64,000 bases of DNA from Pseudomonas phage HPP-Temi: sequence record PP968062.1; one strand, given 5' to 3'. A program made the position numbers and the translations under genes. The notes below the pieces were generated by a model. The model ran no database searches. It was not told where the DNA came from and worked only from the letters and a program-made list of their open reading frames with translations. Positions within the stretch are counted from its first letter, which is position 1. Each line of letters begins with the position of its first letter. Shown here one piece after another: positions 1 through 64,000 of this stretch.

Positions 1-31
1 GAAAAACAAATGGGTAACACGTACAGTCCCA

Positions 32-2500
32 TTGGAAGCCATTGTTGGTAAGCGGTTATCGACTTGGACTGTGGCATTTGAGAATGATGCCGACCCTACC
101 CTTGCAAAAGAGTATCGTGGGCAACTGAGAAATGCACGGATCCTTAATGGAACAACTGTTGCTTTCGATGTCATGACAAACAGTCTTGTGGTTAACCCAA
201 CAACACCGCAGGATTGGATAGGTAGTTGGACTGTTACCCGTAAACGTTATCTCGGTCCAGGTAAAAACCTAAACTCTAGTCAGACATATTTTAAGAACTG
301 TCTTGACTTTATTGCTAACCCTGTAAAAGTTGCTAGTGGTAATAAAAACATTCTTGTCCTGGGTGATGCAACTACTGGTAGCTATGCACTGAAGACCGCG
401 TTCAATGAATACATTACTAAGGTTGCAGGCGCTGGTGGCTTTACATGTACTCTGAAAGATCAAACCGATTATGGTGGAACCCATTTAAATCCAACCTTAA
501 CGGAATTAAATAATTACGCAGGGATGGTATTTGTTGGTTCTTTAAGTGATCCGAATCAATCGGTTAACGGTAAGTTCACGCAAACTGCGATTCAGGATAT
601 TCTTACATATCGGAAAGCTGGCAATGGTATTTTCATATTCACCGACCATGGTCCAGCTGTTAACAGTATTGAAGAAGCATATCCGGTTCCAACTGCAACT
701 AACTGCTTCTTTGTTACTGCTAACCAGCTTTCTGTAAACTTCAACGCATATTTCAGTGGTTCTGTCAACAGATCAAATGTGAATGTTGGATTTATACGAT
801 CGACTCATGGGGATCATGTTCTTTATAATGATCTAACCGATGGCGATTTTATCGTAGCTGGTGATAGTGAATCGAGTGTAGTCGTTAAAGAAGTTGTTTT
901 CCAAAAGAAGGATCCAGTAACACTGACCCTCAACCCTGGAAAACATACTGTTAACTTCTTACTGAAGCTTACTAATGGCAATGTCGTTCCAATGACGTTT
1001 GTCTACTTGATCGGTGCCGGTAAGTACGTTATATTCCGGGATAACAAGGGAGTTGAAATTACACAACTACTCAATGACATTTCTGATATCGCTGATATCG
1101 TAGTTGAATTGGATGGAACAAGTGTTGGCTCCATGATGGCGGATATCTTCCGTGTAGACATAACTAAAGTAGATCCATTTAGAGATATTAAAGTAGGTAC
1201 TGTTATTTACGATCCGGCAACTGGAAGTCATCAAACAATCTATCCCGTTGATGGTATCTACGTTAACAACGCAGATCTCATTAAGGTACGTATCACTCAA
1301 CCGTTCACTTATGAAGCAACTCTTCCTGTGACTCGGTATCAACCTCCGATCGCTGGTAAATATAGTCGTGCCGAGAATACCCTTCCGTTAATGCCGCGAT
1401 ATAAGACGGGTGGTACCACTACAGAGCCAATCTACTCGGTTTCTCATATCCAAGTTCCACGGAAAATCATTGAAGAGATCCAAGTTGTTCGGCCTGTGTA
1501 CAACCTTACTTCAATCACACAGAGTGTAGCTGATCACTTCAAAAATATCATTGGTTACTTTGCTGGTGAGCTTCCTCGGAACGAAGGGCAAGCATTTGCC
1601 TATAAAACTGCTGCTGACACAAGTGCAGCGCTAGCTCGACTGTCTCCACCGACACCTAAGCAAATCTTCGATACATGGGATCGTTTCTATGCTGATGAAT
1701 ATTTCACTAAAGGTCAAGGTATCCCACCGTTCCTTCCCGATGGGACTACCCCTCATCCAGCGGGTCGTTGGTATTGGGACGATACGATCAAAGCTGCTGT
1801 AATGCCTGACAATACAAACTCCATTACTGGTTTCCTTTCAGATGAAGAACCAGAGCAATATACACTTGAAGTTACATGTCAATCTAACAATGGTGACGAC
1901 GACTTCTTGGGTGTGGTTCTGGCGTTTGTTAAAGAGGGCGATCAAAGCCATCATTTGACACTCGCATTGTCTCGTAGTAGCTCGAACGGAACTGGTCGAG
2001 GTAATGAAGCACAGAACATCATCTACGATTTGAGTATGGGTGCCAGGCAGAAGATCATTTCTGTTAACACTGGCGATTATTCTAATCAAGGTTGGAACGG
2101 TGCCTTCAAACGAGTTAAGATTATTAGGACTGGTGATATATTTAACATCAGTATCTCCAAATGGGGAATGACCGAATATGATCCAACTCTGTCCATGACA
2201 GTCGACCTGAACAGTGATCCACTATTGGCTAAGTTTAAAGGTCCTAAGAAATACGGTTACATGGCCTTCTCGCAACCGCAATCGTATTTCAAAGACATCG
2301 TTTATACTGGACTTCCACGTAACATTGTTTGCGATATGGGTTCCAATAAAGTGTATTCTTGGAATGGTACCGGTTGGGTACTAATGCAGAATACAACACC
2401 TAAAACGATTTACGGTGCCCCACGGGTAATCAGAAGTTTTGAGGACCCAACACAAGCTTGGAGAATTCCAGTTAATGGAATTCCAGTACCTGTGCCATAA
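32..2500 (+). CDS. large structural-like protein (822 aa as called); N-terminus probably lies upstream of the window
   Basis: Long ORF ending at TAA 2498-2500. The same frame is open back to nt 2, and TTG at 32 is only the first candidate start. A palindromic terminator hairpin follows the stop. No catalytic motifs recognised. Confidence 0.5.
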   Translation: MEAIVGKRLSTWTVAFENDADPTLAKEYRGQLRNARILNGTTVAFDVMTNSLVVNPTTPQDWIGSWTVTRKRYLGPGKNLNSSQTYFKNCLDFIANPVKVASGNKNILVLGDATTGSYALKTAFNEYITKVAGAGGFTCTLKDQTDYGGTHLNPTLTELNNYAGMVFVGSLSDPNQSVNGKFTQTAIQDILTYRKAGNGIFIFTDHGPAVNSIEEAYPVPTATNCFFVTANQLSVNFNAYFSGSVNRSNVNVGFIRSTHGDHVLYNDLTDGDFIVAGDSESSVVVKEVVFQKKDPVTLTLNPGKHTVNFLLKLTNGNVVPMTFVYLIGAGKYVIFRDNKGVEITQLLNDISDIADIVVELDGTSVGSMMADIFRVDITKVDPFRDIKVGTVIYDPATGSHQTIYPVDGIYVNNADLIKVRITQPFTYEATLPVTRYQPPIAGKYSRAENTLPLMPRYKTGGTTTEPIYSVSHIQVPRKIIEEIQVVRPVYNLTSITQSVADHFKNIIGYFAGELPRNEGQAFAYKTAADTSAALARLSPPTPKQIFDTWDRFYADEYFTKGQGIPPFLPDGTTPHPAGRWYWDDTIKAAVMPDNTNSITGFLSDEEPEQYTLEVTCQSNNGDDDFLGVVLAFVKEGDQSHHLTLALSRSSSNGTGRGNEAQNIIYDLSMGARQKIISVNTGDYSNQGWNGAFKRVKIIRTGDIFNISISKWGMTEYDPTLSMTVDLNSDPLLAKFKGPKKYGYMAFSQPQSYFKDIVYTGLPRNIVCDMGSNKVYSWNGTGWVLMQNTTPKTIYGAPRVIRSFEDPTQAWRIPVNGIPVPVP

Positions 2501-2503
2501 CGG

Positions 2504-2534
2504 CATAAATGCCTCCCTTCGGGGAGGCTTTATG
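2504..2534. terminator. palindromic GC hairpin terminator of the CATAAA...TTTATG family
   Basis: Stem gcctccc/gggaggc with loop ttcg, flanked by cataaat and ctttatg. Lies between convergent gene ends 2500(+) and 2538(-). Confidence 0.6.
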
Positions 2535-2537
2535 TTG

Positions 2538-3233
2538 TCAACCCTTACTAACACCCCAGATGCGTTTACGCTGATCCAGAAGCAGGAATGCATTCTGTGT
2601 AAGGACCAGATGGAAACGACGCTTACGGAGAGAAGTAGCGATGGTTTCTACCACACCTTCAAAGTCAAGGTTGGTGTCAATAGCAGCTTGTTCGGTTTTA
2701 GCTTTACGGCGGTCAGATTCACGATAACGACACTTCCAAGAAGTAGTCGCAATCTCTGTACCACGTTTCACTTTAACCTGAGAACGATAGAACACTTCCA
2801 GTAGTTTAACCGCGAGTTGTTCAACGTCTTCAAGACGATCATCTGCATTGGATAGAGTCACACAAGAACTAGCCATGTGTTCATGTGTGTCTACGCTGTC
2901 GTTCAGGGCACGCATTGTAGGATCGAAGTCCAGTCGCTTAATGACGATGTTAATAGTGTCACCATCGCGACGGATCTCAATACAGCGAATGAAATCGAAC
3001 ATGTCGAATTCTTTTTCCAGGTTACGCATCAGTACAGCTAGTTGTTCAAGCGATTCTACGTCATCTGTCCCAGAGTGCTTAGTGAAAGCAAAAGTTAGAT
3101 CCGATAGAATTGTCTGTGGATAACTTGTGGAGATCAGAAGACGTAACAGAGATTCGCCTCGGCATTTACGACCGGGTTTACCCGTCATCTGTTCAAGTAC
3201 GGTTGTCATTTCTATTTGTCCAAATGGTTTCAT
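2538..3233 (-). CDS. hypothetical protein (231 aa)
   Basis: ORF packed between the terminator and the downstream exonuclease gene. Its ATGA overlaps the next gene. Confidence 0.45.
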   Translation of the reverse strand: MKPFGQIEMTTVLEQMTGKPGRKCRGESLLRLLISTSYPQTILSDLTFAFTKHSGTDDVESLEQLAVLMRNLEKEFDMFDFIRCIEIRRDGDTINIVIKRLDFDPTMRALNDSVDTHEHMASSCVTLSNADDRLEDVEQLAVKLLEVFYRSQVKVKRGTEIATTSWKCRYRESDRRKAKTEQAAIDTNLDFEGVVETIATSLRKRRFHLVLTQNAFLLLDQRKRIWGVSKG

Positions 3234-3661
3234 GTATAGCCATTCTTCTTAAGCCAGTCCTCACGGGTCGCTCTGGCATCGAATAGCGCATTGTGCAAAA
3301 GTTTAGACCCTTTGCCACTGAGATTGTCATCAATATCGAAGGTCAGTGGTTGAATCATAATCCATTTACCTTTCTCCCCAAGCAGGGCTTTATTAAAGTA
3401 AATGACATCGTTAGGATGGTTTACGATTATGTTCATGCCAGCGAACTGAGATACGAATTTCTCAAGGCGAGTCTGGAATTCTTCAAAGCTGATTGGATCC
3501 TTTTGAAGAATAGGAATGACGTTTGCCTTTACCCAGTCGTCTTGAATATGCTTATGTTCGAGTACCTCATAGAACTCACGGTTGCCATCCTCAGATACAA
3601 TGGCAAGTGAGATCAAACTGTCTGTAGGTACGTCAAATTCTGCATCACAGAAGAAGTTCAT
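3230..3661 (-). CDS. DEDDh-type 3'-5' exonuclease (DnaQ/oligoribonuclease-like), 143 aa
   Basis: Exo I-like motif FCDAEFD at the N-terminus and Exo III-like motif HNALFDARAT near the C-terminus. Confidence 0.6.
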   Translation of the reverse strand: MNFFCDAEFDVPTDSLISLAIVSEDGNREFYEVLEHKHIQDDWVKANVIPILQKDPISFEEFQTRLEKFVSQFAGMNIIVNHPNDVIYFNKALLGEKGKWIMIQPLTFDIDDNLSGKGSKLLHNALFDARATREDWLKKNGYT

Positions 3662-3712
3662 AGGGAGTGAGCCTTTACGATAAGGAAGTCATAAGAATAA
3701 GGGATTTCACGA

Positions 3713-3745
3713 AATAAAAGGAGCCCGAAGGCTCCAGTTATTTTG
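3713..3745. terminator. hairpin terminator
   Basis: Stem ggagcc/ggctcc with loop cgaa, between tandem minus-strand genes. A U-rich stretch (agttattttg) follows on the plus side. Confidence 0.5.
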
Positions 3746-4226
3746 ATAAACCACGGATATTGCGAAGGATCTGACAACTAGCAATAATCTTACCACGAGA
3801 TACCTTAGAATGATATCCCTGAGATTCCAGATACTTCTTCGGATTCTCTTCTGCAAGGGCTTGCTCTAGAATGAATGTATCAATACCGTAATTAGCTAAT
3901 ACGAACTGTGCCACCTCATGATCCCACCGCTTAGCTACAGTGGAACTAGCCTTTAGATAAACCTGAGCCAGTTGCTCAGAATAACCTAAAGCTACTAACC
4001 ACGCAATTCGACCAGCAGCATAAATAAGTCTAGTGCGTGTATTCGATGGAACTGCTACGATATACCCTGTACCAGGGGATCTTTGTTCTTCTATTGTCCT
4101 GATGTTCCAGTCATCGATCATACGAGGAATCTGCGAGAGATCATCCCCTTTACCGAAGTAACCAATAGAGAATCCCTTGGCAACTTGAACGTCAATTTCA
4201 GCAGCAGTATTTTGACTAATAACCAT
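3738..4226 (-). CDS. hypothetical protein (162 aa)
   Basis: ORF in the minus-strand operon. No recognisable motifs. Confidence 0.45.
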   Translation of the reverse strand: MVISQNTAAEIDVQVAKGFSIGYFGKGDDLSQIPRMIDDWNIRTIEEQRSPGTGYIVAVPSNTRTRLIYAAGRIAWLVALGYSEQLAQVYLKASSTVAKRWDHEVAQFVLANYGIDTFILEQALAEENPKKYLESQGYHSKVSRGKIIASCQILRNIRGLSK

Positions 4227-4331
4227 CTTCCCCTCCTATAGGGGCTACGGTCTCTTCCACAACTCGAAAGCATATATCCTTATACTTTCATGAGATAAGG
4301 CATAAAGCCCGCCCTAAGGCGAGCTCTGTGC

Positions 4332-4694
4332 TTATTCAACGATCTGTTGCAGGAAGTCAAATTGGTAAGCCAAGAGGATTACCCAAAGTACCTTACACCC
4401 GATATGAATCCATTGGTCAGTATGGAATCCAATCTTACCCGCGCATTTCAGATAATCTGTAATACTGTGGGCAATTGTTTCAGCCGCACCTAGAACAAAA
4501 CTACCCGTGACTACGTATACCCAGCCACCATGGATTAAACCATGTGCAGGCAGAACGTAGGGCCAGTAGGTCTTACCTAGTTCAGTAGTGTGGTTCTTTG
4601 CAGCAGCCATGAAATCATTCTGTAATGCGTAATCGCAAACAGCATGACCGACGAGCAAAATGAAGAGCAGTTCTATAAGGGAGAGTATTTCCAT
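4332..4694 (-). CDS. small membrane protein (120 aa, about 3 hydrophobic segments)
   Basis: Hydrophobic stretches ILSLIELLFILLVGHAV, VYVVTGSFVLGAAETIAH and VLWVILLAYQF. Confidence 0.45.
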   Translation of the reverse strand: MEILSLIELLFILLVGHAVCDYALQNDFMAAAKNHTTELGKTYWPYVLPAHGLIHGGWVYVVTGSFVLGAAETIAHSITDYLKCAGKIGFHTDQWIHIGCKVLWVILLAYQFDFLQQIVE

Positions 4695-4760
4695 GGCGTT
4701 GTTCCGGGCGGTGGGTATGGGGCTTGTAGACTTCGCTACATATTGTTACAACTTAAGTAT

Positions 4761-5243
4761 TTAACTACGACGAACGTTGAAACCAGAGATATTTTGGCGA
4801 CGACCTTGACGACGTTTTTCAAAAGTTCGCATGGTTTGAATACCAGAGATAGTGGGTTCTGGTGATAACAGATCATGTACCAAACGACCTAGTAATTCTT
4901 TCTGCTCAGGAATGAATTCGAAGTGTTCATCTGGCGGTAACCCTTGCCGGGAACCTTCTAGCCAAGCACGATCGATTGGATGGGTAATGCCATTCAAACT
5001 ACCAAACTCTAGGAAAGGAATATCGGATGCATTAGCATTAAACTCAGCCGCCAACTGACATGCTTTGCTATGTGCGACGTATAACTTTACATCAGCTTCC
5101 CATTCCGTCATTTCACTCATGTGCCGAACTACAACTTCAACACCGAGATCCTTCAGGAAAGAAGTAACCTCAGCGTAATACTTTTCAGATAGCTCGACTT
5201 TACCAAACTTAGGGCTACCTTTGATGATGACTACTTTAACCAT
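4761..5243 (-). CDS. hypothetical protein (160 aa)
   Basis: ORF only. The N-terminus VKVVIIKGSPKF is not diagnostic. Confidence 0.4.
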   Translation of the reverse strand: MVKVVIIKGSPKFGKVELSEKYYAEVTSFLKDLGVEVVVRHMSEMTEWEADVKLYVAHSKACQLAAEFNANASDIPFLEFGSLNGITHPIDRAWLEGSRQGLPPDEHFEFIPEQKELLGRLVHDLLSPEPTISGIQTMRTFEKRRQGRRQNISGFNVRRS

Positions 5244-5303
5244 GATAGTGTCTCGAATGCTGGATTATAGGATTGAGAGCAAAAAAAAAAGAAAGAAGAG
5301 CAC

Positions 5304-5329
5304 GGAGTCCCCAAAGGGACTCCATTATG
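5304..5329 (-). terminator. rho-independent terminator (hairpin plus U-run) after the secreted-protein gene
   Basis: Stem ggagtccc/gggactcc with loop caaa. On the minus strand it is followed by T-run ttctttcttttttttttt (plus-strand A-run 5281-5303). Confidence 0.7.
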
Positions 5330-5332
5330 TCG

Positions 5333-6052
5333 TCATTTGATCCCATCGTAAATATCACGACGAGCTGGATTAATACCGGCAACTTGAGACTTCCGGTTAT
5401 CGATGTAACACAGGTAGTCATCACAGGTGGCAGTCTTGACGAAAGGAATCAGCTGAGCGAGTTCCAGCAGGGTCCATTCTTTACCGAGATAACTGCAACG
5501 CTCCATCTCTACGTTGCAATACACATTGTAAAGGGTCTCAGTAAAACGCAGATCAAGAGTTTCACCATCCGCCTTCTTATCGTTGTATTGGGAAGGCATC
5601 AGATCACGGATAGGGAACTCATGTTTCAGAGAACCATTACCATACTTAATAGCAGTGAACGTATTCTCAATCATGGTTAGGTAATAACCACGAGGTAGAC
5701 CCCAGTAGGTAGTACCCACATGACCACGTACAATCCCAACGAGTTGACCATAGGTATCATGACAGTATTCGTTAATGCAGATGGCTTCTACATTACCGTT
5801 AGTTGGGTAGCTATAAACCTCGGTCGGTTTAGAGCGCTTGGCGACCACTACAGTGATTTCTTCAGGCCAAGTCTTCCAGCCGCACACTCCATGGCGAGAA
5901 TCGTTGTCAAAGAAGCACGGTGCAACTTGTGGGGTAAAAGTGGAATAGAACAACGGAGTCTGTGCATAGATCAGTGGTTCTTTTATATCTTGAGCCAGTG
6001 CAGGGAAAGCAATAGCCAGTAGAGCGAGTACAGCAACCTTGATAAAGCGCAT
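5333..6052 (-). CDS. secreted/periplasmic cysteine-rich protein with N-terminal signal peptide (about 239 aa)
   Basis: Start moved to ATG at 6052 (MRFIKVAVLALLAIAFPALA-QD), preceded by AAGAGGA 7 nt upstream. At least 10 Cys in the mature part. Product class inferred from the signal peptide only. Confidence 0.55.
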   Translation of the reverse strand: MRFIKVAVLALLAIAFPALAQDIKEPLIYAQTPLFYSTFTPQVAPCFFDNDSRHGVCGWKTWPEEITVVVAKRSKPTEVYSYPTNGNVEAICINEYCHDTYGQLVGIVRGHVGTTYWGLPRGYYLTMIENTFTAIKYGNGSLKHEFPIRDLMPSQYNDKKADGETLDLRFTETLYNVYCNVEMERCSYLGKEWTLLELAQLIPFVKTATCDDYLCYIDNRKSQVAGINPARRDIYDGIK

Positions 6053-6072
6053 TTGAAATATCCTCTTAGATG

Positions 6073-6100
6073 ACATAAAGGGTTCCCGAAGGAACCCCTT
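6073..6100. terminator. hairpin terminator of the CATAAAG family
   Basis: gacataaa-gggttcc-cgaa-ggaaccc, between gene end 6112 and the next gene start. Confidence 0.5.
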
Positions 6101-6111
6101 ACGTTTACGAC

Positions 6112-6333
6112 TTAAGGAGCGAGTTGATAGTACTTACCAAACTCAGCACGAGGTAGGGAGAAACCATCTTGACGGTCACCCATGCGTTTCAGATAGACTT
6201 TGTTGGTCTTGACCTTATCCAACGTAACAGCGGTAGTGATACCGTTGCGTTTCACAATAAACGTACGACCGATGTAGTCAGCCAGAGTATCGTCGATTTC
6301 CGATGCTTGGATGTAGCGTTTCTCAGACATCAT
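6112..6333 (-). CDS. small hypothetical protein (73 aa)
   Basis: ATG at 6333 preceded by AAGGAAA. Sits directly downstream of the thymidylate kinase gene. Confidence 0.5.
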   Translation of the reverse strand: MMSEKRYIQASEIDDTLADYIGRTFIVKRNGITTAVTLDKVKTNKVYLKRMGDRQDGFSLPRAEFGKYYQLAP

Positions 6334-6340
6334 GTTTCCT

Positions 6341-7411
6341 TTATTCGTCGACAGCCGGAGTTTCAGGTTCTACCGGTTCATCTTTGTTGATCAGATCTTT
6401 CCAATCTTGCAGCCGTTCATGGAAGTGGAACAGCGAATGGATTTCGCGGTTCAGCTCACCAACACGCGCCGGATGGAAGATAGTCTCGTCATTGGTCTTT
6501 TCGAAGATCTTACGTACAATCTTCTTGGCCAGGTCTTTGTAATACGGCAGGAGTTCTTCTCGACCCAAAATCACCTCTTTGATAATTTGGGTTTCAGCGT
6601 ATTGCTCCAGTGCCACTTCCAGATCAAAGGCAGCCGGTTCAACAGGTTCTTCGTCAACAGAAGATTGTTGTACAGCATCGCCGCTTTCATCGTGCTCTTC
6701 CCCAGGGATAGTTTCCGGAGGAAGATGGCCGCTGTCCTCGGCTTTCTCTTCAAGTACATCTTTAGCTCGCAGAGCTTCGTGGGCTTGAACAGTATCAATG
6801 ATGAATTGAACTTGTTCATCAATGGGAGCCGCGCCGTCAATTACCTTAGTCGAAGGACTAAACTTAATCTGAGCGTATGCGTTGTTAACACGAGTTTGGT
6901 AAACTTCGTCAGCTTCATAACGATCCAGAGAACGACCACTGTTAACCATACGTTCTTTCCGTACTTCCTCAGGAGTTTCCAGATAGAAGCACAGCGGTTC
7001 AGGAACACCATCACCGATAACATGCGGCATTATACCCATGAACAGATCTGCCAGATTCGGATTGGTGTCCAGATAAGGAGCTACGTTCAAGCACCAAGTA
7101 GAGAAAACAAAGCGATCAGATACAACCCATTTACCTTCATTCAGAGATGGCTTGACGATATTCTGGATATTCTGTCGGCGATATGCCATATGCAGGAAAA
7201 TATCTGAAACTGGGTCAATCTTTTCTTCACGATGTTTCAATAGAACAGTGCGAATCTCTTCAGCCATTTCCGTTCCACCCGGTTCACGAAGAGCCACGTG
7301 GTCGATACCATCAGCTTTGAGTCGTTCAATAAGAGCACGATGCAGAGTGGATTTACCAGAGAACTCGGGGCCTTCCAGTACGATGAAATTGCGGCTAGCG
7401 GTTTGGGACAT
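6341..7411 (-). CDS. tmk: thymidylate kinase (dTMP kinase) with an acidic, helical C-terminal extension of about 140 aa
   Basis: P-loop IVLEGPEFSGKST close to the N-terminus. Start placed at ATG 7411 (MSQTASRNF), preceded by AGGAAACAAA. A bacterial Tmk is about 210 aa; this ORF is 356 aa. Confidence 0.75.
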   Translation of the reverse strand: MSQTASRNFIVLEGPEFSGKSTLHRALIERLKADGIDHVALREPGGTEMAEEIRTVLLKHREEKIDPVSDIFLHMAYRRQNIQNIVKPSLNEGKWVVSDRFVFSTWCLNVAPYLDTNPNLADLFMGIMPHVIGDGVPEPLCFYLETPEEVRKERMVNSGRSLDRYEADEVYQTRVNNAYAQIKFSPSTKVIDGAAPIDEQVQFIIDTVQAHEALRAKDVLEEKAEDSGHLPPETIPGEEHDESGDAVQQSSVDEEPVEPAAFDLEVALEQYAETQIIKEVILGREELLPYYKDLAKKIVRKIFEKTNDETIFHPARVGELNREIHSLFHFHERLQDWKDLINKDEPVEPETPAVDE

Positions 7412-7451
7412 TTTGTTTCCTGTATTTACACAAAAATGAATTGGAAAGAGT

Positions 7452-7469
7452 GGGGCTCCGTAGAGCCCC
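7452..7469. terminator. hairpin
   Basis: Stem ggggctc/gagcccc with loop cgta, between gene end 7476 and the tmk start. Confidence 0.4.
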
Positions 7470-7475
7470 AATCGA

Positions 7476-7895
7476 TCAGGTATTTACTTCTTCGAACAGC
7501 TGGTTGATATGAGCGCACACACGCTTCATCTCAGCCGAGTTGGTCTTGGTTGCAACAGTAACGACAGTGTGGTCTTTACCTTCACGACTGAAGATGCCAG
7601 CCACCGTGGAATTGGTGGTACCCATGTTGTAGTTAAAGCCGATCTCAGAAAGATCCGGATTTTCCTTCATGCGAGTTGCAGCTTGTTCACCAGCAACCAG
7701 GGTAACGCCTGCCAGGAGTTCACCCTCCAGACGTTCTTTCTTCTTCAGCTGATCAAGGCTGATACCAGCGCCACCCAGGACAACCGACTCGTAGAGATCC
7801 GAGGGGATGTCGAAGGTATTGGCTTCACCGAGAATCACCTTCTCGCGGAGTTTGTGTTCTTCGATGAATGCAAAGCTCTTCAGATCTTTAGACAT
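7476..7895 (-). CDS. hypothetical protein (139 aa)
   Basis: ATG at 7895 preceded by AAGGAAA with an 8-nt spacer. Confidence 0.5.
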   Translation of the reverse strand: MSKDLKSFAFIEEHKLREKVILGEANTFDIPSDLYESVVLGGAGISLDQLKKKERLEGELLAGVTLVAGEQAATRMKENPDLSEIGFNYNMGTTNSTVAGIFSREGKDHTVVTVATKTNSAEMKRVCAHINQLFEEVNT

Positions 7896-7954
7896 GTGAG
7901 TATTTCCTTGTGAAAGTTTGATGTGTTGGTTTTGAGGGGTGGTTCAAATACAAC

Positions 7955-8155
7955 CTACTCTACTGTAAATTCCTTACGGTCATGAGAGGCTGTAAGAGAA
8001 GCCATTGTATTACGCTCATCGAAGATACGCCTGGACATCGCGACCAGTTCTCCAAGTCGAGGTAGAGGCATCATACGCATGTCCGATTCATCGAACTTCG
8101 CGCCGCCTCCAAGACAGGGAGTTTCCCAACAACAGGAGCAATCAGAGAGAGCCAT
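7955..8155 (-). CDS. small Cys-rich protein (66 aa; CSCCWETPC), possible zinc ribbon
   Basis: ATG at 8155 preceded by AAGGAA. Fills the gap between neighbouring genes. Confidence 0.4.
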   Translation of the reverse strand: MALSDCSCCWETPCLGGGAKFDESDMRMMPLPRLGELVAMSRRIFDERNTMASLTASHDRKEFTVE

Positions 8156-8164
8156 AACGATTCC

Positions 8165-8659
8165 TTAGACCATACGTGCCGGAATACCGAAACGAGTAAT
8201 CAACCTGACCGGTTGATCGATGTCTTCCACTACATGTACATCCACGCTGACGTAACCGTCGTATTGCAGACGTTCATAAACGCTCTGGGTGATCAACGGC
8301 CAGAACTTCTTATCGGCTCCGAACAGAGTCTCGATATGGAAGGTCAGCCGGCCATTATTACCAGTTGCCCAGTTTTCGGGTTCGGCCATTGCACGACCGA
8401 TCTTACCCATGATGCCTTCAAGCATATTGTAGAAACATGGAACAGTTGCGCGGAGCAGACGAGTGGCGGTAGACGAATGGCATAAGCCGTGAATACCTTC
8501 TTCGATGTGTTCCACTTTGGCTTTGCCTCCTGTACCAACGGCATAGTCTATCTGTTCTTGCAGAGTGTCACCGAGAGTAGTATGTACATGCATGTTGCCT
8601 TCGGAATCACTGACCACGTAAGTATAAGGTTTATTGTGGTCGATATTCTGTTCTTTCAT
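8165..8659 (-). CDS. hypothetical protein (164 aa)
   Basis: ORF with an AT-rich upstream region. Tested against GTP cyclohydrolase I, QueD and QueF motifs without a match. Confidence 0.5.
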   Translation of the reverse strand: MKEQNIDHNKPYTYVVSDSEGNMHVHTTLGDTLQEQIDYAVGTGGKAKVEHIEEGIHGLCHSSTATRLLRATVPCFYNMLEGIMGKIGRAMAEPENWATGNNGRLTFHIETLFGADKKFWPLITQSVYERLQYDGYVSVDVHVVEDIDQPVRLITRFGIPARMV

Positions 8660-8812
8660 TTTTTACTGCCTTCTATTAAAAGGAATTAACTTGTCATTTA
8701 CGATATCATTCTCGCGAATGGATAGATTGTTAGCTGTTACATGATGATACCCTCAAGATATTAATCTCTAATGCATAACTGTGATATAGATTTCAAATTA
8801 TTTTTAATGGAA

Positions 8813-8842
8813 CATAAAGCCTCCCCGAAGGGAGGCATTTAT
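8813..8842. terminator. palindromic hairpin terminator (CATAAAG family)
   Basis: cataaa-gcctccc-cgaa-gggaggc-atttat, immediately after gene end 8844. Confidence 0.6.
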
Positions 8843-8843
8843 A

Positions 8844-9425
8844 TTAGTTACCTTCGTAGGTGCCTTCAGTGCCTTGTTCTTGGCGACGAGCCAGGCGAGC
8901 ACGAATCACTTCACGAGCAGCCTTCATGTGGAACAGAGCCTTCTCGTTTTCTTCACAGGCGAACTTACCTTCTTGGAAACCTTCGAACACGATGATCGAA
9001 GCAGTCAGCAGGTCTTCGACAGTTACGCCGTTAACGCCAACTTCCGGGATCACACCATTCTGAAGCAGGATTACCAGTTCCAGTTTATTATCACCCGGTT
9101 CAGCAGCTTTGTTGCTAGCTGCATCGAAACCAGAGATCACGATACGCTTAGGAGCACCAGACAGTTCATCAATGCCGTAAGCATCGATAGTCTTGCCACC
9201 GGAGCTACCCGATACCTGACCATCTTCCATTTGTTCAACGGAGATGTCGATAGTGGTGCTTACACCAACGCCATCGGGTTGCGATTCAGCATTAGCATTG
9301 TCTACATCCAGATTGCCTTGGTCGAGGTCTTTAACCTCGGTTTCAGATTCAACCTTAGTGACGTCTACCGGTTGGGCAACGCCGTCCTGGCTCTCTACAC
9401 CGAGAGCCCATTCCAGACCTTTCAT
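8844..9425 (-). CDS. acidic hypothetical virion-associated protein (about 193 aa)
   Basis: ATG at 9425 preceded by AAGGTGA. Confidence 0.5.
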   Translation of the reverse strand: MKGLEWALGVESQDGVAQPVDVTKVESETEVKDLDQGNLDVDNANAESQPDGVGVSTTIDISVEQMEDGQVSGSSGGKTIDAYGIDELSGAPKRIVISGFDAASNKAAEPGDNKLELVILLQNGVIPEVGVNGVTVEDLLTASIIVFEGFQEGKFACEENEKALFHMKAAREVIRARLARRQEQGTEGTYEGN

Positions 9426-9434
9426 CAATTCACC

Positions 9435-9905
9435 TTAGGAGTAGCGGACTTTAACGAGTTGCAGAAGCAGCTCTACAGCGTAGTTACCGTCGGCTTTGGC
9501 GATACCCGGCATTTGTGCACGGATGCCAGCCATGGCGGCAGCTTTGCGCTTCAGAATATTGCGTTCTTTGCCGTTCTCGATTTCAGCTACCTCGTAGATC
9601 AGTGTATTGACGGCGACGTTCTCAATGGAAGCATTGATACGAGCACCGGCGGTGTATTTGCGAACCAGTTTGCGCAGTTCAGCCTCCAGGTTCTGGCCAC
9701 GATATTGCTCGGCGTCCAGATAACCAGTTGCCAGTTCAGCGAAATTACGAACACCCGATTTACCAACCAGGAGATTGGTCAGGGTATCGACAGGCAGAGT
9801 GGCAGCCAATTGAGCCAGGTCGTTACCTTTTACTTCAGCGCGGGCCAGTTCCAGAACGGAGTCAACACCGAGGAGTTTCAGAGCGATTTTACGAACGATA
9901 GACAT
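9435..9905 (-). CDS. hypothetical protein (about 156 aa)
   Basis: Start moved to ATG 9905 (MSIVRKIAL), preceded by AAGGAAA. Avoids the 56-nt overlap given by the longer call. Confidence 0.5.
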   Translation of the reverse strand: MSIVRKIALKLLGVDSVLELARAEVKGNDLAQLAATLPVDTLTNLLVGKSGVRNFAELATGYLDAEQYRGQNLEAELRKLVRKYTAGARINASIENVAVNTLIYEVAEIENGKERNILKRKAAAMAGIRAQMPGIAKADGNYAVELLLQLVKVRYS

Positions 9906-9921
9906 TATTGCGTTTCCTTTG

Positions 9922-11898
9922 TTAGAAGCGATCAGAAGTTTGTGCGAAGGAAGAGACCGTACGAGCGACCTCACCATCGAGAACCCAAGACATCAGGTTC
10001 GAAGGACTACGCCAGGATTTGAAACTCTGCACTGCACGAGTCAGGTTCAAGTTCAAACGTTTACCAGCGTAATAGAAGTCAGCCCAGGATTGTGAAGTTA
10101 GAGTCGACACGTAATCTTGGAACAGACTTTGTTCATCCCACACCGCTCCATCAGTAAGAGCAAGCGCAGTAGCAATACCACCGTCACCACCTACAGCTTC
10201 ACCAGCCGTTGCTGCTACAGCACGACCAGCAGTACCCAACCAGCTCGGACTAGCAAAGCCAGCCTTAAGAGGGATGTGCATCAGCTTAGATAGATCTTTA
10301 ACGCTGAAGGTAACTTCACAGCCAAGCATCTCATGCTCGGCGTTCCAACCTACGTTACCAACACCACGACGGATTTGAATACTGTCTACGATCCCCAACT
10401 GTCTCTGCACTCGACCTTTATGGAAGATCTGACAGATGAACGGAGATGTGTAGGCACTTCGACCAGCTGACCTTGGTAATCCCATTGGGAGAATCATGGC
10501 AAGTGGTACGTATATGTTCATGAACCTGGATATTTTATTTCCATACGGGGAGATCAACTGTACCGTGTAGGAAGCAGATGGTAGAGATGCCATCGCGGAT
10601 TCCCAGTATTCAGGAGCATCTACGAATGCTGCGCCTGCAAGGGTTTCTAGACCAGACAAGTTAACTGAGTCTAACGCGCCAGAAACAAAACTTTTAACCA
10701 TTTCAGTAACTGCACCAACCCCTTCAGTAATGTTACCACCCATGAAGTCGAAGGATGCAGCGCGACCTTCACCTACTTTCGTGTTCAGTGTTTGTACAAC
10801 ACCTACGTCACGAGTAGTGTTAGTGAAGGATTCGGAAACTTCGCCATTATAGTCAACACGGAATGTAACGAACTGAGAGCCGTCACGTTGTGCACCTACA
10901 ACGAAGTCGTATACGTTTTTGAGTTCACCCCAACTGGAGAAAGACTCGGTATCAATCACACCATTCTTTTCAGAAGGCTTCTTATCAGCTTCAAGATACT
11001 TCAGGAAGTAATCACGAGAGTCAGCGCCAGGTCGTGGGTCGCTAACAGCTTTAGCCATTTCCGATTCAATGCCACTACGAAGCTCCGCTAGAGTACGAGC
11101 TTTCTCAGCCATTGCTCGCATGGACTTCTGCGCTTGGTCAGACATCCGCTGCGTACGGCCAGCCAAAGACATTACGTCTACACCGCCATCAGGACGGAAG
11201 AACCCAGGGAAGATCTCATGCATACGCCTAACGTCATCCAACCCTACACGATGACCAGGGTCTTCAAGAGGACGTTGGGTATCATCGAGGATACGGGGAA
11301 CCATACCCATGGCAATTGCAAATTCGTTAGCCAGTGTGTTTACGGCAGACCAATACGCGTGCATAGTTGGTTTGAAGTAGAACCACTTAGAAGGCTGTGA
11401 TTTAGTCAAGAAGCTAATAACTCGGGATACGCCAGTTACCCCAAGGATGAACGGTTGCAGCGGCAGAGTGATGAAATAACCAGTAACGTTACCTAGGTTA
11501 TACCAAAGGTCAGACGTAACGCCAGTGTTAGCTAAGCCAGCTGCGGAGCGATCGTAGAAGTTGGTGAAGAACGATAGCCAGCTCGAATAACGAGGGACAC
11601 CGAACGACATATGGACTTCTTGTTTGGTATCATCATGAGCTTCGGAATAATACCGACCCATACCCAAGAAACGATCTTCATAAGTGCGTCCCCGACCCGG
11701 TTGACGGATATCGGCGTAGCGAGTGTACTGTGGGAGCGGGTTAATAGCGTAGCTACCACCCAGCGACGTGTTTGTGAATTTGAAAGCAGCCGAGTTAGCA
11801 TAGCGCCGTTTGGTTTGAGAACCGTAAGAGTTCTTGTTATCGTTGATCGGTAACAAGAAGGCTTGGCGCAACCAAATAGGCTTAACATCTGTTGCCAT
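9922..11898 (-). CDS. virion structural-like protein (658 aa)
   Basis: ATG at 11898 preceded by AAGGAAA. Immediately downstream of the giant virion gene. Confidence 0.55.
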
Positions 11899-11920
11899 TT
11901 TGATTTCCTTTTTAAACGGA

Positions 11921-11951
11921 AAATAAAGCCTCCCCGAAGGGAGGCTCCATG
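11921..11951. terminator. hairpin terminator after the giant gene
   Basis: Stem gcctccc/gggaggc with loop cgaa, then ctttattttcc on the minus strand. Confidence 0.6.
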
Positions 11952-11952
11952 A

Positions 11953-14900
11953 TTAAGTTAACGAGAGTGGCGACGGACGATTACTCGCGGGCGCCGATCT
12001 CATCAACGTGGAGGTCATACTATTATTTCCCCCACTACCGGTTTTTGCAGTCTCTTGCGTACCACTGGACTTTTGTTCGTTCAATTGTACCAGACGCTTG
12101 AGATGATCACGCATCTCAAGCAACGTCTTCAGTTGTTCAGCTTGGATGTCATCTACCTGCTGAGCCTTCTCGTTATTACGACGTATTTCGGCTTGACGTG
12201 TAGAGTTCTGTTGCTGGGCAACTTGCATAGCTGCTTCTTGTTGAGCTTGGACTACTGTGTTACCCGAATCGGCAGATGGGTTAGCGCCACTTGTAGTAGC
12301 ACCACCAACTGGCGACATCGGTGTAATACCTGGCAATACCGGAGTCTGCGCAGCAGCGCCGGTAGCGCTGTACGCTTCCTCACGAGCAACAGCATCTTTA
12401 CCAGCCTGACCGTTGTCTTCACTATTCCAGAGTTCAGCAGCAGATGCCTTAGCGTTAGCTTTGGCTTGTTCCTCTGTTGCCTCCTCAGTAGTCATGTTCT
12501 TACCAGCTTCTTGCGTGGCTACAGAGCTACCTTCTGCACCACCACGATGCTTCGCAATCTTCTCTTCGAACATCTGGTAGATTTCCCCGAGGGTACGAGG
12601 TTGGCCACCTTTCTTGTAGAAGATAGGACGGTTAGCGGATGCAGCTTCAGGGAATACCGATGCACCAATAGTGTCTTGATTACGAGTCAAGAACTTACGA
12701 GCGCCGCCAGGACCCATGAAGTGAGCAATGTACAGGTCTACGTCTGTCGGATCACGACCCAGTGCATCTTTCAGGAAGGTGTAGTTATCCTTAATGAAGC
12801 ACGCACCCATCAGGGCGTTGATACGTGGATCAAGACGTAGGCTACGAGCACCGTCGTCTGGCGGAATACCGAACTTGGAGCCATGTTTCTTCAACATTGC
12901 GTCCCAGGTATCATTGATAAACTGGAACCAGCCGGTAGCAGACGATGTCTTAGCTTTGACGGTGTAGTCGAAGTTAGACTCAAGAGATGCGAAGATGAAC
13001 AGGAGTTCTACAGGGATACCAACCATAGCTGCAACAGCTTGGAAGGTTTCGGCAGCAGCCTGACGAGACTTATTAGCTTTCGGATACGGAATCTGTTCCC
13101 ATGCACCACCGTTACCCTTCGTCAGGGTTCCGTAGGTTTTACCTGTAGCAGATACTTCACCGGCCAGACCAAGTTTGTACTTAGCACTTGCAGCAGAATC
13201 AGACACGTAGTCTATCGCTTCAGATGCTTTCGCCTTGGTGCTACCCCATGCATTACTTACGGTCTCTTTAGCAGAATCCCAAGTATTCGAAATGGATGCC
13301 ATTGCCCTCTCGGCAAAGCTACCACCTGCTGCGGCACTTTGAGTACCAGCTGCTTGGTCACCCGCAGATTGAGTTGGCGTAGACATGATGTCTTTGCTTG
13401 CATCTTTCTTGAGTTGTTCCAAGTCGGCTTCAGCCATTTTCTTGAGATCGTCTTTACTTCCTTTAACGGGGAAGAGGGAATCAACCTGCCATACACTGGC
13501 ACCATCTGTGTTAGTGGTACCCAGTACAGCATTACCTACAACAACTGCATCACTAGGCTTGAGTTTAGATTCCATGTTCGCAATGGTAGTACCTTGAGTA
13601 GTCCCGCGCATAGCACCGTAATAGGCACGTGCAACAGGCATGAAGCGACCAACGAACCAGTTGTAGTACGTTGCACGATCTTCATCATTACCCACGATAT
13701 CTTTACCAAACAGCGGAGCCGTTTCTTGCAGGATCGATTCTAGGTCACCACGGAACTCAGGAACACCTCCCTGCATGGATAGACCATTGAACACCATCGA
13801 TTCAGCATTCAACAGCGGATACACGTTGAAGAAGCTAAGTACTTCTAAACCGTAAGCACGCATCCGAATGGATTGTAATGCAGTCAGCTTAGTAGTAGCA
13901 GCTGCGGTAGCAACAATAGGAGCACCAGTAGAACCACCTAACCCAGGGAATGCTTTCTTAGCAGCAGCCAGAGGCATACTAGCTTTGGAAGGATCCATTG
14001 GACTAGGAGCGGTCTTACCAGTTGCAGTGTCAGCAGCTTTCTTAGCAGCGTCTTTAGCTTTATCAGCTACAGTCGTACCAGCGGCACCGCTTACATCCTT
14101 ACCTTCTTTCTTCTCGCCCGCTTTATAACGAACAAACAATGCTTTCCAAAGTTGATCAGCTGCCGGAATGGTATCTTCCAATTCACCTTCTTCAGAGAAC
14201 GGATCAACACGGTACTGCATCGGCGTATCACCCGACGTAGATACCTTAACAGCTTTAACCAAAGCACCTTTCAGTTCCTGAGGGAACTTATCATCGATCT
14301 CAACGAGTTTAATTTCATTCTTCTTGAGCTTAGCTAGAGCCTTAACCCAGGTCAAGAAGATCGGACGGAAACGAAGTTCCATCCAACGAGACATCCGCAT
14401 TACTTGGACGTCATTCTTAACATCGATGCCGAGGATATCTAGGATCGCTTTACCACCGACACCATTGATATTGAAATCAGGTTGTTCAGTGCGTTCGGTT
14501 ACCCGATCGAAAGCATCTTCCAGAGCTTGTACTTTTTGCTGTTGGTCGTGATCAGTGATACCGTATTGCAACATGCGAAGACGTCGGAACTCTGCCTTGT
14601 TATCGTTCATTTGACCGAAGATCGGTTTCAGAATGTAACGAGATGTCAGTTGGCCCAATGGGTTAAGACTCAGAGTAGTCAGGAGACCCGTCTGTTTAGC
14701 GTCCATCCCATCTTTGCTATAACCGTAAGCCATAGCGCCTGTACCAACCGCAGCAGCTGTACCACCAAGTAGCCAAGGAGCAGCACGTTTGGCCAGACCC
14801 ATAAGTCGACCTTTAGCACCACCCTTCATACCGCCGCCCATCAGTACGTCAAACGCACCCGAGCCTTCTTCGCCTTCAGTACCAGTAATCTTACTGAAGA

Positions 14901-17900
14901 TGCCTTTCAGTCCATCTGACAAACCTTTCAGAACTTTGTTTTGAGCTTTCTCAGATCCATCTTCTTTACCCTTCAGCTTATCCATCAAGCCACCAACGCC
15001 TTCTTTGGCTTTAGCAGCTTTATCCTGCCAGCTACCAACACGGAGCTTCTCAGGAACTTGGGTTTGCAGAGTTTCAAGGATACGTCCGAGCAACATCTGA
15101 TCAGTAGTTTCAAAGTCTTCGTAAGGAACCCGTTCGAATAGACGACCGAGAACCGAACCACCGGCATTTGCAAAACCACCGAGTACTTTCTTAGCAGCGC
15201 CGCCGTAGAACTTACCAGTCTTCTTCATTGCCCAACCCATGTACTTCATGGAAGCATCGATGTACTTGGAGCGAGCAGCTCGGAAGCCACGCCAGATCGT
15301 CCGACGGAAAATCCCTTTGTTCTTAGCGAGGATGTGTTTAGTACCATCGTAGTTACGGAGTTCTTTGTACTGAGACGGATCTAGTACAGGTTCACCCTGT
15401 TCGTTGTAGATGGGACCGTAAACGTCACCGAAGTTTTCGATAACCCTACCTTTCTCATCGAAGTACTTACCAGCGTTAACTAGTCGACGTTCGAGTACAG
15501 GTACGTTATCTCCGGGAAGGTAGGCATTTTGTGTTTCGATAGCGAAGTTGAACAGAGCCGAACCCATACCGATGGCAGTCTTAGCACCAAACTTCAGTGC
15601 AGACCAAGCCAGAGTGGAAGTGTTCGTAGCCATGAACTTAGCGCCCCAGCCCATCGCGTTAGCCAGACGACGACCAGTCTTAGTCAAACGCCAGCGTTTA
15701 CGAGTAGCACGGGACCAGAGTCCACTAGCCAGTTCTTTAGCCGTAGCTAGAATAGAACCGTTCTTATCCAACAGATCACCCTTGATGTCTTGCATCGAAG
15801 TAATCTGTTCACCGTCGGAGTTATAGTACTCACCATTCTTCAGGCCTTTAGCCGTAATAATGGGTTCTTGTTCTCCATCTAAGTGCCAGTCAAACTTATC
15901 GTCTTCAGTAGCTTGTTGTTGCTGAGGTGTAGTACCCTCAGAGAACTGCTGAGCAGGACTGTTCTGTTGGCCCATCAGAGCACTACGGATTTTAGCCGCG
16001 GCATCCATCATAAAGGCAGGAAGCTCTAGACGCATTCCTTTACTATCGAACAGACCTTGAGCAGCTTCAGAAGCAGTCAGAACTGTTACGCCGGTTGCTG
16101 TCACTACTTTACCGGTAATGTCTTGGACAGATTCAATAACCTTCTTGGTATTAACGTCTACCAGGTTACCCTGAATAAAATCGATACCTTTAATGATCGG
16201 TTCAGTTGGATTGAACTTCGTGAACACGTCCATGATCTTGGCTTTCTGTCCAAGCGCGAACTGGGTAGGATCCTGTTGGAACTGATCCATATGTTCCCCA
16301 AACTTAGCCTTAGACTTAGAATAGAGATCCTGGCCCATGATACTCGCATCATTCCAAGCACCTTGCATACCAGCTACATACGGACCGAATTGACCATTCT
16401 GCATGTTGCTTGCAAAGTTCTGGAAGCCTTCACCGTATTTACCCTGCATGTATTGGAACTTGCCTTGGGCGATACGACTATAGCGAGAGAGTTCTTCTTT
16501 GACACGAGCTTCTTGAGGAGCATGCTTATTACGGAAGCGGCGCATTGCATTCAGAGCGTTAGCTTTGGCTGCGCCAGGATAAGCCGGACCATAGAAGTTC
16601 TTGTCGTTCACGTCACCTGATGCTTCCGGCTGGTATCCACCTTCCGCCCATGGGTTAGTATCAGTTACGCCAGAGCGCATGATTTCCCAAATGCGGTTAT
16701 AGTTGATACGGTCCTGTCCCTGTTCAGTGACAATGATACCAAGCATCCGAAGAGGCTCAGTTTGACCAGCGTTGATCAGGCGATGTACTTCTTTAACAGG
16801 ATCACGGCTTACCGAACGAATGTCCAGGAAGGCACGAGAGTATTCATCCCGTAGACGATGGTTGTCAGCATTGTCTGCCATCTTACCTTTATCGTCGAAC
16901 TGGAACTTACCTTTAAAGAAACGTTGTAGTTCATCAGTGATGTTAATGTCAAGACCGTCCATATAACCACCAGAGCGGATGTAAGCTTCTGGATCGAAAC
17001 GACGGTTAGTGGACGCATCCCTCAACATACGTTCAGCAAGGGCCTTACGAGCATCAGGGGAGAGTTTTCCTTCCTCATCCATCTGATCGATAGCATCGTT
17101 AATAGCGCCGCTAGCACTGCGGATAGAGGCAGCAGGAATGATCTTCTTCTGGAGACGATCATCTGCTTGCGATTGTACTTCGAAACGACCTGTAGTGATG
17201 TCAAAGACTTCACGCTCAATATCGTCACGACCAGTACGGATCATACGCAGTTCTTGTAACTGACGAGACAGGTAACCAGGGATGACTTCAACGATACTAC
17301 GTTGGGTCAATTGGTTAAAGGCCGCACCTTGATCAATTGTTTGATAGTTTCCGTTTTCCAGACGATCATTCAGATGGAACTGAGGAACGAATGGCATAAT
17401 AGCATCGCGCAATACACCGCGGATACCGTAAGTGTTCTGGTAGTTGTTAACGTATTCTTGCAGGAATGCCGGAACGTTGTCCAGTGCATAACCTACCTGA
17501 TGATGACGTCCACCGAAACGGTTGGAAAGCTTTTCCATGGTAGGACGTACTTGACGACCAGCCCACGGTACAACGGACGACTTGAGGAAATCTGCACCCA
17601 GCTCGCCAGCGAACTGACCAGCAATGCTGTAACGATTATCCCAAGCAGAACCACCTGCCATATCACCCATTCGAAGACCGGCCACGATCTCAGAGAGACG
17701 ACTACCGATGTTCTTCGATACACGATCGTTAACTTGGTTACCATAACCACCTAGGAAACCATGAAGGCCTTGAGCAGCACCTAGACCCAACCGGCCTAGC
17801 ATATTGCCACCACGACCTTTCGCACCGAAGTTAGTCAGTTCACCAATATTACCTTTCTTATAGTCAGGTAGACCAGTGTTACGGACCAATGCTTCAAATG

Positions 17901-18720
17901 CCTTATTCTGCAATTCAAGGTTAGCTTCTTGAACTTTAACCAGATCACGGATACCCATGTAGGTACGGAACTGGAGCTCAAGACCTTTACGTTGAATTCC
18001 ATAGTTGACTTGTTCGTTATATCCTACAAGACGAGTTAGACTGTCTACAGCCATGCCCATCGAGCGGGACATAAAGTCGAAGCGCCCAGCGCTAACTTTA
18101 TCACGAATACCACGTTCTGCACGTTCAACCGCAGCTCGCGATATTGCACCCTGTTCACTACGCTGGAAGTTTTCTTTACTTACCAGTGTGTTTTGATCCA
18201 GAGCGGCTTTAATTACGTTTGCATCATCCTGTTCTTGACGACTGCGACGAATAGCGATTTGATCCCGTTGGGAATCAACCTCGTATTGGTACTGCTCAAC
18301 TTTCCGATTAAGACTATCGGAAATATTATCGTACAAGGCGTTTGGAATGCGATCTTTTAACTGAGGTAGATAATCCTGTGCTTTACGACCAAGATAGTCA
18401 AGGTCGGATGCATTAACTCGTTCAACCGTATCTTTGATATCGGTTACAGAAGCCATTACATCGTCATAGGCGCCAAACAAACGTGCAAAGCCATCCGGCG
18501 CAGCACTGCGCAAGAAGTTTCTTACGATGTCTTTGGTTTTCAATCCACCGAGGAAGCCCTCTTTCAGACCCGATTTGAATTCGGTAATTGGATCGCCAGG
18601 TTTGGCTCCAGGACCGAGATCATCAAACAGGTCATCCAGCTCATTCAGGTCAAGTACGCCAATTCGCCCCTGGGCATTTGTCCCAGCAGGTTTAGGCAAC
18701 CTGGTCTTTCTTGTAGCCAT
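11953..18720 (-). CDS. giant virion protein (about 2255 aa) with a C-terminal SLT/lytic-transglycosylase domain; comparable to phiKZ gp181
   Basis: Start set to ATG 18720 (MATRKTRL) with GGAG 8 nt upstream. The SLT-like segment reads GWFQFINDTWDAML...LYIAHFMGPGGARKF...RTLGEIYQMFE. There are long Ala/Lys- and Gln-rich low-complexity stretches. Confidence 0.85.
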   Translation of the reverse strand: MATRKTRLPKPAGTNAQGRIGVLDLNELDDLFDDLGPGAKPGDPITEFKSGLKEGFLGGLKTKDIVRNFLRSAAPDGFARLFGAYDDVMASVTDIKDTVERVNASDLDYLGRKAQDYLPQLKDRIPNALYDNISDSLNRKVEQYQYEVDSQRDQIAIRRSRQEQDDANVIKAALDQNTLVSKENFQRSEQGAISRAAVERAERGIRDKVSAGRFDFMSRSMGMAVDSLTRLVGYNEQVNYGIQRKGLELQFRTYMGIRDLVKVQEANLELQNKAFEALVRNTGLPDYKKGNIGELTNFGAKGRGGNMLGRLGLGAAQGLHGFLGGYGNQVNDRVSKNIGSRLSEIVAGLRMGDMAGGSAWDNRYSIAGQFAGELGADFLKSSVVPWAGRQVRPTMEKLSNRFGGRHHQVGYALDNVPAFLQEYVNNYQNTYGIRGVLRDAIMPFVPQFHLNDRLENGNYQTIDQGAAFNQLTQRSIVEVIPGYLSRQLQELRMIRTGRDDIEREVFDITTGRFEVQSQADDRLQKKIIPAASIRSASGAINDAIDQMDEEGKLSPDARKALAERMLRDASTNRRFDPEAYIRSGGYMDGLDINITDELQRFFKGKFQFDDKGKMADNADNHRLRDEYSRAFLDIRSVSRDPVKEVHRLINAGQTEPLRMLGIIVTEQGQDRINYNRIWEIMRSGVTDTNPWAEGGYQPEASGDVNDKNFYGPAYPGAAKANALNAMRRFRNKHAPQEARVKEELSRYSRIAQGKFQYMQGKYGEGFQNFASNMQNGQFGPYVAGMQGAWNDASIMGQDLYSKSKAKFGEHMDQFQQDPTQFALGQKAKIMDVFTKFNPTEPIIKGIDFIQGNLVDVNTKKVIESVQDITGKVVTATGVTVLTASEAAQGLFDSKGMRLELPAFMMDAAAKIRSALMGQQNSPAQQFSEGTTPQQQQATEDDKFDWHLDGEQEPIITAKGLKNGEYYNSDGEQITSMQDIKGDLLDKNGSILATAKELASGLWSRATRKRWRLTKTGRRLANAMGWGAKFMATNTSTLAWSALKFGAKTAIGMGSALFNFAIETQNAYLPGDNVPVLERRLVNAGKYFDEKGRVIENFGDVYGPIYNEQGEPVLDPSQYKELRNYDGTKHILAKNKGIFRRTIWRGFRAARSKYIDASMKYMGWAMKKTGKFYGGAAKKVLGGFANAGGSVLGRLFERVPYEDFETTDQMLLGRILETLQTQVPEKLRVGSWQDKAAKAKEGVGGLMDKLKGKEDGSEKAQNKVLKGLSDGLKGIFSKITGTEGEEGSGAFDVLMGGGMKGGAKGRLMGLAKRAAPWLLGGTAAAVGTGAMAYGYSKDGMDAKQTGLLTTLSLNPLGQLTSRYILKPIFGQMNDNKAEFRRLRMLQYGITDHDQQQKVQALEDAFDRVTERTEQPDFNINGVGGKAILDILGIDVKNDVQVMRMSRWMELRFRPIFLTWVKALAKLKKNEIKLVEIDDKFPQELKGALVKAVKVSTSGDTPMQYRVDPFSEEGELEDTIPAADQLWKALFVRYKAGEKKEGKDVSGAAGTTVADKAKDAAKKAADTATGKTAPSPMDPSKASMPLAAAKKAFPGLGGSTGAPIVATAAATTKLTALQSIRMRAYGLEVLSFFNVYPLLNAESMVFNGLSMQGGVPEFRGDLESILQETAPLFGKDIVGNDEDRATYYNWFVGRFMPVARAYYGAMRGTTQGTTIANMESKLKPSDAVVVGNAVLGTTNTDGASVWQVDSLFPVKGSKDDLKKMAEADLEQLKKDASKDIMSTPTQSAGDQAAGTQSAAAGGSFAERAMASISNTWDSAKETVSNAWGSTKAKASEAIDYVSDSAASAKYKLGLAGEVSATGKTYGTLTKGNGGAWEQIPYPKANKSRQAAAETFQAVAAMVGIPVELLFIFASLESNFDYTVKAKTSSATGWFQFINDTWDAMLKKHGSKFGIPPDDGARSLRLDPRINALMGACFIKDNYTFLKDALGRDPTDVDLYIAHFMGPGGARKFLTRNQDTIGASVFPEAASANRPIFYKKGGQPRTLGEIYQMFEEKIAKHRGGAEGSSVATQEAGKNMTTEEATEEQAKANAKASAAELWNSEDNGQAGKDAVAREEAYSATGAAAQTPVLPGITPMSPVGGATTSGANPSADSGNTVVQAQQEAAMQVAQQQNSTRQAEIRRNNEKAQQVDDIQAEQLKTLLEMRDHLKRLVQLNEQKSSGTQETAKTGSGGNNSMTSTLMRSAPASNRPSPLSLT

Positions 18721-18787
18721 GGTCAACTCCATCGATATAAACAATCATATCGTTTAGCTTTTTGTAACCCCTAAGAGGAAATTTGAA

Positions 18788-20440
18788 ATGAAGAAGGCTC
18801 TAGTCCCTTTCAACATTGACCTACTGATCCCCACAAAGGCTCAGCTTACAATGTTGGGGCAAGTAACTAGCCATGAGATCTTCGAAGGTACCGGTGGTAA
18901 CTTTCACGAGAAAGGTCTGTTCTCCGTAGAAATCTTCGGACGAATTGGATCCTCTGAACGTGAAGGTCGCTTCGGTTATATCAACATGGGTCTTGAAATT
19001 ATTCACCCGGTCATCTATCGTAACCTCATTAAGTTGAAGGCATTCTACGAAGATATCATCCTGGGTAAAGCTTTTGCTGTATTTGATCCGTCGATTAAAG
19101 ATTTCGTTCGTTCTAACGAGCTCGAAGGTAGAACTGGCTATGCCTTCTTCTTTGATAATTGGAAGAAGATCGACTTCGGTGAAACTAAGTCCTCTATTCG
19201 TCGTGTACGGGTTGAGCTGATGAAGAAGTACATGAGTAACTGTACCTTCAAGAACCTGCTCGTTATTCCCGCTGCATATCGTGAGGCCGAGATCGATGTT
19301 GATGGTCGTGTATCCATGGACGAGGTTAACGAACACTATCGTTACATGTTGAACCAGTCTTACGGTGTACCTGAATACTTCGGTCCCAATGATGACCTGA
19401 GCATTTATGACCGTAAACGGACTTCAATGCAGTTGACTGCTCTGGCGATCTATAACCACTACGAAAACCTGTTGTCTGGTAAAGGTGGATATATTCAACA
19501 GAAGTGGGCATCTCGACGTGTATTCAACGGTACTCGTAACGTTATCAGTTCGTTGGATACTAACGCAGCTGATCTCGACCAACCCAACCGTCCCAAGTTT
19601 AAAGATGCTGTAGTCGGTATTTATCAAGCAGCCGTATCGGTTAAGCCTAAAACTATTTATCATCTCCGGAATGGTGTTGTAGGTCAGGTATTCGACAGTC
19701 TGTCTAACCGTGTAGAACTGATAAACAAAAAGACCCTGAAACTTGAATGGGTTAACATCAGTAACGAAGAGATGGACCTTTGGGGTACACCAGAAGGTCT
19801 GGAACGTGTTATCGGTGAACTGAAGGTAATTGAGAAGCGGTCTCGTGCTATTGAGATCGGTGGTTATTACCTGGCTCTCGTGTACCTCGATGACAAACAG
19901 AACTTCAAGGTCTTCCGTGACATCACTGAAATGCCTAAGAATTTGGATCACAAATTCGTTCGTCCTATCTCTTATGCAGAGTTGATTTACCTGAGCGGAT
20001 TACCTATGTGGAAAAGAAACTCCGCATTCGTAACTCGTTATCCCGTTGAGAACTATAACAGTTCTATCCCTGTCAAGATGTACGTTAAGACCACCGTTAA
20101 AGGTGAGATGCGTTATCCACTGGGTTGGGATTGGGAACGTGATACCAATGCCGAAATCGCTCTTGAGTATCCGATCATCACTATCAACGAGCCTGCACAA
20201 TGGCACGACTCGACATCTATCTCTCCGTCCATTCTTGCTCCTCTTGACGCAGACTTCGACGGTGACACTGTGTCGTTCAACGCCGTGTATTCCAAAGAGG
20301 CAATTGAAGAATCTGATAAGTTCTTCAAATCTCGTCTAGCCTATATAAAGGCTGGTGGTGGTCTCGCATTCAGTGTCAACATCCACACGCTTAACCTAAC
20401 TCTCCGGTACATGACTGGGGAACCGAAAAGTAGGGATTAA
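18788..20440 (+). CDS. RNA polymerase beta-prime-like subunit, N-terminal part (550 aa), probably a virion RNAP subunit
   Basis: Catalytic motif LDADFDGD, compared with beta-prime NADFDGD. Upstream motif RRVFNGTRNVI, compared with beta-prime KRVDYSGRSVI. SD AAGAGGAAA upstream. Confidence 0.8.
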   Translation: MKKALVPFNIDLLIPTKAQLTMLGQVTSHEIFEGTGGNFHEKGLFSVEIFGRIGSSEREGRFGYINMGLEIIHPVIYRNLIKLKAFYEDIILGKAFAVFDPSIKDFVRSNELEGRTGYAFFFDNWKKIDFGETKSSIRRVRVELMKKYMSNCTFKNLLVIPAAYREAEIDVDGRVSMDEVNEHYRYMLNQSYGVPEYFGPNDDLSIYDRKRTSMQLTALAIYNHYENLLSGKGGYIQQKWASRRVFNGTRNVISSLDTNAADLDQPNRPKFKDAVVGIYQAAVSVKPKTIYHLRNGVVGQVFDSLSNRVELINKKTLKLEWVNISNEEMDLWGTPEGLERVIGELKVIEKRSRAIEIGGYYLALVYLDDKQNFKVFRDITEMPKNLDHKFVRPISYAELIYLSGLPMWKRNSAFVTRYPVENYNSSIPVKMYVKTTVKGEMRYPLGWDWERDTNAEIALEYPIITINEPAQWHDSTSISPSILAPLDADFDGDTVSFNAVYSKEAIEESDKFFKSRLAYIKAGGGLAFSVNIHTLNLTLRYMTGEPKSRD

Positions 20441-20442
20441 CC

Positions 20443-23400
20443 ATGCGTTTGAAAATTCATCAGTTTCTGAAGAACTACAGCCTTCGAAACTCCGGCGAAC
20501 TATTGCGTCCGCGTTTGTTCCCGTTAGCGAAGCTGGAACTGCCTCTTGAGGTAGTATATCAGTTCCTTGATGACAACGCTGCTGTAAAGGGTCCGAGTCA
20601 ATCGGACCCCCTCTTTGCCAAGCTGCAAGGAAAGGTGTTCATTGAGCACGTTACACAGCTGGAGACTCTTGATGGTAACGCTCGGCGTACTTCGCTTATT
20701 CCGACTACCCTTGAAGCAGACTTCCGTCGTCAGCACCGTTTCTTCAAACCACTGCGTAAAGATGCGGCTGTAAAGCTTAACACACAGAACGTTGCTGTAG
20801 TCAACTACAGCATGCTGAACCCGCTTTGGAAATACCAAGCCAACTTCAAGTCGAACTGGTATCGCTGGAGCAACAATACTGCTACCTTCTGGAAAGGTGT
20901 AGCAGATATGCATAAACGTTTCGGCTGGAACCAATTCATCGAACTCCATATCCCGGAATCCATTCCGACGTTTAACGAGTTCAAGATGTTGGAGCGTGGT
21001 ACCACTCAGGCATTGCTTGAGAAGTTCCGTACCAATGCAGCACTGAACGTTTTTGATCTGTATCGTTTCCTCGGTGAAAACCGTGCTTCTTCTTATCTGT
21101 CTACTTTGCCGAAAGAAGCATACGAGAAGATTAACTTCCTGATTCGTGTACAGAACAACTTCTTCGTTATTAACCTGGGTCAACTGGAACAATGGCGCGA
21201 TGCTCCGGAAGTTATTGCCGAGCAAGAAACTGTAGCCACTGAAAGCTTCGTTGATGAACTGGGTCTTGAAGTCTTCTATAAACCTGACGTATTACAACGT
21301 CGCATGATCAGCCTGTTGACTACTCTCGTTGAGTACAACAATGGTAACGATACTCTCATGGAGGTCGAACCAGAGGCACCTAAGATCACCGATATGGTTG
21401 AACCCGAAGACAAGTCCACTGACGAAGAAGAAGAAGCTGAAGAAGTTACTGAGCGTGCAGAAGAAGCTGAGGAAGGTGTCGATACAGATGCTATCGATGA
21501 TACATCCGAATCTGGTTCTAATGTTAGCTCCCTGCTTGACCTGGGTATGCTCGAAGTTGTATTTGAGCCGCCACCCGAGTCCGAGCTTGAGAAGACTACT
21601 CTTGTCATCGAGAAAGATCCGCTTGAGACAGCAGAAATTGCTAAAGCACCTACTCTCAAAGTAGAAACTGCTCCGGTAACTAAATCGATTATCCCAGCTT
21701 TCAGTAGCGGTGATGCGTTGGTTGATCCGGTTGGTCAGAAAGCTTATGACCTGTACCAAGTCGGTATGATCTCTGCCCGTGCATTTGAACAGGCTGTAGA
21801 TGACTCGGCTATGTATAAGTCTATTCCGGATCCGTTTGGTTCGGGTAAGACTATTGCAGAAGCAATGACATATGAAAAATCTGACTTCGTAATTCCATCT
21901 GAACAATTCGCTGACAAAACCACCATCACTGACAAGTCGATGCTGGGTGCAGTTCACAAAGCGATGATGCGCAAGTACACGAAGACTCTTCTACCGAAAG
22001 ACATCATGCAATCTATCCTGTCCATTCAGGCTCAGGGTGTAGCTGTTACTGATGTGCGTATGGAAGAAGTCCGTGATGCGATGAACCACTACCAATCGTT
22101 CACTGTTACTGTGAAACCGATTCGTGGTCGTCCTTCTCAACTGCGTTTCCGTATTCCGGTTATTGACCGGGATGGTCGTTTCCGTTCCAATGGTGTTACT
22201 TATCGTCAACGTCTGCAACGCGCGGATATTCCGATTCGTAAAGTCAACCCACTTAAGGTTGCACTCACCAGCTATTACAACAAGACTTTCGTAAATCGTT
22301 CTGAGCGTGCTGAGAACAACTACGATACTTGGCTGATCCGTCAGATCGGTGTACGTGCTCGTGATAACAATGACGTGTCGGTAACTGATGTACGTTATGC
22401 TGAACTGGACCAAGCTCAATTCGTTCTGCCTCGGGTATACTCTGCTCTGGGTCGTGCTTACCGTTCGTTCAAGAATGGTGCGAATGAGTTCTACTTCAAG
22501 TTCGACGATCATGCCGAGTACTTCCACAAGACCTACGGGATTTCCGTAGAAGCGCTTGAGAAGGATGGAATGGTTGTTGTGGGTTCCCATAACCGTCTAC
22601 CGATTTTGGTTGACCAAGGTTCTCAGTTCTACGTTAAAGAAGGTAACGATCTCGAACCGATGGGGACGATGATTGATATCCTGGGTCTGAACCAAGTGAA
22701 AGCTCCTCTGGAAGCAATCCTTGTTTCTGTGGCCAACAAAGAACTACCCCTCGGTTTCATCTTGGGTTATCGTCAAGGTCTGTCTGGTCTACTGGATACG
22801 CTTGGCGTTCAATATCAAAGTCATCCTCGTGGTACTCGTATTAGCGTTAGCCCCGATGACTACACTCTGGCATTCTCTGACGAGATCCTGGTGTTCAGTC
22901 GTCAAGACTACCGTGCTACTCTGGTACTCGCTGGCTTGAAGCGTTATCATCAATCTCTGAAGAAGTTCTCTCGTTGGGATTTCGATCGACGTGACGTCTA
23001 CTTCCGTCTACTAGAGGAAGCTGGTCTCTCTGCACGTTATACTCGTGAGATCGATGGCCTGTTTACTTCCTTCGTTGACCCGATCACTAAAGGTCTGCTT
23101 GAAGAGATGGGAGAGCCGACTGATTTCCAAGGTCTGCTATACCGCTCTGTAGAGCTGCTGACTAATGACTGGTCTCCTGCCGAGGTAGACGGTGCATACA
23201 TGCGCTATCGCGGCTATGAACGTATGGCTGGGGCTATCTATGGCAGTCTGAACCGTGCTGTTCGTATATACAACAACCGTGAAGGTTCTGCCGATCAACA
23301 GATCGTCATGGATCAACACGAAGTATGGCGTAAGATTGCATCTGACCCGACCGTTGCTACTATTGAAGACTCGAACCCTATCGCTAACTTGCGCGAGCAA

Positions 23401-23661
23401 GAAGCCATGACCTACCGTGGTGATGGTGGCCGTGGGCCGGACTCGATGGTTGCCCGTACACGTATCTATCACGAGTCTGATGTGGGCGTTGTATCTGAAT
23501 CTACTGTTGACTCTGGTGACGTGGGTGTAATTGCCTATCTGTCTCCTGATGCCAACTTCAACAGCATGCGTGGTACTACCCGTATGTTCGAGAAAGGCAA
23601 AGACGGTACGGCTAAGATGTTGTCTACTGGTGCACTCACTGGTGTAGCTACAACCAACGAT
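20443..23661 (+). CDS. RNA polymerase beta-like subunit, exon 1 (3' boundary approximate)
   Basis: Segment RGDGGRGPDSMVARTRIYHESDVGVVSESTVDSGDVGVIAYL aligns by eye to the conserved beta region GPGGL...[25 protein letters not shown]. The ORF would otherwise stop at TGA 23665-23667. Confidence 0.65.
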
Positions 23662-24003
23662 GATTGAGGTTATTGAATCGGAAAGTCTTTTCAGATTTGA
23701 GAAACCTTTGGTCCCAATGAATAGCGATATTCATTTGGAATCTCCCTTAATTGCTGGAACCTCCTTAGAGCTAATCTAACCACTGCGAGTCGAAAGACAA
23801 AGCCAAGGTTTGAAAATAGATTAGATTGGACAATCAGCAGCCAAGCTCCGTATAGGAGAAGGTTCAACGACTAACCGCTTATCACGGTGTACCTGCCAAG
23901 TGGTGGGGAAATAGGGAGCCTCTCAAGTAGAGGAAGATATAGTCTCCTCTTTAGGGAAACCTAAAGCAGTCGAAAGACGGAATTGATCTAACGAATCAAT
24001 TTG
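23662..24003 (+). ncRNA. group I self-splicing intron (IA-like), ORF-less, about 340 nt, inside the RNAP beta-like gene
   Basis: All four conserved core elements are in canonical order: P (aattgctggaac, about 23750), Q (aatcagcagcc, about 23832), R (ggttcaacgactaacc, about 23861) and S (aagatatagtctcc, about 23934). The GACTA/TAGTC pair forms P7. Both flanking ORFs are in frame 1. Exon 2 has no SD and no ATG. A possible P1 pairs exon CAACGAU with intron GGUUAUUG. Confidence 0.6.
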
Positions 24004-25152
24004 AAGACAAGGCCGAAACGTATCAACTTCGTTTCTATTCAGCAACAGCAAGGTATCTATGCAGACGGTTACGAGGTTACTCCTCTCCGTACTGGCTACG
24101 AGCAGATCATCGCTCAACGCACTAGCTCTATCTTCGCATCCGCTGCTGAACAAGATGGTGAAGTTATTGCTGTAGATGCTCACGGTATTACCGTCAAGTA
24201 TGCCGATGGGGAAATCTTCAGTTCTCAACTGGGTACCGTTCATGGTACCGCTGCGGGTGTAAACTATCCGCACACTCTGACCACTGGCCTTAAGAAAGGT
24301 GATAAGTTCAAACGTGGTGATACTCTGGCTTTCAATAGCAAGTATTTCACTGAGGACCGCTATACTCCTGGACAGGTTCTGTGGAAAGCAGGTGTGATGG
24401 TTCGTGTTGCATTCTGCGATAACCTTGACACGCTTGAAGACGGATCGGTAATCAGCCGTGACGTAGCGATCAAGCTGAATACTCAGACTACTGACATTAA
24501 GAACATCACTGTTCGCTTTGATCAGGCAATCGAGAATTTGGTCAAGGTTGGGGATCACGTAGACTTGGATTCAATTCTATGTACTATTCAAGACCCCGAA
24601 ATGGCCAAGAACTCTCTGTTTGGTGCCGCGAGTATTGAAACCCTGAAGAAACTTTCCGCTAACGCTCCGCGAGCGAAAGTTGTAGGGACTATCTCTAAGA
24701 TCGAATGTTACTATCATGGTGACATCGAAGATATGTCTGACAATCTTCAGAAGGTAGCTCGTGCTTCTGATAAAGAGAGAGCCGATAGGGCCAAGTCGTT
24801 GAACGAACCGGAATTCACTGGTGAAGTCGACGCATCCTTCCGTGTTAAAGGTCAGATGCTTGAACCTGACAACATGGTTATCCGAATCTACATCGACCAT
24901 GATATCCCTTGTGGTACTGGTGACAAAGGTGTAGTTGCGAACCAGATGAAAACTGTGTTCTCTCGGGTAATGGATGGTCGGAACGAGTGTGAAGATGGTA
25001 CTCCGATTGGTCTGATCTTCGGTAACACATCGGTCGAAGAACGGATGGTCATGTCCCCTAAATTGATTGCGACTACCACAATCTTGCAGCAAGCACTTTC
25101 TCAGCATATAGCTGCGCTCTATCGAGGAACCACAAATGCAAAATCAAAGTAA
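24004..25152 (+). CDS. RNA polymerase beta-like subunit, exon 2 (5' boundary approximate)
   Basis: GDKGVVANQM...EDGTPIGLIFGNTSVEERMVMSPKL aligns by eye to the beta active-site region GNKGVISKI...[23 protein letters not shown]. Confidence 0.65.
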   Translation, partial: KTRPKRINFVSIQQQQGIYADGYEVTPLRTGYEQIIAQRTSSIFASAAEQDGEVIAVDAHGITVKYADGEIFSSQLGTVHGTAAGVNYPHTLTTGLKKGDKFKRGDTLAFNSKYFTEDRYTPGQVLWKAGVMVRVAFCDNLDTLEDGSVISRDVAIKLNTQTTDIKNITVRFDQAIENLVKVGDHVDLDSILCTIQDPEMAKNSLFGAASIETLKKLSANAPRAKVVGTISKIECYYHGDIEDMSDNLQKVARASDKERADRAKSLNEPEFTGEVDASFRVKGQMLEPDNMVIRIYIDHDIPCGTGDKGVVANQMKTVFSRVMDGRNECEDGTPIGLIFGNTSVEERMVMSPKLIATTTILQQALSQHIAALYRGTTNAKSK

Positions 25153-25330
25153 CAACGTAGTACTCAGTCAGAACATCGCCGTTCTGACTGCTGCTGCCGA
25201 ACTTGGAGCCGAAGCTTTGCTTCGCTCCATCGGCGGCGACACCTCGGCAGCTACTCTAGAAGGTGAGTATCTGACCAAAGAAGATATCCAGGCGGCTATC
25301 GTTGCCCGTATGTGCAAATACCTCGGTTAA
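25136..25330 (+). CDS. small protein (64 aa) overlapping the 3' end of the beta gene
   Basis: ATG at 25136 preceded by GAGGAA. Confidence 0.4.
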   Translation: MQNQSNNVVLSQNIAVLTAAAELGAEALLRSIGGDTSAATLEGEYLTKEDIQAAIVARMCKYLG

Positions 25331-25342
25331 TTAGGAGTCAAC

Positions 25343-27043
25343 ATGTTTAATCCCGAAACTCTGGACGCTGTCCGTGATGCGGCCCAAGCGTTCACTGAAC
25401 AAGAACGTGTTCTGACTATTCCGAACCCCGAGTTCCCTCTGGCTGTCTATGCTGACGGTTTCAACTGTGAATCCGAAGGCAACAAAGTTGCAATGTCCGA
25501 TGAACTGGCTGCTTCCGTAGAGTCTCACTTCATCGAAAGCAACGTAGAAGCTCCCGAGAACGTGAACGAAGAGCGCGAAGCAATCATCAGCAATATGCAC
25601 ACCGCTATTGCTAAGATTCAGTTCAACACTCAGAACGTTATCATCCCGGCTATCAAAGCCATGGCTACCGATTACGCTAGCCGTCAAAACGTAAGTGGTC
25701 AAGCAGACTGCGACGTTAGCACTTTCAACTACGATCCGATCCACAACGATCCTCGTCTGGTGAACCACATTCAGACCCGCTATGCCAAAGTACGTCCTCT
25801 TCCGGAATATCGTACTTTCATGCTGCGTCCTATTGATGCCGCTGCTATCATCGAGATGGTATCGATCAATAACCCGCACCTGGATCAAGAGCAGGTTACT
25901 GAATGGGCTCTGAAGATCCCGGCTCAACGTGTAGAGAACGTATGGAGTGAACTGTTCGGTACCGCTCGTGGTCTGACTGTTTCTAACCTGAGCTTCATTA
26001 ACCCGAACGCCTTCCCGTTCAATCTGGATGAACTGACCCTTGGTTACTTCATCTGTGGTCACTACATCGACAATCCTCAGGAAGTTCCTGGTGAGTCTGT
26101 GACTTCTGATGAATGGGAGCAAACTGTACGTCTGCTTCACGAAATGCTCGGTTTCTACATCATCCGTGCCTATGAGAATCGTCTGGAGATGCGTGAGTCC
26201 AATACTCTCGTTCTGCGTTACGAAGCTCATCGTCCGGTTGAGAACCGTCGTGTACTCGTTACTCTGAACGGTGACGTAGCTGAAAGCTGGCTGGTTAAAG
26301 GTGGTAGCGTAGAAGCTCTGCTGGGTGCTGCTATTGATGGCGGTAACGTTGTTCATGCTCAAGGCATTGATGCCCGTGCTGAACATTACATCCGTCGTTG
26401 GACTGCTACCTACCCGCTGATCAAACAGGCTGCTCTGGACTACGCTGAAAGCCGTCGTCGTCAAGACGTAATCGATACCTTCCTGACCCATTGCGGTGAT
26501 GGTCCTCTTCGTGAGATGAACATCGGTAACGTACGCGAGATTCTGGCTGCTGCAATGCGTTTCGTTCGTAGTGAAGACCTCGATAATCCGTACTGTGTAT
26601 TCAGTAACCTGATCTGCCGTACCTATTACACTGAGCCGATGTACAAAATGTACCTCGACACTATCGATGAGTATGGTCAGAACTTCCCTGCCGCTGAACT
26701 GCGTGAGCTGAACACCCAGGCTCTGATCTCTCTGATCGCTATCTTCCAGGCTCAGCAGATCAAAGTAGAAATGTTCAATCCTGATGTTGATCCTAACGCT
26801 ACTCTTCCTCAACCGGAAGCTGTTCCGGAAGAACTCTCTGAACCGACTGGTGAAGAAGTATCCGAAGCAGTAGGTGATGCTATTGAAGGTGAAGGCCCTC
26901 TGGCTGAAACTCCGGAAGTAGAAGACGAAGAAGATCCTTACGCTGACACGCCTGCTGAAACCGAGACTGAAGTAGTCGAAGTAGAAGAGGAAAAAACCAG
27001 TGAAGAAGAAACTGAATCGGAAACTGAAGAAGAACAAGCTTAA
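25343..27043 (+). CDS. hypothetical protein with a highly acidic C-terminal tail (566 aa)
   Basis: SD AGGAG upstream. The last 90 aa are Glu/Asp/Thr-rich. Confidence 0.6.
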   Translation: MFNPETLDAVRDAAQAFTEQERVLTIPNPEFPLAVYADGFNCESEGNKVAMSDELAASVESHFIESNVEAPENVNEEREAIISNMHTAIAKIQFNTQNVIIPAIKAMATDYASRQNVSGQADCDVSTFNYDPIHNDPRLVNHIQTRYAKVRPLPEYRTFMLRPIDAAAIIEMVSINNPHLDQEQVTEWALKIPAQRVENVWSELFGTARGLTVSNLSFINPNAFPFNLDELTLGYFICGHYIDNPQEVPGESVTSDEWEQTVRLLHEMLGFYIIRAYENRLEMRESNTLVLRYEAHRPVENRRVLVTLNGDVAESWLVKGGSVEALLGAAIDGGNVVHAQGIDARAEHYIRRWTATYPLIKQAALDYAESRRRQDVIDTFLTHCGDGPLREMNIGNVREILAAAMRFVRSEDLDNPYCVFSNLICRTYYTEPMYKMYLDTIDEYGQNFPAAELRELNTQALISLIAIFQAQQIKVEMFNPDVDPNATLPQPEAVPEELSEPTGEEVSEAVGDAIEGEGPLAETPEVEDEEDPYADTPAETETEVVEVEEEKTSEEETESETEEEQA

Positions 27044-27051
27044 TTGATAAC

Positions 27052-27090
27052 CTCCGGTATCCTTCGGGGTACCGGAGTGTGTCAACTTTC
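27052..27090 (+). terminator. rho-independent terminator
   Basis: An 11-bp stem ctccggtatcc/gggtaccggag with loop ttcg, followed by the T-rich stretch tttcctttttc. Confidence 0.7.
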
Positions 27091-27112
27091 CTTTTTCTAA
27101 GAAGAGACTTAT

Positions 27113-27835
27113 ATGAACGTTAGGCAATTAACTCGTGATGCTCAACGTGTCAACGCGAATCTGATTGAACTGGAAGATGGTGGTATTGCTACTAACCTTC
27201 CATGCAAGATCCAGATCCCTGAACGTTTTGCTGCAAAGAACCTAGCTGTGCTGGGTAGTGAAGTCTTCATCTTCGGGTTCTTCCCGATTATCATGAATGA
27301 AGAGTTCTATGCGGTGAACAACACCATCGCCATGATGCGCATTCTCCCGAGCTCTACTGAACGAGTTGTTGTGGAGAATGAACCTTACTACGAATTCAGT
27401 TTCGAGAAAGGGGACAAAGTTTTCTATTCGACCCATCTGGTAGTTAACGATACGTTGACTTACTACATGTACGACGAGTTCGTATCTAAAGGAAACATTC
27501 CTTGGTACATGAACTACTACGACATGGCTAAGATGTTCGAGACTGCGAAGGAACACGCAGATACCTTCATTGGTGGTCGTTCTATCATCGAGTTGATTAT
27601 CTCTACTATCGCTCGTGATCCGGATGATATGACAAGATTGTATCGCCACATTCTGGCGCGACATGAAGACGTTAAAAATAAACCACCGGTAACCGTGCCT
27701 TTCCGTTCGGTTATCTGGAACACCTCTGATACCACCTCGAAACTTAACGGTGCTTACTTCAGTGACGCTATTAACTCCGCTCTGGTGAACCCCAGCGAGA
27801 AGGTAGAAGTAATTGAAGAACTGTTGAGGACGTAA
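27113..27835 (+). CDS. hypothetical protein (240 aa)
   Basis: ORF in the plus-strand block downstream of the RNAP genes. Confidence 0.55.
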   Translation: MNVRQLTRDAQRVNANLIELEDGGIATNLPCKIQIPERFAAKNLAVLGSEVFIFGFFPIIMNEEFYAVNNTIAMMRILPSSTERVVVENEPYYEFSFEKGDKVFYSTHLVVNDTLTYYMYDEFVSKGNIPWYMNYYDMAKMFETAKEHADTFIGGRSIIELIISTIARDPDDMTRLYRHILARHEDVKNKPPVTVPFRSVIWNTSDTTSKLNGAYFSDAINSALVNPSEKVEVIEELLRT

Positions 27836-27850
27836 CACGGAGTTGCAGCA

Positions 27851-28684
27851 ATGCATCCTTTGGCACAATCTTCTTTTGGTGTCCAAAATTCTCCGCAGAA
27901 CCAAGTTCGTATCGGTTGCACCATGCTAGCCGGTACAGACAAAAAAGGAATTCTTGCGCCGAATGCGGACGGTTATTACACTGTAGTTCTGGGTGCCTAT
28001 GGTACACATAACTCCGCTGGTATGTTCTATGACGAAGCCAGTGGCGTTGCCATGTTCGATCCGAACTCTTCTTTGATGCGGCGCCTTAAGAAAGGTGTAC
28101 TCTTCATGGAGTTCAAACATCCGGAACCGTTTACAGATCTGATGATCGATGGTCGCGTTGTTCGTCAACCGATGGATGATCGTCAATACCTACAACGTAT
28201 TCGTATGATCGACGATAACCGGGTATGTGCACACATCCGTGCTCTGACTATTGTCCCCGGTAAGAATGAGAATGGTAAGACCGTTAAGATGGTCGTAGGC
28301 GAAGTTAAGCCTTACGGTCCCTTCGGTCACATTTTCAAAGAGTCGCTGGATAACCCGAGTATCAATACTTATTGCTCCGTACGTTCTATCACTCAAGATG
28401 ATGTAATGCGTGGCATCAAGTACACTCGTGAAATCGCCACATGGGACTTCGTAGGTGAAGGCGGTATCTACATCGCTAACAAGTATACCTCTCCTGCACT
28501 GGAAAGCTTCTCTGATACTGAAGTCATCATCACTCCCGCTACCCTGTGGAAGATGGAAGACGAAGCTAAGAAGCGTGCTAACATCGGTATGGAATCTGAT
28601 CCTAACCTTGATGTTACTGACCTGATCCAACAACTAGGTTGGTCTCGTCGTAAGCCTGTACGTGTACCTGCTTACATGCGATAA
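27851..28684 (+). CDS. hypothetical protein (277 aa)
   Basis: GGAG upstream of the ATG. The terminator hairpin follows. Confidence 0.55.
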   Translation: MHPLAQSSFGVQNSPQNQVRIGCTMLAGTDKKGILAPNADGYYTVVLGAYGTHNSAGMFYDEASGVAMFDPNSSLMRRLKKGVLFMEFKHPEPFTDLMIDGRVVRQPMDDRQYLQRIRMIDDNRVCAHIRALTIVPGKNENGKTVKMVVGEVKPYGPFGHIFKESLDNPSINTYCSVRSITQDDVMRGIKYTREIATWDFVGEGGIYIANKYTSPALESFSDTEVIITPATLWKMEDEAKKRANIGMESDPNLDVTDLIQQLGWSRRKPVRVPAYMR

Positions 28685-28696
28685 AAAAAAACAAAG

Positions 28697-28730
28697 CATA
28701 AAGCCCTCTCCAAACGGAGAGGGCGATATG
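28697..28730. terminator. bidirectional hairpin terminator (CATAAAG family)
   Basis: cataaa-gccctctcc-aaac-ggagagggc-gatatg, between convergent gene ends 28684 and 28734. Confidence 0.65.
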
Positions 28731-28733
28731 TTG

Positions 28734-29045
28734 TCACGCTACGAAGCCATAAGCTTCTTCATTAACAGGTGGCCAACGTACAAGTGTATGTTTTCCGTTG
28801 ATCTGTTCTTCAGTTACATCTTGACCGTCCAGGTAGACTGATCTCCCGAACACACCTTGGGTTATAAGTTCACGAGCTTTGTTTAAAGCAAGTTTATACT
28901 TATCGACCGAATTATATGCGAGAGTATTACTCACATCATCCAGTGTTATACCTTCAGGTGTAAGGTAATATTCCCGCCCTTCATCAATTGAGAAGATCCT
29001 TATTAATCTCCGGAAGTTCTCGTTAATGAAAGGCCATTTTTTCAT
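28734..29045 (-). CDS. hypothetical protein (103 aa)
   Basis: ORF. The conserved 12-mer lies about 95 nt upstream. Confidence 0.5.
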   Translation of the reverse strand: MKKWPFINENFRRLIRIFSIDEGREYYLTPEGITLDDVSNTLAYNSVDKYKLALNKARELITQGVFGRSVYLDGQDVTEEQINGKHTLVRWPPVNEEAYGFVA

Positions 29046-29138
29046 AGGTTCTATCCCATGTGAAGAAAGTCTGAGTTTAACCGAATCAGACGTATCGCAA
29101 ACAGGGTCTGGATGCTGTCACATCCTTCCCAATTCACG

Positions 29139-29150
29139 TTTGTAATATAG
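29139..29150 (-). promoter_or_regulatory. conserved 12-mer TTTGTAATATAG (minus-strand CTATATTACAAA), candidate promoter element
   Basis: The identical 12-mer recurs at 36468 and 40266. Here it lies upstream of minus-strand gene start 29045. Confidence 0.4.
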
Positions 29151-29177
29151 TTCTCAATTAAGTTAGATTAAGACGGC

Positions 29178-29210
29178 ATATTGCCCTCCCTTCTGGGGAG
29201 GGCTTTATGT
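29178..29210. terminator. hairpin terminator (CATAAAG family)
   Basis: catatt-gccctccc-ttct-gggagggc-tttatg, after gene end 29213. Confidence 0.6.
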
Positions 29211-29212
29211 CG

Positions 29213-30337
29213 CTATTGAATAGCAGCATCCGGATAGAACGACTTGATCAGTTCTACAGGATTTTCCATCTTGTAGAAAGGAGCGGTCAGCATTGCTTCA
29301 CGATGAACCTCGCTACTAAGGATCAATGTGTTCGCATCTTCAGAAGCATAGCTTAAGAAGTACAGGTTCCATACCGGCAGACCTTGACGACGAGTAATAA
29401 ACCAATCGGGTTTAAGTTGATTCAAGATACGTACCAAGGTAGCCATCTGGTCAGCGTAATTAGGTCGCTCTTGAGCGCCAGTTGGATCAGGGATAGCTGG
29501 ACCAGTTGGGTTAGCCGGATCAGGAATCATTTTAGGGAATGGACCACCAGGAACACATTCCTCAGGGAAAACGTAGTTCTGTAGCAACTGGGCTGGGAAG
29601 TTAGGGTTCTCAGCAATCAATGCCGATACACCGCCGTGCAACATCAATCTTTCGATTGTGGCAAGGTCAGTACTAGGGCTAATGCCAGCAGAAGCTCGCT
29701 TAACAACAGAGAATCTGAAATCATCATCATAGTCATATTCATACTTGTTGTCCACCCATTTAGCGCCGAATGTTTCATCGACCAGGTCAGGAATACCCCA
29801 AGCCGTAACTTCTTCTACTATACCTTTCATCAGGGCAGCTTCTGCACCCAAATCGAATACACGTAGCAGGGAGTTATTAGTCAGGTCACCCATGAATCCG
29901 ATGATGCTATTCACACCACCGAAGTTACCATCGCGGAAGTAATAGTCCTTTTGATTAAGGACCATCTTCACGCCATCGAGCATGTCTGTAGCTTTGCGTA
30001 CGTAGCCTGTCCCTGTATCCTCGCCTGTGAGCTCTTCCATGATGGATCGCTCAACTTCCGATGCGAGGCCAACGATAGAACCACGAGAGCCTTTAAGCGC
30101 GTCCTGGATGCGGTTACGGGCCATATTCAGATCTATGCCGTTAGACATGATCTTACTACCGATACCTTTAACTACACCAAGAGACTTTTGAATCAGTTCA
30201 TCTGCACCTACACCGAACGCAGTAATCTTAGAAGCCAGTTGGTTCTTCAGATCAGCATTTTGTTCTGTATAGGCATCTACCTCTTTTACTGCGGCATCCG
30301 GCAAACCTGTAAAAGAAGGAATCGCTAGTTGTACCAT
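29213..30337 (-). CDS. hypothetical protein (374 aa)
   Basis: ORF only. No motifs recognised. Confidence 0.55.
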   Translation of the reverse strand: MVQLAIPSFTGLPDAAVKEVDAYTEQNADLKNQLASKITAFGVGADELIQKSLGVVKGIGSKIMSNGIDLNMARNRIQDALKGSRGSIVGLASEVERSIMEELTGEDTGTGYVRKATDMLDGVKMVLNQKDYYFRDGNFGGVNSIIGFMGDLTNNSLLRVFDLGAEAALMKGIVEEVTAWGIPDLVDETFGAKWVDNKYEYDYDDDFRFSVVKRASAGISPSTDLATIERLMLHGGVSALIAENPNFPAQLLQNYVFPEECVPGGPFPKMIPDPANPTGPAIPDPTGAQERPNYADQMATLVRILNQLKPDWFITRRQGLPVWNLYFLSYASEDANTLILSSEVHREAMLTAPFYKMENPVELIKSFYPDAAIQ

Positions 30338-30383
30338 TTGAATTTCACCAAAAAAAAATAAGAGTCATACAATGATCGCCATC

Positions 30384-30405
30384 GGGCTCCCCGTTAAGGG
30401 AGCCC
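30384..30405. terminator. hairpin
   Basis: Stem gggctccc/gggagccc with loop cgttaa, between tandem minus-strand genes. Confidence 0.45.
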
Positions 30406-30417
30406 AAGGCAATCGGT

Positions 30418-30795
30418 TTACATACTTGCAGCTACACGCTTAACGATGTTCACCCACTCCTCTTCAGCAGGGGTAATCCCATAAGCAGTCCACACAATCT
30501 GAGTTCGCTTATTCAGCTTGAGTTTCAGCAGAGGATACTTAGCAATACATACGCGCAGGGTCTCCTCCATCTTCTCGTATAGATCAGGGACGTACTTATA
30601 TCGGCTCTCAACACCAGCCTCATCTAGGTTAATCCCACTCAAATACTTGGGATGTGCCTTGTCTGTAATCAGGTACAGACGGAAACCGTTCCAGCTATAG
30701 AAAGCCGTACCGGTCACTGTATACTTAAGCACTGATGAATGGAACTGAAGGACTTCAGGACATTGAGCCGAGCTTAGGTCGATACAGTTTTCCAT
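30418..30795 (-). CDS. hypothetical protein (125 aa)
   Basis: ORF. Confidence 0.5.
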   Translation of the reverse strand: MENCIDLSSAQCPEVLQFHSSVLKYTVTGTAFYSWNGFRLYLITDKAHPKYLSGINLDEAGVESRYKYVPDLYEKMEETLRVCIAKYPLLKLKLNKRTQIVWTAYGITPAEEEWVNIVKRVAASM

Positions 30796-30799
30796 TCTT

Positions 30800-31555
30800 T
30801 CACTCCACGATTACAGGATCAGTGATGGTGATCTTGTGGACCGAGTCAGGTAGCGATTCTCTCACCACCGGATCATCAGACCACTTAAGGGTCAGAATGT
30901 ATTCTTCTTTAGCAGGGCGCAGCAAGTGCACACCGCGGCGGAAGTTATTCAGAGATACCCTTGGATCAAGCAGACAACGGCGAAGCGTGTTCACAGCTTG
31001 GTTGATTTCTTTCTGCGACAGGCCTACTACGTTAACAGGGTTTTTCGTATAGTCGTCGAACAGCTTTTCCCACCATGCCTTGATGTCCGGTTTATCTTTC
31101 CCTTCCATTGCAATTACATGCCTGAAAAGATGGGTCATCAAAGTGCCGGCGGGTTTAGCCCCCTCGAATACTTTACAGTCTTCCCACGGGAAACTGTTGG
31201 TAGTCAGAACGTCTTCAGCTTCCTGTGGATCCATGATGATCACATAGGAACTTACGCGCTCATCACGCCAAGTCAGTTTAACCTCAAGCGTCGCGTGAAT
31301 CGGGTTAAGGAAGTCGATTGCCTTCCGGAATGCCGACCATTGCATCGTATCAGACTTCAACGCTTTGTTGAGGTTCCCTTTGTCCTGGTTCCCTTTGTTC
31401 CAGGGCTTCTCAAAGAAAGCATCCTGACGACGGTTCCAGGTACGTTGGTTTACCTTACGCCACAAGAGAACTTCACGGAACAAATAACACGGAATGTCAG
31501 AAGCTCGGAGAGTTCCCTTAAGGGGATCGGAAAGAAGATCTTGTACAGAATCCAT
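30800..31555 (-). CDS. hypothetical protein (251 aa)
   Basis: ORF. Confidence 0.5.
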   Translation of the reverse strand: MDSVQDLLSDPLKGTLRASDIPCYLFREVLLWRKVNQRTWNRRQDAFFEKPWNKGNQDKGNLNKALKSDTMQWSAFRKAIDFLNPIHATLEVKLTWRDERVSSYVIIMDPQEAEDVLTTNSFPWEDCKVFEGAKPAGTLMTHLFRHVIAMEGKDKPDIKAWWEKLFDDYTKNPVNVVGLSQKEINQAVNTLRRCLLDPRVSLNNFRRGVHLLRPAKEEYILTLKWSDDPVVRESLPDSVHKITITDPVIVE

Positions 31556-31608
31556 TTTTCATTTACACCTACGGTGATTGGAGAAAGGTTTTCGTGGGTT
31601 CGGTAGAT

Positions 31609-32151
31609 TTACTTCATGGTATCTTCCTTCATGTTTTCAACCAGAGTCTGAGTCAGTACGAGAATGTCATGATAGACACGTCCAAGTACACGACGATAGA
31701 AACTGCTTGTTTGGGTTTCAAGAATCATTGCGTGTTTATCGAGATACGTTTTCAGTTGTGTCAGAGATTCGATCACGTCAACCGAATAGCCCCGAGCATC
31801 TGCAAAGTACTCATCCAGGTTCACTCGGCCAAACTGAGTGAACTCATTCTTACAGATGTGCTCCAATACAGTCTGGTCTCCGGTGGATACCATTGTGTTA
31901 ATTGAATTCATCTGCTCGATCAAATGGGTAATGTTGTTATGCCGTAACTCCATATTGATCGCCATCATGTCTCGTGGAGTAATGGAACGGAATGCTTCCA
32001 CGTCCATTCTATTCCACAATTCGGCCAGCATGATGGGGTAATCTTCTCGCTTAGCTCCGCCATCTTCAAACTGTTCTAGTAGGGCAGAATACAGTTGTTT
32101 TTTCGAAAGTGGCTGGAGTGCCCGTAACCAGCGGCGTAGCGTATTAATCAT
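31609..32151 (-). CDS. hypothetical protein (180 aa)
   Basis: ORF. Confidence 0.5.
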   Translation of the reverse strand: MINTLRRWLRALQPLSKKQLYSALLEQFEDGGAKREDYPIMLAELWNRMDVEAFRSITPRDMMAINMELRHNNITHLIEQMNSINTMVSTGDQTVLEHICKNEFTQFGRVNLDEYFADARGYSVDVIESLTQLKTYLDKHAMILETQTSSFYRRVLGRVYHDILVLTQTLVENMKEDTMK

Positions 32152-32226
32152 ATAGAAAACTCCCTAATCCGCATTTTATGGCATATTGTTATTCCGTTGA
32201 GTATTTCTCAACAGTGAGGTAGTAAA

Positions 32227-32739
32227 ATGGAAACTCCGATCCCGGCGTTCATCCCGACAGAACCAGAGGTTATGTACTCTGAGCTTTCGTATGAAGATCA
32301 GCTGAAGCTTACACAGAACGTGAAGCATCGCATTCTTCATGGTGTAATGACGTCCCGTGTAGACGGCGTCATTCCAACTGACAAAGAATCCATTGACTCG
32401 ATGTTGAAAGTCATGGACTCTATGGATCGTACAACTATTCAGAACCGTCGGACTCAGATTGAAGCCGAAGGTAACAAGTCTGCTCGCGACCTCGTTGAAT
32501 CGATGGCGGAGTTCATTAAACAAGCCAAGAACAAGAACCCGTTTGTGGCTGTACCCGGTGAAGATGGTAAAGGTGCTGAACCCACCGTTACCGAAGAAGA
32601 TCTGGGCGAATTTGAACATGCTGCCGGTGAAGGTGAGATCGGCGTTATCAGTGAGACTTCTGAAGAGTTCAACGAACGTATGCGGGCTGACTTCGAGAGA
32701 CGTTCCCGTGAAGAAGAAGCTGCATTCGGTCTTGTTTGA
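32227..32739 (+). CDS. acidic hypothetical protein (170 aa), single plus-strand gene inside the minus-strand block
   Basis: SD GAGGT before the ATG. A perfect palindromic terminator follows the stop. The competing antisense ORF 32176-32745 is Phe-rich junk. Confidence 0.5.
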   Translation: METPIPAFIPTEPEVMYSELSYEDQLKLTQNVKHRILHGVMTSRVDGVIPTDKESIDSMLKVMDSMDRTTIQNRRTQIEAEGNKSARDLVESMAEFIKQAKNKNPFVAVPGEDGKGAEPTVTEEDLGEFEHAAGEGEIGVISETSEEFNERMRADFERRSREEEAAFGLV

Positions 32740-32742
32740 CGA

Positions 32743-32776
32743 CATAAAGCCCAGCCGATTAGGGCTGGGCTTTATG
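32743..32776. terminator. bidirectional hairpin terminator (best example of the family)
   Basis: cataaa-gcccagcc-gatta-ggctgggc-tttatg is a perfect 34-nt palindrome, between convergent gene ends 32739 and 32780. Confidence 0.7.
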
Positions 32777-32779
32777 CTG

Positions 32780-33439
32780 TTATCGATCGATAGCTACATC
32801 GTCGAAGTAACCGTTTTCATCGATGTGGATTTCAACGGTTGGTGGCTCGTATTCACGCATAGTCTTACGGACGGTTTCTTCTGTGGTTTTGACCAGTTCG
32901 TCTTGTAACTTTTTTGCGAAGAGAACGCTTCCTGCCATGAGTGCAACACTAGCAATAGCACCTTTGTTTTGAGAGGCCAATTCCAGTGCGGGTCCGATAT
33001 TATCTTTCAGGCGACTGAAAAATCCTTTAACGCTCGATTCTTCTTTCTCCGATGGGATCGGCTGTAGTGTATCGAATACGTTCCCTGGCCAATTCTTAAC
33101 TCGGCGCCACTTCTCGCAGATAGCACCGAAATCAGTGATACCTTGCGCGAACCAATCGAAGATGAATCGATTAGTGGAAATCTTAAGGGTGATCTGATCA
33201 CCTGGTACAAATTCTTCACGAATCCATTTAACAATGTTTTCTTCGTAGAAGATTTCTTCTTTGTTGAAATCGTTCTTACTGGGAACGATTAACATTAGAT
33301 CCAATTCGACTTTGGTCTTATCGATTATTGTTTCATTTACACGCTCGATACATTCTTCGAGCCTGCATACAGTGTTAAGGAATTCGGCTTCGGTTAAACC
33401 GGTTGTTTTTACAGTCCAAAGAAAAGGGATGTTGCTCAT
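32780..33439 (-). CDS. hypothetical protein (219 aa)
   Basis: ORF. Confidence 0.5.
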   Translation of the reverse strand: MSNIPFLWTVKTTGLTEAEFLNTVCRLEECIERVNETIIDKTKVELDLMLIVPSKNDFNKEEIFYEENIVKWIREEFVPGDQITLKISTNRFIFDWFAQGITDFGAICEKWRRVKNWPGNVFDTLQPIPSEKEESSVKGFFSRLKDNIGPALELASQNKGAIASVALMAGSVLFAKKLQDELVKTTEETVRKTMREYEPPTVEIHIDENGYFDDVAIDR

Positions 33440-33565
33440 GAGTATTTACCTAGGTCTATTTAAAAGAACTGTAGGATAAAAGAATATAAAGAGCCTCCTC
33501 CTTATTCTTTAGTCCTACATATCCTTACCTCTCAGGTAAACCTTTCCCATGAACAGACATCTCCT

Positions 33566-34003
33566 TTACTTCTTCCACATCCGATAGATGTGACAACTTG
33601 TAAGGGTGAGCATTGTTCCCATAAACAATGCGGCCATTATATCGCTAGCACTCTCCTCTTCTTTCTTGTCATTCTGGTGTATGTAATCGTAATACTGTTT
33701 CTGCTCCTCTTTTACTTCAACGGAGTCATCAAGATCAATACCAACTAATAAACGCCATTCGTGATCGAGTATCCTAAATTCAGAAAGGATTGTTTCAGTG
33801 AGCTGTTCTTTAACCCACTCCCCATTACGTCCTCTATGAAGACACCAATACTCGCCTTTCTCTTTACAGATGTGACGCTCAACGCCTCGATAATAGAAAC
33901 GGAAATGTTTAATTACTTCTCTTATCGAATCGATGTACAACAGATCCGTTAAACGATCGACAGCAAAGTGGCTTCTAAGGACCTCTATGCTGCGAGTAGT
34001 CAT
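33566..34003 (-). CDS. hypothetical protein (145 aa), hydrophobic C-terminus
   Basis: Its ATG overlaps the TGA of the upstream micro-ORF (ATGA). Confidence 0.5.
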   Translation of the reverse strand: MTTRSIEVLRSHFAVDRLTDLLYIDSIREVIKHFRFYYRGVERHICKEKGEYWCLHRGRNGEWVKEQLTETILSEFRILDHEWRLLVGIDLDDSVEVKEEQKQYYDYIHQNDKKEEESASDIMAALFMGTMLTLTSCHIYRMWKK

Positions 34004-34143
34004 TCGACGTTGATCGGTGTGGCATCTGCCTCATCGATCGTTGTAGAGCATTCTGGAGCGGTTTGGAATAGGTCTCCTCCAAAGGCAATGGTAGCACCAA
34101 TGACAACGCCGATGCTAATAGCGGTTACGATTTTCCAGTTCAT
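34000..34143 (-). CDS. 47-aa single-pass membrane protein, below the ORF-track cutoff
   Basis: The minus-strand ORF reads MNWKIVTAISIGVVIGATIAFGGDLFQTAPECSTTIDEADATPINVE. AGAGGT lies 7 nt before the ATG at 34143. Its TGA overlaps the ATG of the next gene. Confidence 0.45.
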   Translation of the reverse strand: MNWKIVTAISIGVVIGATIAFGGDLFQTAPECSTTIDEADATPINVE

Positions 34144-34223
34144 GATAATTACCTCTTTTAAACAAGCCGTATCCGAGGATAAAGCTCAAATAGGTAATAT
34201 AGATCTGAAAAAAATTTTATTGA

Positions 34224-34256
34224 CATAAAGCCCTCTCCCGAAGGAGAGGGCATATG
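34224..34256. terminator. hairpin terminator (CATAAAG family)
   Basis: cataaa-gccctctcc-cgaa-ggagagggc-atatg, after gene end 34269. Confidence 0.6.
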
Positions 34257-34268
34257 CCTATTTACAAC

Positions 34269-34661
34269 TTACTTGAAGATACCAGCTTTGTAACCTTCAA
34301 CAACAGCTTTCGCCTCAGTTACAGAAAGTTCGTTGATGTGGGTACGCAGCGCCACCACCGCTTTGATGGTGTAGTCGGTATCAGCAACTTCACGCCAGTT
34401 ACCCTTACCTTTGGCCAGCTCTACATCCTGAACGTACAGAGCAGCCTTGAGAAGAGCCATGTTACGTTCAATCGTCTTCATGTCCATCTCCACGAGCTGT
34501 TGCAGGTGAGACAGGGACATATCGGACGCTTCACGAACATCGTCCATGAACGAACGGTTGTCGGCGTTGTTCAGGATATCGCGAGTGAGGGTAGCCAGAT
34601 TACCAGCAGTTGCGGTCAGGTTAACGAGGTGACCAGCGTATTTCTGAGCAAGAGTAGTCAT
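34269..34661 (-). CDS. hypothetical protein (130 aa)
   Basis: ORF. Confidence 0.5.
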   Translation of the reverse strand: MTTLAQKYAGHLVNLTATAGNLATLTRDILNNADNRSFMDDVREASDMSLSHLQQLVEMDMKTIERNMALLKAALYVQDVELAKGKGNWREVADTDYTIKAVVALRTHINELSVTEAKAVVEGYKAGIFK

Positions 34662-34682
34662 TTTATATTCCTTTCGTTGGGT

Positions 34683-35384
34683 TTAGAACGGGAGGTAACG
34701 ACGGATACGCCACTCGTTTTCGGAGGGCGTAGTTTGGAACATCTTTACATAGTAGTCAATGAACGCGACACGGTAGACTTCACCGTATTCGCCAATTACG
34801 AACAGACGATCGATAGGACCGGCCTTAGCCAGCGCCTCTATGACGTTCTTGTCTTCAGCCACCTGACGATGCACCTCTTTAAGAGAAGCGTCGTACAGAG
34901 CTTGTTTGGCAGCTTCCTCAGCCTCTTGTATCTTACGCTCTTCCGATGCAGCGTAAGCTTCGCCGTAAGTACGACGAGCGAAGAGGATGTCTACTGCTTC
35001 ACCAGCGGACATGGAGTTAAACAGACCAGTTACAGCGGCCCATACGCCAGTCGGAGGAGTGGACTTGATGATCTTGTTGTAGCTTTCCAGCGGGATGACA
35101 AACTCACGGAACTTGGTGTCCGTCAGATCGCGGAGTTGCCAGGACTCTTCGTTGTTGTCGCGCTCATGGAACTGCCAACCGGTTTCATTTGAAGCTGAGC
35201 GTATCAAATTCATGGGAACACGACGGTGGAACATCGGAACGTTGGCGATATCGATCAGCGATTGACTACTGCCTTCGGTAGCGATCAGATCCAGCGAATT
35301 CTTAACCCCGTACACTTTGCACAGGAAATCGATGGAATAAGTCACACCAACCGCTACATCATGAGAGAGGTCTTTGTTAAACAT
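34683..35384 (-). CDS. hypothetical protein (about 233 aa)
   Basis: Start moved to ATG 35384 (MFNKDL). Overlaps the upstream gene by 8 nt. Confidence 0.5.
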   Translation of the reverse strand: MFNKDLSHDVAVGVTYSIDFLCKVYGVKNSLDLIATEGSSQSLIDIANVPMFHRRVPMNLIRSASNETGWQFHERDNNEESWQLRDLTDTKFREFVIPLESYNKIIKSTPPTGVWAAVTGLFNSMSAGEAVDILFARRTYGEAYAASEERKIQEAEEAAKQALYDASLKEVHRQVAEDKNVIEALAKAGPIDRLFVIGEYGEVYRVAFIDYYVKMFQTTPSENEWRIRRYLPF

Positions 35385-35733
35385 GGAAGATATCCTTAAA
35401 AAGATGTTTGTTAGCATGTACGATGTAGTTGCATTCCGTATGCAATGCGATCGTGCGGTCGATTGTGTGAAGAAGATCGCCGACTTCATCATCGGTCAGT
35501 GTACATGTCCATTGAGTAAGTTGGATGTATCCACCAACATCCTCTTTGTAATGGCCGTAGACAGTAGCATCTGGTCGACCACCACGCATTGCAAAGATGA
35601 AAGCGTCACCACTGATATCAAGATCGTAGTAATGTCCATGCTCTGATCTGAGTGTAACGAACATCCGCGTAGGACACCTTTTAATAAGGCGTATACGCTT
35701 GGCTAACCGATTTATACTGTCTACGTTAAACAT
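35377..35733 (-). CDS. hypothetical protein (118 aa)
   Basis: ORF. The EHGHYY and YGHYK strings are not a convincing metallophosphatase signature. Confidence 0.45.
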   Translation of the reverse strand: MFNVDSINRLAKRIRLIKRCPTRMFVTLRSEHGHYYDLDISGDAFIFAMRGGRPDATVYGHYKEDVGGYIQLTQWTCTLTDDEVGDLLHTIDRTIALHTECNYIVHANKHLFKDIFHV

Positions 35734-35749
35734 GGGTAGTCCTTGACGA

Positions 35750-36061
35750 TTAGACGTCAGTGAGTAACTCCTCGTAGCACTTACCCGTTTGCAGATCCAG
35801 ACTATCCTGTTCAGTGAGATCCTGACCAGAATCGTACTTCATGAATGCGTGTAGGTAGGCTGTGGAGACTGTGCGGGTATTGAAGAACTTGGCATAAACC
35901 AAGAAACGATCGATATCCTCTTTAGGATCGACCGTAGCTACAGCGAAGCAGTCGATGTCACGGCCAGGGAGAGTTTGTTCAAAGCGATAGATGGATATCA
36001 CCTTGTTTTCATCGTCATCCCGATAGCCGCATTCCAGCAGTCTGTGTGTCTGGATGTTCAT
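35750..36061 (-). CDS. hypothetical protein (103 aa)
   Basis: ORF, 4-nt overlap with the upstream gene. Confidence 0.45.
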   Translation of the reverse strand: MNIQTHRLLECGYRDDDENKVISIYRFEQTLPGRDIDCFAVATVDPKEDIDRFLVYAKFFNTRTVSTAYLHAFMKYDSGQDLTEQDSLDLQTGKCYEELLTDV

Positions 36062-36432
36062 TTCGCTACTCCGTTCATTTCAACCAGGATATTGCGATAG
36101 TGCATCCCGGTGATGGTGCGGAAGTTGTTGATCATGGTATCCGTACGGCTGTTATGTACCGAGGTACCTTTGCTGATGGCACGCGATACGTCCTGGAGAG
36201 CGATGACTTCCTTGAGGGGAGGAACTCCATTGGCGATCCATTGGTCCATCACAGCTTGAACTTCTTCCTGGACCTTATCACGAATACCCATCTTCTGTTC
36301 GTGCTTTTTGTAGATACGCTTGTTCTTGGTGCGATGCAGGATTTCCCAGGACATCCAGTGGGAACGTGCTGAACGTTGGATTTCAGCGATATCGAACTTC
36401 AGTGCAGCTTCCAAACGCGACATGTGTTTCAT
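36058..36432 (-). CDS. hypothetical protein (124 aa)
   Basis: ORF. The conserved 12-mer lies 36 nt upstream. Confidence 0.45.
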   Translation of the reverse strand: MKHMSRLEAALKFDIAEIQRSARSHWMSWEILHRTKNKRIYKKHEQKMGIRDKVQEEVQAVMDQWIANGVPPLKEVIALQDVSRAISKGTSVHNSRTDTMINNFRTITGMHYRNILVEMNGVAK

Positions 36433-36467
36433 GAGTATTTCCTTTTTACATGAGTGTTAATATCACA

Positions 36468-36479
36468 TTTGTAATATAG
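36468..36479 (-). promoter_or_regulatory. conserved 12-mer TTTGTAATATAG, candidate promoter element
   Basis: Second copy. Lies 36 nt upstream of minus-strand start 36432. Confidence 0.4.
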
Positions 36480-36507
36480 GGTTTAAAAGGGTTTAAATGT
36501 AACTCAA

Positions 36508-36537
36508 CATAAAGCCTCCCTTCGGAGAGGCATTTAT
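36508..36537. terminator. hairpin terminator (CATAAAG family)
   Basis: cataaa-gcctccc-ttcg-gagaggc-atttat (one mismatch), after gene end 36539. Confidence 0.55.
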
Positions 36538-36538
36538 A

Positions 36539-36883
36539 TCAGCATGATGCTCTCAGTAGGTACGAAGACGTACCCACAATAGACTTCAACAAAGAACGCC
36601 AGTGTTGGTTGTGTAAGCCCTCTAGGAGCTCCACCACAACCCCATCCCGCCAATTGGCGGTAAGGACACACATTTCACCAAAAGACACCGTAAACAGCGT
36701 TTTAGACCGTTTCTCGGGGACATGTATTCGAAGTTCTCCCAAGAATAGTTTAGCTTGATTCCTGAAGATGTATTCGAACCGACTAGTAATAGCGGAAAGA
36801 TCATGTCGGTAATGTGGTAATAGGAGATAGTAGAAGTTCTCAAGGATTACTTCTAATGTCTCCACTCTTTCTTGTTCTGTCAT
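36539..36883 (-). CDS. hypothetical protein (114 aa)
   Basis: ATGA overlap with the SbcC-like gene. Confidence 0.45.
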   Translation of the reverse strand: MTEQERVETLEVILENFYYLLLPHYRHDLSAITSRFEYIFRNQAKLFLGELRIHVPEKRSKTLFTVSFGEMCVLTANWRDGVVVELLEGLHNQHWRSLLKSIVGTSSYLLRASC

Positions 36884-39372
36884 TTGATGGTAACGTTTTT
36901 GTTATAGGCTTCGGGTACAGTGATATTAGTCGGGTTAATGACTACAATCTCTGCGTTGTTGAAAGCACCATGAGTGGATTGGAAGTGACTGATAAAAAAC
37001 ACTTGTTTGAATTGACCGTTTTCAATTAGACGAGAAATGAACGGGATTAAGTTTGCGCGGTGTTGTTCATCAAAGGTACGACCAAACTCATCGAGGTACA
37101 ACGGCATGTCTTCCAAACCCAGGAATTTCAGAATAGCCATCTTGAAAGCAAAGTTCACAATCTCAAGTTGGCTATCAGAACCATAGGAAATGTCAGGTGC
37201 CATTACTTGACCACCAGCCACCTTAAGTGGGAAGTTATAGTCAAGTTCTTCTCTTTCTACTTTGGAGGGCAGTACTTCCATTGGGTAGGTCCATACCTCA
37301 TCAATGACCGCATTTACGATGTAAGTAACACCTTGAAGGAAGCCCAGCATATAACGACCCAACAGACCTCCATTAGGGGACAGAGACTTGATTAGAATCC
37401 CAAGGTCACTATGGATTTCAGTTGCGTTAGTTACTTCGTTCTCCAGAGTACGGATAGTCGTTTCACGTTGTTCCATCTGAGTTAGTTGACGAGTAGTTTC
37501 CGCCAGCTTAACTTGAATGGTTCCAATCTCTTCACTGTAAGCACGGTCCAGCAGATACTCAGCGTGACGTTCTACTTTATCAGTCCACATCTCGTAACGA
37601 TCCAGTACGTCATGAATACGTTTGTTGTTACGGAGAATGGATTGCTCACCAGTGCGTAGATCTTGCATGTACTGATTGATATCGGAAGCTTTAACGTACA
37701 TGACGTTGATTTCAGTTTCCAATTCCTCTGCTCGCCGTTTCATATAACCGATAGCGTCTTTGTCAATCTCGGCAATAACCTTAAGACGTTTCTCTACGTT
37801 CTGCGCCAGCGCCAGTTCAGTGCAGGACATTACGTAAGCACGCATTGCAGTATGCCATTGCAATGCATCGGTTTTATGTAGCGCAGGGGTACGGTACATG
37901 ATCATGTTACCACCGCAGTAATCCCAAAGCTCGTTGAATTCAGGATAGTCTTTGGTAAGCGACATGAACTGGAACACATAACTGGAATAGTCTTGGAACT
38001 TCTCCAAATACTCAGCTACTTCTTTCTGTTCAGCTTCAATACGATCAACCGCTTCATGCAGTTTAACCTTAGAAGCTTCCAGGGCTTCTCCTTCTGAAGG
38101 ATCAACCCCTGGTTTGAACTCGTGAGTACAAGATGGACATACAACTGTCTCACAACCTTTCAAACGGTTAAGACGACTATTAACTTGATCGATCTTATCG
38201 TTTACTTGGAAGAGGATATTACGTAGCTCTTTTTGACGTTCTTGTTTCTTTGTGGCTTCTTCACGGTTCATCCAGCCGTCGCCGTTATCCGGGAAGCTAG
38301 TGAGTAGATCAAACCAACGATCGAACATACCATCAAGTTTACAGATTGGGTCAGCACCATTCGTATTGAATTTAACGATTGGGAACTGACCAGTGTAAGC
38401 ACGCATGACCGCCAGATTAGATTCAACATTAGCAAGGTTAGTTGCATGTTGTTGTTTCAGAGCATCGATCTCTTCTTCCGATACTTCTATAGAAGACGGA
38501 GCGTTAGTACGAAGCTTTTCCAGTTCTTCTGCCAGCCGGTTAATAACCGCATTGATCGAAGAGTACTGTTCGGATACACGGTTGAACTCGTTTTGATATT
38601 CGCCGTGGTTAGCTACACGAATAGCAGCCGGTAGCATCGGATAATCTTTCAGACAAGCACGGGCATCATTCAGGATAGATTCCAGTTCTTGCTCAGCTTG
38701 TTGTACATTGGAGAAAGCTGGACGAAGATCGTTTTGCTTCTCTTGGAACAGTTTGTTCAGACGACGAGTAAGACGGGAAGTCTCTTCTCGCATCAGCGTC
38801 ATCTCACTGTCACTAAAGATATCATGGTTCTCAGTGACCAGACGTTTAGTGATAAGATCGATTACACCTTTTTGACTACGGTGTTCTTGTTTGATATCTC
38901 GGTAGATATCTAACGCATAGGTAAGATCCACAGTGGACATACGGGTAAGAATCTCACGGCGTTTAGCCGTGGACATACCAGTGAACTTAATACGACCAGT
39001 TGCGATCTCATGGATCTCACGGGTCAGTCCAAATTCTTGTAGGCAAAGTTCTTCTTGGATTTTGAAAGTACCGCCACTGTTCAGTTCTTCGTTGTTACGA
39101 AGGAACGAGTGACGACCAGTGCCATGTCCATAAACGGAATGCAACACGTAGAGGTTGCCTTGGTGATAGCAATGGAATTCTTTAAAGCCATCTTTATCGA
39201 AGTTTGTATGCCGAGAAGGCAACGGAGTCAGTTCGTCCATAACGGAAGACTTACCGGAACCATTCGACCCCAACATAATCATCATGTTCTTGGTGGGAGT
39301 CCACTCGAAGAATTGAACGTTGGCAGTCATAAGACGTTTGAACTTCTTCAAACGTAGGAGAGTGATTTGCAT
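36880..39372 (-). CDS. SbcC/Rad50-like SMC-family ATPase (830 aa)
   Basis: Walker A LGSNGSGKSS. Central CxxC hook (VVCPSCTHEF) flanked by long coiled-coil-like helical sequence. Walker B LYLDEFG and H-loop ISHF at the C-terminus. Confidence 0.75.
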   Translation of the reverse strand: MQITLLRLKKFKRLMTANVQFFEWTPTKNMMIMLGSNGSGKSSVMDELTPLPSRHTNFDKDGFKEFHCYHQGNLYVLHSVYGHGTGRHSFLRNNEELNSGGTFKIQEELCLQEFGLTREIHEIATGRIKFTGMSTAKRREILTRMSTVDLTYALDIYRDIKQEHRSQKGVIDLITKRLVTENHDIFSDSEMTLMREETSRLTRRLNKLFQEKQNDLRPAFSNVQQAEQELESILNDARACLKDYPMLPAAIRVANHGEYQNEFNRVSEQYSSINAVINRLAEELEKLRTNAPSSIEVSEEEIDALKQQHATNLANVESNLAVMRAYTGQFPIVKFNTNGADPICKLDGMFDRWFDLLTSFPDNGDGWMNREEATKKQERQKELRNILFQVNDKIDQVNSRLNRLKGCETVVCPSCTHEFKPGVDPSEGEALEASKVKLHEAVDRIEAEQKEVAEYLEKFQDYSSYVFQFMSLTKDYPEFNELWDYCGGNMIMYRTPALHKTDALQWHTAMRAYVMSCTELALAQNVEKRLKVIAEIDKDAIGYMKRRAEELETEINVMYVKASDINQYMQDLRTGEQSILRNNKRIHDVLDRYEMWTDKVERHAEYLLDRAYSEEIGTIQVKLAETTRQLTQMEQRETTIRTLENEVTNATEIHSDLGILIKSLSPNGGLLGRYMLGFLQGVTYIVNAVIDEVWTYPMEVLPSKVEREELDYNFPLKVAGGQVMAPDISYGSDSQLEIVNFAFKMAILKFLGLEDMPLYLDEFGRTFDEQHRANLIPFISRLIENGQFKQVFFISHFQSTHGAFNNAEIVVINPTNITVPEAYNKNVTIK

Positions 39373-39440
39373 TGGTAAGCCCTTAATATCGTACGTTACC
39401 CTATAGGACTATGGTCACAAGTATTTATTCAGAGGAACCT

Positions 39441-40250
39441 ATGGAAGCTTCAATTTTTAAACTGGTAAGTATTGGTCGTGTAGCAGCAAATAAAGAACGT
39501 GCATCTCGGCATGTAGATGTACTCCCGGTTGAACTGGCGACCGGTACCGATGGTGAGGTAACATTCGATCCTCAGCAAGAAACACTACAAGGCTTTGATG
39601 CTGAAGGTAATCAGTACAACGTCAAAGCAACAACCACACGTACCACTAACTGTGAGTGGTTACCGAATGAAGATAACCGTGTAACACCACCCGATGTACG
39701 TCGTAACGAGATCGTTGAGATCTGGCGTATGGGTGACACTGATCAATATTACTGGCGGAGCATGGGTCTACGGAATAACCTACGTACACTAGAATCCGTT
39801 GTATTTGCCTGGAACGCTTCTCCTAAACCTGGTGGCGCCGGTATTGACTTCTCGTCTTGCTATTTCATGGCTATCTCTGCTCATGACAAGCATTGGACTA
39901 TTGGTACCTCTAAAGCCAACGGTGAAGCTTTTGCTTATACGTTCCAGATCAATACTGATTACGGTGCCGTGTATATCAAAGATGACGTAGGACAGTTGAT
40001 TGAACTCGATTCTAAAGAACGCCGCCTACAATTGAAGAATGCTGATAATAGCTTCTTGAAAGTAGAGCGTCAATGGATCGAGATGTCTGCTGACGATCAC
40101 ATCAAAATGACTGTTGGTGGGACCACGATGGAACTTAAGCCTGCATCCATTGATACGAAGACATCAAACACCACGTTGAATAGTTCTGGTACTCACACAA
40201 CTATAGCTGGTCACATCATCGAACAAACTGGTAGATGGGATATTCTCTAA
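39441..40250 (+). CDS. putative baseplate spike-like protein (about 269 aa)
   Basis: Start at ATG 39441 (MEASIFKL) after GAGGAA. The C-terminus [37 protein letters not shown] looks like beta-helical spike repeats. Its stop overlaps the PAAR start. Confidence 0.4.
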
Positions 40251-40516
40251 TGAGTGGAGTAGCCGTTTGTAATATAGATTCTGCTGGGGGTACGATCCGT
40301 GCCTCTGGTAACTCAACTGGCTTCTATCGTGGACAACCTATTGCTGTACTAGGTGATCCTGTAGATAACCATGGTCGTTCTCCTCACAGTAGTGCACGTA
40401 TGACTCAAGCATCTATTAAAGCTTTTATCAAAGGCGTACCGATTGTTCTCCAGGGAATGTCTGCTAGTTGTGGACACACTGCTACTGGGCGACCGGATGC
40501 GACATGTAATCAATGA
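40250..40516 (+). CDS. PAAR-repeat spike-tip protein (about 88 aa)
   Basis: PAAR-type motifs [11 protein letters not shown] and [15 protein letters not shown]. The ATG overlaps the TAA of the upstream gene (TAATG). Confidence 0.7.
40266..40277. promoter_or_regulatory. third copy of 12-mer TTTGTAATATAG, inside the PAAR gene 5' end
   Basis: Identical 12-mer with the shared cgtttg left flank. The orientation that works for the other two copies would here be antisense. Confidence 0.3.
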
Positions 40517-40519
40517 CAA

Positions 40520-40550
40520 CATAAAGCCCTCCCGACTGGGAGGGCTTATG
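40520..40550. terminator. bidirectional hairpin terminator (CATAAAG family)
   Basis: cataaa-gccctccc-gact-gggagggc-ttatg, between convergent ends 40516 and 40554. Confidence 0.65.
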
Positions 40551-40553
40551 CCG

Positions 40554-41738
40554 TTAAACGCCTTCAGCTTCGTAATGCTTGATGCAGTGACTAATGAAAG
40601 TCAGATACACGTTAAGCGATACAGCCAACCAGTGAGTATAGAAACCCATGGGTTCAGCGAGCTTCTTCGAAATCTCACCGATGATAGATAGAACAGCGTT
40701 GTAGGATTTACCTGCTGTTTCACCTTGTTCGGCGATCTGACGAATAGCGTCGTCCACAACTACCTTGACCGTGGCAAAGTCCCGCTGACCCGCTTCAGCC
40801 TTCTCTGCAAGAGAAAGGATGCTGGAGATCAACTGGGTGATTTCACTCAATGTGCGGACAGAAGGTACATCGATCTCACGGTCAGAACGGTCAGCTACGT
40901 TAAGCTGGAGTTCTGCGAACTGCATTGTGAACGAACGTCTTACAACATCCTCGTTCGCTACTTTACTATTACCCAGCATCTGAGTGATTACATCAGGCGG
41001 AGTATAGATGAACGCAACGTTGCCCGGTAGGACAACAGAACGATGAACACCTTTCTCGGCAGTAGTCAATTCACGCGCTTGTAGCGGTGCATGACCCGGC
41101 GGAGGAGTAAAGTCACGTTGAAGGATATTTGCAAACGTTTCAACCACTTCACCTGCTACTTCGTTAACACTGGAATCCTTAGATGCTTCCAAGATGTTCA
41201 AGAACGAACGAGAGCTATTCCGAGCAATCTTTGTAACGGATCGGGGGTAATGGTTAAGAATGTAGTTGGTCAGGTCTTTGATGTCGTTCAGGTGGTTGAG
41301 ATCCAACCCCACGAAGTTGCCATCGATAGATAGACGCTGTACACCAGCTACAGACATTTTCTGATAAGTAGTAGCCGAACCCAGTTTACCTAGACGCCGA
41401 CTAATACTTTCTTGGGTACGACGGACACGACGGATGCTACCGGTGAATTTGACGTAGAAAGAGTTAAGCAATTCCCAGATATAGCGGACAATATCACGGG
41501 TAGCTTTCGCAGCCGCGATGATACCTTCTTTAATTGCTCTCAGAGTAATCTTAGAACCTTCTTTGATATCAAAGTCAGGATCGATACTCTCAAGGGCTAC
41601 CGAGATTACCTCAGCAGTAGCCCCTGTTACTTCGTCACGTCCAACCAGCAGATCGCGGTAGCGCTCTAGGGAAGTACTCAGACGTTGGATCTTGTCCAAG
41701 TCAGCCGTTACTTCGTTCCATTGTGCTAGATAGGACAT
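40554..41738 (-). CDS. hypothetical structural-like protein (394 aa)
   Basis: ORF. Confidence 0.5.
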   Translation of the reverse strand: MSYLAQWNEVTADLDKIQRLSTSLERYRDLLVGRDEVTGATAEVISVALESIDPDFDIKEGSKITLRAIKEGIIAAAKATRDIVRYIWELLNSFYVKFTGSIRRVRRTQESISRRLGKLGSATTYQKMSVAGVQRLSIDGNFVGLDLNHLNDIKDLTNYILNHYPRSVTKIARNSSRSFLNILEASKDSSVNEVAGEVVETFANILQRDFTPPPGHAPLQARELTTAEKGVHRSVVLPGNVAFIYTPPDVITQMLGNSKVANEDVVRRSFTMQFAELQLNVADRSDREIDVPSVRTLSEITQLISSILSLAEKAEAGQRDFATVKVVVDDAIRQIAEQGETAGKSYNAVLSIIGEISKKLAEPMGFYTHWLAVSLNVYLTFISHCIKHYEAEGV

Positions 41739-41749
41739 GTGTTCACCCC

Positions 41750-43510
41750 TTAGGCTTTCTCGCCTTCGATTACATCGCCGTGTTCAGCTTTCAGCATAGC
41801 TTCGAGGATAGCGATCTCGGACTTAACCAGGTTCAGGCAGTAGCCAGTGAACAGATGGTTAGCGTTAGCAGTTTGACGAGCCAGGGTAATGGCAAGCAGA
41901 CTGGAGATAGCGGAGTTATCGTCGCCCGCCAGTATTGCACCGAACAGGAAGCTCGAACCTTTAGAGTTGACGTTCTGAGCCAGTTCGTTCAGTTTGCTAC
42001 GACCTTCAACAGCTGCTTCGATTTTGTTCAGCAGTTGTTCAGTTGCACGGATAACCGATACGGCTTCACCAGCAGACATGGTCTTAACGGATTCAGCACC
42101 ACCATAGCTATCACCACCCGGAATAACCGAGAAGTTGATGTTCACAGCGTTGTTGAAGTTGAACGACTTGTCGTTGTTGTAATCAGTGTTGACACCAACG
42201 AACATTGCGCGGTTACCCGGCAGGATATCGGACATATGTACAGAGGTGCTGTTCAGCATACCGCTCGGTACTTTACCTTTATCACTGGAGTTAACGTTCT
42301 TAAAACCACGGAAGGACTGAGCCAGGATGTCATCGATAGCGTCCAGCATTTCAGCAGCCAGACCAGCTTTAGCACCGAAGTAGTAGCCAGCTTTGCTGTC
42401 GAACTTCTTCAGGATCTCAGAAAGCTTGCTAGGCCAGTTGATCAGAACGATATCGGCAGCATGCTCTACTTTCTTGATAGCTTCAGGGCTATCACCGACG
42501 AATTCTTTACCGATGGACAGACGTTGCAGGCCACCGATCTTGATTTCCTTACCACCATCGAGGACACCGACTTTGCTACGCAGCGAACGCAGGCGTTCTT
42601 TCAGTTTGGTAGCGTCTTGAGTGAAGGAGCGCCAGAAGTCCATCAGAGCATTGAAGATACGCATCAGAACGTTACGAGCAGCTTCCAACAGAGATTTCAT
42701 CTTAGCGGACAGTTTGCTTTCGGTGGCGTCGCGAGCAGAAGTATGCTTATCGCTGTCATCAAGTTCTTCAACCGATACTACAGTTTCACTGAAGAAGTCT
42801 TTGTCGATTTGCTCAAGACCAATACGCATGGTCTCAGCTAGTTCGCTGGTAACTTCGTAGCCGTTCTCGCGCATACCGCGGAGAACACCCAGATAACGCT
42901 CAACAGAAGCCTTGGCGTTTTCGATGTCATCCATGTCGGCGGCGATTTCGTTTACGATAGCGCCCTTGGCATCGGTAGCAGAGGTCAACCCATCGGCGGT
43001 CAGAGCTTCAACAGCTTCGTCGATGTCCTGAACCATATCGTCAGCTTCGCCAACGGATTCGGTTTCACCGGATTCGATGGTATCCAGACCTTCATTGTGC
43101 TCTTCTACAGAAGTAGTAGTAGCAACGTTACCGTCATTAGCAGATACTTCGTCGGGAGAGCCAGCTACATCGCCCAGGCCAGTTTGGTCTACGGCAGTAA
43201 CGTGGTTCTCTACTGTGTCAGAAGCTTGAACACTGGTAACGTCTACAGTCTGAGCAGTACCATCGCCACCACCTTCGGTCGGGCCAGGTTCAGTAGTCTG
43301 AGTGTTGGTTACGGAAGCATCAACTTCATCAGCATCCGGCTTTTCACCTTCATCGCCTTTCAGTTGAGGTTCGAGATCATTTTTGCCTTCCAGATCAACA
43401 TTCTGATCTTGGGCATTGGTGACGGTACCGGTTGCTTTATTCTCGACTTCCTCGGTGATGGATTCGTTCGAGATGCTACGGCACAGATCAAAAAGGTTAG
43501 CGCGAGCCAT
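41750..43510 (-). CDS. hypothetical protein with an acidic N-terminal half (about 586 aa)
   Basis: Probable start MARANLFDL. The first 200 aa are Asp/Glu/Thr-rich. Near 43507 the displayed sequence and the ORF track differ by 1 nt. Confidence 0.5.
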   Translation of the reverse strand: MARANLFDLCRSISNESITEEVENKATGTVTNAQDQNVDLEGKNDLEPQLKGDEGEKPDADEVDASVTNTQTTEPGPTEGGGDGTAQTVDVTSVQASDTVENHVTAVDQTGLGDVAGSPDEVSANDGNVATTTSVEEHNEGLDTIESGETESVGEADDMVQDIDEAVEALTADGLTSATDAKGAIVNEIAADMDDIENAKASVERYLGVLRGMRENGYEVTSELAETMRIGLEQIDKDFFSETVVSVEELDDSDKHTSARDATESKLSAKMKSLLEAARNVLMRIFNALMDFWRSFTQDATKLKERLRSLRSKVGVLDGGKEIKIGGLQRLSIGKEFVGDSPEAIKKVEHAADIVLINWPSKLSEILKKFDSKAGYYFGAKAGLAAEMLDAIDDILAQSFRGFKNVNSSDKGKVPSGMLNSTSVHMSDILPGNRAMFVGVNTDYNNDKSFNFNNAVNINFSVIPGGDSYGGAESVKTMSAGEAVSVIRATEQLLNKIEAAVEGRSKLNELAQNVNSKGSSFLFGAILAGDDNSAISSLLAITLARQTANANHLFTGYCLNLVKSEIAILEAMLKAEHGDVIEGEKA

Positions 43511-43563
43511 TTGTATACTCCACAATTGCGGGGGATTTCGTGAGTTTAAACTACATAAGGTTG

Positions 43564-44193
43564 TTAAGGCAGCAGATTATTATCTCTGATGATTTGCTCA
43601 AGGATAAGGTTCCGTTGCTTCAGTAGTGCGTTGGCATTTTCAAGCTCTACGACACGAGCATAATCGGTCGTACGATTCTTAATCTTACCTTGGCGTGCTG
43701 CTTCACGAGTCTCATGGACTGCTGGAGTAACAGCGTCTGACAAAGGCATAATGCCGAAGTGAATTTGCGGGTTTACGCCAATAACATCGCTAACTGCGTT
43801 TGCGGCAGCAGTTGCGGCTGTATCAAGAATAACGTCGTCTGGTAATGCACCGAGAGACAAAGTCATGATAACTTGGTTATAAGGCTTCGAGCTCAGATCC
43901 GGATAAGACTTGATATAACTCGATGGAACGTAAACCGGAGGATATTTCGGGGACAGCAGTGTTACGATTACATGACCTTGCTGTCGATCTGTTGCTACGC
44001 GAGCCTCATCAATTTTCCAAGGCTTATAATAAAGATCATAAACACTACGACCATTATTTTCTACGTCTTCGAAGTAACGGATAGCACCGCACTCGTAAAG
44101 TTCAGCTTTCTCAAGAACGTTATTAAACGGAGGAAGCAGAACGTATAGCCCCTTAGTACCAATAGGTGGGACCATCATGTTGTTAGTGGCCAT
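43564..44193 (-). CDS. hypothetical protein (209 aa)
   Basis: ORF. Confidence 0.5.
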   Translation of the reverse strand: MATNNMMVPPIGTKGLYVLLPPFNNVLEKAELYECGAIRYFEDVENNGRSVYDLYYKPWKIDEARVATDRQQGHVIVTLLSPKYPPVYVPSSYIKSYPDLSSKPYNQVIMTLSLGALPDDVILDTAATAAANAVSDVIGVNPQIHFGIMPLSDAVTPAVHETREAARQGKIKNRTTDYARVVELENANALLKQRNLILEQIIRDNNLLP

Positions 44194-44241
44194 GCATCAT
44201 ACTCACTATTGAATTGTCATGTAATTGGCAATGAAAGTAAA

Positions 44242-44275
44242 GAGTGGCTTGAATTACCAAGCCACTTCTTTTAAT
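44242..44275. terminator. hairpin terminator
   Basis: Stem agtggcttg/caagccact with loop aattac, followed by tcttttaat. Confidence 0.5.
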
Positions 44276-44729
44276 ACTGACGGTAAATCAATTCAGACAA
44301 CTGCCAGTAATATTTATTACTCCACTTATCAGTGAACAGTGTTACGCGGATAGCTTCACCACTATCAAAATAGTAGTAACCGTTTTGATCCATATACGGA
44401 TATGCTGAACGTAGTCGTTCCAAACTACCACTTGGAGTTTCAAATAGAACAGCACCACCTTGCAATTGCATACCAGTTGGCATGACGATATCACAAGCTG
44501 TTCCAGGAACATAGTTCGCATTGTATTTCAGAACCAAACCTACTCCGTAATCAGCCTGATATCCTTCAGGTTCACTAAGAACGATAATCGTGTTATGATA
44601 CTTAGCGATATCGAGCTTAACTACGTGATAAGTAGATCCGTCATGGTTAGCTTTGTCGGGATAACTCTTCACTACAAGTTGATTAGGAGCTTCGACAAAG
44701 TTCCAACATTCTGTTGGGTTAACAGCCAT
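44271..44729 (-). CDS. hypothetical protein (152 aa)
   Basis: ORF. Confidence 0.5.
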   Translation of the reverse strand: MAVNPTECWNFVEAPNQLVVKSYPDKANHDGSTYHVVKLDIAKYHNTIIVLSEPEGYQADYGVGLVLKYNANYVPGTACDIVMPTGMQLQGGAVLFETPSGSLERLRSAYPYMDQNGYYYFDSGEAIRVTLFTDKWSNKYYWQLSELIYRQY

Positions 44730-44736
44730 AGGTCAC

Positions 44737-45159
44737 CTACATGTTACTGTATTCGAAATATGGACCACGTATGATCCAACGAATAACAGGGTTATCGTCT
44801 TCATCTTTCCATACAACTCGAAGAATCTCTACCCCTTGTCCAGGAAGGAAGCCTAATTGGACACCATTACGTTTACCAAGCCAACGTTCAGGTACGTTAA
44901 AGAGAATAGAGCGTTCGGTTCGGTTAAAAACCTTAAAACGAACACGTTGAGTATCAGGCATATCGGGTAGATCTAGATAGAAGAAGAAGCTGTCACCACG
45001 ATTACCGTTTGCTGCGTCTTTGCCATTGAACGTACCACCAGTCAGAATAAGAGTACTATCTAGAATCTCTTTATTCGTGCTAACGATTTCACCACCAGGA
45101 CCATCACGCGAAATATCGAGTGTAATGATAGCTGGCCAGCTTACACACATATCAGCCAT
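44737..45159 (-). CDS. hypothetical protein (140 aa)
   Basis: ORF. Confidence 0.5.
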   Translation of the reverse strand: MADMCVSWPAIITLDISRDGPGGEIVSTNKEILDSTLILTGGTFNGKDAANGNRGDSFFFYLDLPDMPDTQRVRFKVFNRTERSILFNVPERWLGKRNGVQLGFLPGQGVEILRVVWKDEDDNPVIRWIIRGPYFEYSNM

Positions 45160-45169
45160 TTTAAGCTCC

Positions 45170-46744
45170 TTACACTAGAGTCTCGTATGTACGACCCTGC
45201 CCGCCGTTGTACAGCCAAGCAATCTCTTCAGGTTCCAATGCGCGCCAGCAAAGACCAACTTCATCCGCTGCTCCATTATAGGAAGTGTTACTGAAGATCT
45301 CACCGAATTGCAGTCCGTTATAAGAAGCACTACTTGGAGTAGTAATCTCACGACGGATCATAGGGCCGCCATTGAGAGAGATCTCAAGGTAACGATCTTT
45401 AACTTGGAGTACCAGGAACTGCCATTGCCCATTACCCATACCTTGACCACCAGTAGACACAGTTGTCTCAGCGTCGTTAGCATTTCGGGTAAAGCCGCGC
45501 CATCCATTCGCTGCTTGATACGACAGTCCAAACTTACAACCGTAGTACTGGCCGAACTTACCGAGAGTAAGAACGTATTCTTGTGCAACAGAAGGAGCGT
45601 TGACTTTGAACCAGCCGAACATAGAGATACCACTATTATAACTACCGAAGCTACCTTCGGCGCCAGAAGCTTTAATAATGTTCAGAGCTTTACCGACTTT
45701 ACCGTCAATGGTGTTATCGGAGTTCAAGCCAAAGTTCATACCACCGTGAGAGTCGATAGCGATACCTTCCATAGCGTACCAACTAATCAGGTTATCCTTG
45801 ATCTCACTACCAATGGTCTTACCCTGTATCAAATCACCAGAGATAGCCCATTCCCACTTACTGGTTGCGGTATCCCAACGGATTGCAGTACCACGAACTG
45901 TACCACCTTGTTTAATGGCGATAACGCTCCAATCGGGGAGGTAGTATGTATTACGAGATAAAGCTTCAGGATCGAACGGTAGGTCATGACCAGAGTTATT
46001 CACAATAATCCATTCATGTCCCGGTACTAATACTTCAGAATCATTCTCGTGATATGCTGGCCAGTTCAAAGAAGGAATCTTTTGACCTTCAGGGATAGGC
46101 TCTAGTACATAGACTCGATTACCGTTCTGTTGCACCGTGAAAGAAACATACGAACCTGGGTTACCAAACTGACCGGGAATATAGTTGGAGATGTTACCTT
46201 CGAAGATATGTTCATAGAACTTATCACCGGGTTCTGGATCTGGTCCAGGGGTATTACCGCCAGAGTGAAGCCATAGTACCAATTCACCCGTGAAATAGAT
46301 GGAGTTGTAGACAGACTTCAATAGCCAGTTAGGTCCGACCTTACCACCGGTATAATCGATAGAGGCTTCGGCAGTCCAAGCATCGGTCTTAGTCAAGTTC
46401 AACTTAGACTTCTTGGCTACTTCATTCAGTACAGCTACGGAGGTTTTCATCCCTTGAACTTTCGTTACTTCTTCAGCAGTCCAGTAAGGATTTTTAATGT
46501 AATCGTTGATATTGAACCGATCATAATAGAAATCATAGATCGTATCGTACGACGTACCTTTCTGAATGAAGACCACAGACTGGTTGGGACGTTCTTGCGT
46601 AGCGGCCGGTTGTACGCGCAACACACGTGAGTTACTCTGAGTTAGACCCAGACTAGCGTATCGAGCGTTAATCGCTTTATAAAGCCCAACAAGGGGGTTA
46701 GCCCCTAACGGGTTGTCCGCCAGAGAAATAGAAATTTGACGCAT
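45170..46744 (-). CDS. hypothetical structural-like protein (524 aa), possibly with a LamG/ConA-like jelly-roll C-terminal domain
   Basis: ORF. The C-terminal segment LSLNGG...GLCWRALEPEEIAWLYNGG only weakly resembles lectin-fold phage proteins. Confidence 0.5.
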   Translation of the reverse strand: MRQISISLADNPLGANPLVGLYKAINARYASLGLTQSNSRVLRVQPAATQERPNQSVVFIQKGTSYDTIYDFYYDRFNINDYIKNPYWTAEEVTKVQGMKTSVAVLNEVAKKSKLNLTKTDAWTAEASIDYTGGKVGPNWLLKSVYNSIYFTGELVLWLHSGGNTPGPDPEPGDKFYEHIFEGNISNYIPGQFGNPGSYVSFTVQQNGNRVYVLEPIPEGQKIPSLNWPAYHENDSEVLVPGHEWIIVNNSGHDLPFDPEALSRNTYYLPDWSVIAIKQGGTVRGTAIRWDTATSKWEWAISGDLIQGKTIGSEIKDNLISWYAMEGIAIDSHGGMNFGLNSDNTIDGKVGKALNIIKASGAEGSFGSYNSGISMFGWFKVNAPSVAQEYVLTLGKFGQYYGCKFGLSYQAANGWRGFTRNANDAETTVSTGGQGMGNGQWQFLVLQVKDRYLEISLNGGPMIRREITTPSSASYNGLQFGEIFSNTSYNGAADEVGLCWRALEPEEIAWLYNGGQGRTYETLV

Positions 46745-46761
46745 GTGTATCCCCTAAATAA

Positions 46762-46789
46762 AAAGAGAGGGTTTCCCCTCTCTTTTATG
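46762..46789. terminator. hairpin terminator
   Basis: Perfect 10-bp stem aaagagaggg/ccctctcttt with loop tttc, then tatg. Confidence 0.6.
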
Positions 46790-46792
46790 TCG

Positions 46793-48100
46793 TTAGGACA
46801 GTTCTTCTACGCTGGACTTAGCCACGACCATGTAGTTGACGTTCTTGAAGTAAGCGCTTGCATAGATCACGTTATCACGGATCATACGAGATACACCTTG
46901 AGGAACGGAACTATAACGAGTCATCCCTTCAGCTGCTTTTAACAGCTTCGAGAACAGCATCATCCATTCAATCGTTTCAGGCGAAGATTTGTTGATATCA
47001 CCAGTGTCATTAGTTACCAGTTGATAGTCTTTAAACTTCTGCGAGAATTGAGTGATGCCATTACGGTTCTGCGGGTTACCCAGCACAGAGAATGCAATGG
47101 ACTTGTAGGTGTTCGAAGAGAGTTCGAACTTGTTGTCTACGTAGGTCTGAGTATAACCAGGACCACGTGCAGTGCGACGGATCAGGGGCAGACGCTTGCG
47201 ATGGTCAACAGTAGGACTGTAAGTACCAGCACGATAGTCAGCTTGTTCGATGGAATACTGGTTCCAGAACGGAGTAAAGATGAACTCGGTCGTCATGAAC
47301 AGGTCAGGAAGAATAACTTCCCAGTCAGTCCGAGGATGAGTAGAGTCTTTCAGGAGTTCTTCAACGATCTTGTCCTTAATAAGGTCAGGGTTGTTACCTG
47401 CCTCACCATAGACGATCGCAATCCAGTAAGCCGGGAAACGCATGCTGTCATCACGAGGGTTGTGATATTCGAACATGAATGCCCGTTGATGGGTGTACGG
47501 ATACTGGGCACGCTTGGCTTGTACTTCCTCAATCTTTTCGACGAGGTCGTAATCAGCTAGCAACTGCTTAACGATAAGAGGGTCTTTGAAGAAGTCATCA
47601 AACGGAACGATCGGGTGAACGATCTCGATTACGTATTCATCGTACTGTGCTGCAAACGATTCGTCTGCAAGCCAAATGTTCATCTGGTTAGCTTCAGTGC
47701 CTACCAGTACGAACTCAACCCACTCGGGCATCCAGATACTACCGTTAGAGATCATTTGACCGCTACGGAAAGTCTTGATGACACCGTTGAATTCTGCCAT
47801 TACCAGCTGACGCAGTACGTTCGGATCAGAACCGATTGTACCAGCGATAGACTGCTGATAAATATATTCCCCAAGCTTCAGAACTTGATCTTTATTGTTA
47901 CCGGCAACATCAACGACGTTTCCATCCTTTACGCTATGAAAAGAAACAAAAACAACGTTTGGTGCGGACGTACCGGTGTGGAAAGTCTTGTCCTTTGCAT
48001 AGGTTGCGCTGTTCGACGAAAGTTCGCCGAGCTTCGCTACAGTTTCTGGGGCATTCGAAATGAGTGCAGGGAAACTATAAAAGCCTTTCAAATTGTACAT
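46793..48100 (-). CDS. hypothetical protein (435 aa)
   Basis: ORF. A divergent AT-rich region lies upstream. Confidence 0.55.
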   Translation of the reverse strand: MYNLKGFYSFPALISNAPETVAKLGELSSNSATYAKDKTFHTGTSAPNVVFVSFHSVKDGNVVDVAGNNKDQVLKLGEYIYQQSIAGTIGSDPNVLRQLVMAEFNGVIKTFRSGQMISNGSIWMPEWVEFVLVGTEANQMNIWLADESFAAQYDEYVIEIVHPIVPFDDFFKDPLIVKQLLADYDLVEKIEEVQAKRAQYPYTHQRAFMFEYHNPRDDSMRFPAYWIAIVYGEAGNNPDLIKDKIVEELLKDSTHPRTDWEVILPDLFMTTEFIFTPFWNQYSIEQADYRAGTYSPTVDHRKRLPLIRRTARGPGYTQTYVDNKFELSSNTYKSIAFSVLGNPQNRNGITQFSQKFKDYQLVTNDTGDINKSSPETIEWMMLFSKLLKAAEGMTRYSSVPQGVSRMIRDNVIYASAYFKNVNYMVVAKSSVEELS

Positions 48101-48289
48101 GTGCTATCCTCATGAGCGAGAGATCGATGGTCTTCCATCTATAAAATCAGTCACTCCGCTTGTGCTTAATTAAAACGTCGGGTATACTAATGCTTTTACA
48201 CGGTTAGTATATTGTCTTCAATGTCTATTGATCTCAGCCATCCACGGCTTTTATGGGTAGGCGCAATGTCTAACTGAACAGAGGATATC

Positions 48290-48577
48290 ATGCTCAGTTT
48301 AACTGCAAAAGCCTTGCTCCTGTTGTGGCCCTTCCTTAAGCGCGCGATCTTCGGTGACCGCACTGTTCGGGAAGTGATGCTGGAAAACAAGCACGTTACG
48401 TTTATGTTTGCGATGGTACTGGTATTGGCCATGTCGCTCATGTTAACTATCGGCGAGTTGAATGATGTTAAGTCAGAGAACTGGAAGTTGAAACAACGTC
48501 CTGAGTGTGTTTGCGAGGTCAACTCGATTGAGTCGCTTCAGGCTCGTCGTAAACTTCTTGGTGAAATTCTGAAATAA
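48290..48577 (+). CDS. small membrane protein (95 aa, two hydrophobic segments), holin- or i-spanin-like
   Basis: Hydrophobic segments AKALLLLWPFL and FMFAMVLVLAMSLMLTI. Confidence 0.4.
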   Translation: MLSLTAKALLLLWPFLKRAIFGDRTVREVMLENKHVTFMFAMVLVLAMSLMLTIGELNDVKSENWKLKQRPECVCEVNSIESLQARRKLLGEILK

Positions 48578-48603
48578 CCTTTAATGGGCTATAGGTGAAC
48601 CAC

Positions 48604-49014
48604 ATGTCTAAAAAATATTTGCTAGTACTTTGTTTGATTCTTTCTGGTTGCATGATTTATGCACCTAAGTACACCACACAGACTGTGGTTCAACAAGAGA
48701 CAACTTCCAGTTGGGAATATATCCAACCGCAAACTAAAACAATAACGGAAGTGAAAGAACGAGTTATACAAACACCAGTCACAGAACAAAAGCGTCCGTT
48801 AGCAAGCTGTGAACCGTTTGTACTCCCACGGACTGCGTCACTCCCGGAGAAACCGAACGAAGAAGAATTGGCGAGTGCGTCAACTTCAGAAGAAATCGAT
48901 CGGAGACTCTCGGAATACGTAGACGAACTTCGTCAGTACAATGTTGCCGAACGATCTAAAATTGAGCAAGCCCACCAAAAGTGGTTAGATCGCTGTCAAA
49001 GAAAACTCAACTGA
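48604..49014 (+). CDS. outer-membrane lipoprotein (lipobox LSG-C), possible o-spanin or superinfection-exclusion lipoprotein
   Basis: MSKKYLLVLCLILSGC signal with lipobox. The C-terminal half is helical and charged. Confidence 0.55.
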   Translation: MSKKYLLVLCLILSGCMIYAPKYTTQTVVQQETTSSWEYIQPQTKTITEVKERVIQTPVTEQKRPLASCEPFVLPRTASLPEKPNEEELASASTSEEIDRRLSEYVDELRQYNVAERSKIEQAHQKWLDRCQRKLN

Positions 49015-49056
49015 TTTATAATTTAGTTAAGAATCTGTTGACAGAGGTAAAAAACG

Positions 49057-50502
49057 ATGTGCGACGGTATAGTGCTTTACACCGATGGATCATTCCGTCA
49101 GGGTCTAGCAGGTTGGGGAGTCCATGGTTACACTTACACCAACGATCCGATGAAATCGAAAGCCGCTACTAAACAGCAGCCTACGGCATCGGGTTATCAG
49201 GATGTCGGTGCCGAGGATACATGTACAGTTATTGAATATATCGACTCCTTCGGTAAGGTGGTCGATAATCCGACGAATAACACTGCTGAGCTTAGTGCTG
49301 CGATTAACGGCTTTATGATTGCCGATGCTTCTAAGGCAAACAAGCTGACCATGTTAATGGACAGTGAGTATGTTCGTAAGGGGCTTGAATCTTATCTTCC
49401 TAAATGGATTAAAAACAATTGGGTGAAGGTAGACGGTAATCCAGTAGCCAACAAAGATCTATGGATTGCTCTGAACCAGCAAAAAATGGACTGGCTTAAG
49501 AACGGCCGTAAACTGGAACTCAAGTGGGTTAAAGGCCACTCGGGAGATATGGGTAATGAGAAAGCCGATGTCAACGCACTTCGCGGAGGCGGTGCTTCGG
49601 TTACACCAAAAACAGTTAAAGTTGAAGGCGCAGCCATCAACAAGCTGAAGAAAGTTCAGATGAATCCACTGATCATGGAATCTCGTCTGCTCTTTGGAAT
49701 CAACAGTGGGAAACCCTCGGATGGGACCTACTACATGTACAACCTCGGAAGTATGCACAATGCTGGCCATCGTCCGCGGGATACAGCCAAAGACAAATTG
49801 GCAAAAGCAGACCTGCTACTTGGGAGAAGGATTTCCGAAGCGACCTTTGGAGTCTATAAATCTCGGGAACCAGACGAGTATTTAGAGAATCTAATTGAGC
49901 TACATACGAAAGCATTTGGGACTGACCTCCCAGAACTCGGTATTCTCAATCTGGGTAATGCTTGTGGAGCGAAACAGCGTCAACAAATCGAAAGCTTGGG
50001 ACTTGATGCTCTCATGCGCTTCGATGATATCTTCGTTCTTGCAACGCCAGATATGGGTCTCATTAGTAGGACTCTCAACCCACCCCGTATGGCTAACGAT
50101 GCGGTAAGCATGTTTAACGTGCTGGAACGTCGTCTGGCGGAATACACGGCGGGAACGATAGGAGAGTCGGTTCACAAAATCGACATTACCGACCATCTGT
50201 ACGAAACTGTACAATCCGGTAAGAAGACGGTTACTCAACTCAAGAAGTCTATCACCCAAAATACTCCACACCTTGATATTCCGATCGAGTACAAGGGACA
50301 GAAGGTTGCTGTTCGATTAGCATTGACAATTGACATTCCTTCCCGTAACCAGCTCGCTCGGATAAGTTGTGAGGGCATCAAGGTGGAAGTACTGATTGTG
50401 GCGACTGGACCGTTAGCCTATTCATACTCGACTGTGTTTGTAACTGATGATGGTTCTGCCATCTATGAAGCACCTTACACACAGTTCATTCTGAAAAAAT
50501 AG
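49057..50502 (+). CDS. RNase HI domain protein with a 300-aa C-terminal extension (481 aa)
   Basis: RNase H motifs TDGS, NNTAELSA, DSEYV and WVKGHSGDMGNEKADVNA. Confidence 0.75.
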   Translation: MCDGIVLYTDGSFRQGLAGWGVHGYTYTNDPMKSKAATKQQPTASGYQDVGAEDTCTVIEYIDSFGKVVDNPTNNTAELSAAINGFMIADASKANKLTMLMDSEYVRKGLESYLPKWIKNNWVKVDGNPVANKDLWIALNQQKMDWLKNGRKLELKWVKGHSGDMGNEKADVNALRGGGASVTPKTVKVEGAAINKLKKVQMNPLIMESRLLFGINSGKPSDGTYYMYNLGSMHNAGHRPRDTAKDKLAKADLLLGRRISEATFGVYKSREPDEYLENLIELHTKAFGTDLPELGILNLGNACGAKQRQQIESLGLDALMRFDDIFVLATPDMGLISRTLNPPRMANDAVSMFNVLERRLAEYTAGTIGESVHKIDITDHLYETVQSGKKTVTQLKKSITQNTPHLDIPIEYKGQKVAVRLALTIDIPSRNQLARISCEGIKVEVLIVATGPLAYSYSTVFVTDDGSAIYEAPYTQFILKK

Positions 50503-50512
50503 TGGGTAACTC

Positions 50513-50923
50513 ATGAGCCTTATTAGCAGATTCTTGAGGCTGGAAGAAAACCCGTTCAAGTTGTTCTGGATGTATATCTGGAAACACTTGGATAACGGCT
50601 TCAAACGGATGTGCGTAATGGCGTCATTGCATGCCGCACTGGTGCAGTGTCGCGATCACGAATGCGAGCGGATATCTTCGCTTAATTCAGTGATGCGTCT
50701 TGTGAGGGATGAAAGCGCCTTACGCCTACCAACGTTATTTGGACCCTACGTTTGGAAAGGCATCCTCCCTATCGAGAAGGTTGATCTTGAATCTGACAAG
50801 TACTTCGAAAGGATCGCTCGAAAGACTCCCTGCTGGCTTCTTTATACAGACAAGGAAACTTTCGTAAATGAACTTAAGCAATTGGTACACCATTGCATGA
50901 AGGAACGACAGGCGACAGCTTAA
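50513..50923 (+). CDS. hypothetical protein (136 aa)
   Basis: ORF. Confidence 0.45.
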   Translation: MSLISRFLRLEENPFKLFWMYIWKHLDNGFKRMCVMASLHAALVQCRDHECERISSLNSVMRLVRDESALRLPTLFGPYVWKGILPIEKVDLESDKYFERIARKTPCWLLYTDKETFVNELKQLVHHCMKERQATA

Positions 50924-50926
50924 CGG

Positions 50927-50958
50927 CATAAAGCCCCACCTACGGGTGGGGCAATATG
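50927..50958. terminator. bidirectional hairpin terminator (CATAAAG family)
   Basis: taacggcataaa-gccccacc-tac-ggtggggc-aatatg, between convergent ends 50923 and 50991. Confidence 0.65.
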
Positions 50959-50990
50959 TTGTCTTAGGTAAAAGAATAGTGACAGCTTAA

Positions 50991-52004
50991 TTAAAGCTCA
51001 CGGAGTTGCTTTTCAGTGGCAGCCAGTACGTTGTTGGTTTCGATGATGCGTGTCATCTGAATGGAATACCATTCAACCCACTTAGCAACCTGGGTAAGTT
51101 CTTCGGACATCATCTTAGCGAATTCACTAGATGTCTTAACATCGCCGTCTTTACCGATACGTTCCATTAGTGCAGTTACGGTTTGGCTCAGAGCCTCTAC
51201 TGCACCCTTAACGGTGGATGTATCGCCACCTTTAAGGATAGAGTTGATTTCGAACATGTGCTGTTCAGATTCAACGAAATCATTCAGAGAGCTATACAGC
51301 TTACCGAAAGAAGCAGTCGATTGACGGTTAGCAGCAAAGAACTGAGCATCAGCTTTGATTAGCTGATCGATCGAATGATCAATATCGATACCGTATTGGA
51401 AGTCACGGCGTTCAGCACGATCTTCCGGAGTAGTTAGATAGTGACCAAAGCGTGCAGTTGCAGGCTTGATTACTTTCTCTACTACTTGAGCCATTACCTG
51501 AGCACGGCCAACCAAACCAGCGGTATAAGGGAGCATCTCACCTTTAAAGCCAGTCGGCTGAGGAACGATTTCTTTCTCTACTTCGAAGTAATCCAGAGTT
51601 ACAACGAAACCTTTCATGGAGAGAGGGTTCAGTGGTAGTAGGGGGTCGTAGTTCCACGTAGTCAGATAGCGGAAACCATCTTTGATATGGACACCCATGT
51701 TGGATACTTTACGAGAGAACCAGTTAGACACGTTACCGATGTAACCAGCTTCGGTGGAAATAGTACCGAGGGCATCGAATAGTTTGTCTGTAGGAGTTTG
51801 GTCGATCGGGAGAGCTTCAGTCTCCGGAGTCTGTTCCGCAGCTTGAGGACTACCTTCAGTGAAGAACTTGTTTTGAGAGCTATCAAAGATAACATCATCA
51901 GTCTGGATGTTTTCGTTGGAAGGCTTCTCAGCGTATTTGTTAATAAAACTATTTAGCATGGCTGTTTTCCTATGGTGTACAAGAGTTGCGAATTCTCTAA
52001 ACAT
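50991..52004 (-). CDS. hypothetical protein (337 aa)
   Basis: ORF. The only minus-strand gene in this block. Confidence 0.5.
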   Translation of the reverse strand: MFREFATLVHHRKTAMLNSFINKYAEKPSNENIQTDDVIFDSSQNKFFTEGSPQAAEQTPETEALPIDQTPTDKLFDALGTISTEAGYIGNVSNWFSRKVSNMGVHIKDGFRYLTTWNYDPLLPLNPLSMKGFVVTLDYFEVEKEIVPQPTGFKGEMLPYTAGLVGRAQVMAQVVEKVIKPATARFGHYLTTPEDRAERRDFQYGIDIDHSIDQLIKADAQFFAANRQSTASFGKLYSSLNDFVESEQHMFEINSILKGGDTSTVKGAVEALSQTVTALMERIGKDGDVKTSSEFAKMMSEELTQVAKWVEWYSIQMTRIIETNNVLAATEKQLREL

Positions 52005-52061
52005 AAAATTACTCTCAATATCAATAAAGTGATTGGCTAATCACTAAAAAAGGTAATATCA

Positions 52062-53501
52062 ATGTTCGCGAAACACTTCCAACGTCCGGCCTTCCGTCCG
52101 GCGATCAACATCGGTTGTTTGATGGATGTCTCTACCGGTAAATATGAACAAGGTAAGCACGGTGAGATGATCTGCAACGGCGGCCTTGGTCCAATGACTG
52201 GTATCGCTTCCCGTCCTAACAACTTTAAAACAGCCCTGGCTGTTTATATGCTGGCGATGGTTCGTCGGGCAATGCCTGGTTCTCACGGCATGATCTATGA
52301 TACGGAGGGTACTCTTAACCCGGTGGCTCGTTTCAGTAGCCTGGCTGAACAGTTTAGCGATCTCCAGAAGATCGATTGGGAACACGATGAACAATTCATG
52401 TTCACTGACCTTTCTCGCTATACTGGTGACGAGTTCTTCAAACTCTTCCGTACTGCTCTGGGTGAGAAAGAGAAAGCAGAGAAAGAATATCAACGCACTA
52501 CTCCGTTCCTTGACGTTGAAGGTAACAATAAGAAGTGCATGTATCCGACTACTGGTCTGATCGATAGCTTTTCTAAGTTCATCGTTACTGCTGTTTCGGA
52601 TATGTACGAAAAGAACGCCATTGGTGCTTCCGGTAACAACACCGACGCAATGACCAACGGTAAGGCAAAGAACCAGCTGTTCAACCAACTGCCTCAGGTA
52701 TGTGCTAAGACTGGTACTTACATCGTACTGACTGCACACACTGGTGACATCATCCAAATGGAGATGTACCCGACTGACAAACGTAACCTTTCTCACATGA
52801 AGAAAGATACCGTTCTGAAAGGTGTGAGCTCTGGCTTCTACTCGCTACCTAACAACGTGTTCTCTATCGAATCGAATAAGCCTCTGATCAACAAAGAGAA
52901 GATGCCGCTGTATCCGATCGATAACTCCACGGCTATGGAAGGTGACACTGACCTTAAGATCCTCGAAGTAATGAACCTTCGTGGTAAAGGTGGTATCACT
53001 GGTCTTCCATTCCACATCGTGGTATCGCAGACTGAAGGTGTACTCCCGTCACTGACCGAGTTCCACTACTGCAAAGAGAATGGTTGGGGTATTGGCGGTA
53101 ACCTGCTGAACTACTACATTGAACTCTGTCCGGATATCAAGCTTAGTCGTACCACTGTACGTAAGAAGCTGATGGAAAATGAATCTCTTCGTCGCGCTGT
53201 TGAAATTCAATCTGAGATGCTTCAACTGATTCAGTTCCAACGTTGGACAGCTGAAGACGTGTGCGATCCGAAGACACTGTACGAAGATCTGAAAGCAATG
53301 GGTTACGATTGGGATAATATCCTGACCAATACTCGTGGCTATTGGATGTGTGAAGAAGACGAAGCTCTCACTGAGAAGAAGTTCCTCTCCACCTACGATC
53401 TTCTGCGCATGCGTACCGGTGATTACAAACCTTACTGGATGACCGATGATGAACGTGCTAAAATTATTCCGCTGGATCTGGCCAAAGCCAAAGCAGCCTA
53501 A
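52062..53501 (+). CDS. UvsX/RecA-family recombinase-like protein (479 aa)
   Basis: GGLGPMTGIASRPNNFKTALAVYML matches T4 UvsX GGMQSGLLILAGPSKSFKSNFGLTMV. YDTEGTLNP matches FYDSEFGITP. LIDSF matches the Walker-B FIDSL. Confidence 0.65.
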   Translation: MFAKHFQRPAFRPAINIGCLMDVSTGKYEQGKHGEMICNGGLGPMTGIASRPNNFKTALAVYMLAMVRRAMPGSHGMIYDTEGTLNPVARFSSLAEQFSDLQKIDWEHDEQFMFTDLSRYTGDEFFKLFRTALGEKEKAEKEYQRTTPFLDVEGNNKKCMYPTTGLIDSFSKFIVTAVSDMYEKNAIGASGNNTDAMTNGKAKNQLFNQLPQVCAKTGTYIVLTAHTGDIIQMEMYPTDKRNLSHMKKDTVLKGVSSGFYSLPNNVFSIESNKPLINKEKMPLYPIDNSTAMEGDTDLKILEVMNLRGKGGITGLPFHIVVSQTEGVLPSLTEFHYCKENGWGIGGNLLNYYIELCPDIKLSRTTVRKKLMENESLRRAVEIQSEMLQLIQFQRWTAEDVCDPKTLYEDLKAMGYDWDNILTNTRGYWMCEEDEALTEKKFLSTYDLLRMRTGDYKPYWMTDDERAKIIPLDLAKAKAA

Positions 53502-53577
53502 GGAAGGGGTCGTAATAGTCGACCCTATCCCGTCTGACCGAAGTCAACTAGGTTCTATTCACGATGCAGTTCCTCAT

Positions 53578-53850
53578 ATGCAGGAACTAGGCATTAATGA
53601 TCATAGCGATCTGATGGTGGATTCGAAACAGAACGATTGGTACAGTCGTTACAGAAACAGTCCGCAATACCAGCCAGTTATTGCACCACTGATCACGAGA
53701 CGTCCTATAACGCATCAGGGAGGCCGTGGATACGCTTCTGGACGCGGAGCTGAGGATTTGGACCTGAGTGACACAGTCTTTTCTGTAGAGGTCGCTGCGG
53801 CCCTTACCACTGATAGTAGTTCTCCCAGTGATTCTACTAGCTATGATTAA
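53578..53850 (+). CDS. questionable small ORF (90 aa)
   Basis: In-frame ATG without SD. The alternative minus-strand ORF looks like junk. Confidence 0.2.
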   Translation: MQELGINDHSDLMVDSKQNDWYSRYRNSPQYQPVIAPLITRRPITHQGGRGYASGRGAEDLDLSDTVFSVEVAAALTTDSSSPSDSTSYD

Positions 53851-53863
53851 CAACATAGACGGG

Positions 53864-53879
53864 AGCTCGCGCTCCCTCT
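53864..53879. terminator. short hairpin
   Basis: Stem gggagc/gctccc with loop tcgc, then tctatg. Confidence 0.35.
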
Positions 53880-53898
53880 ATGCCAAGTAGGTATCCCA

Positions 53899-54246
53899 AT
53901 GAACGTCTATACTTATCAAATCGCTAAATGGCGAAAGGTTAGACGGAAGCACATCTTTCCCTTGGATACAACTATAAAGAGTGGCGAAGAGCTATTAGCC
54001 CCTACCTGGAATATGGTAATGGGCCATAAAGCCGGAACGATCACTGACGAACAATACGAGGAGGTCTATATGGACCTTCTTGCCGAACGCTACGTAGCGT
54101 TCCCAGATTACTTCGAGTGGCTAACTGGGTTGGAAGAGGTTGCACTAGGATGTTACTGTCCAGCCGGAAAGTTCTGCCACCGACATTTGCTTGTTAAATT
54201 CTTAAAAGAAATAGTAGAGGTAAACTACCTAGGCGAAATAGAGTAG
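53899..54246 (+). CDS. small Cys/His-motif protein (115 aa; GCYCPAGKFCHRH)
   Basis: ORF with a putative zinc-binding cluster near the C-terminus. Confidence 0.45.
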   Translation: MNVYTYQIAKWRKVRRKHIFPLDTTIKSGEELLAPTWNMVMGHKAGTITDEQYEEVYMDLLAERYVAFPDYFEWLTGLEEVALGCYCPAGKFCHRHLLVKFLKEIVEVNYLGEIE

Positions 54247-54267
54247 TTACCTGATCAGGAAATTCCC

Positions 54268-54588
54268 ATGACTAACACCATTGATTACCGCGCTGTTATT
54301 TTCCAGCGTACTCGTGCCGTTGACGTTGAGGTTGCAGAGGATCTGTACCGACGTATGCCTGTTATCACCGATCTGGCAAACCTTAACCAGTTCTTCCATT
54401 TACTGTTGGCTCAATACAAGATCAACACTTTGGAACTACGGTGCACTCTTAACGAAGTGAATGACTTTGAAGTGTGGTGGCGGAATTTCTCCACTAACTT
54501 CATTCCTCTCTTCCGTAAGAAGCGCCTCCCTCCCTGTACTGATACCGCAGCGATGCCCATGTATCACTGCGAGTCTAAATCAATCTGA
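54268..54588 (+). CDS. hypothetical protein (106 aa)
   Basis: ORF. Confidence 0.45.
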   Translation: MTNTIDYRAVIFQRTRAVDVEVAEDLYRRMPVITDLANLNQFFHLLLAQYKINTLELRCTLNEVNDFEVWWRNFSTNFIPLFRKKRLPPCTDTAAMPMYHCESKSI

Positions 54589-54617
54589 GTAATCGTATGC
54601 TCTTTTGATTTATAGAG

Positions 54618-55298
54618 GTGATCATGAAGCCCAATCGTAAAGTCCTTGAACAAGAGATTCTCTATTTCATCGACATGTTCCGACCTGGGAGTGAAAACGT
54701 TAAGATCTATCAGGAACTCTTTGATCGTTACTCGGACGAAGAGTTCTTTGAATGGATGGAACGTTTAGAGGCTGGCGAAGTACTGGCTCTCTATGCTCCC
54801 AACCTAGAAGAACCAACTCTGAGCATTGCACAGAACTATAAAGTCGCTGATGCCCTTGGATTTGAGCTCTTCCAACACCTGATCCTAACTGACCCAGGTA
54901 CTGGTCAAGTATATAAGACTCAGAATAAACACCTTGTCGGTATGGTGCCTCTGCGTCGACAAGTACAGATGCTAGCTAAGAAGGCTTCTATTCCCGGCTC
55001 TAACACGGTCGTGGATGAACGTTCTGGTCAAGCGACTGGTGACAGTAAGGGTGCACGACTATCCGCTCCAGAGATCCAGGTTAACGCCTCTAAAGGTCTT
55101 AACAACATGGTTCTTGAACTTATTAAGTTCCGTGGTGGCGACGAGAAGGCGTACAACGCCATGAACCGTTCTATCATTGAAACTGGTGAAGCCTCTCTGG
55201 ATTCTATTATGGCTGAGACGCCTTCGCAAGTTAAGTCTAACAAGACCATGTCTGTCTATCTGAAGGCTATGCACTTGCAGAACAACCTCGTGGGGTAA
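54618..55298 (+). CDS. hypothetical protein (226 aa)
   Basis: ORF. Confidence 0.5.
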   Translation: MIMKPNRKVLEQEILYFIDMFRPGSENVKIYQELFDRYSDEEFFEWMERLEAGEVLALYAPNLEEPTLSIAQNYKVADALGFELFQHLILTDPGTGQVYKTQNKHLVGMVPLRRQVQMLAKKASIPGSNTVVDERSGQATGDSKGARLSAPEIQVNASKGLNNMVLELIKFRGGDEKAYNAMNRSIIETGEASLDSIMAETPSQVKSNKTMSVYLKAMHLQNNLVG

Positions 55299-55300
55299 CA

Positions 55301-55777
55301 ATGGCTATTAACAATCCAGAAGCAGGTATTAGCGAAGTATTGCAGAATGCCCTAGGGGTTGCTATTAGTGAACTGGTATCTGTCGATGACTCTTTAGTTG
55401 TTGCACAGATCCTAGAGCATATTAGCGAACTTCGAAACAACATGATGATCTCCAGTTTTAACGATCGAGTTATCATCAATCAGATTTGGAGCGGTATCCG
55501 TTCTAAGCAAGATGTACTAGGTAGCTTACTGTCTACTGTTACGACCTTCACCATGGAGATCGAGAACGTAGATGTAGCTATTGAATATCTCTGTAAACGA
55601 ATCGTACCGTTTACTCCAGATTCGGCAATGGTTGACCGTGAACTACTGGGTAAGGCTGCTAATGTAGACGAGCTCTATGGTACGTTCCAACAGAATCATT
55701 GGTTGTTCTTCCTTGTGTATGCTTCTACACAACTTCGCCATGTTAACAACATTATTGCACAGGCGAAAATAGCATGA
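55301..55777 (+). CDS. hypothetical protein (158 aa)
   Basis: ORF, 4-nt overlap with the next gene. Confidence 0.5.
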   Translation: MAINNPEAGISEVLQNALGVAISELVSVDDSLVVAQILEHISELRNNMMISSFNDRVIINQIWSGIRSKQDVLGSLLSTVTTFTMEIENVDVAIEYLCKRIVPFTPDSAMVDRELLGKAANVDELYGTFQQNHWLFFLVYASTQLRHVNNIIAQAKIA

Positions 55778-56535
55778 TCAAACGTATTCTGGTTCCTCTT
55801 GATGTATTACTCGACACTCGTTTGGGTGTCATGCGTACGCTTAACAAGGAGGCAGCAGAACGATTGGTTTCCACAAAGGAATATTGGCTTCGTGAAAATG
55901 ACGACTGGACTGCCTTAACAGGCGGTCTAGTTACCACGGAGCAATTCAAAGAAGCTTATGCTGATCGTGGTGGGGATAACTCCGCTGATACTATCAACGC
56001 TTCTATCCTAACAGGTATCAGTCCGTTCTTGATGCGTATCCTTGCAGAAGACCATGTAAACAGAATGGATAACATGGGTAACCCTGAAGACGAGATTGGT
56101 TTAACCATTAACGTCTGGCCGTATAAACTCCCTGGAGATGTTGTCGATGATCTAGAGACAATTATCCAAGAGATCTATGGTGAGGAAATGCCCGTCGAAG
56201 TGGTTAGTCATCCTCTAGAGGAACTTACTCCTAAATTTCTGGATGCTCTCTACTCAATGTATCTTACTTATGATTTCCATGAGTGGATGCATACGCATTA
56301 TCTGGCTCTGTCTCAAGTACAGATGCCATGCTTTAACTTTATCGGACCTAAGCTATTCGAACGTGATGTTAGTAAACTCACCGTAGAAGAGAAGAAATTC
56401 GAACTATTCAAGTTCCGTGTTGAACGTTTGATTCATATGGACTTTGAATTCATTGATGCTAAATATTTCTCTATGTTAAGGCCCGGAGAAAATGGTATCG
56501 AGTTAGAACAAGACGACATAAAAGCCCAGGGTTGA
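55774..56535 (+). CDS. hypothetical protein (253 aa)
   Basis: ORF. Its stop codon lies inside the terminator hairpin. Confidence 0.5.
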   Translation: MIKRILVPLDVLLDTRLGVMRTLNKEAAERLVSTKEYWLRENDDWTALTGGLVTTEQFKEAYADRGGDNSADTINASILTGISPFLMRILAEDHVNRMDNMGNPEDEIGLTINVWPYKLPGDVVDDLETIIQEIYGEEMPVEVVSHPLEELTPKFLDALYSMYLTYDFHEWMHTHYLALSQVQMPCFNFIGPKLFERDVSKLTVEEKKFELFKFRVERLIHMDFEFIDAKYFSMLRPGENGIELEQDDIKAQG

Positions 56536-56551
56536 TCCCTGGGCTTTATGC
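56517..56551. terminator. bidirectional hairpin terminator (CATAAAG family)
   Basis: cataaaa-gcccaggg-ttgatc-ccctgggc-tttatg, between convergent ends 56535 and 56560. Confidence 0.65.
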
Positions 56552-56559
56552 CGCTATTA

Positions 56560-59500
56560 TTAGTAGCCAGCACCTTTGGCACCGATCCATTCACTACCAT
56601 CCCACAGAAGGGTGATGACAGTTTTGGTGGCGGCCAGTTCAGGAGCAGTCGAATCATTCCACTTGAACTTACCGGTGAAGGTAGGCATTACAGCACCTGC
56701 CAGTACCAGTACAGCTGTGACCATACGACCAGTCGGACCATCGGCCAGAGTGATTGCACGTTGAGCAGAAGCATCGACGTTGTAGCACTGTTGGTTAGCC
56801 GGAGTCAGGGTGAATGCTGCGTTTACCGAAGAAGTCTTCAGGCTGTAGGTGTCGAAACCTTTAGTGATTTCTACCCAAGCAGAAGTACCAGCAGCGGTAG
56901 TCTGACGACCGAAGACCTTAGTAGCGTCAACAGCCGGTTCCGGAATGGTTACCAGTTCTTTCCACTCGCCTTTGGAACGAGTGTAGTTCTTGGCATCCGG
57001 AGCATCCGCAGCGATGATTGCAGCAGGTACTTCTACCCAGCTGGACACGCCAGCAACAGTAGTCTTACGAGCGTACAGTTTGTCATCGTTAGCGGTTTCA
57101 GGAACTACAGCAGCCCAAGCACCGTCTTTACGAGCGTATGCCTTACCATCACTTGCGGCGTCTTTGAAGATTTCAGTCTCAACCCAAGACTTAGTACCTT
57201 TCAGTACGAAGAACTTGTTCTCGTCGTTACCAGTCGGATTCGGGGCAGCGGGTACCCAAGAACCTTTAGAACGAGAGAAGACACCAGTGGCAGCAGCAAC
57301 GTCTTCAACTACAGCAATGCCGAGTTCGAACGGAGCCCACTCAGTAGTACCGTCAGCTTTACCTTTACGAACGTATTGTTCGCCTTCAGCAGCAGCTTCA
57401 ACTTCGTCTACGAGTAGCGGAGCCCAACCCATCTGGTAACGGACCATCTTCTTGTTCTGGTCGACGGTTTCTACTTCAGCAACCGGTACGTCCAGCAGTT
57501 GGATGAACTCTTTCCAGCCTTGAGCATCGCGATACCAAACCTTACCGGATTTGTCCAAGCACCAGTCGTCTTGTACACCGATAGTGTTGTTCGGGGTGTC
57601 TACGCCTTGCGGCAGAATTACCCAACGGGAACCTTTGTCACCCTTAGCACCTTGGATACCACGAGGACCAACGATACCCTGATCACCCTTATCGCCTTTC
57701 TCACCTTTAGCACCAACAGTGAAGCTACCCAGGTTCAGGTACTTCTCAGTGTCATCGGCACCATCAACAGCCCACACGTAAAGTTCTTTCGAACCTTCCG
57801 GACCTACAGAGTAAGCGTTACCTACTGTGTTAGTCGGATGTGCTGTTTTCAGAGCGGCTTCAGTCGGGTAGTCACCCATGATCTTGATGCCTTGGCCAAT
57901 TTCGCCTTGGTCACCTTTGATACCCTGAGGACCATCATCACCCTTCGGACCCTGGATGTTGAACGGACCGTCGTAGGTATTCGTCGAGCGGTTAGCTACG
58001 TAGATTACCTTAACAGTGTCATCACCTTGGATCTCGGAAACGATGTAGGCTTCGCCGTCAGCAGGATCGGTTTCACCAGCTACCAGTTCAGGTAGTTGAG
58101 ATACATCACCAACTTCACCAACGATACGCATGGATTGACCACGCTCACCTTGGTCACCTTTCTGACCGATAGGGCCTGCGGAAACGAACTGGGTACCGCT
58201 AACGTTTACGTAGACATCACCACCTTTAACAACAACGGCTTTACCTTTGTTGTCAGCCGAAGCCGGAGGTACTTCTTCTACGGTGTTAACGATGGCGATA
58301 ATCTCGAAGTTCTCACCTGGATCACCCTTAGGACCTGCGTCGCCAGTATCACCTTTCGAGCCGGCATCACCTTTGTCCCCTTTATCACCCTTGTCGCCTT
58401 TCGCACCAGTGTGAGTACCAAGGTCAACCCAGACACCATCGATGAACATGTAGAGGTGGCGGTTATCAGCAGCTACCCAAGCTTCCTGTTCTTGCGGATC
58501 CGGAATTGCTTGGATTGCAGCCAGGTCAGCCAGTACGCCGGAGATTACAAGGTTCTTACCACCGTCACCGGTGTCACCTTTATCCCCTTTCAGACCAGTA
58601 TCACCCTTGTCACCTTTATCCCCTTTGTCGCCTTTCTCACCCTTGAACTGGCCAAGGTTGATCAGGTCGCCTTCGGAAGCAACGGGAGTTTTGGAAACGT
58701 AGTACAGAGTGTTAACGTCACGGACAGCGTAGGCTTTCTTGATAACAAGAGTAGAGCCAGCAGCCAGCAGGTCAGTCATGGTCGGATAGGTACCGAGGAT
58801 TTCCAGGTTTTCACCAGGAGCACCATCGACACCGTTGGCACCAGGCTCACCCGGATCACCTTTATCGCCCTTGTCACCTTTAGGACCGTCGCCACCAAGG
58901 ACGCCGTCTTCACCCTTATCACCCTTCGGACCTTGCCAGGTACCCAGGTCCATCCACTTGTTCTCGTCTACGGAGAACACGAACAGATGACGAACACCTT
59001 CTACCATTACGGAGTAGGCTTCTTCGGGTTTGGAATCACCAGCCAGGGGAAGATCACCTACGGAAGCCAGGTCAGCTTTGATGGTGAACGGTGTGGCATC
59101 TTTACCGGGGTTACCGGTATCGCCTTTCAGACCCTTATCGCCTTTATCGCCCTTGTCACCAGTATCACCTTTAGGACCCTGGGGACCCTGCGGTACGATC
59201 TGAATGTATGCGTAGTTGTCCGGGAAGATATCCTCTTCACCAGCTTTCAGCATGAAGGTGTAAAGAGCGTTCTTCCAACCATAGGTATCGCCTTTGGCGG
59301 CCAGCGGAGGCAGTTCTTGGTTGTCGGGCCATTGACCACGGATAACCAGACCAGTACCTTCCGGTCCACGCATATCACCGGAGTTAATCCACTGACCTTT
59401 ATCCGGCGAACCAGATTCAGGAGCAGACCAAACCATCAGGACGGTGTCAGTAGCGCCACGGACGAACCAAGCATCACCGAATTCCCAAGTATCGATGGGA

Positions 59501-59871
59501 GCAATGTTGGTATCGAAGTCGTCTTTAGTTACGGTACTTTTGATATTGGTAACAGGGCCCGGTTCACCCGGATCACCTTGCAGACCAGTATCACCTTTAG
59601 CGCCGTCTTCGCCTTTCAGCGATTCCAGCCACTCGGCTTCTGTACCTTGATAACCGGCATCAACTGCCAGTTGGAATGCGGATTTACCATCCGCACCGTC
59701 GTCACCTTTCAGACCTTCAATTTCTGTCGGATCTTTAAAAGTGGTAGCCAGGCCAGCCCCGGTCGAAACCGGGATCTTGCCTGCAACTACCGCAAGAGGA
59801 TCGTCCTCGGTCGAAATACGCTTAGGTAGTTCACCGTTAACGAAAATTTCAAATGCGGATTCACCAGCCAT
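56560..59871 (-). CDS. collagen-like tail fibre protein (1103 aa)
   Basis: Dozens of G-X-Y triplets such as KGDTGDKGDKGDKG, one SAFQLAVDAGYQGTEAEWLESLKG repeat near the N-terminus, and a non-repetitive C-terminal region of about 300 aa. Confidence 0.8.
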   Translation of the reverse strand: MAGESAFEIFVNGELPKRISTEDDPLAVVAGKIPVSTGAGLATTFKDPTEIEGLKGDDGADGKSAFQLAVDAGYQGTEAEWLESLKGEDGAKGDTGLQGDPGEPGPVTNIKSTVTKDDFDTNIAPIDTWEFGDAWFVRGATDTVLMVWSAPESGSPDKGQWINSGDMRGPEGTGLVIRGQWPDNQELPPLAAKGDTYGWKNALYTFMLKAGEEDIFPDNYAYIQIVPQGPQGPKGDTGDKGDKGDKGLKGDTGNPGKDATPFTIKADLASVGDLPLAGDSKPEEAYSVMVEGVRHLFVFSVDENKWMDLGTWQGPKGDKGEDGVLGGDGPKGDKGDKGDPGEPGANGVDGAPGENLEILGTYPTMTDLLAAGSTLVIKKAYAVRDVNTLYYVSKTPVASEGDLINLGQFKGEKGDKGDKGDKGDTGLKGDKGDTGDGGKNLVISGVLADLAAIQAIPDPQEQEAWVAADNRHLYMFIDGVWVDLGTHTGAKGDKGDKGDKGDAGSKGDTGDAGPKGDPGENFEIIAIVNTVEEVPPASADNKGKAVVVKGGDVYVNVSGTQFVSAGPIGQKGDQGERGQSMRIVGEVGDVSQLPELVAGETDPADGEAYIVSEIQGDDTVKVIYVANRSTNTYDGPFNIQGPKGDDGPQGIKGDQGEIGQGIKIMGDYPTEAALKTAHPTNTVGNAYSVGPEGSKELYVWAVDGADDTEKYLNLGSFTVGAKGEKGDKGDQGIVGPRGIQGAKGDKGSRWVILPQGVDTPNNTIGVQDDWCLDKSGKVWYRDAQGWKEFIQLLDVPVAEVETVDQNKKMVRYQMGWAPLLVDEVEAAAEGEQYVRKGKADGTTEWAPFELGIAVVEDVAAATGVFSRSKGSWVPAAPNPTGNDENKFFVLKGTKSWVETEIFKDAASDGKAYARKDGAWAAVVPETANDDKLYARKTTVAGVSSWVEVPAAIIAADAPDAKNYTRSKGEWKELVTIPEPAVDATKVFGRQTTAAGTSAWVEITKGFDTYSLKTSSVNAAFTLTPANQQCYNVDASAQRAITLADGPTGRMVTAVLVLAGAVMPTFTGKFKWNDSTAPELAATKTVITLLWDGSEWIGAKGAGY

Positions 59872-62372
59872 TATACAACTTCCTCAAGTTCAACGCGCAT
59901 CAGACCGGATGTGTTAGATACGGAGTTAGCGGCGTCGCAGTTATACCAACTATTGCCATTCTTGACGGTGTAAGTGTTTACAGCGTCGGCATCGTCAGCT
60001 TTATAGGTGAAGTTCAGAGAGCCGCTGGCACCTTTCGACAGGTTAGAGCAACGCAACTTACCAGTCATGGTCACGGTGGTACCAATAGCACCTTCACGGT
60101 TAGGGAAAGCAGCAATAGACATGGTACGCAGAACGAAACCACCGATGGTGTATTCACCACCAGACTTCAGTGCGTTGACAGCAACACCAGCAAGGCCTTT
60201 ACCCGATACACCAGCAAAGTTGAAGATACCCTTGGCATCGTTATCATGAACGAGCAGGGTACGTGTCCATACTTTCTTGGCTGCATCACCAACCCATGCC
60301 GCAGCATCCCAATTTCCGCCAGGAGCATCCATCGAAGGTGCTTCAGCCAGAGACTGAGTAGAGGTGATGGTGATGGTGTGACGCTGAACAACAGTACCTG
60401 CATTACCACCGGAGCGCAGACGAGCAGCCGGAGTAGTGACAGTCAGTTCCGGAGCAACGTTAGCGATCTTAACGATCGTGGACGCAGTTGCGGAGCTACC
60501 GTTGGCAGCACGTTGTGCAGTGATAGTCAGGTTGTTAGTCAGGTCATTGTAATCACCTGCCAGATAGCTAACAGTTTTAGCTGCTTCTACTTGGGTCGGA
60601 TTGGTTACAGTCAGCTGACCATTTGCCGAGGTGTAAGTAGCGCTGGAAGCGTTAGTTACAGTGTTCGCTACGGTTGCATCTTCACCAGCTTTGACGGCTT
60701 GTTGGCCAGCCGGGTAAGTTACAGTACCGAAGGAGATAGTCGGCTTCAGGTTGTTCAGCTTAACGACGTTAACTTTCTCAACAGTACCAGCCACATCGGA
60801 CTTATACCAAGCAGAGAAGCTACCGGAAGCTTTCTTAACACGGATGCTGAACGGATGGTTGGCAGCGGTGTTACCACGGTCGGCAATAACCAGACCAGTA
60901 ACGTTGTGCGTCTTACCGGCAGTCAGAGTACCAGTCTTAGCAACGAATGCACCTTCATCACGGATTTCATAACCAACAACATCTTGGTCAGAAGTAAAGG
61001 TGATGGACATTACGTCACCGGCTTTCAGTTCGGTCTGTGCACCCGGATAGTTACCAGTGAAGGTAGCGGCAGTGATTACAGGAGCAGAATCCATAGTCAC
61101 GTTAGCAGCAGCCTTAGCGCCGTCTTCGTGAGTAGCTTCTACTTTAACCGGATCTGCGCCAACCGGAGCCGGCAGATTGACAGTTGCTTCACCAGTCCAC
61201 ATCGGAGCATTAGCGCCGGCGGTCAGTGCAACATCAACACCGTTTACTTTAACAACCGGACGATAGTTGGTGTGGCCAGTGATAGCAGCGACTTTTACCT
61301 TAACGTCACGAGTGGACGAGGAGCACTGTACCAGGGAGAAGCCATCAGCCGACTTAACTTTGTCGCCAACGTTGTCAGCAGCGTTTACCGGAGTGATGTC
61401 AGTGATGAATACACCACCGTTAACGCCTTTCGGTTCAGCCAGGGATTTGTTGAACTCTTCTTCAGTACCGATGAAGCCACCGTCTACAGCGGATTCATAT
61501 GCCGACTTACCATTAGCACCTTCAAGGCTTTCCAGCCATTGTTCTTCAGTGCCCACAAAGCCGCCATCTTTAGCGATCTGATAAGCGGACTTACCATCAG
61601 CGCCGTGAAGGCTTTCGAGATATTCAGCTTCGGTGCCTTGGAAACCAGCATCAACTGCCAGTTCATAAGCGGACTTGCCGTCAGCACCATCAACACCGTC
61701 ATCACCTTTGGTGCCGTCAACGCCATGTAGGGATTCCAGGTACTCAGCTTCGGTACCAGTGAAACCACCTTCTACTGCGAGAGCATAGGCAGACTTACCA
61801 TCGGTGCCAGTATCACCCTTATCGCCTTTGTCCCCTTTATCACCGGTGTCGCCTTTCTCACCTTTCAGCGAGGCAACGAACTCAGCTTCGGTACCAGTGA
61901 AACCGGTATCCAGGGCGGATTGATAAGCAGATTTACCAACGAGAGTTGCAAGGAATTCTTGTTCAGTGCCGGTGTAGCCATTATCAACAGCTACTTCATA
62001 GATGGATTTACCTACGGCACCATCTTTACCGTCATCGCCCTTGAGGGAAGCGAGGAATTCGTCTTCGGTACCTACGAAACCTTGCTGGAGAGCAAGCTGA
62101 TAAATACCTTGACCTTTCAGGCTTTCGAGCCACTGTTGTTCAGTGCCAACGAAACCATTCTTAACAGCAACCTCGTAGGCCGAGAGACCTTCGTTGTTGC
62201 GGATCTTGGAGACCATGAGACGGAAGTTCTTATAAGAACCATCGGGCTCACGACGAATAACTTCTACAAACTCTTCACCAGTGATGGTGTTAAGAGGCTG
62301 CATTCCGGAAATCATGCCCGGACTGGATTTAATGGCCATTACGTATTCCTTTGTTGGAGAGAGTCTTCGCAA
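59871..62372 (-). CDS. tail fibre protein (833 aa) with about 8 tandem 24-aa repeats and short collagen-like linkers
   Basis: Repeats SAYEVAVKNGFVGTEQQWLESLKG, SAYELAVDAGFQGTEAEYLESLHG and others, separated by GDKGDKGDKGDTG. Its TAA overlaps the ATG of the downstream fibre gene. Confidence 0.8.
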   Translation of the reverse strand: MRRLSPTKEYVMAIKSSPGMISGMQPLNTITGEEFVEVIRREPDGSYKNFRLMVSKIRNNEGLSAYEVAVKNGFVGTEQQWLESLKGQGIYQLALQQGFVGTEDEFLASLKGDDGKDGAVGKSIYEVAVDNGYTGTEQEFLATLVGKSAYQSALDTGFTGTEAEFVASLKGEKGDTGDKGDKGDKGDTGTDGKSAYALAVEGGFTGTEAEYLESLHGVDGTKGDDGVDGADGKSAYELAVDAGFQGTEAEYLESLHGADGKSAYQIAKDGGFVGTEEQWLESLEGANGKSAYESAVDGGFIGTEEEFNKSLAEPKGVNGGVFITDITPVNAADNVGDKVKSADGFSLVQCSSSTRDVKVKVAAITGHTNYRPVVKVNGVDVALTAGANAPMWTGEATVNLPAPVGADPVKVEATHEDGAKAAANVTMDSAPVITAATFTGNYPGAQTELKAGDVMSITFTSDQDVVGYEIRDEGAFVAKTGTLTAGKTHNVTGLVIADRGNTAANHPFSIRVKKASGSFSAWYKSDVAGTVEKVNVVKLNNLKPTISFGTVTYPAGQQAVKAGEDATVANTVTNASSATYTSANGQLTVTNPTQVEAAKTVSYLAGDYNDLTNNLTITAQRAANGSSATASTIVKIANVAPELTVTTPAARLRSGGNAGTVVQRHTITITSTQSLAEAPSMDAPGGNWDAAAWVGDAAKKVWTRTLLVHDNDAKGIFNFAGVSGKGLAGVAVNALKSGGEYTIGGFVLRTMSIAAFPNREGAIGTTVTMTGKLRCSNLSKGASGSLNFTYKADDADAVNTYTVKNGNSWYNCDAANSVSNTSGLMRVELEEVV

Positions 62373-62432
62373 CTACTCGTGCACGTCTTAAAAGGAAAAT
62401 AAGACTCATAGAGTAGTGTATTATTTCAGCAA

Positions 62433-62464
62433 CATAAAGGAGTCCCTAATGGGACTCCAGTATG
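62433..62464. terminator. hairpin terminator (CATAAAG family)
   Basis: cataaa-ggagtccc-taat-gggactcc-agtatg. It has the same stem as the terminator at 5304. Confidence 0.55.
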
Positions 62465-62504
62465 CCTTTTAGAGAGCATCTATCTGGAGTTGCGACTACG
62501 AAAC

Positions 62505-63521
62505 TTATGCCACTACGGCTGGGTCGAGTTTCCAAGCACCGGTATCATCTTTAGTGAAACCAATTTGTGCCAGGAGAGCATGGACGCCCTTAGAGGTAGC
62601 AAAGCCTTCGTCATCGAGACCTTCGATGACAGTAGCTTCATCAGCTTTAGTCGGGATTTCCAGATCAGGGAGTTGTTCTGCTTTCAGCTTGCCGTTCTCA
62701 TCGAGATCGGCTTTAGCTGCGAGAGCATCAACAAGTCCAGTAACCTTATCAACGGCAATACCAGCGTCAATGATGGCTTGAACTTCATCGGCGTTAAGAC
62801 CGCCAACTTGTGCACCACCCAGAGTTACGCCATCATGCAGATAGAGCTTCTTGTGTTCCAGGTCAATGAAGAACGTACCCTCAGCACCTTTGTGCGCAGC
62901 TGCTTCTAGAGCAGAACCACGACGGTGTTGAAGGAGTAGTTTAGCCACAGCATCAGCGCGACCTTCTTCAAACGAAACTACTTTACCGTCTTCAGAAACA
63001 ACAACACCAATTTGTTGCAGAGTTGCCATTACAGCGCTCGGAACGTCTTTGGTGTAAATCTTACGATCCAGTTCTTTCTTCTGTTGACGGGAGATCGGTT
63101 TGTCTGCGTCGGCAGTGTTATCGACCTTGTCAAGTTTCGCAAACGAGAGATCCAGAATCTTCCACTCAGGAAGACCAATCTCGTTTACGGTCAGAACCAT
63201 GCCTTTGTCCTCAGGGAGGATTTCGAACAGGGGAGCGGTAGCAGCAGACCACTGGGCCTCGGTACCTTCGTAACCTTGTTCTACGGCAGTTTGATAAGCT
63301 GACTTACCAACAAGGGATTTCAACCACTCTTCTTCAGTACCAGTGAAACCACCTTTGACGGCGCCGTCAAAAGCAGAAGCACCTACACGTAGCTTATCAG
63401 CAAGTACACGGAAGTTCTTGAAAGAACCGTCGGCATTGCGAGCAACAACCTCTACGAACTCCTGCCCAGTTAGTGCAGACAGGAGGTCGAGTTCAGAAAC
63501 CTTTTTCTTTTCATCAGCCAT
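62505..63521 (-). CDS. tail fibre-related protein (338 aa) with two copies of the 24-aa repeat
   Basis: SAFDGAVKGGFTGTEEEWLKSLVG and SAYQTAVEQGYEGTEAQWSAATAP. Confidence 0.65.
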   Translation of the reverse strand: MADEKKKVSELDLLSALTGQEFVEVVARNADGSFKNFRVLADKLRVGASAFDGAVKGGFTGTEEEWLKSLVGKSAYQTAVEQGYEGTEAQWSAATAPLFEILPEDKGMVLTVNEIGLPEWKILDLSFAKLDKVDNTADADKPISRQQKKELDRKIYTKDVPSAVMATLQQIGVVVSEDGKVVSFEEGRADAVAKLLLQHRRGSALEAAAHKGAEGTFFIDLEHKKLYLHDGVTLGGAQVGGLNADEVQAIIDAGIAVDKVTGLVDALAAKADLDENGKLKAEQLPDLEIPTKADEATVIEGLDDEGFATSKGVHALLAQIGFTKDDTGAWKLDPAVVA

Positions 63522-63655
63522 CTTAGATGTCCTTCAGGGTTGGCTGCGTTACACTTATTCTTTTAACCCAATGACACCACCTCCAAACCTGGGGAAGTAT
63601 CAGGTTAACGAAATCCTTCTCTTAGTGTTACCACTGATAAAAGAACAGGTGGACG

Positions 63656-64000
63656 CTAAGCCCGATGTTTCGAAACTTTATCTTCGAACAACTTGTAGAT
63701 CTCAGCTAGGGTACGAGGTACACCTTTATTGCTAAAGATCGACGGGTTTGCTTTAGCCGGTTTCGGGAATAGAACTTCACCTAGAGTTTTCTGGTCTGCG
63801 GAAAGGAACTTCTTAGCGCCGGAGGCACCGAGGAAGTGAGCGAGGTATAGATCGGTATCAGTCGGCTCGCGATCGAGCACAGGACGCAATACAGACGCAT
63901 TACCTTTGAGGAACTCTGCGCCCATGAGAGCATTGACACGAGGATCTTTACGGAGAGCCCTAGTGGGGTCTTTTGGGATTCCGTATTTAGAACCATGTGC
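63656..64000 (-). CDS. SLT/lytic-transglycosylase-domain protein, 3' part only (probable endolysin); gene continues beyond the window
   Basis: The frame is open to nt 64000. [31 protein letters not shown]...[16 protein letters not shown]...[19 protein letters not shown] is closely paralogous to the SLT segment of the 2255-aa protein. Confidence 0.7.

Follow-up and report, generated by a model that had tools for sequence, protein, structure and literature searches.

The analyzed window, a stretch of 64,000 nt from Pseudomonas phage HPP-Temi, belongs to a phiKZ-like jumbo phage with about 83% DNA identity to the Pawinskivirus PS119XW. Its intergenic regions harbor 22 GC hairpins, 18 of which are followed by (T)TTAT[G/T]. 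A complete frame (left CATA, right TATG) surrounds 10 of the 22 hairpins; in 8 further hairpins the element is one-sided or takes the form TTATT, and 4 (at 7451, 27052, 30384, and 44244) lack such a flank. The first-pass annotation had placed at least 12 copies in a CATAAAG...CTTTATG frame, which exceeds these 10, and hairpins in almost every intergenic gap, which proved to be 22 of 37 gaps (all of at least 30 nt, except for the 24 nt gap at 56536). The five examples that it gave are correct, 32743-32776 as an exact palindrome and 28697-28730, 40520-40550, 50927-50958, and 56517-56551 as near-palindromes. The left-hand sequence TAACGGCATAAA, said to be shared by several copies, is made up of the upstream gene's TAA stop plus CGGCATAAA (2498-2509 and 50921-50932).

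The family is in clear excess over chance. A hairpin followed by TAT[G/T] within 3 nt was found 23 times (counted per strand), compared with 1.26 ± 1.1 in 100 dinucleotide shuffles, with a shuffle maximum of 5. Likewise, CATAAAG occurs 19 times in the window (7.7 ± 2.7 in shuffles) and TTATGYYGT 11 times (2.3 ± 1.6), in 10 of the 11 cases adjoining a hairpin. Perfect GC-rich hairpins of at least 6 bp number 43, versus 21.4 ± 4.8 in shuffles, and their subset with 4 nt loops 20, versus 4.3 ± 1.9. The exact CATAAAG-N-CTTTATG palindrome at 32743-32776 is a single case, with none in 100 shuffles. All 20 copies that were folded are stable, with energies from −15 to −27 kcal/mol and z-scores from −4 to −8.

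The hairpins lie directly 3' of stop codons; each of the 6 convergent gaps has one, the 5 divergent gaps have none, and the remaining copies are in tandem gaps. In the convergent gaps they are putative bidirectional terminators. At 2501..2538, between the homologues of PS119XW gp229 (+) and gp228 (−), the sequence reads TAA-CGGCATAAAT-GCCTCCC-TTCG-GGGAGGC-TTTATGTTG-TCA; it folds with −23.7 kcal/mol on the + strand and −18.9 on the − strand (z about −6) and is conserved in PS119XW. The hairpin at 28693..28734, where the head protease gene (+) faces the gp207 homologue (−), has the 3' flank GATATG on the + strand and TTTATG on the − strand (−25.4 and −22.8 kcal/mol, z about −7.5). The sole perfect palindrome, CATAAAG-CCCAGCC-GATTAG-GGCTGGG-CTTTATG, also lies between converging genes (32740..32779; −27.4 kcal/mol, z −8.3), and its PS119XW counterpart has CATAGAG...CTCTATG. 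Between the gp191 homologue (+) and an internal head protein gene (−), the copy at 40516..40555 (TGA-CAACATAAA-GCCCTCCC-GACT-GGGAGGGC-TTATGCCG-TTA) differs from PS119XW by a compensatory C>A / G>T change. At 50923..50962, the gp180 homologue (+) converges on the tail fibre gene (−); the loop of the copy between them is UACG on the + strand, its 3' flanks are AATATGTTGT (+) and TTTATGCCGT (−), and it folds with −26.7 kcal/mol. The last bases of the gp172 homologue (+) form part of the copy at 56514..56554 (−23.6 kcal/mol), and opposite this copy lies the gene of the gp171 homologue (−), which is annotated as a hydrolase in PS119XW.

The tandem gaps contain further candidate terminators, most of them on the − strand. 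The copy at 3710..3745 reads GGAGCC-UUCG-GGCUCC-UUUUAUUUCG on that strand (−15.1 kcal/mol, z −5.5), whereas that at 4296..4335, with the 3' flank TTTATGCC, has a stem wobble that is G·U on the − (sense) strand alone and no CATA 5' of the stem in sense (−21.2 kcal/mol). In the tandem (−) gap at 5294..5333, the hairpin is followed in sense by an ordinary U-rich tail (GUGCUCUUCUUUCUUUUUUUUUU), and the antisense (+) strand has the element TTATGTCGT. At 6070..6107 (−), GGGUUCC-UUCG-GGAACCC-UUUAUGUC places TATG 22 nt ahead of the next start codon (−21.8 kcal/mol) and has compensatory changes in PS119XW. The copy at 8809..8846 (−), GCCUCCC-UUCG-GGGAGGC-UUUAUGUU, folds with −19.9 kcal/mol and has the early-promoter-like CTATATCAC 23 nt downstream; the copy at 11918..11955 (−) lies 3' of a 2256-aa gene and reads AGCCUCCC-UUCG-GGGAGGCU-UUAUUUUCCGU (−20.2 kcal/mol). 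In the tandem (−) gap at 29173..29213, the palindrome has the 3' flanks AATATGCCGT (sense) and TTTATGTCGC (antisense), with CTATATTAC 26 nt downstream. At 34220..34261 (−), UUCG is on the − strand, the 3' flank is TTTATGTC in sense and ATATGCC in antisense direction, and CTATATTAC follows 21 nt downstream (−26.4 kcal/mol). The copy at 36504..36541 (−), with the 3' flank TTTATGTTG, has a stem G·U wobble on the − (sense) strand that is a C·A mismatch on the + strand, and CTATATTAC 28 nt downstream (−16.7 kcal/mol). The copy at 46755..46792 (−), 3' of a virion structural gene, has TTTTATGTCGT in antisense and reads AAAAGAGAGGG-GAAA-CCCUCUCUUUU-UAUUUA in sense (−17.3 kcal/mol); PS119XW differs from it by a compensatory A>G / T>C change. 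In the tandem (+) gap at 53851..53886 (+), CAACATAGAC-GGGAGC-UCGC-GCUCCC-UCUAUGCC has its TATG 17 nt ahead of the next start codon (−18.7 kcal/mol). The copy at 62429..62468 (−) lies 3' of a tail protein gene and reads GGAGUCCC-AUUA-GGGACUCC-UUUAUGUUG in sense, with AGTATGCC on the antisense strand (−21.4 kcal/mol).

The four GC hairpins that lack the TTAT[G/T] flank are all found in PS119XW as well. They comprise 7451..7470 (−), which has a UACG loop on the − strand and is conserved; the long hairpin at 27052..27077 (+), which is identical in PS119XW, has UUCG as its loop, and contains a G·U wobble when read on the + (sense) strand; 30384..30405 (−), conserved with changes, with a U run about 30 nt downstream; and 44244..44265 (−), with a compensatory T>C / A>G change.

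In the window, the flank accompanies none of the 22 intragenic GC hairpins. In the window, phiPA3, PA7, and Noxifer taken together, it was found at 19/23 and 20/23 convergent hairpins on the two strands and at 27/43 tandem hairpins on the sense strand, but at only 4/110 and 3/110 intragenic hairpins on the two strands. TATG was nearly as frequent on the antisense as on the sense strand of tandem gaps (16 versus 18 of 43), which is more symmetry than a one-way terminator needs. The 3' flank has the profile T,T,T,A,T,G/T,Y,Y,G,T.

The stem is conserved as a structure. Stem positions 1-7 are paired in 94-100% of the cases with 3-5 pair types each, compared with about 47% when partners are shuffled, and the orthologous copies in PS119XW keep their stems via compensatory changes while the loops are altered. 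In tandem gaps, all 14 stem mismatches of the wobble type are G·U in the orientation of the upstream gene and C·A on the complementary strand, and the tetraloop on the upstream gene's strand is UUCG in 17 of 34 copies and CGAA in only 3. Therefore, the structure acts in RNA. The ‘cgaa’ loops, for which a GNRA character had been proposed, are the complement of UUCG on the upstream gene's strand, and that assignment was rejected.

These observations also bear on a function in DNA, as a palindromic site for a dimeric protein, as a cruciform in replication, recombination, or packaging, or as a mobile REP-like repeat. Near-perfect DNA palindromes of up to 34 bp would suit such a role, the phage encodes an SbcC-like protein according to the annotation of the syntenic PS119XW region, and the symmetric double change at 32750 (CATAAAG/CTTTATG to CATAGAG/CTCTATG) preserves the palindrome in PS119XW. 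However, stem sequences vary between copies with pairing retained, loops vary freely between the two phages, a G·U bias on the sense strand matters only in RNA, and the UUCG bias is strand-specific. Moreover, copies occupy fixed orthologous sites in PS119XW with no sign of mobility, and the divergent gaps of the window are strictly devoid of the element, so that a role in DNA is extremely improbable.

No covariation between the flanking arms beyond their own consensus was found. The palindrome would thus represent the same 3' element written on both strands and is best read, from the sequences, as signifying bidirectional termination rather than a selected longer stem.

Taken together, the hairpins are very probably factor-independent (intrinsic) transcription terminators of the phiKZ type. 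The stem of 6-11 bp, typically with a C-rich 5' arm and a G-rich 3' arm and often with the very stable UUCG loop, would fold in the RNA 0-10 nt past the stop codon, and the transcript would be released in the weak, AU-rich segment (Y)UUUAU[G/U] about 7-9 nt past the stem. With the 3' element on both strands, a single hairpin could halt transcription from either side, which would be required between converging genes and would elsewhere block antisense read-through. The proposal that the palindromes are terminators is thus supported by the convergent and divergent counts, by the location after stop codons, by the compensatory conservation in PS119XW, by the match to the experimentally mapped phiKZ motif (PMC10914365), and by the RNA 3' ends of phiKZ. 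Several features speak against this reading: four hairpins are devoid of the flank, TATG is nearly as frequent in antisense as in sense in tandem gaps, and the U-tract is short and interrupted (UUUAUG), with AAUAUG, GAUAUG, or AGUAUG in its place on the weaker strand of many palindromes. The retention of TATG over the U run is left unexplained by a plain U-tract model.

This retention would be accounted for if TATG were a polymerase-specific pause or release signal. At promoters, the β-lobe pocket of the non-virion polymerase binds TATG of the non-template strand; in elongation, the same pocket would capture this word and hold the enzyme while the RNA 3' end is 7-9 nt beyond the hairpin, thereby aiding release. 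In phiKZ, where 3' ends map at TTAT|G, the register of this sequence and the active site equals that of the promoter complex (PMC12809450). Both strands retain TATG and not the U run (the weaker sides read AATATG, GATATG, and AGTATG), and TATG is avoided inside the genes of the window. UAU|G likewise conforms to Y(−1)G(+1), the pause consensus of multisubunit polymerases. In addition, the flank is common to the samples of four genera (Phikzvirus, Pawinskivirus, Miltoncavirus, and Noxifervirus) and was not enriched in single regions of about 41 kb from EL and SPN3US (3 and 4 instances, near the chance level of the window). However, G is not obligatory, since TTAT is followed by G or T and occasionally by A, and the motif is also found at the ends of early operons, for which the virion polymerase uses a promoter of quite another kind; the phiKZ terminators T011, T015, and T057 lie directly ahead of early promoters. 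Furthermore, terminators of 201phi2-1 are active in a host reporter without any phage polymerase (PMC11512511). A pause signal of this kind is therefore unlikely, albeit conceivable.

The same four bases could alternatively be a phiKZ-type late promoter with G as the start, at which the non-virion RNA polymerase restarts at the end of the previous transcript; the first-pass annotation had speculated on such a coupling of termination and re-initiation. TATG with G at +1 is the essential element of phiKZ late promoters (PMC4666361; PMC12809450). It is depleted in the coding sense strands of the window (205 versus 304 ± 14 on codon permutation, z −7.1), with no depletion of TATC and TATT, and enriched in its intergenic regions (6.3 per kb per strand versus 3.5 and 1.2). 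In the short tandem gaps with the hairpins at 6070-6107 and 53851-53886, the terminator TATG is the sole one before the next gene, and phiKZ has about 14 start sites within 50 nt past a motif terminator. However, 0 of the 149 mapped phiKZ start sites fall on a terminator's own TATG, and none has an upstream region that ends in a stem plus YTTATG. Starts after terminators instead have a separate promoter 6-45 nt downstream: the close late starts use a second TATG (P049, ...CCCTTATGCTATG|T; P075, ...GGCTTTATAATGCTATG|T), and P054 and P139 start about 20 nt beyond the terminator TATG. The best-studied phiKZ late promoter, P119L, is devoid of a hairpin. In the window, a promoter at the arm in the six convergent gaps would do no more than produce transcripts antisense to the facing gene. 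Moreover, four tandem gaps have a separate early-type promoter, CTATATTAC, 21-28 nt past TATG, and TTATT replaces TATG in some copies. By analogy with phiKZ, re-initiation at the arm is disfavored and appears quite improbable.

The CATAAAG...CTTTATG-framed hairpins thus appear, by comparison, to be the conserved terminators known from phiKZ-like giant Pseudomonas phages: the finding is real yet ordinary, a described kind of terminator in an uncharacterized relative. This analysis established the sequence family, its placement, its conservation, and its strand-specific RNA signatures. By analogy, the HPP-Temi copies would behave as in the relatives, with both phage RNA polymerases. HPP-Temi and phiKZ belong to separate genus-level lineages, the former being nearest to PS119XW and having the higher GC content (47% versus 37%), whereas their polymerases are of the same family and the HPP-Temi flank shares its four bases with the phiKZ late promoter. 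The 61 phiKZ terminators have the consensus BCCYCCCCHWWDGGGRRGGBYTTATKYYGT (Putzeys et al., 2024; PMC10914365). HPP-Temi shares with them the GCCYCCC/GGGRGGC stem arms, the short loops, the 3' YTTATKYYGT, the location 3' of genes, and the two-way use between converging genes. Only 4 copies fit the fixed-length consensus with at most 3 mismatches (0 expected) because stem lengths vary more in HPP-Temi. According to the 3'-end and start-site tables (bioRxiv 10.1101/2023.10.13.562163, supplement), 14 of the 15 phiKZ motif terminators checked have their RNA 3' ends no more than about 3 nt from the base that follows TTAT, although 3' trimming that stops at a protective hairpin would give mapped ends of the same kind as termination. 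In each of the pairs T012/T013 and T018/T019, one hairpin has a 3' end on either strand. PA7, a phage of the phiKZ genus, has the same CATAA...TTATG frame as HPP-Temi.

In 201phi2-1, 132 terminators were mapped, 15 of them bidirectional (Poppeliers et al., 2024; PMC11512511). Of 8 that were assayed in a Pseudomonas-host reporter, 4 were stronger than lambda T0 and 2 equal. Motif A (n = 59) is described there as similar to the phiKZ motif, and motif B, added to A, gives a longer hairpin; motif B probably corresponds to the CRRCATAAA / TTTATGYYG frame of HPP-Temi. The longer stem was interpreted there as an anti-antitermination device (PMC11512511), whereas the lack of covariation in the HPP-Temi arms indicates that stem extension is apparently not the selected trait. 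Bidirectional intrinsic terminators of bacteria resemble those of HPP-Temi in that one hairpin between converging genes, with an A-rich 5' and a U-rich 3' flank, ends both transcripts. However, their flank is a run of 7-8 U, whereas that of HPP-Temi is the short word (T)TTATG, and, unlike in the bacterial terminators, the weaker strand has lost the U run and kept TATG.

A megablast search with positions 28000-36000 of the window matched seven P. aeruginosa jumbo-phage records; the identity was about 82.6%, with 94-95% of the query covered. These records represent six distinct phages (PS119XW, PA1C, phiHQ, HHBS36_1, BRkr, and phiLBG22), PS119XW being present under both GenBank and RefSeq accessions; 201phi2-1 and phiPA3 matched more weakly. 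The gene model was built by translating the annotated genes of PS119XW, which is classified as Pawinskivirus, and matching them to the window ORFs. The resulting syntenic model has 64 genes, with protein identities mostly of 75-99%, the window being reverse-oriented relative to PS119XW; synteny extends across 60 genes. The ORFs at 18788-20440 and 20443-25152 matched the jumbo-phage RNA polymerase beta-subunit families phrog_2986 and phrog_3148 (PHROGs), respectively, and yielded zero hits against Pfam. The relatives, the synteny, and the polymerase families therefore identify the window as part of a phiKZ-like jumbo phage that encodes multisubunit RNA polymerases of its own. The gene for the virion RNA polymerase beta-like subunit is split by a group I intron at 23681-23966 (+), inside the gap 23668-24000 (Rfam RF00028, full-length model, 70.5 bits, E = 7e-16), the only hit to any Rfam family in the window. 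The two ORFs, 20443-23667 and 24001-25152, correspond to positions 2-1050 and 1051-1423 of phrog_3148, and the PS119XW orthologue (gp212, 1453 aa) is uninterrupted. Another local feature is a 124-aa ORF in a tandem minus-strand block, 36058-36432 (-), for which the syntenic region of PS119XW encodes no homologous protein; the ORF may have been inserted between the homologues of gp195 and gp194 in this lineage only. Matches to the sigma-70 consensus were below the shuffles in all three 20-kb segments of positions 1-60000 (20 vs. 27.0, 12 vs. 29.0, and 19 vs. 25.6), a shortage that fits a phage not using the host polymerase.

Perfect GC-rich hairpins with a stem of at least 6 bp and a loop of 3-8 nt were compared with those in 100 dinucleotide shuffles. 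The window contains 43 of them (21.4 ± 4.8 in the shuffles), and four-base loops are represented by 20 (4.3 in the shuffles). The GC hairpin family described in the first-pass annotation was thus borne out; hairpins followed within 3 nt by TAT[G/T] number 23 strand-instances against 1.26 ± 1.1, with a shuffle maximum of 5. Folding energies of the 20 tested copies ranged from -15 to -27 kcal/mol (z -4 to -8). The gene model places 22 GC hairpins in intergenic gaps, and 18 of these carry, on at least one strand, the flank (T)TTAT[G/T] or TATG directly 3' of the hairpin; those at 7451, 27052, 30384, and 44244 do not. The phiKZ-type terminator is a GC-rich stem-loop with a pyrimidine-rich (CCYCCC) 5' arm, a purine-rich (GGGRGG) 3' arm, and a short loop, and the family agrees with this form. 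GCC[Y/C].../...GGC stem arms are present in 11 of the 18 flanked copies, and the other flanked stems (GGAGTCCC, GGGTTCC, GGAGCC, GGGAGC, CCCAGCC, and AGAGAGGG at 46768) are likewise GC, with 6-11 bp. Of the words around the stems, CATAAAG occurs 19 times in the window (7.7 ± 2.7 in the shuffles) and TTATGYYGT 11 times (2.3 ± 1.6 expected), 10 of the latter at hairpins. The exact palindrome CATAAAG-N(14-30)-CTTTATG is found once, at 32743-32776, and 0 times in the shuffles. The frame with CATA to the left of the hairpin and TATG to its right is real, but it encloses 10 of the 22 intergenic hairpins, so that the earlier count of at least 12 was slightly too high. The left-hand word TAACGGCATAAA said to be shared by several copies is present, but it consists of the stop codon TAA followed by CGGCATAAA.

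The placement of the hairpins is that expected of terminators. All six convergent gaps harbor one hairpin, common to the converging genes, that carries the element on both strands, and the remaining hairpins lie in tandem gaps, directly 3' of the upstream stop codon. None of the five divergent gaps contains a hairpin, and none of 22 intragenic GC hairpins has the flank. The presence of hairpins in almost every gap was slightly overstated. For all 22 sites, the orthologous position in PS119XW has a hairpin as well. The loops diverge freely between the two genomes (TTCTG to CAAAA, TACG to ATTA, TCGC to ATTA, and CAAA to CTTG, from the window to PS119XW), whereas the stems are retained, partly by compensatory changes: C>A with G>T at 40526, T>C with A>G at 44243, and A>G with T>C at 46765. 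A REP/MITE-like mobile repeat, which would appear as near-identical transposed copies that vary between related genomes, was rejected, given stem sequences that vary by copy at orthologously fixed sites.

Stem pairing was also counted in a gapless, loop-anchored alignment of 34 tetraloop copies from the window, phiPA3, PA7, and Noxifer. Stem positions 1-7 were paired in 94-100% of the copies, with three to five pair types each, compared with about 47% when partners were shuffled between copies. Two strand-specific signatures point to RNA transcribed from the upstream-gene (sense) strand. First, in tandem gaps, all 14 wobble-type stem mismatches (13 in four phages and one at 36514 of the window) are G·U on the sense strand, where the opposite strand has C·A. 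Second, 17 of the 34 tetraloops read UUCG on the sense or reference strand, whereas only three have the complementary CGAA there; the "cgaa" loops had been mistaken for GNRA-like ones and are UUCG loops viewed from the opposite strand. A DNA cruciform or a duplex protein-binding site was rejected, because neither would depend on the strand that carries G·U or UUCG.

Across 52 copies from four phages, the 3' flank has the profile T37, T37, T40, A30, T34, G25/T12, T32/C13, C20/T20, G21, T25, that is, T,T,T,A,T,G/T,Y,Y,G,T, which is the published YTTATKYYGT directly after the stem. The left flank is its complement. The CATAAAG and CTTTATG arms show no sign of selection to pair: at none of 12 positions did left-right pairing exceed that of controls with shuffled partners (p > 0.07 throughout), and the two compensatory-looking cases, 32750 (relative to PS119XW) and 53861, are anecdotes. 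Furthermore, many of the palindromes are systematically imperfect at two inner positions, with TTTATG on one strand and AATATG, GATATG, or AGTATG on the other. Because the arms do not pair beyond the shuffles and the inner mismatches are systematic, the frame is best read as one 3' element present on both strands, rather than as a selected extension of the stem. In the tandem gaps of the four phages, TAT[G/T] follows 27 of 43 hairpins on the sense strand (TATG in 18) and 20 of 43 on the antisense strand (TATG in 16). Even at the end of a single gene, the element is thus often two-sided.

The first-pass annotation had also speculated that the TATG arm restarts transcription by the phage RNA polymerase after termination. 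For two short gaps, 6070-6107 and 53851-53886, this idea is compatible with the sequence, since the TATG of the terminator is the only one before the next gene, but read-through would be a simpler alternative there. The published start-site map of phiKZ disfavors coupled re-initiation and leaves it without support. None of the 149 start sites has a 50-nt upstream region that ends in a stem plus YTTATG, so that no mapped phiKZ start lies on the terminator's own TATG, and the about 14 starts located 6-45 nt past a motif terminator are at separate sites (bioRxiv 10.1101/2023.10.13.562163). The late starts among these use a second TATG (rows P049, CCCTTATGCTATG then T, and P075, GGCTTTATAATGCTATG then T; further P006, P016, P054, P078, P139, and P143), and the early starts beyond terminators (P001, P017, P028, and P099) are at ..GATCTATATTAC.. 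(bioRxiv 10.1101/2023.10.13.562163). P119L, the best-studied phiKZ late promoter (..TTGCTATGTAGACAG..), is also without a hairpin. In the window itself, four tandem gaps have a separate box 21-28 nt past the terminator TATG, namely CTATATTAC at 29142-29150, 34194-34202, and 36471-36479, and the variant CTATATCAC at 8781-8789, all on the minus strand. These boxes are preceded by AT-rich sequence and followed by small minus-strand genes, and they match ..TTTAAGATCTATATTAC.., the consensus of the early (virion polymerase) promoters in the published phiKZ start-site table. CTATATTAC has one more exact copy, the fourth, within a gene at 40269-40277 (-). In the divergent gaps, TATG sites without a hairpin lie 26-47 nt ahead of the start codons, for example TTTATGTTTAG ahead of the tail fibre gene and CTTATGTAG ahead of an internal head protein gene; these sites look like candidate late promoters of the ordinary type. 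The divergent gap 32152-32226 has a back-to-back TATG palindrome, TTTTATGGCATATT, with TATG on both the plus and the minus strand, 47 and 31 nt before the two diverging start codons; two divergent late promoters may share this site.

In this genome, TATG behaves like a word with a function. Coding sense strands contain 205 copies, compared with 304 ± 14 after permutation of codons within genes (z -7.1); the corresponding z values are -4.8 for TTATG, +2.8 for TATC, and 0 for TATT. Densities per kb are 3.5 for coding sense, 1.2 for coding antisense, and 6.3 per strand for intergenic sequence, and more than half of the intergenic copies adjoin terminator hairpins. The depletion in coding sequence fits selection against late-promoter or terminator-tail words at stray positions. 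An unlikely explanation of the terminator tail is that TATG serves as a signal for pausing or release that is specific to one polymerase, being read by the late-promoter beta-lobe pocket of the non-virion RNA polymerase; one four-base word would then mark both start and pause/release, and the hairpin would decide which. The gp123 beta-lobe pocket binds the non-template TATG in the phiKZ promoter complex (PMC12809450), a phiKZ RNA 3' end between TTAT and G (bioRxiv 10.1101/2023.10.13.562163) is in the same register as that complex, and the weaker strand of palindromic terminators retains TATG while the U run is lost. However, the base after TTAT can be G, T, or sometimes A, the same motif closes early operons, which are transcribed by the other phage polymerase, and the terminators function in host reporter constructs. 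If true, such a signal would help to explain why TATG alone is insufficient for promoter activity and why it is purged from coding strands. That the conserved core of the tail is TATG, the late-promoter word, and not a U run bears on termination by phage polymerases.

A canonical-terminator scan (a GC hairpin, then at least five T in 8) lists most motif copies, namely those at 2511, 3720, 5304, 6080, 8819, 11927, 28703, 29183, 34230, 36514, 40524, 44243, 50933, and 53861, although the total of passing sites is not clearly above the shuffles in every segment. The flanks on the weaker strand (e.g., AATATG) pass only by virtue of T's further downstream. Samples of about 41 kb from phiPA3 (Miltoncavirus), PA7 (Phikzvirus), and Noxifer are rich in the same hairpins with this flank, whereas those from the more distant EL and SPN3US contain only three and four instances, near the chance level measured for the window, their hairpins being mostly longer and having other tails. 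In the EL sample (L007; e.g., at 17875-17904, 21972-22001, and 27127-27158), five of the six longest-stemmed intergenic hairpins have 13-bp stems, and three of these five are followed by TATA[A/G/C] in place of TTTATG or a run of U, which may represent another type of terminator tail that is specific to this clade.

The transcript ends of phiKZ have been mapped by ONT-cappable-seq, and more than 70% of the predicted intrinsic terminators in the six phages studied were those of phiKZ (Putzeys et al., 2024; PMC10914365). They share the motif 5'-BCCYCCCCHWWDGGGRRGGBYTTATKYYGT-3' (61 regions) and include six bidirectional regions between converging genes (PMC10914365). As a fixed-length pattern, this consensus has four matches in the window at up to three mismatches (0 in the shuffles); it is a poor detector here because stem lengths vary. 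In 14 of 15 motif terminators of phiKZ, the 3' end lies no more than about 3 nt from the base that follows TTAT (bioRxiv 10.1101/2023.10.13.562163), with a precision of about ± 2 nt, since the ends were located in -60..+40 sequences whose extracted text varies in length by 1-3 nt. The 3'-end pairs T012/T013 and T018/T019 are on opposite strands of one hairpin each (bioRxiv 10.1101/2023.10.13.562163). For 201phi2-1, 132 terminators were reported, 15 of them bidirectional; motif A (n = 59) is similar to the phiKZ motif, and A plus B form a longer hairpin (Poppeliers et al., 2024; PMC11512511). Eight of these terminators were assayed in vivo; the termination assays in the cited work used host reporter constructs only, not purified phage polymerases (PMC11512511).

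Taken together, placement, conservation in PS119XW, and the match to the phiKZ motif uphold the original proposal of terminators that often act in both directions: judging from these sequence features, the hairpins are a real family of intrinsic terminators of the kind already mapped in phiKZ and 201phi2-1. The novelty is limited to their occurrence in an uncharacterised relative and to small analytical points, such as the origin of the frame as a 3' element on both strands and the strand-specific RNA signatures of the hairpins. For annotation, the motif would mark operon ends in this phiKZ-like phage, and the adjacent CTATATTAC boxes would mark early promoters. The family of the window agrees feature by feature with the description of the terminators of phiKZ and 201phi2-1.

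Follow-up and report, generated by a model that had tools for sequence, protein, structure and literature searches.

Within the window analysed here, a stretch of 64,000 nucleotides of Pseudomonas phage HPP-Temi DNA (PP968062.1), two RNA polymerase genes lie side by side on the plus strand: a gene for the N-terminal part of beta-prime and a beta-like gene interrupted by a group I intron. These elements and the neighbouring features that bear on their interpretation are given below with their positions in the window.

11953–18720, minus strand: giant virion protein with a C-terminal lytic transglycosylase domain, phiKZ gp181 / PhiPA3 gp213 type (context)
18721–18787, no strand: divergent intergenic region of 67 nt between start codons ATG 18720 (minus) and ATG 18788 (plus)
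18788–20440, plus strand: predicted virion RNA polymerase beta-prime N-terminal subunit, 550 aa, orthologue of phiKZ gp180 / PhiPA3 gp212
20443–23664, plus strand: beta-like subunit, exon 1, codons 1–1074, ending ...TTNDD; orthologue of phiKZ gp178 (PHROG 3148, collinearity with PA1C)
23665–24012, plus strand: group I intron of 348 nt, no ORF (Rfam RF00028; insertion relative to PA1C)
24013–25152, plus strand: beta-like subunit, exon 2, 379 codons and stop, beginning PKRINFVSIQQQQ (PHROG 3148, Thermus and AR9 beta profile matches)
27113–27835, plus strand: gp176-like virion protein, 240 aa, phiKZ gp176 / PhiPA3 gp206 / SPN3US gp244 family
54618–55298, plus strand: gp149-like protein, 226 aa, candidate further beta-type virion polymerase subunit (PHROG 3233)

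The beta-prime N-terminal gene and its virion context

The 550-aa protein contains the RRVFNGTRNVI motif at aa 243–253 (19514–19546) and the catalytic DFDGD at aa 489–493 (20252–20266), with the stop codon 57 residues past the latter. Because its whole length is matched by PHROG 2986 (E = 2.7e-220, positions 1–538 of 539), the ORF is not a chance one; more than 100 homologue clusters were retrieved, with homologues of about 550 aa. A single-sequence search of the PDB with this protein was empty and family profiles were needed. The family profile aligned DFDGD to the NADFDGDQ loop of E. coli beta-prime (449–516) and matched AR9 beta-prime with E = 5e-15, its aDfdGD falling on the AR9 motif. Structural comparison was carried out with an AlphaFold model of moderate confidence (pLDDT 78.6, and low near the DFDGD loop, with residues 490–493 below 50). 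The top Foldseek matches were all beta-prime N-terminal modules (E = 3e-16 to 1e-11, TM about 0.3–0.4) and comprised AR9 beta-prime, a split cyanobacterial/plastid subunit and bacterial beta-prime; the best was 7s00_d (AR9 beta-prime, 3e-16), followed by 8gzg_D (6e-14) and also 9epc_D. Since none of the three polymerase ORFs had a Pfam match above noise, the polymerase homology leans on custom profiles, PHROGs and this moderate-confidence model.

The earlier note had read the two motifs as marking the N-terminal portion of beta-prime only, and both the profile and the fold searches agree, placing DFDGD within a beta-prime N-terminal, double-psi barrel fold. On these alignments and the model, the gene at 18788–20440 is assigned as the beta-prime N-terminal module with a predicted Mg-binding DFDGD loop. 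Its end falls directly behind the double-psi barrel, where cyanobacterial beta-prime is also split.

Upstream, exactly 67 nt separate the divergent start codons ATG 18720 and ATG 18788, as had been stated before; the spacing is identical in the PA1C annotation, and a Shine-Dalgarno-like stretch, AAGAGGAAA, precedes ATG 18788. The giant protein encoded on the opposite strand matches PHROG 3201 over its full length and PHROG 4067 (transglycosylase) over residues 1879–2159, and the PA1C and PhiPA3 annotations agree. From this divergent position the earlier note had proposed that the polymerase subunits are the packaged ones; the assignment appears right by orthology, but the 67-nt arrangement proves nothing alone. 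The pair is orthologous to phiKZ gp180/gp178 and PhiPA3 gp212/gp211-209, bearing out the suggestion of a fragmented phiKZ-like polymerase, and in the annotation of PhiPA3 the syntenic genes are identified with phiKZ gp180 and gp178. As in phiKZ, the locus is flanked by gp181-like and gp177/176/175-like head genes. Moreover, gp178 and gp211/209 have been described as virion polymerase subunits (PMC11620839), and the gp180-family orthologues of phiKZ, 201phi2-1 and SPN3US are known in virions (PMC11620839, PMC5105663).

Phages of the phiKZ type encode both a virion and a non-virion polymerase, with the same beta-prime split point in both, and the two genes could in principle belong to the non-virion (middle/late) enzyme. 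We consider this extremely unlikely: the second family, PHROG 2987, matches the 550-aa protein with E = 3.4e-06 as against 2.7e-220 for the gp180-type PHROG 2986, and the PhiPA3 annotation, the published role of gp178 and gp211/209 and the phiKZ arrangement of the neighbouring head genes all point the other way. By orthology and gene context, the pair is assigned to the virion-packaged polymerase.

It had also been expected that the C-terminal part of beta-prime would lie elsewhere. This holds for the main gp80-type C-terminal module, which was not found in the 64,000-nt window, but a candidate for the extreme C-terminus lies 2 kb downstream, in the gp176-like protein at 27113–27835. This protein matches PHROG 2926 over its full length (E = 3.6e-96) and is 82% identical to PhiPA3 gp206, and its gene is directly upstream of the head protease ORF (27851–28684, PHROG 3014). 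The gp176/SPN3US gp244 family has been proposed as the C-terminal tail of virion beta-prime (PMC5105663); a PDB profile search and Foldseek with a model of pLDDT 78.8 returned no beta-prime match below E = 1e-3, and we retain the protein as a literature-based candidate for that tail. A further candidate subunit, the 226-aa gp149-like protein, matches PHROG 3233 'RNA polymerase beta subunit' with E = 1.8e-95 (positions 1–223 of 225), and the syntenic PA1C gene sits between gp148 and gp150 homologues; a single-sequence PDB search with it was empty.

A beta-like gene interrupted by a group I intron

The 1074-aa ORF (20443–23667) starts 2 nt past the stop of the 550-aa ORF and terminates at an in-frame TGA with which the 348-nt intron begins, while the ORF listed as 24001–25152 is exon 2 of the same gene. 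Exon 1 is collinear with PA1C up to 23663/23664, and the insertion relative to PA1C is exactly 348 nt. With the intron removed, the gene encodes 1453 aa, and this product is 93.7% identical to the uninterrupted 1453-aa protein of phage PA1C in an alignment free of gaps. PHROG 3148 (1424 positions) is covered collinearly by exon 1 (2–1050) and exon 2 (1051–1423), with the split at the junction. The downstream gene is a single 1453-aa beta-like gene and not the 1074-aa ORF alone. In an exact-sequence look-up, the proteins were absent from the public collection.

A profile spanning the junction matched Thermus beta with E = 1.9e-14 in three collinear regions (394–472, 534–656 and 822–881) and also matched AR9 beta (7s00_C). 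Thermus residues 394–472 and 534–555 align to the C-terminal part of exon 1, and residues 566–656 and 822–881 to exon 2. The conserved beta regions appear in order, namely the fork/GPGG region, HDDANR...MQRQ and the GDK...K lysine motif, the last as GDKGVVANQMK in exon 2; the phage junction kDD/pkR (a slash marking the boundary) aligns to HDD/ANR of Thermus. The first ~760 aa of exon 1 make up an extension specific to the lineage, in which aa 297–356 form an acidic tract, and a single-sequence PDB search with the last 274 aa of exon 1 was empty. These RpoB-like matches uphold the earlier description of the next gene as beta-like, but that description took it for a plain ORF and missed the group I intron.

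The insert scores 70.5 bits against Rfam RF00028 (gathering score 50, E = 9e-17) over the full model (1–253), without truncation. Its boundaries read ...GAU/UGAGG...CAAGG/CCG, with the 5' exon ending in U and the intron in G. The helices are located as follows, in window positions on the plus strand.

23658–64 (exon) with 23669–75 (intron): P1, proposed
23742–47 with 23913–18: P3
23752–57 with 23834–39: P4
23762–64 with 23828–30: P5
23771–77 with 23818–24: P5a
23840–49 with 23855–63: P6
23869–73 with 23940–44: P7, GACUA/UAGUC, intact
23919–23 with 23929–33: P8
23953–62: P9
23980–86 with 23996–24002: P9.2

In the family alignment of 13 introns at the same site (site A, below), compensatory changes occur in 42 of the 61 pairs, and the HPP-Temi intron forms 53 of the 57 consensus pairs. 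Judged by this alignment, the P3–P9 core, P3/P7 pseudoknot included, is intact and supported by covariation. P1 as drawn, a proposal only, would have 7 bp, CGAUGAU pairing with GUUAUUG, including the wobble U23664.G23669. Its exon side is invariant, the corresponding helix in relatives (for example 201phi2-1) can be drawn only with bulges or is hard to make out, and minimum-energy folding of the 5' splice region failed to reproduce it. P10 amounts to at most 1–2 bp. No ORF of at least 80 aa is present within the 348 nt and, given that it has no ORF for an I-HmuI-like HNH homing endonuclease, the intron is classed as an ORF-less relative of mobile introns, like that of 201phi2-1, and not as mobile itself. 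A pattern scan of viral contigs (CAGCAGCCAAG...AAGGTTCAACGACTA) was uninformative for the locus, as it returned more than 120 unrelated phage contigs and the string is generic to many phage group I introns.

These results lead to an interpretation that we hold to be very probably correct: the locus encodes two phiKZ-type virion RNA polymerase subunits of a PA1C-like Pseudomonas jumbo phage, with the beta-like gene split by a self-removing group I intron. Mechanistically, self-excision from the pre-mRNA would most likely follow the usual guanosine-initiated pathway in two steps. In the first, the RNA would be cut after U23664, probably paired with G23669 in P1, and ligation of the exons after the terminal G24012 would restore the reading frame ...TTNDD-PKRINF... 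at the junction GATGAT/CCGAAA. On unspliced RNA, translation would stop at the first codon of the intron, TGA; because exon 2 lacks a start codon, splicing would be obligatory for a functional enzyme. The spliced product of ~160 kDa is predicted to release the tryptic junction peptide MLSTGALTGVATTNDDPK, within ...GVATTNDDPK....

If the insert were instead left unspliced, the beta-like protein would consist of two polypeptides of 1074 and ~380 aa (about 118 and 42 kDa). Jumbo-phage polymerases do tolerate splits (PMC7598289), proteins of ~380 aa that correspond to exon 2 alone are entered in many databases, and in PhiPA3 and 201phi2-1 exon 2 begins with ATG and is annotated as a separate gene. 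The first 80 codons of exon 2 in HPP-Temi, however, contain no in-frame ATG, GTG or TTG, and the sole upstream in-frame start, TTG at 24001, is located inside helix P9.2 with no Shine-Dalgarno sequence upstream of it. The insert is, in addition, a complete group I core with covariation support that breaks the gene inside the invariant HDD/ANR motif, and in 201phi2-1 proteomics indicates the joined product (PMC11512511). Two separate polypeptides are in our view very unlikely. Annotators need to join the beta gene across 23665–24012; gene callers otherwise produce a cut-off 1074-aa protein and a ~380-aa orphan, a situation widespread in public data.

The insertion site and the origin of the intron

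The insertion point directly follows the aspartate pair of the universal beta motif (E)HDD/ANR. For the gp210 intron, the published position lies behind two conserved Asp and corresponds to RpoB D675 of E. coli (PMC11620839). At 82–85% nucleotide identity to the window, all seven PA1C-clade records in the collection are without the intron. A homologue search with exon 2 returned only proteins of ~380 aa, probably through a length bias; it was not used for the frequency of the split, and the gap at the junction was measured in 80 related viral loci instead. The gene is interrupted at or near the junction in 19 of the 80, and Rfam group I matches were found in 9 of the 12 interrupted loci tested. 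Two insertion sites are distinguished, 11 nt apart: site A and, downstream of it, site B, which was placed by the U(-1)/terminal-G rule. An endonuclease-sized ORF is present in most site-A introns (10 of 13). The long introns of relatives encode 250–345-aa ORFs, with HNH (HNH_3)/NUMOD domains in the three that were scanned, and the copies without an ORF are dispersed across lineages. The virion polymerase beta gene has an intron hot-spot at this conserved position, which is likewise targeted by the one intron endonuclease known to determine the outcome of competition between co-infecting jumbo phages (PMC11620839).

As it has no endonuclease gene, the intron would be unable to promote its own spread. 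One possibility, to which we give somewhat less than even weight, is that it is ancestrally ORF-less and was moved in by the trans-acting endonuclease of a co-infecting phage, the alternative being a PhiPA3-type remnant left after endonuclease loss. No coding trace of an endonuclease is seen, with ~23 nt where relatives have ~1 kb, and ORF-less copies occupy the same site in 201phi2-1 and in two further loci (L142 and L202). The peripheral P5 module, shared with the phiKZ gp55/56 intron and the site-A intron L160 and not with PhiPA3, shows modular exchange. Recent recombination with the phiKZ gp55/56 intron was considered and set aside, given that the same module is present in L160 and shared modular ancestry suffices. 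Against trans-acting transfer, the predominance of endonuclease-sized ORFs at site A and the scatter of the ORF-less copies fit repeated loss in a homing cycle, and there is no sign of a co-conversion tract: the exons on either side resemble PA1C all the way to the junction. The data separate transfer in trans from endonuclease loss only poorly.

Nicking by gp210-type endonucleases is an interference weapon described in 2024 (PMC11620839). As the intron interrupts a gp210-type recognition site, the HPP-Temi allele should resist cleavage by such enzymes of co-infecting phages. This leads to a tentative and rather doubtful proposal, that the intron without an ORF became fixed recently as an 'immunity allele' that shields the essential virion polymerase gene from gp210-type nicking by PhiPA3-like phages. 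The seven intron-less PA1C-clade records would, on this reading, remain vulnerable. If true, endonuclease-free introns at the hot-spot would be defensive elements kept by between-phage selection, as opposed to selfish DNA in decay. Both polymerase genes are already known, of textbook phiKZ type, and the intron is of a known kind; an intron-bearing, endonuclease-free allele together with intron-less sister genomes provides a natural matched pair for the question of whether occupancy alone confers resistance.

Comparison with known introns and polymerases

The PhiPA3 gp211/gp209 intron (Birkholz et al. 2024, PMC11620839) interrupts the orthologous gene at the identical point, after GAT GAT. Its core is homologous (75% identity over HPP-Temi intron positions 47–343) and its start is alike (T..GTTATTG), but it measures 1352 nt and carries, from intron position 67, the 330-aa HNH/NUMOD endonuclease gp210, whereas the HPP-Temi intron has 348 nt and no ORF; the P5 peripheral modules of the two are only 42–52% alike. 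The 201phi2-1 gp273/gp274 intron is an ORF-less group I intron of 336 nt in the same gene and at the same site, with ~69% core identity. It differs in having no P5 extension module and a longer P2 region, and its splicing is backed by proteomics and by two spliced reads (PMC11512511).

The phiKZ gp55/gp56 intron, in the non-virion beta-prime gene, is a group I intron by Rfam (75.6 bits) and belongs to the same family, with P3–P6 including the P5 module 80–90% identical to HPP-Temi. It occupies another gene and site (the 3' exon starts ADFDGDQ) and carries the HNH endonuclease gp56. In one long-read transcriptome (PMC10914365), spliced reads were absent for the predicted introns of phiKZ, for which reason splicing of this intron family in vivo may be hard to detect.

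At the protein level, the split cyanobacterial/plastid beta-prime (RpoC1, gamma) and the beta-prime N-terminal subunit of the AR9 non-virion polymerase are likewise divided just past the catalytic double-psi barrel. The 550-aa phage protein shares only 12–14% sequence identity with them and, unlike them, has a spacing of ~240 residues between RRVFNGTRNVI and DFDGD; it also belongs to an enzyme that lacks alpha and omega subunits. phiKZ gp180 and gp178 correspond to the two subunits, in identical gene order, between gp181-like and gp177/176/175-like neighbours and with beta-prime divided at the same point after the double-psi barrel. According to the literature, phiKZ gp178 is uninterrupted at the site and the sensitive target of gp210 (PMC11620839), whereas the HPP-Temi allele is occupied by the intron.

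Split beta-prime gene and its neighbours

The earlier note described the 550-aa ORF at 18788-20440 accurately, as the ORF map and translations confirm: the protein carries the RRVFNGTRNVI motif (aa 243-253, 19514-19546) and the DFDGD loop (aa 489-493, 20252-20266), its ORF stops 57 residues after the latter, and 67 nt separate its ATG at 18788 from that of the giant minus-strand ORF at 18720. Pfam and single-sequence PDB searches with this protein returned no match. It does match PHROG 2986, 'RNA polymerase beta subunit', end to end (E = 2.7e-220), and a profile of 28 sequences of its family (A1) matches the AR9 non-virion beta-prime N-terminal subunit (7s00_d/7s01_d, E = 5e-15). The same profile matches bacterial beta-prime in two stretches, one of which includes GKRVDYSGRSVI; the second, E. 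coli beta-prime 449-516, aligns the family aDfdGD to NADFDGDQ. Foldseek matches of the AlphaFold model (pLDDT 78.6) were to beta-prime only, the best being AR9 (3e-16) and the split cyanobacterial/plastid N-terminal subunits (8gzg_D, 6e-14; 9epc_D), followed by full-length bacterial beta-prime at about 1e-12. Together, the PHROG, profile and structural matches support the proposal that this ORF is the N-terminal portion of beta-prime, with DFDGD placed in the expected catalytic loop. The short length is the norm of the family, whose members consistently measure about 550 aa, and the split point agrees with that of both jumbo-phage beta-prime genes, which, as in cyanobacteria, are divided after the double-psi barrel (PMC7598289, review).

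By megablast, the region is nearest to the P. aeruginosa jumbo phages of the PA1C / PS119XW / phiLBG22 / BRkr / HHBS36_1 / phiHQ clade (about 85% identity at the polymerase region, 82.4-82.5% across another 24 kb), with PhiPA3, 201phi2-1 and phiKZ more distant. The exact window proteins are absent from a collection of 15 billion sequences, which marks the phage as a separate species within this group. The giant gp181-like gene (11953-18720, minus strand) forms one ORF of about 2255 aa in the window and in PhiPA3, and residues 1879-2159, in the C-terminal part of its product, match a lytic transglycosylase family. In PA1C it is annotated as two CDS with a 43-nt overlap, pointing to a frameshift or a sequencing error in that record. 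ARAGORN calls a tRNA-Gly(gcc) at 47864-47944 (minus strand), entirely within ORF 46793-48100, a full-length match to the virion structural protein family PHROG 3293; with no Rfam tRNA above the gathering threshold at that position, the call is probably a false positive.

Virion enzymes comprise at least five polypeptides (PMC7598289, review), and two further window ORFs bear on this set:

54618-55298, plus strand: gp149-like ORF, 226 aa, full-length match to PHROG 3233 'RNA polymerase beta subunit' (E = 1.8e-95)
27113-27835, plus strand: homologue of gp176 / PhiPA3 gp206 / SPN3US gp244, 240 aa, virion protein

The first occupies the phiKZ gp149 position, and a single-sequence PDB search with it found nothing. 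The second immediately precedes the gene of the head maturation protease (27851-28684); its family has been proposed as the C-terminal tail of virion beta-prime from genetics and proteomics, with weak HMM support (Thomas et al., PMC5105663). In the structural model of the 240-aa protein (pLDDT 78.8), residues 1-110 form a confidently predicted N-terminal beta-sandwich and the last 40 residues are disordered; neither a PDB profile search nor Foldseek on the model gave a beta-prime match. Should the gp176 proposal be right, four of the five polypeptides of the virion polymerase would be encoded in the window; neither the window ORFs nor the syntenic PA1C annotation showed a gp80-type module.

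One beta-like gene in two exons

The next gene was correctly recognized as beta-like, but the 1074-aa ORF (20443-23667), which starts 2 nt past the stop of the 550-aa gene, is only exon 1 of an intron-split gene. PHROG 3148 (1424 positions) is covered at 2-1050 by this ORF and at 1051-1423 by ORF 24001-25152, while the PA1C counterpart is an uninterrupted gene of 1453 aa, with which the window is collinear to 23663/23664 and again from 24013. Splicing out 23665-24012 would yield a product of 1453 aa, gap-free and 93.7% identical to PA1C. The matching region measures 6151 nt in all seven PA1C-clade records, compared with 6499 nt in the window; the intron is therefore absent from all seven. The first intron codon is an in-frame TGA, the first 80 codons of exon 2 contain no in-frame start, and upstream the frame offers just one start, TTG at 24001, which is intronic and has no Shine-Dalgarno sequence ahead of it, so a functional protein needs splicing.

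The exon-2 profile matches Thermus beta at 566-656 (E = 6.5e-9) and 822-881, as well as AR9 beta. A junction-spanning profile (A5, the spliced window protein plus 22 intron-less relatives) matches Thermus beta (E = 1.9e-14) along three collinear stretches (394-472, 534-656 and 822-881), confirming the RpoB-like match of the downstream gene. In the middle stretch, the family kDD|pkRvnfisiqq aligns to Thermus LEHDD|ANRALMGSNMQTQ, which places the intron directly after two invariant aspartates (window D1073, D1074). The N-terminal ~760 residues (20443-22720, plus strand), for which no counterpart was detected in cellular beta, are a lineage-specific extension with an acidic tract of 60 residues (aa 297-356, 21331-21510; 43% D/E).

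Structure of the intron

Between the two beta ORFs, Rfam reports a complete group I intron (23681-23966, 70.5 bits, E = 9e-17; gathering score 50), its sole hit in the entire window. We set the intron at 23665-24012 (348 nt), with a 5' exon ending in U and an intron ending in G. The consensus fold from an alignment of 13 site-A intron cores (A3; site A being the junction after the two Asp codons) has 61 pairs, 42 of them with compensatory changes. In the window copy, 53 of the 57 consensus pairs form and the invariant P7 strands are kept (GACUA, 23869-73; UAGUC, 23940-44); the remaining four pairs are missed through an alignment artefact, as a hairpin of its own, GUC-GAAA-GAC, stands in for P9.1. 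A local minimum-energy fold of the 5' splice region did not recover P1. We infer a 7-bp P1 in which exon CGAUGAU (23658-64), invariant in relatives, would pair with intron GUUAUUG (23669-75), with a U23664.G23669 wobble at the cleavage site; the pairings of relatives need bulges. The most likely mechanism is guanosine-initiated self-splicing, the ordinary group I reaction, which would restore the beta reading frame.

The intron contains no ORF of at least 80 aa, and about 23 nt stand where relatives have an endonuclease segment of about 1 kb; lacking the endonuclease, it would be unable to home by itself. Its origin may lie in loss of the endonuclease or in transfer in trans, and no co-conversion tract is visible beside it in the alignment with PA1C. 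A peripheral P5 extension module (CACTGCGAGTCGAAAGACAAAGCCAAGG...) lies at 23765-23810 (intron positions ~100-145).

Introns at the same site in related phages

Among 80 related viral loci compared for a gap at the exon junction, 19 carry an insertion at or beside it, either short (336-375 nt, six loci) or long (1.1-1.5 kb, 13 loci), and the other 61 are uninterrupted. Of 12 interrupted loci searched with Rfam, nine gave group I introns. In each of the ten long introns at site A, an ORF of 249-345 aa begins about 65 nt from the intron start, and all three scanned encode HNH_3/NUMOD (I-HmuI-like) proteins. A second insertion site (site B) lies 11 nt downstream of site A, within the Val codon of DDPKRV|NF, and is used in L136, L151, L166-L168 and L199 (junction about 11 nt past the DD codons). 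Locus L144 (2492-3990) appears to have both sites occupied, with two group I introns flanking a micro-exon of 11 nt (CCAAAACGAGT), as well as another intron upstream (604-1061); boundaries at site B and in L144 were placed by the reading frame and the U(-1)/terminal-G rule. Fragments of this intron family are also present in N4-like Pseudomonas phages (PAP02, LP14, YH6), Escherichia phage nepoznato and Serratia jumbo phages; the phage collection yielded no close full-length relative of the window intron.

In PhiPA3 the same gene is split as gp211 / gp210 / gp209, gp210 being an HNH homing endonuclease within a putative group I intron right after two conserved Asp (E. coli RpoB D675); gp210 nicks the gp178 gene of phiKZ, in which the intron is missing, and confers a competitive advantage on PhiPA3 (Birkholz et al., PMC11620839). 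The window intron lies at exactly this site, begins in the same way at its 5' end and is a homologue, with 75% identity over intron positions 47-343, but unlike that of PhiPA3 it has no endonuclease ORF. By homing-endonuclease logic, an occupied site offers no contiguous recognition sequence (PMC11620839; PMC12908238), so the window allele should resist gp210-type nicking. The earlier interpretation was right in outline, in that these are split phiKZ-type polymerase genes of a well-known kind. The analysis adds a group I intron without an ORF, located at the homing site of PhiPA3 gp210 and absent from sequenced members of the clade. It is of use in annotation and offers a natural test of endonuclease immunity.

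The 201phi2-1 gp273/274 intron, for which there are proteomic data and two spliced reads (PMC11512511), is likewise ORF-less, at 336 nt, and sits at the same site. The phiKZ intron downstream of gp55 (AF399011, 3967-5320), group I by Rfam (75.6 bits), carries the gp56 HNH endonuclease; since its 3' exon starts GCT GAT TTT GAC GGC GAT CAA (ADFDGDQ), the intron seems to split the non-virion beta-prime gene exactly at the catalytic loop. Over P3-P6 it shares 80-90% identity with the window intron. The P5 extension module of the window is 85-90% identical to this phiKZ intron and to L160, another of the related loci, whereas it shares only 42-52% identity with PhiPA3 and is absent from 201phi2-1.

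Follow-up and report, generated by a model that had tools for sequence, protein, structure and literature searches.

Group I introns, with and without an endonuclease gene, are already annotated (phage 201phi2-1) or published (phage PhiPA3) at one site in the gene encoding the beta subunit of the virion-packaged RNA polymerase (vRNAP), directly behind two conserved aspartate codons (DD/, with the stroke marking the insertion point). The vRNAP transcribes early genes, and the gene that hosts the introns is essential in phiKZ-type phages (PMC11620839, PMC10612078). The DD/ insertion site of the PhiPA3 intron was described by Birkholz 2024 (PMC11620839), and gp210, the HNH endonuclease of PhiPA3, was found to nick intron-less phiKZ gp178 as well as the intron-minus PhiPA3 sequence and to confer a competitive advantage on PhiPA3; the critical bases of the site recognized by the gp210 family are those of the second Asp codon at the end of exon 1 (PMC11620839). 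In the case of 201phi2-1, earlier proteomic evidence is complemented by two ONT reads spliced exactly at this position (PMC11512511, 2024 transcriptome), and in the sequence record (NC_010821) gp273/274 is given as a join 'interrupted by a mobile...'. PhiKZ also has introns that belong to this ribozyme family, for which ONT long-read transcriptomics, as performed, did not detect any spliced reads (PMC10914365), and therefore a good Rfam score does not guarantee detectable splicing.

In this study, a 64,000-nt stretch of DNA of Pseudomonas phage HPP-Temi (PP968062.1), hereafter referred to as the window, was analyzed. A preliminary description of this DNA had proposed that an ORF-less group I intron interrupts an RNA polymerase beta-like gene, and this proposal was supported by the Rfam score, the colinearity of the joined reading frame and the presence of introns with the same boundary in PhiPA3 and 201phi2-1. 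The region 23665-24012 of the window is confirmed as an ORF-less group I intron of the subgroup-IA type, with a length of 348 nt. After PhiPA3 and 201phi2-1, HPP-Temi is the third lineage of Pseudomonas chimalliviruses in which the vRNAP intron site is occupied, and its intron is the first one at this site in the clade of HHBS36_1/PA1C-like phages; the knowledge of group I introns themselves is unchanged by this case.

The interrupted gene and the boundaries of the insert

The interrupted gene encodes the beta subunit of the virion-packaged RNA polymerase and is a homologue of phiKZ gp178, carried by a phiKZ-like (chimallivirus) Pseudomonas jumbo phage. This refines the earlier, more general identification of an RNAP beta-like gene, which itself held. 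The two flanking ORFs are in one frame, as had been noticed previously (20443-23667, 1074 aa, and 24001-25152, 383 aa when counted from a TTG codon), and their joining results in an ORF of 4362 nt encoding 1453 aa, which is colinear with the genes of HHBS36_1 and PA1C and shares with them approximately 94% amino acid identity over 1453 residues. The PHROG family phrog_3148 ('RNA polymerase beta subunit', 1424 positions) is covered contiguously by the two exons (Table 1). Pfam recognized 0 families in the joined protein and in the homologue of gp180 encoded upstream (ORF 18788-20440), and since these polymerases are too divergent for Pfam, PHROGs and a search of PDB sequences were used. In the latter, a 477-residue piece spanning the junction was aligned with residues 552-658 of Thermus aquaticus (Taq) RpoB (E 3.5e-6), so that the alignment of the joined protein with RpoB, suggested in the preliminary description, extends across the junction. 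In this alignment NDD/PKRINFVSIQQQQ is placed opposite HDDANRALMGSNMQTQ, and the RpoB segment HDDANRALMG..NMQRQ corresponds to the conserved ...NDD-PKRINF...QQQQ. According to record annotations, phiKZ gp178, PhiPA3 gp211/209 and 201phi2-1 gp273/274 are the equivalents of this gene.

The closest genomes in the phage collection were those of HHBS36_1, phiHQ and BRkr, which aligned to 97% of a 24-kb query at approximately 83% nucleotide identity, followed by PS119XW, phiLBG22 and PA1C; no record in the collection exceeded 90% identity. HHBS36_1, phiHQ and BRkr are jumbo phages of Pseudomonas aeruginosa. In both HHBS36_1 and PA1C, the homologous gene is a single uninterrupted CDS of 4362 nt. Alignment of the HPP-Temi DNA to these two phages revealed that regions 23000-23663 and 24013-24698 of the window map to adjacent stretches, and that base 23664 (a C/T mismatch relative to both HHBS36_1 and PA1C) is the only one left between the aligned blocks. 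At the codon level, the uninterrupted gene reads ...AAC GAT GAC CCG AAA CGG..., and the window reads ...AAC GAT GAT / tgaggtt...acaagg / CCG AAA CGT.... At the protein level, residues 1-1074 of exon 1 correspond to residues 1-1074 of HHBS36_1 (92.6% identity), and exon 2, starting from position 24013, corresponds to residues 1075-1454 (96.6% identity). The DNA and protein alignments with the uninterrupted genes therefore define the intron as 23665-24012. Of the junctions previously put forward, the 5' site after U23664 agrees with the alignment to HHBS36_1 and PA1C, while the alternative after U23661 is wrong and the 3' site after G24003 has to be moved 9 nt downstream, to G24012. Likewise, the stretch was rightly described as ORF-less, as no frame is open for more than 59 codons, but its length is 348 nt rather than 330-342 nt.

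A scan of the whole 64-kb window against Rfam (gathering score of 50 bits for RF00028) identified the Intron_gpI family at 23681-23966 (+), with 70.5 bits, an E-value of 7.3e-16 and coverage of model positions 1-253 of 253. This was the sole Rfam match above the gathering score in the window, and the check with the Intron_gpI model that had been recommended earlier was passed well above the threshold. Each of the strings regarded in the preliminary description as the conserved elements P, Q, R and S is found a single time in the window, and their order is P-Q-R-S (starting at 23749, 23832, 23861 and 23934). Taken together, the Rfam score, the core strings in the correct order, the flanking ORFs in the same frame and the closed frames between them indicate that the observation is real and far beyond chance.

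Stop codons interrupt the intron in all six frames, the longest open frame comprises 59 codons (all frames checked), and the first three bases of the intron (UGA, 23665-23667) constitute an in-frame stop codon if the mRNA remains unspliced. The ORF listing contains a 58-aa ORF starting with TTG on the minus strand (23691-23867), which overlaps the intron and is taken to be a chance occurrence. Three other kinds of insert were considered and rejected: (i) an intein, as the insert is not coding, contains stops in all six frames and has UGA as its first codon, (ii) a segment skipped by translational bypass, which would be a short gap in the coding sequence flanked by matched take-off and landing codons, as 348 nt with stops in every frame fold as a group I core, and (iii) a group II intron, characterized by a domain V or an ORF for a reverse transcriptase, for which there was no Rfam match and whose assignment conflicts with the same group I fold of the 348-nt insert. 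A search of the window for a second copy of the intron gave no result.

Table 1 Features of the interrupted vRNAP beta gene and its intron in the window (all positions are those of the 64,000-nt stretch)
Feature	Position	Strand	Description	Basis
Exon 1	20443-23664	+	aa 1-1074, ends ...T-T-N-D-D (GAT GAT)	HHBS36_1 identity; phrog_3148 positions 2-1050, E=0
P1	23658-23675	+	exon CGAUGAU (23658-23664) with guide GUUAUUG (23669-23675); U23664-G23669 wobble at the 5' site; loop UGAG	
Group I intron	23665-24012	+	348 nt, ORF-less	RF00028; these exact bases absent from HHBS36_1 and PA1C DNA
P2	23682-23709	+	hairpin, AAAG..UUUUCA / UGAGAA..CUUU	manual model; first hairpin in Rfam alignment; PhiPA3 and 201phi2-1 alignment
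P2.1	23714-23738	+	hairpin, 10 bp, one bulged U, GCGA tetraloop	also in MFE fold; conserved in PhiPA3 and 201phi2-1
P3, 5' strand	23742-23746	+	CUCCC, pairs with 23914-23918	100% of cells paired in 13 introns; two-sided changes in 4/5 pairs
P4, 5' strand	23752-23757	+	in element P, pairs with 23834-23839 (element Q)	invariant in 13/13
P5 and extension	23762-23830	+	P5a 23771-23778/23817-23824; P5b 23779-23781/23807-23809; P5c 23789-23798, GAAA tetraloop	
P6/P6a	23841-23862	+	hairpin	100% of cells paired; two-sided changes in 5/6 pairs
P7, 5' strand	23869-23873	+	GACUA (element R), pairs with UAGUC 23940-23944; pseudoknot with P3	invariant in 13/13
P7.1 and P7.2	23874-23907	+	23874-23877/23885-23888 and 23892-23897/23902-23907; between P7 and P3 3' strand	manual model, covariation
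P3, 3' strand	23914-23918	+	GGGAG	covariation
P8	23919-23933	+	hairpin, CCUCU / AGAGG	100% of cells paired; two-sided changes in 3/5 pairs
P7, 3' strand	23940-23944	+	UAGUC (element S)	manual model, alignment
P9, P9.1 and P9.2	23949-24001	+	23949-23966 (GAAA loop); 23969-23978 (GAAA loop); 23981-24001	manual model
Terminal guanosine (omega-G)	24012	+	predicted 3' splice site	colinearity with uninterrupted genes; aligns with terminal G of PhiPA3 and 201phi2-1
Exon 2	24013-25152	+	aa 1075-1453 and stop, begins P-K-R-I-N-F	HHBS36_1 identity; phrog_3148 positions 1051-1423; Taq RpoB

Introns at the same site in other phages

Searches with the junction region (tblastn) revealed that the homologous gene of PhiPA3 is broken at 3965/5318 (sequence L001) by a 1352-nt insert containing gp210, and that of 201phi2-1 at 4821/5158 (sequence L002) by a 336-nt insert with no ORF. 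Both inserts were recognized by the Rfam Intron_gpI model, with 67.8 and 87.4 bits, respectively. In PhiPA3, 201phi2-1 and HPP-Temi, the intron is inserted at one and the same codon boundary, immediately behind the conserved pair of aspartates.

A 400-nt query comprising the spliced junction matched 66 phage records, in 63 of which one contiguous place covered at least 80% of the query, and these 63 are therefore considered to lack the intron. They include all six clade mates of HPP-Temi as well as phiKZ-like phages; of the 66 records, all from cultured phages, the only interrupted ones are those of 201phi2-1 and PhiPA3. HPP-Temi is alone in its clade in having an occupied site, since its six closest sequenced relatives are without the intron.

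Among uncultured jumbo phages, at least 8 IMG/VR contigs are broken at the same position (1074/1075). Five of them (L007, L008, L111, L068 and L054) contain ORFs homologous to gp210 (34-45% identity), starting approximately 60-70 nt into the intron; in L068 and L054 these frames are intact, encode approximately 250 aa and have a non-ATG start. The introns of L039 (355 nt) and L011 (444 nt) are ORF-less, and that of L116 is probably ORF-less too. The occupied alleles with precise coordinates have T (U) at position -1 (GAT) and G at the end of the intron, while the intron-less clade mates have GAC; the terminal G was found in the introns of PhiPA3, 201phi2-1, L007, L008, L068, L039, L011 and L111.

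These comparisons bear on the possibility that the intron is as originally described, with G24003 as the 3' splice site. Such a join (23664/24004) would likewise be in frame, adding K-T-R between DD and PKR, and G24003 is a G located 2 nt past the P9.2 hairpin; the cDNA would then read GATGAT/AAGACAAGGCCG rather than GATGAT/CCGAAA. We consider this very improbable, because HHBS36_1 and PA1C, both read at the junction, have DD-PKR with no additional residues, the spliced junction is contiguous in the 63 phage records, DNA homology picks up exactly at 24013, and G24003 is aligned with an internal G of the UGAAGA tail motif conserved in PhiPA3 and 201phi2-1, and not with their splice site.

Ribozyme structure and covariation

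In a manually constructed model, helices P1-P9 together with P7.1 and P7.2 could all be drawn, every one of them with standard pairs (Table 1). The pairing of GACUA with UAGUC forms P7, just as the preliminary description had stated, and P4 is formed by UGCUGG/UCAGCA. P1 is the single 7-bp guide candidate within the first 60 nt of the intron and it was also recovered by the unconstrained MFE fold; its loop is unusually short (4 nt) and closed by a U-G pair. In PhiPA3 and 201phi2-1, inspection by eye identified the same G-U(1-3)-AUUG guide motif after the splice site, which pairs with the conserved CGAUGAU with a one-nucleotide bulge in each case. Inspection of the P1 loop (UGAG) against the start of exon 2 (CCGAAA) found no convincing complementarity for P10, a helix that is dispensable in many group I introns. 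Besides P1, the unconstrained fold contained P2.1, P3-P6, P7.1, P7.2 and the P9 hairpins; its MFE z of -2.7 is modest, and outside the local hairpins it departs from the ribozyme fold.

The presence of P7.1 and P7.2 between P7 and the 3' strand of P3 is reportedly, following Michel and Westhof in 1990, a mark of subgroup IA. The modelled structure is accordingly of the subgroup-IA type, an assignment made at the level at which IA1, IA2 and IA3 are left undivided. The textbook phage group I introns, i.e. those of the phage T4 genes td, nrdB and sunY, belong to subgroup IA2. They are like the HPP-Temi intron in residing in protein-coding phage genes, in having the P7.1/P7.2 arrangement of IA introns and in occurring in ORF-bearing and ORF-less versions, and their host genes are unrelated.

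For the analysis of covariation, relatives comprised the introns of PhiPA3, 201phi2-1 and phiKZ gp56, and IMG/VR contigs selected by the core pattern TTCAACGACTAA-N40-70-AAGATATAGTC. In total, 13 introns were aligned from P3 to P9 using MAFFT, and the structure of the HPP-Temi intron was mapped onto the alignment. Standard pairs were present in 89.9% of cells of the 13 introns, compared with 34-46% when the partners were slid by 1-3 columns, changes on both sides were found in 39 of 61 pairs, and the covariation score was 0.485 (not more than 0.137 in the slid controls), it being understood that the structure itself derives from one of the 13 aligned sequences. The observed values were reached by none of 500 shuffles on four of the five measures, and by 14 of 500 for further standard pair types.

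The covariation signal is carried by P3, P5a, P6a, P7.1, P7.2 and P8. In P5a, all 8 pairs were changed on both sides across the 13 introns, and compensatory changes are visible in P7.1/P7.2 (e.g. CCG/CGG to GGC/GCC to GAU/AUC). P4 and P7 are uninformative in this respect because of their invariance in the alignment. P9 also covaries, and its pairing in 60% of cells is an under-count caused by MAFFT misalignment; P9.1 and P9.2 were drawn from the sequence of HPP-Temi alone. The exact intron core pattern was found in the IMG/VR search only in 201phi2-1, PhiPA3 and two unrelated contigs.

The closest ribozyme overall is the PhiPA3 gp211/gp209 intron (75% identity over 297 nt). Both introns have the P5 extension, P7.1/P7.2, P2.1 and the 3' tail motif, and they differ in P2, which in the 1352-nt PhiPA3 intron accommodates gp210, a homing/nicking HNH endonuclease of 330 aa, whereas in HPP-Temi it is a 28-nt hairpin. 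The intron of 201phi2-1 gp273/274 is in the same gene and at the same codon boundary (HDD/MKR there and NDD/PKR in HPP-Temi), and is also ORF-less and of a similar size (336 vs 348 nt). However, it is devoid of the P5a-c extension, its P2 region is longer than that of HPP-Temi, and outside the core the two are only about 55-70% identical; 201phi2-1 belongs to a different genus, and the amino acid identity of the two exons is 56% and 70%.

The intron located downstream of the endonuclease gene gp56 in phiKZ (at the nvRNAP gp55 locus) represents the same ribozyme family (Rfam, 75.6 bits), but it occupies another host RNAP gene and site, it is accompanied by an ORF for an endonuclease, and its P7.1/P7.2 region contains a large insertion. 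The core TTCAACGACTAA...AAGATATAGTC is common to this intron and to the wider family of phage IA introns. The P5a-c and P6 segments of HPP-Temi are 85-87% identical to those of the phiKZ gp56 intron, and J6/7-P7-P7.1 is identical in all 29 of 29 positions to PhiPA3, 201phi2-1 and the uncultured contig L007. Such segmental similarity might, as a rather doubtful reading, point to an exchange of modules between introns residing in different RNAP genes of co-infecting jumbo phages.

Predicted splicing, mobility and possible significance

Group I splicing is predicted to join position 23664 to 24013, a reading to which we assign a probability of about 0.92. The vRNAP beta gene would be transcribed as a single pre-mRNA, in which the end of exon 1 (CGAUGAU) would pair with the guide GUUAUUG to form P1, with U23664 facing G23669. 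An external guanosine held at P7 would attack after U23664, and the released exon 1 would in turn attack after the terminal G24012. By this means ...GAU GAU would be joined to CCG AAA... (giving the junction ...AACGATGAT/CCGAAACGT...) and the 1453-aa protein would be restored, while translation of the unspliced RNA would stop at the UGA that opens the intron. The RNA would also be expected to be self-sufficient for splicing in vitro. The appropriate annotation should be a single spliced gene, join(20443..23664, 24013..25152), with a vRNAP beta subunit of 1453 aa as its product. In nucleus-forming phages, splicing must proceed without coupled translation.

As phiKZ-like RNAPs are known to be built from split subunits, a true split gene, whose two separate polypeptides assemble like other pieces of beta and beta' in phiKZ-type polymerases and in which the ribozyme is irrelevant or inactive, has to be weighed. 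In line with such an arrangement, annotation notes equate EL gp186 and gp187 together with phiKZ gp178, and the in-frame UGA at the start of the intron would yield a 1074-aa product from unspliced RNA. The sequence of exon 2 makes this highly unlikely, since it offers neither ATG nor a Shine-Dalgarno sequence, as had been pointed out for the second ORF in the preliminary description, nor GTG. TTG 24001, which is not preceded by a purine-rich Shine-Dalgarno sequence, is the sole in-frame start in the vicinity, and the next ones are located at 24394 and 24397, approximately 390 nt downstream. Moreover, the two ORFs are separated within the best-conserved motif of the subunit and precisely where a known intron family homes (PMC11620839). 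The intact ribozyme core, with 100% canonical pairing in P3, P4, P6, P7 and P8, is a further argument against a split gene.

The same core bears on the notion that the genome is defective or misassembled and that the intron in it is a decayed relic no longer capable of splicing. The endonuclease has indeed been lost, and in the cycle of Goddard and Burt such a loss is said to be a usual step in the decay of homing introns. Nevertheless, a relic is scarcely credible, as every core helix is intact and the invariant sequences of P4, P7, J6/7 and J8/7 are all there, and the exons are under purifying selection (93-97% amino acid identity to clade mates versus approximately 83-86% at the nucleotide level) in a gene that is essential in phiKZ-type phages (PMC11620839, PMC10612078).

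Within the spliced gene proposed here, the intron itself contains no ORF for a homing endonuclease, given that the longest open frame has 59 codons, and a tblastn search of the window for gp210/gp56-like proteins found none (best E 0.04). The intron lacks the HNH endonuclease of the gp210 type by which its relatives are mobilised and is therefore presumably immobile alone. No co-conversion of the exon flanks toward a PhiPA3-like donor was found; the flanks are clade-like (CCG, i.e. Pro, and not ATG) and differ from those of the clade only at the -1 base (T vs C). Since they resemble the flanks of HPP-Temi's own clade, nothing points to a recent transfer from PhiPA3.

As a side effect, the intron likely splits the recognition site of the gp210 endonuclease family. 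A tentative and rather doubtful extension of this is that the endonuclease-less intron persists because, as an immunity allele, it protects passively against endonucleases of the gp210 type, its ribozyme modules having been exchanged between introns of different RNAP genes. If this were true, the split site would keep co-infecting PhiPA3-like phages from nicking the essential vRNAP gene. All six sequenced clade members carry the uninterrupted allele. The HPP-Temi intron is the 'disarmed' form of an element whose endonuclease was shown, in a relative, to serve as a weapon when phages co-infect. The uncultured contigs have the site filled as well, some with a gp210-like ORF and some lacking it, and this intron and theirs form a natural series in which the gain, the decay and the possible protective value of homing introns in nucleus-forming phages can be studied.

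Insertions at the same vRNAP beta site in uncultured phages

At least eight uncultured jumbo-phage contigs from IMG/VR (L007, L008, L068, L111, L054, L116, L039 and L011) carry an insertion in the vRNAP beta gene at the same codon boundary, i.e. directly after two conserved aspartate codons (DD), and their exons share just 31–59% identity with those of the window. ORFs homologous to gp210, the HNH endonuclease encoded inside the PhiPA3 intron, were found in five of these eight insertions (two of the five ORFs are about 250 aa long and have non-ATG starts), while the other three insertions are without an ORF (L116 only probably so). Judging from these sequences, the DD site of the vRNAP beta gene looks like an old, repeatedly used homing target.

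The last codon of exon 1 is GAT in all intron-bearing alleles with precise coordinates (window 23664; PhiPA3, L001:3965; 201phi2-1, L002:4821), whereas the clade mates HHBS36_1 and PA1C, both of which are intron-less, carry the synonymous GAC at this codon (L004:5000 and L129:9000). The intron-bearing alleles have U at position -1 of the 5' splice site, a base that the U-G pair of P1 requires. The difference between GAT and GAC could reflect selection for splicing competence or be a co-conversion mark of one base.

Related introns and their segmental similarity

Many phages share the core motif of this ribozyme, TTCAACGACTAA...AAGATATAGTC; a motif scan found it in at least 120 IMG/VR stretches. 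A separate similarity search retrieved 150 phage records similar to the window intron, and the hosts of these phages include Pseudomonas, Vibrio, Staphylococcus, Bacillus, Escherichia and Clostridium, among others.

The similarity of the window intron to its relatives differs segment by segment. Its P5a-c and P6 (23771-23862) share 85–87% identity with the phiKZ intron located after gp56 (L003; position 50.2 kb in phiKZ), which sits in a different RNAP gene, while J6/7-P7-P7.1 (23863-23891) is 100% identical in the introns of PhiPA3 (L001), 201phi2-1 (L002) and contig L007. This pattern may point to an exchange of modules among introns.

In phiKZ, Rfam detects a group I core (75.6 bits; L003:3949-4270, corresponding to approximately 50168-50489 of AF399011) within an unannotated gap that separates the ORF of endonuclease gp56 from the small ORF gp56.1. 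This gap is located downstream of the nvRNAP subunit gp55. Introns at the gp55/gp56 locus were predicted previously, and ONT data gave no spliced reads (PMC10914365).

Four separate places in PhiPA3 (HQ630627) resemble the window intron in a similarity search, so the intron encoding gp210 is probably not the only one of this group I type in the phage, and several others are likely. At the 5' end of the PhiPA3 intron (L001:3966-4035), a potential hairpin, CUCCAA...UUGGAG, was recognized by eye immediately upstream of the gp210 start codon. Such a hairpin would hide the GGAGG Shine-Dalgarno sequence, making translational control of the intron endonuclease possible.

Other features of the window

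ARAGORN predicted one tRNA gene, and a mechanical ORF listing returned two ORFs antisense to the intron and exon 2. Both ORFs are most likely mere shadows of the plus-strand gene, which is strongly conserved.

Additional minus-strand features of the HPP-Temi window
Feature	Coordinates	Strand	Start codon	Length
tRNA-Gly (GCC)	47864-47944	-		
ORF	23923-24558	-	GTG	211 aa
ORF	23691-23867	-	TTG	58 aa
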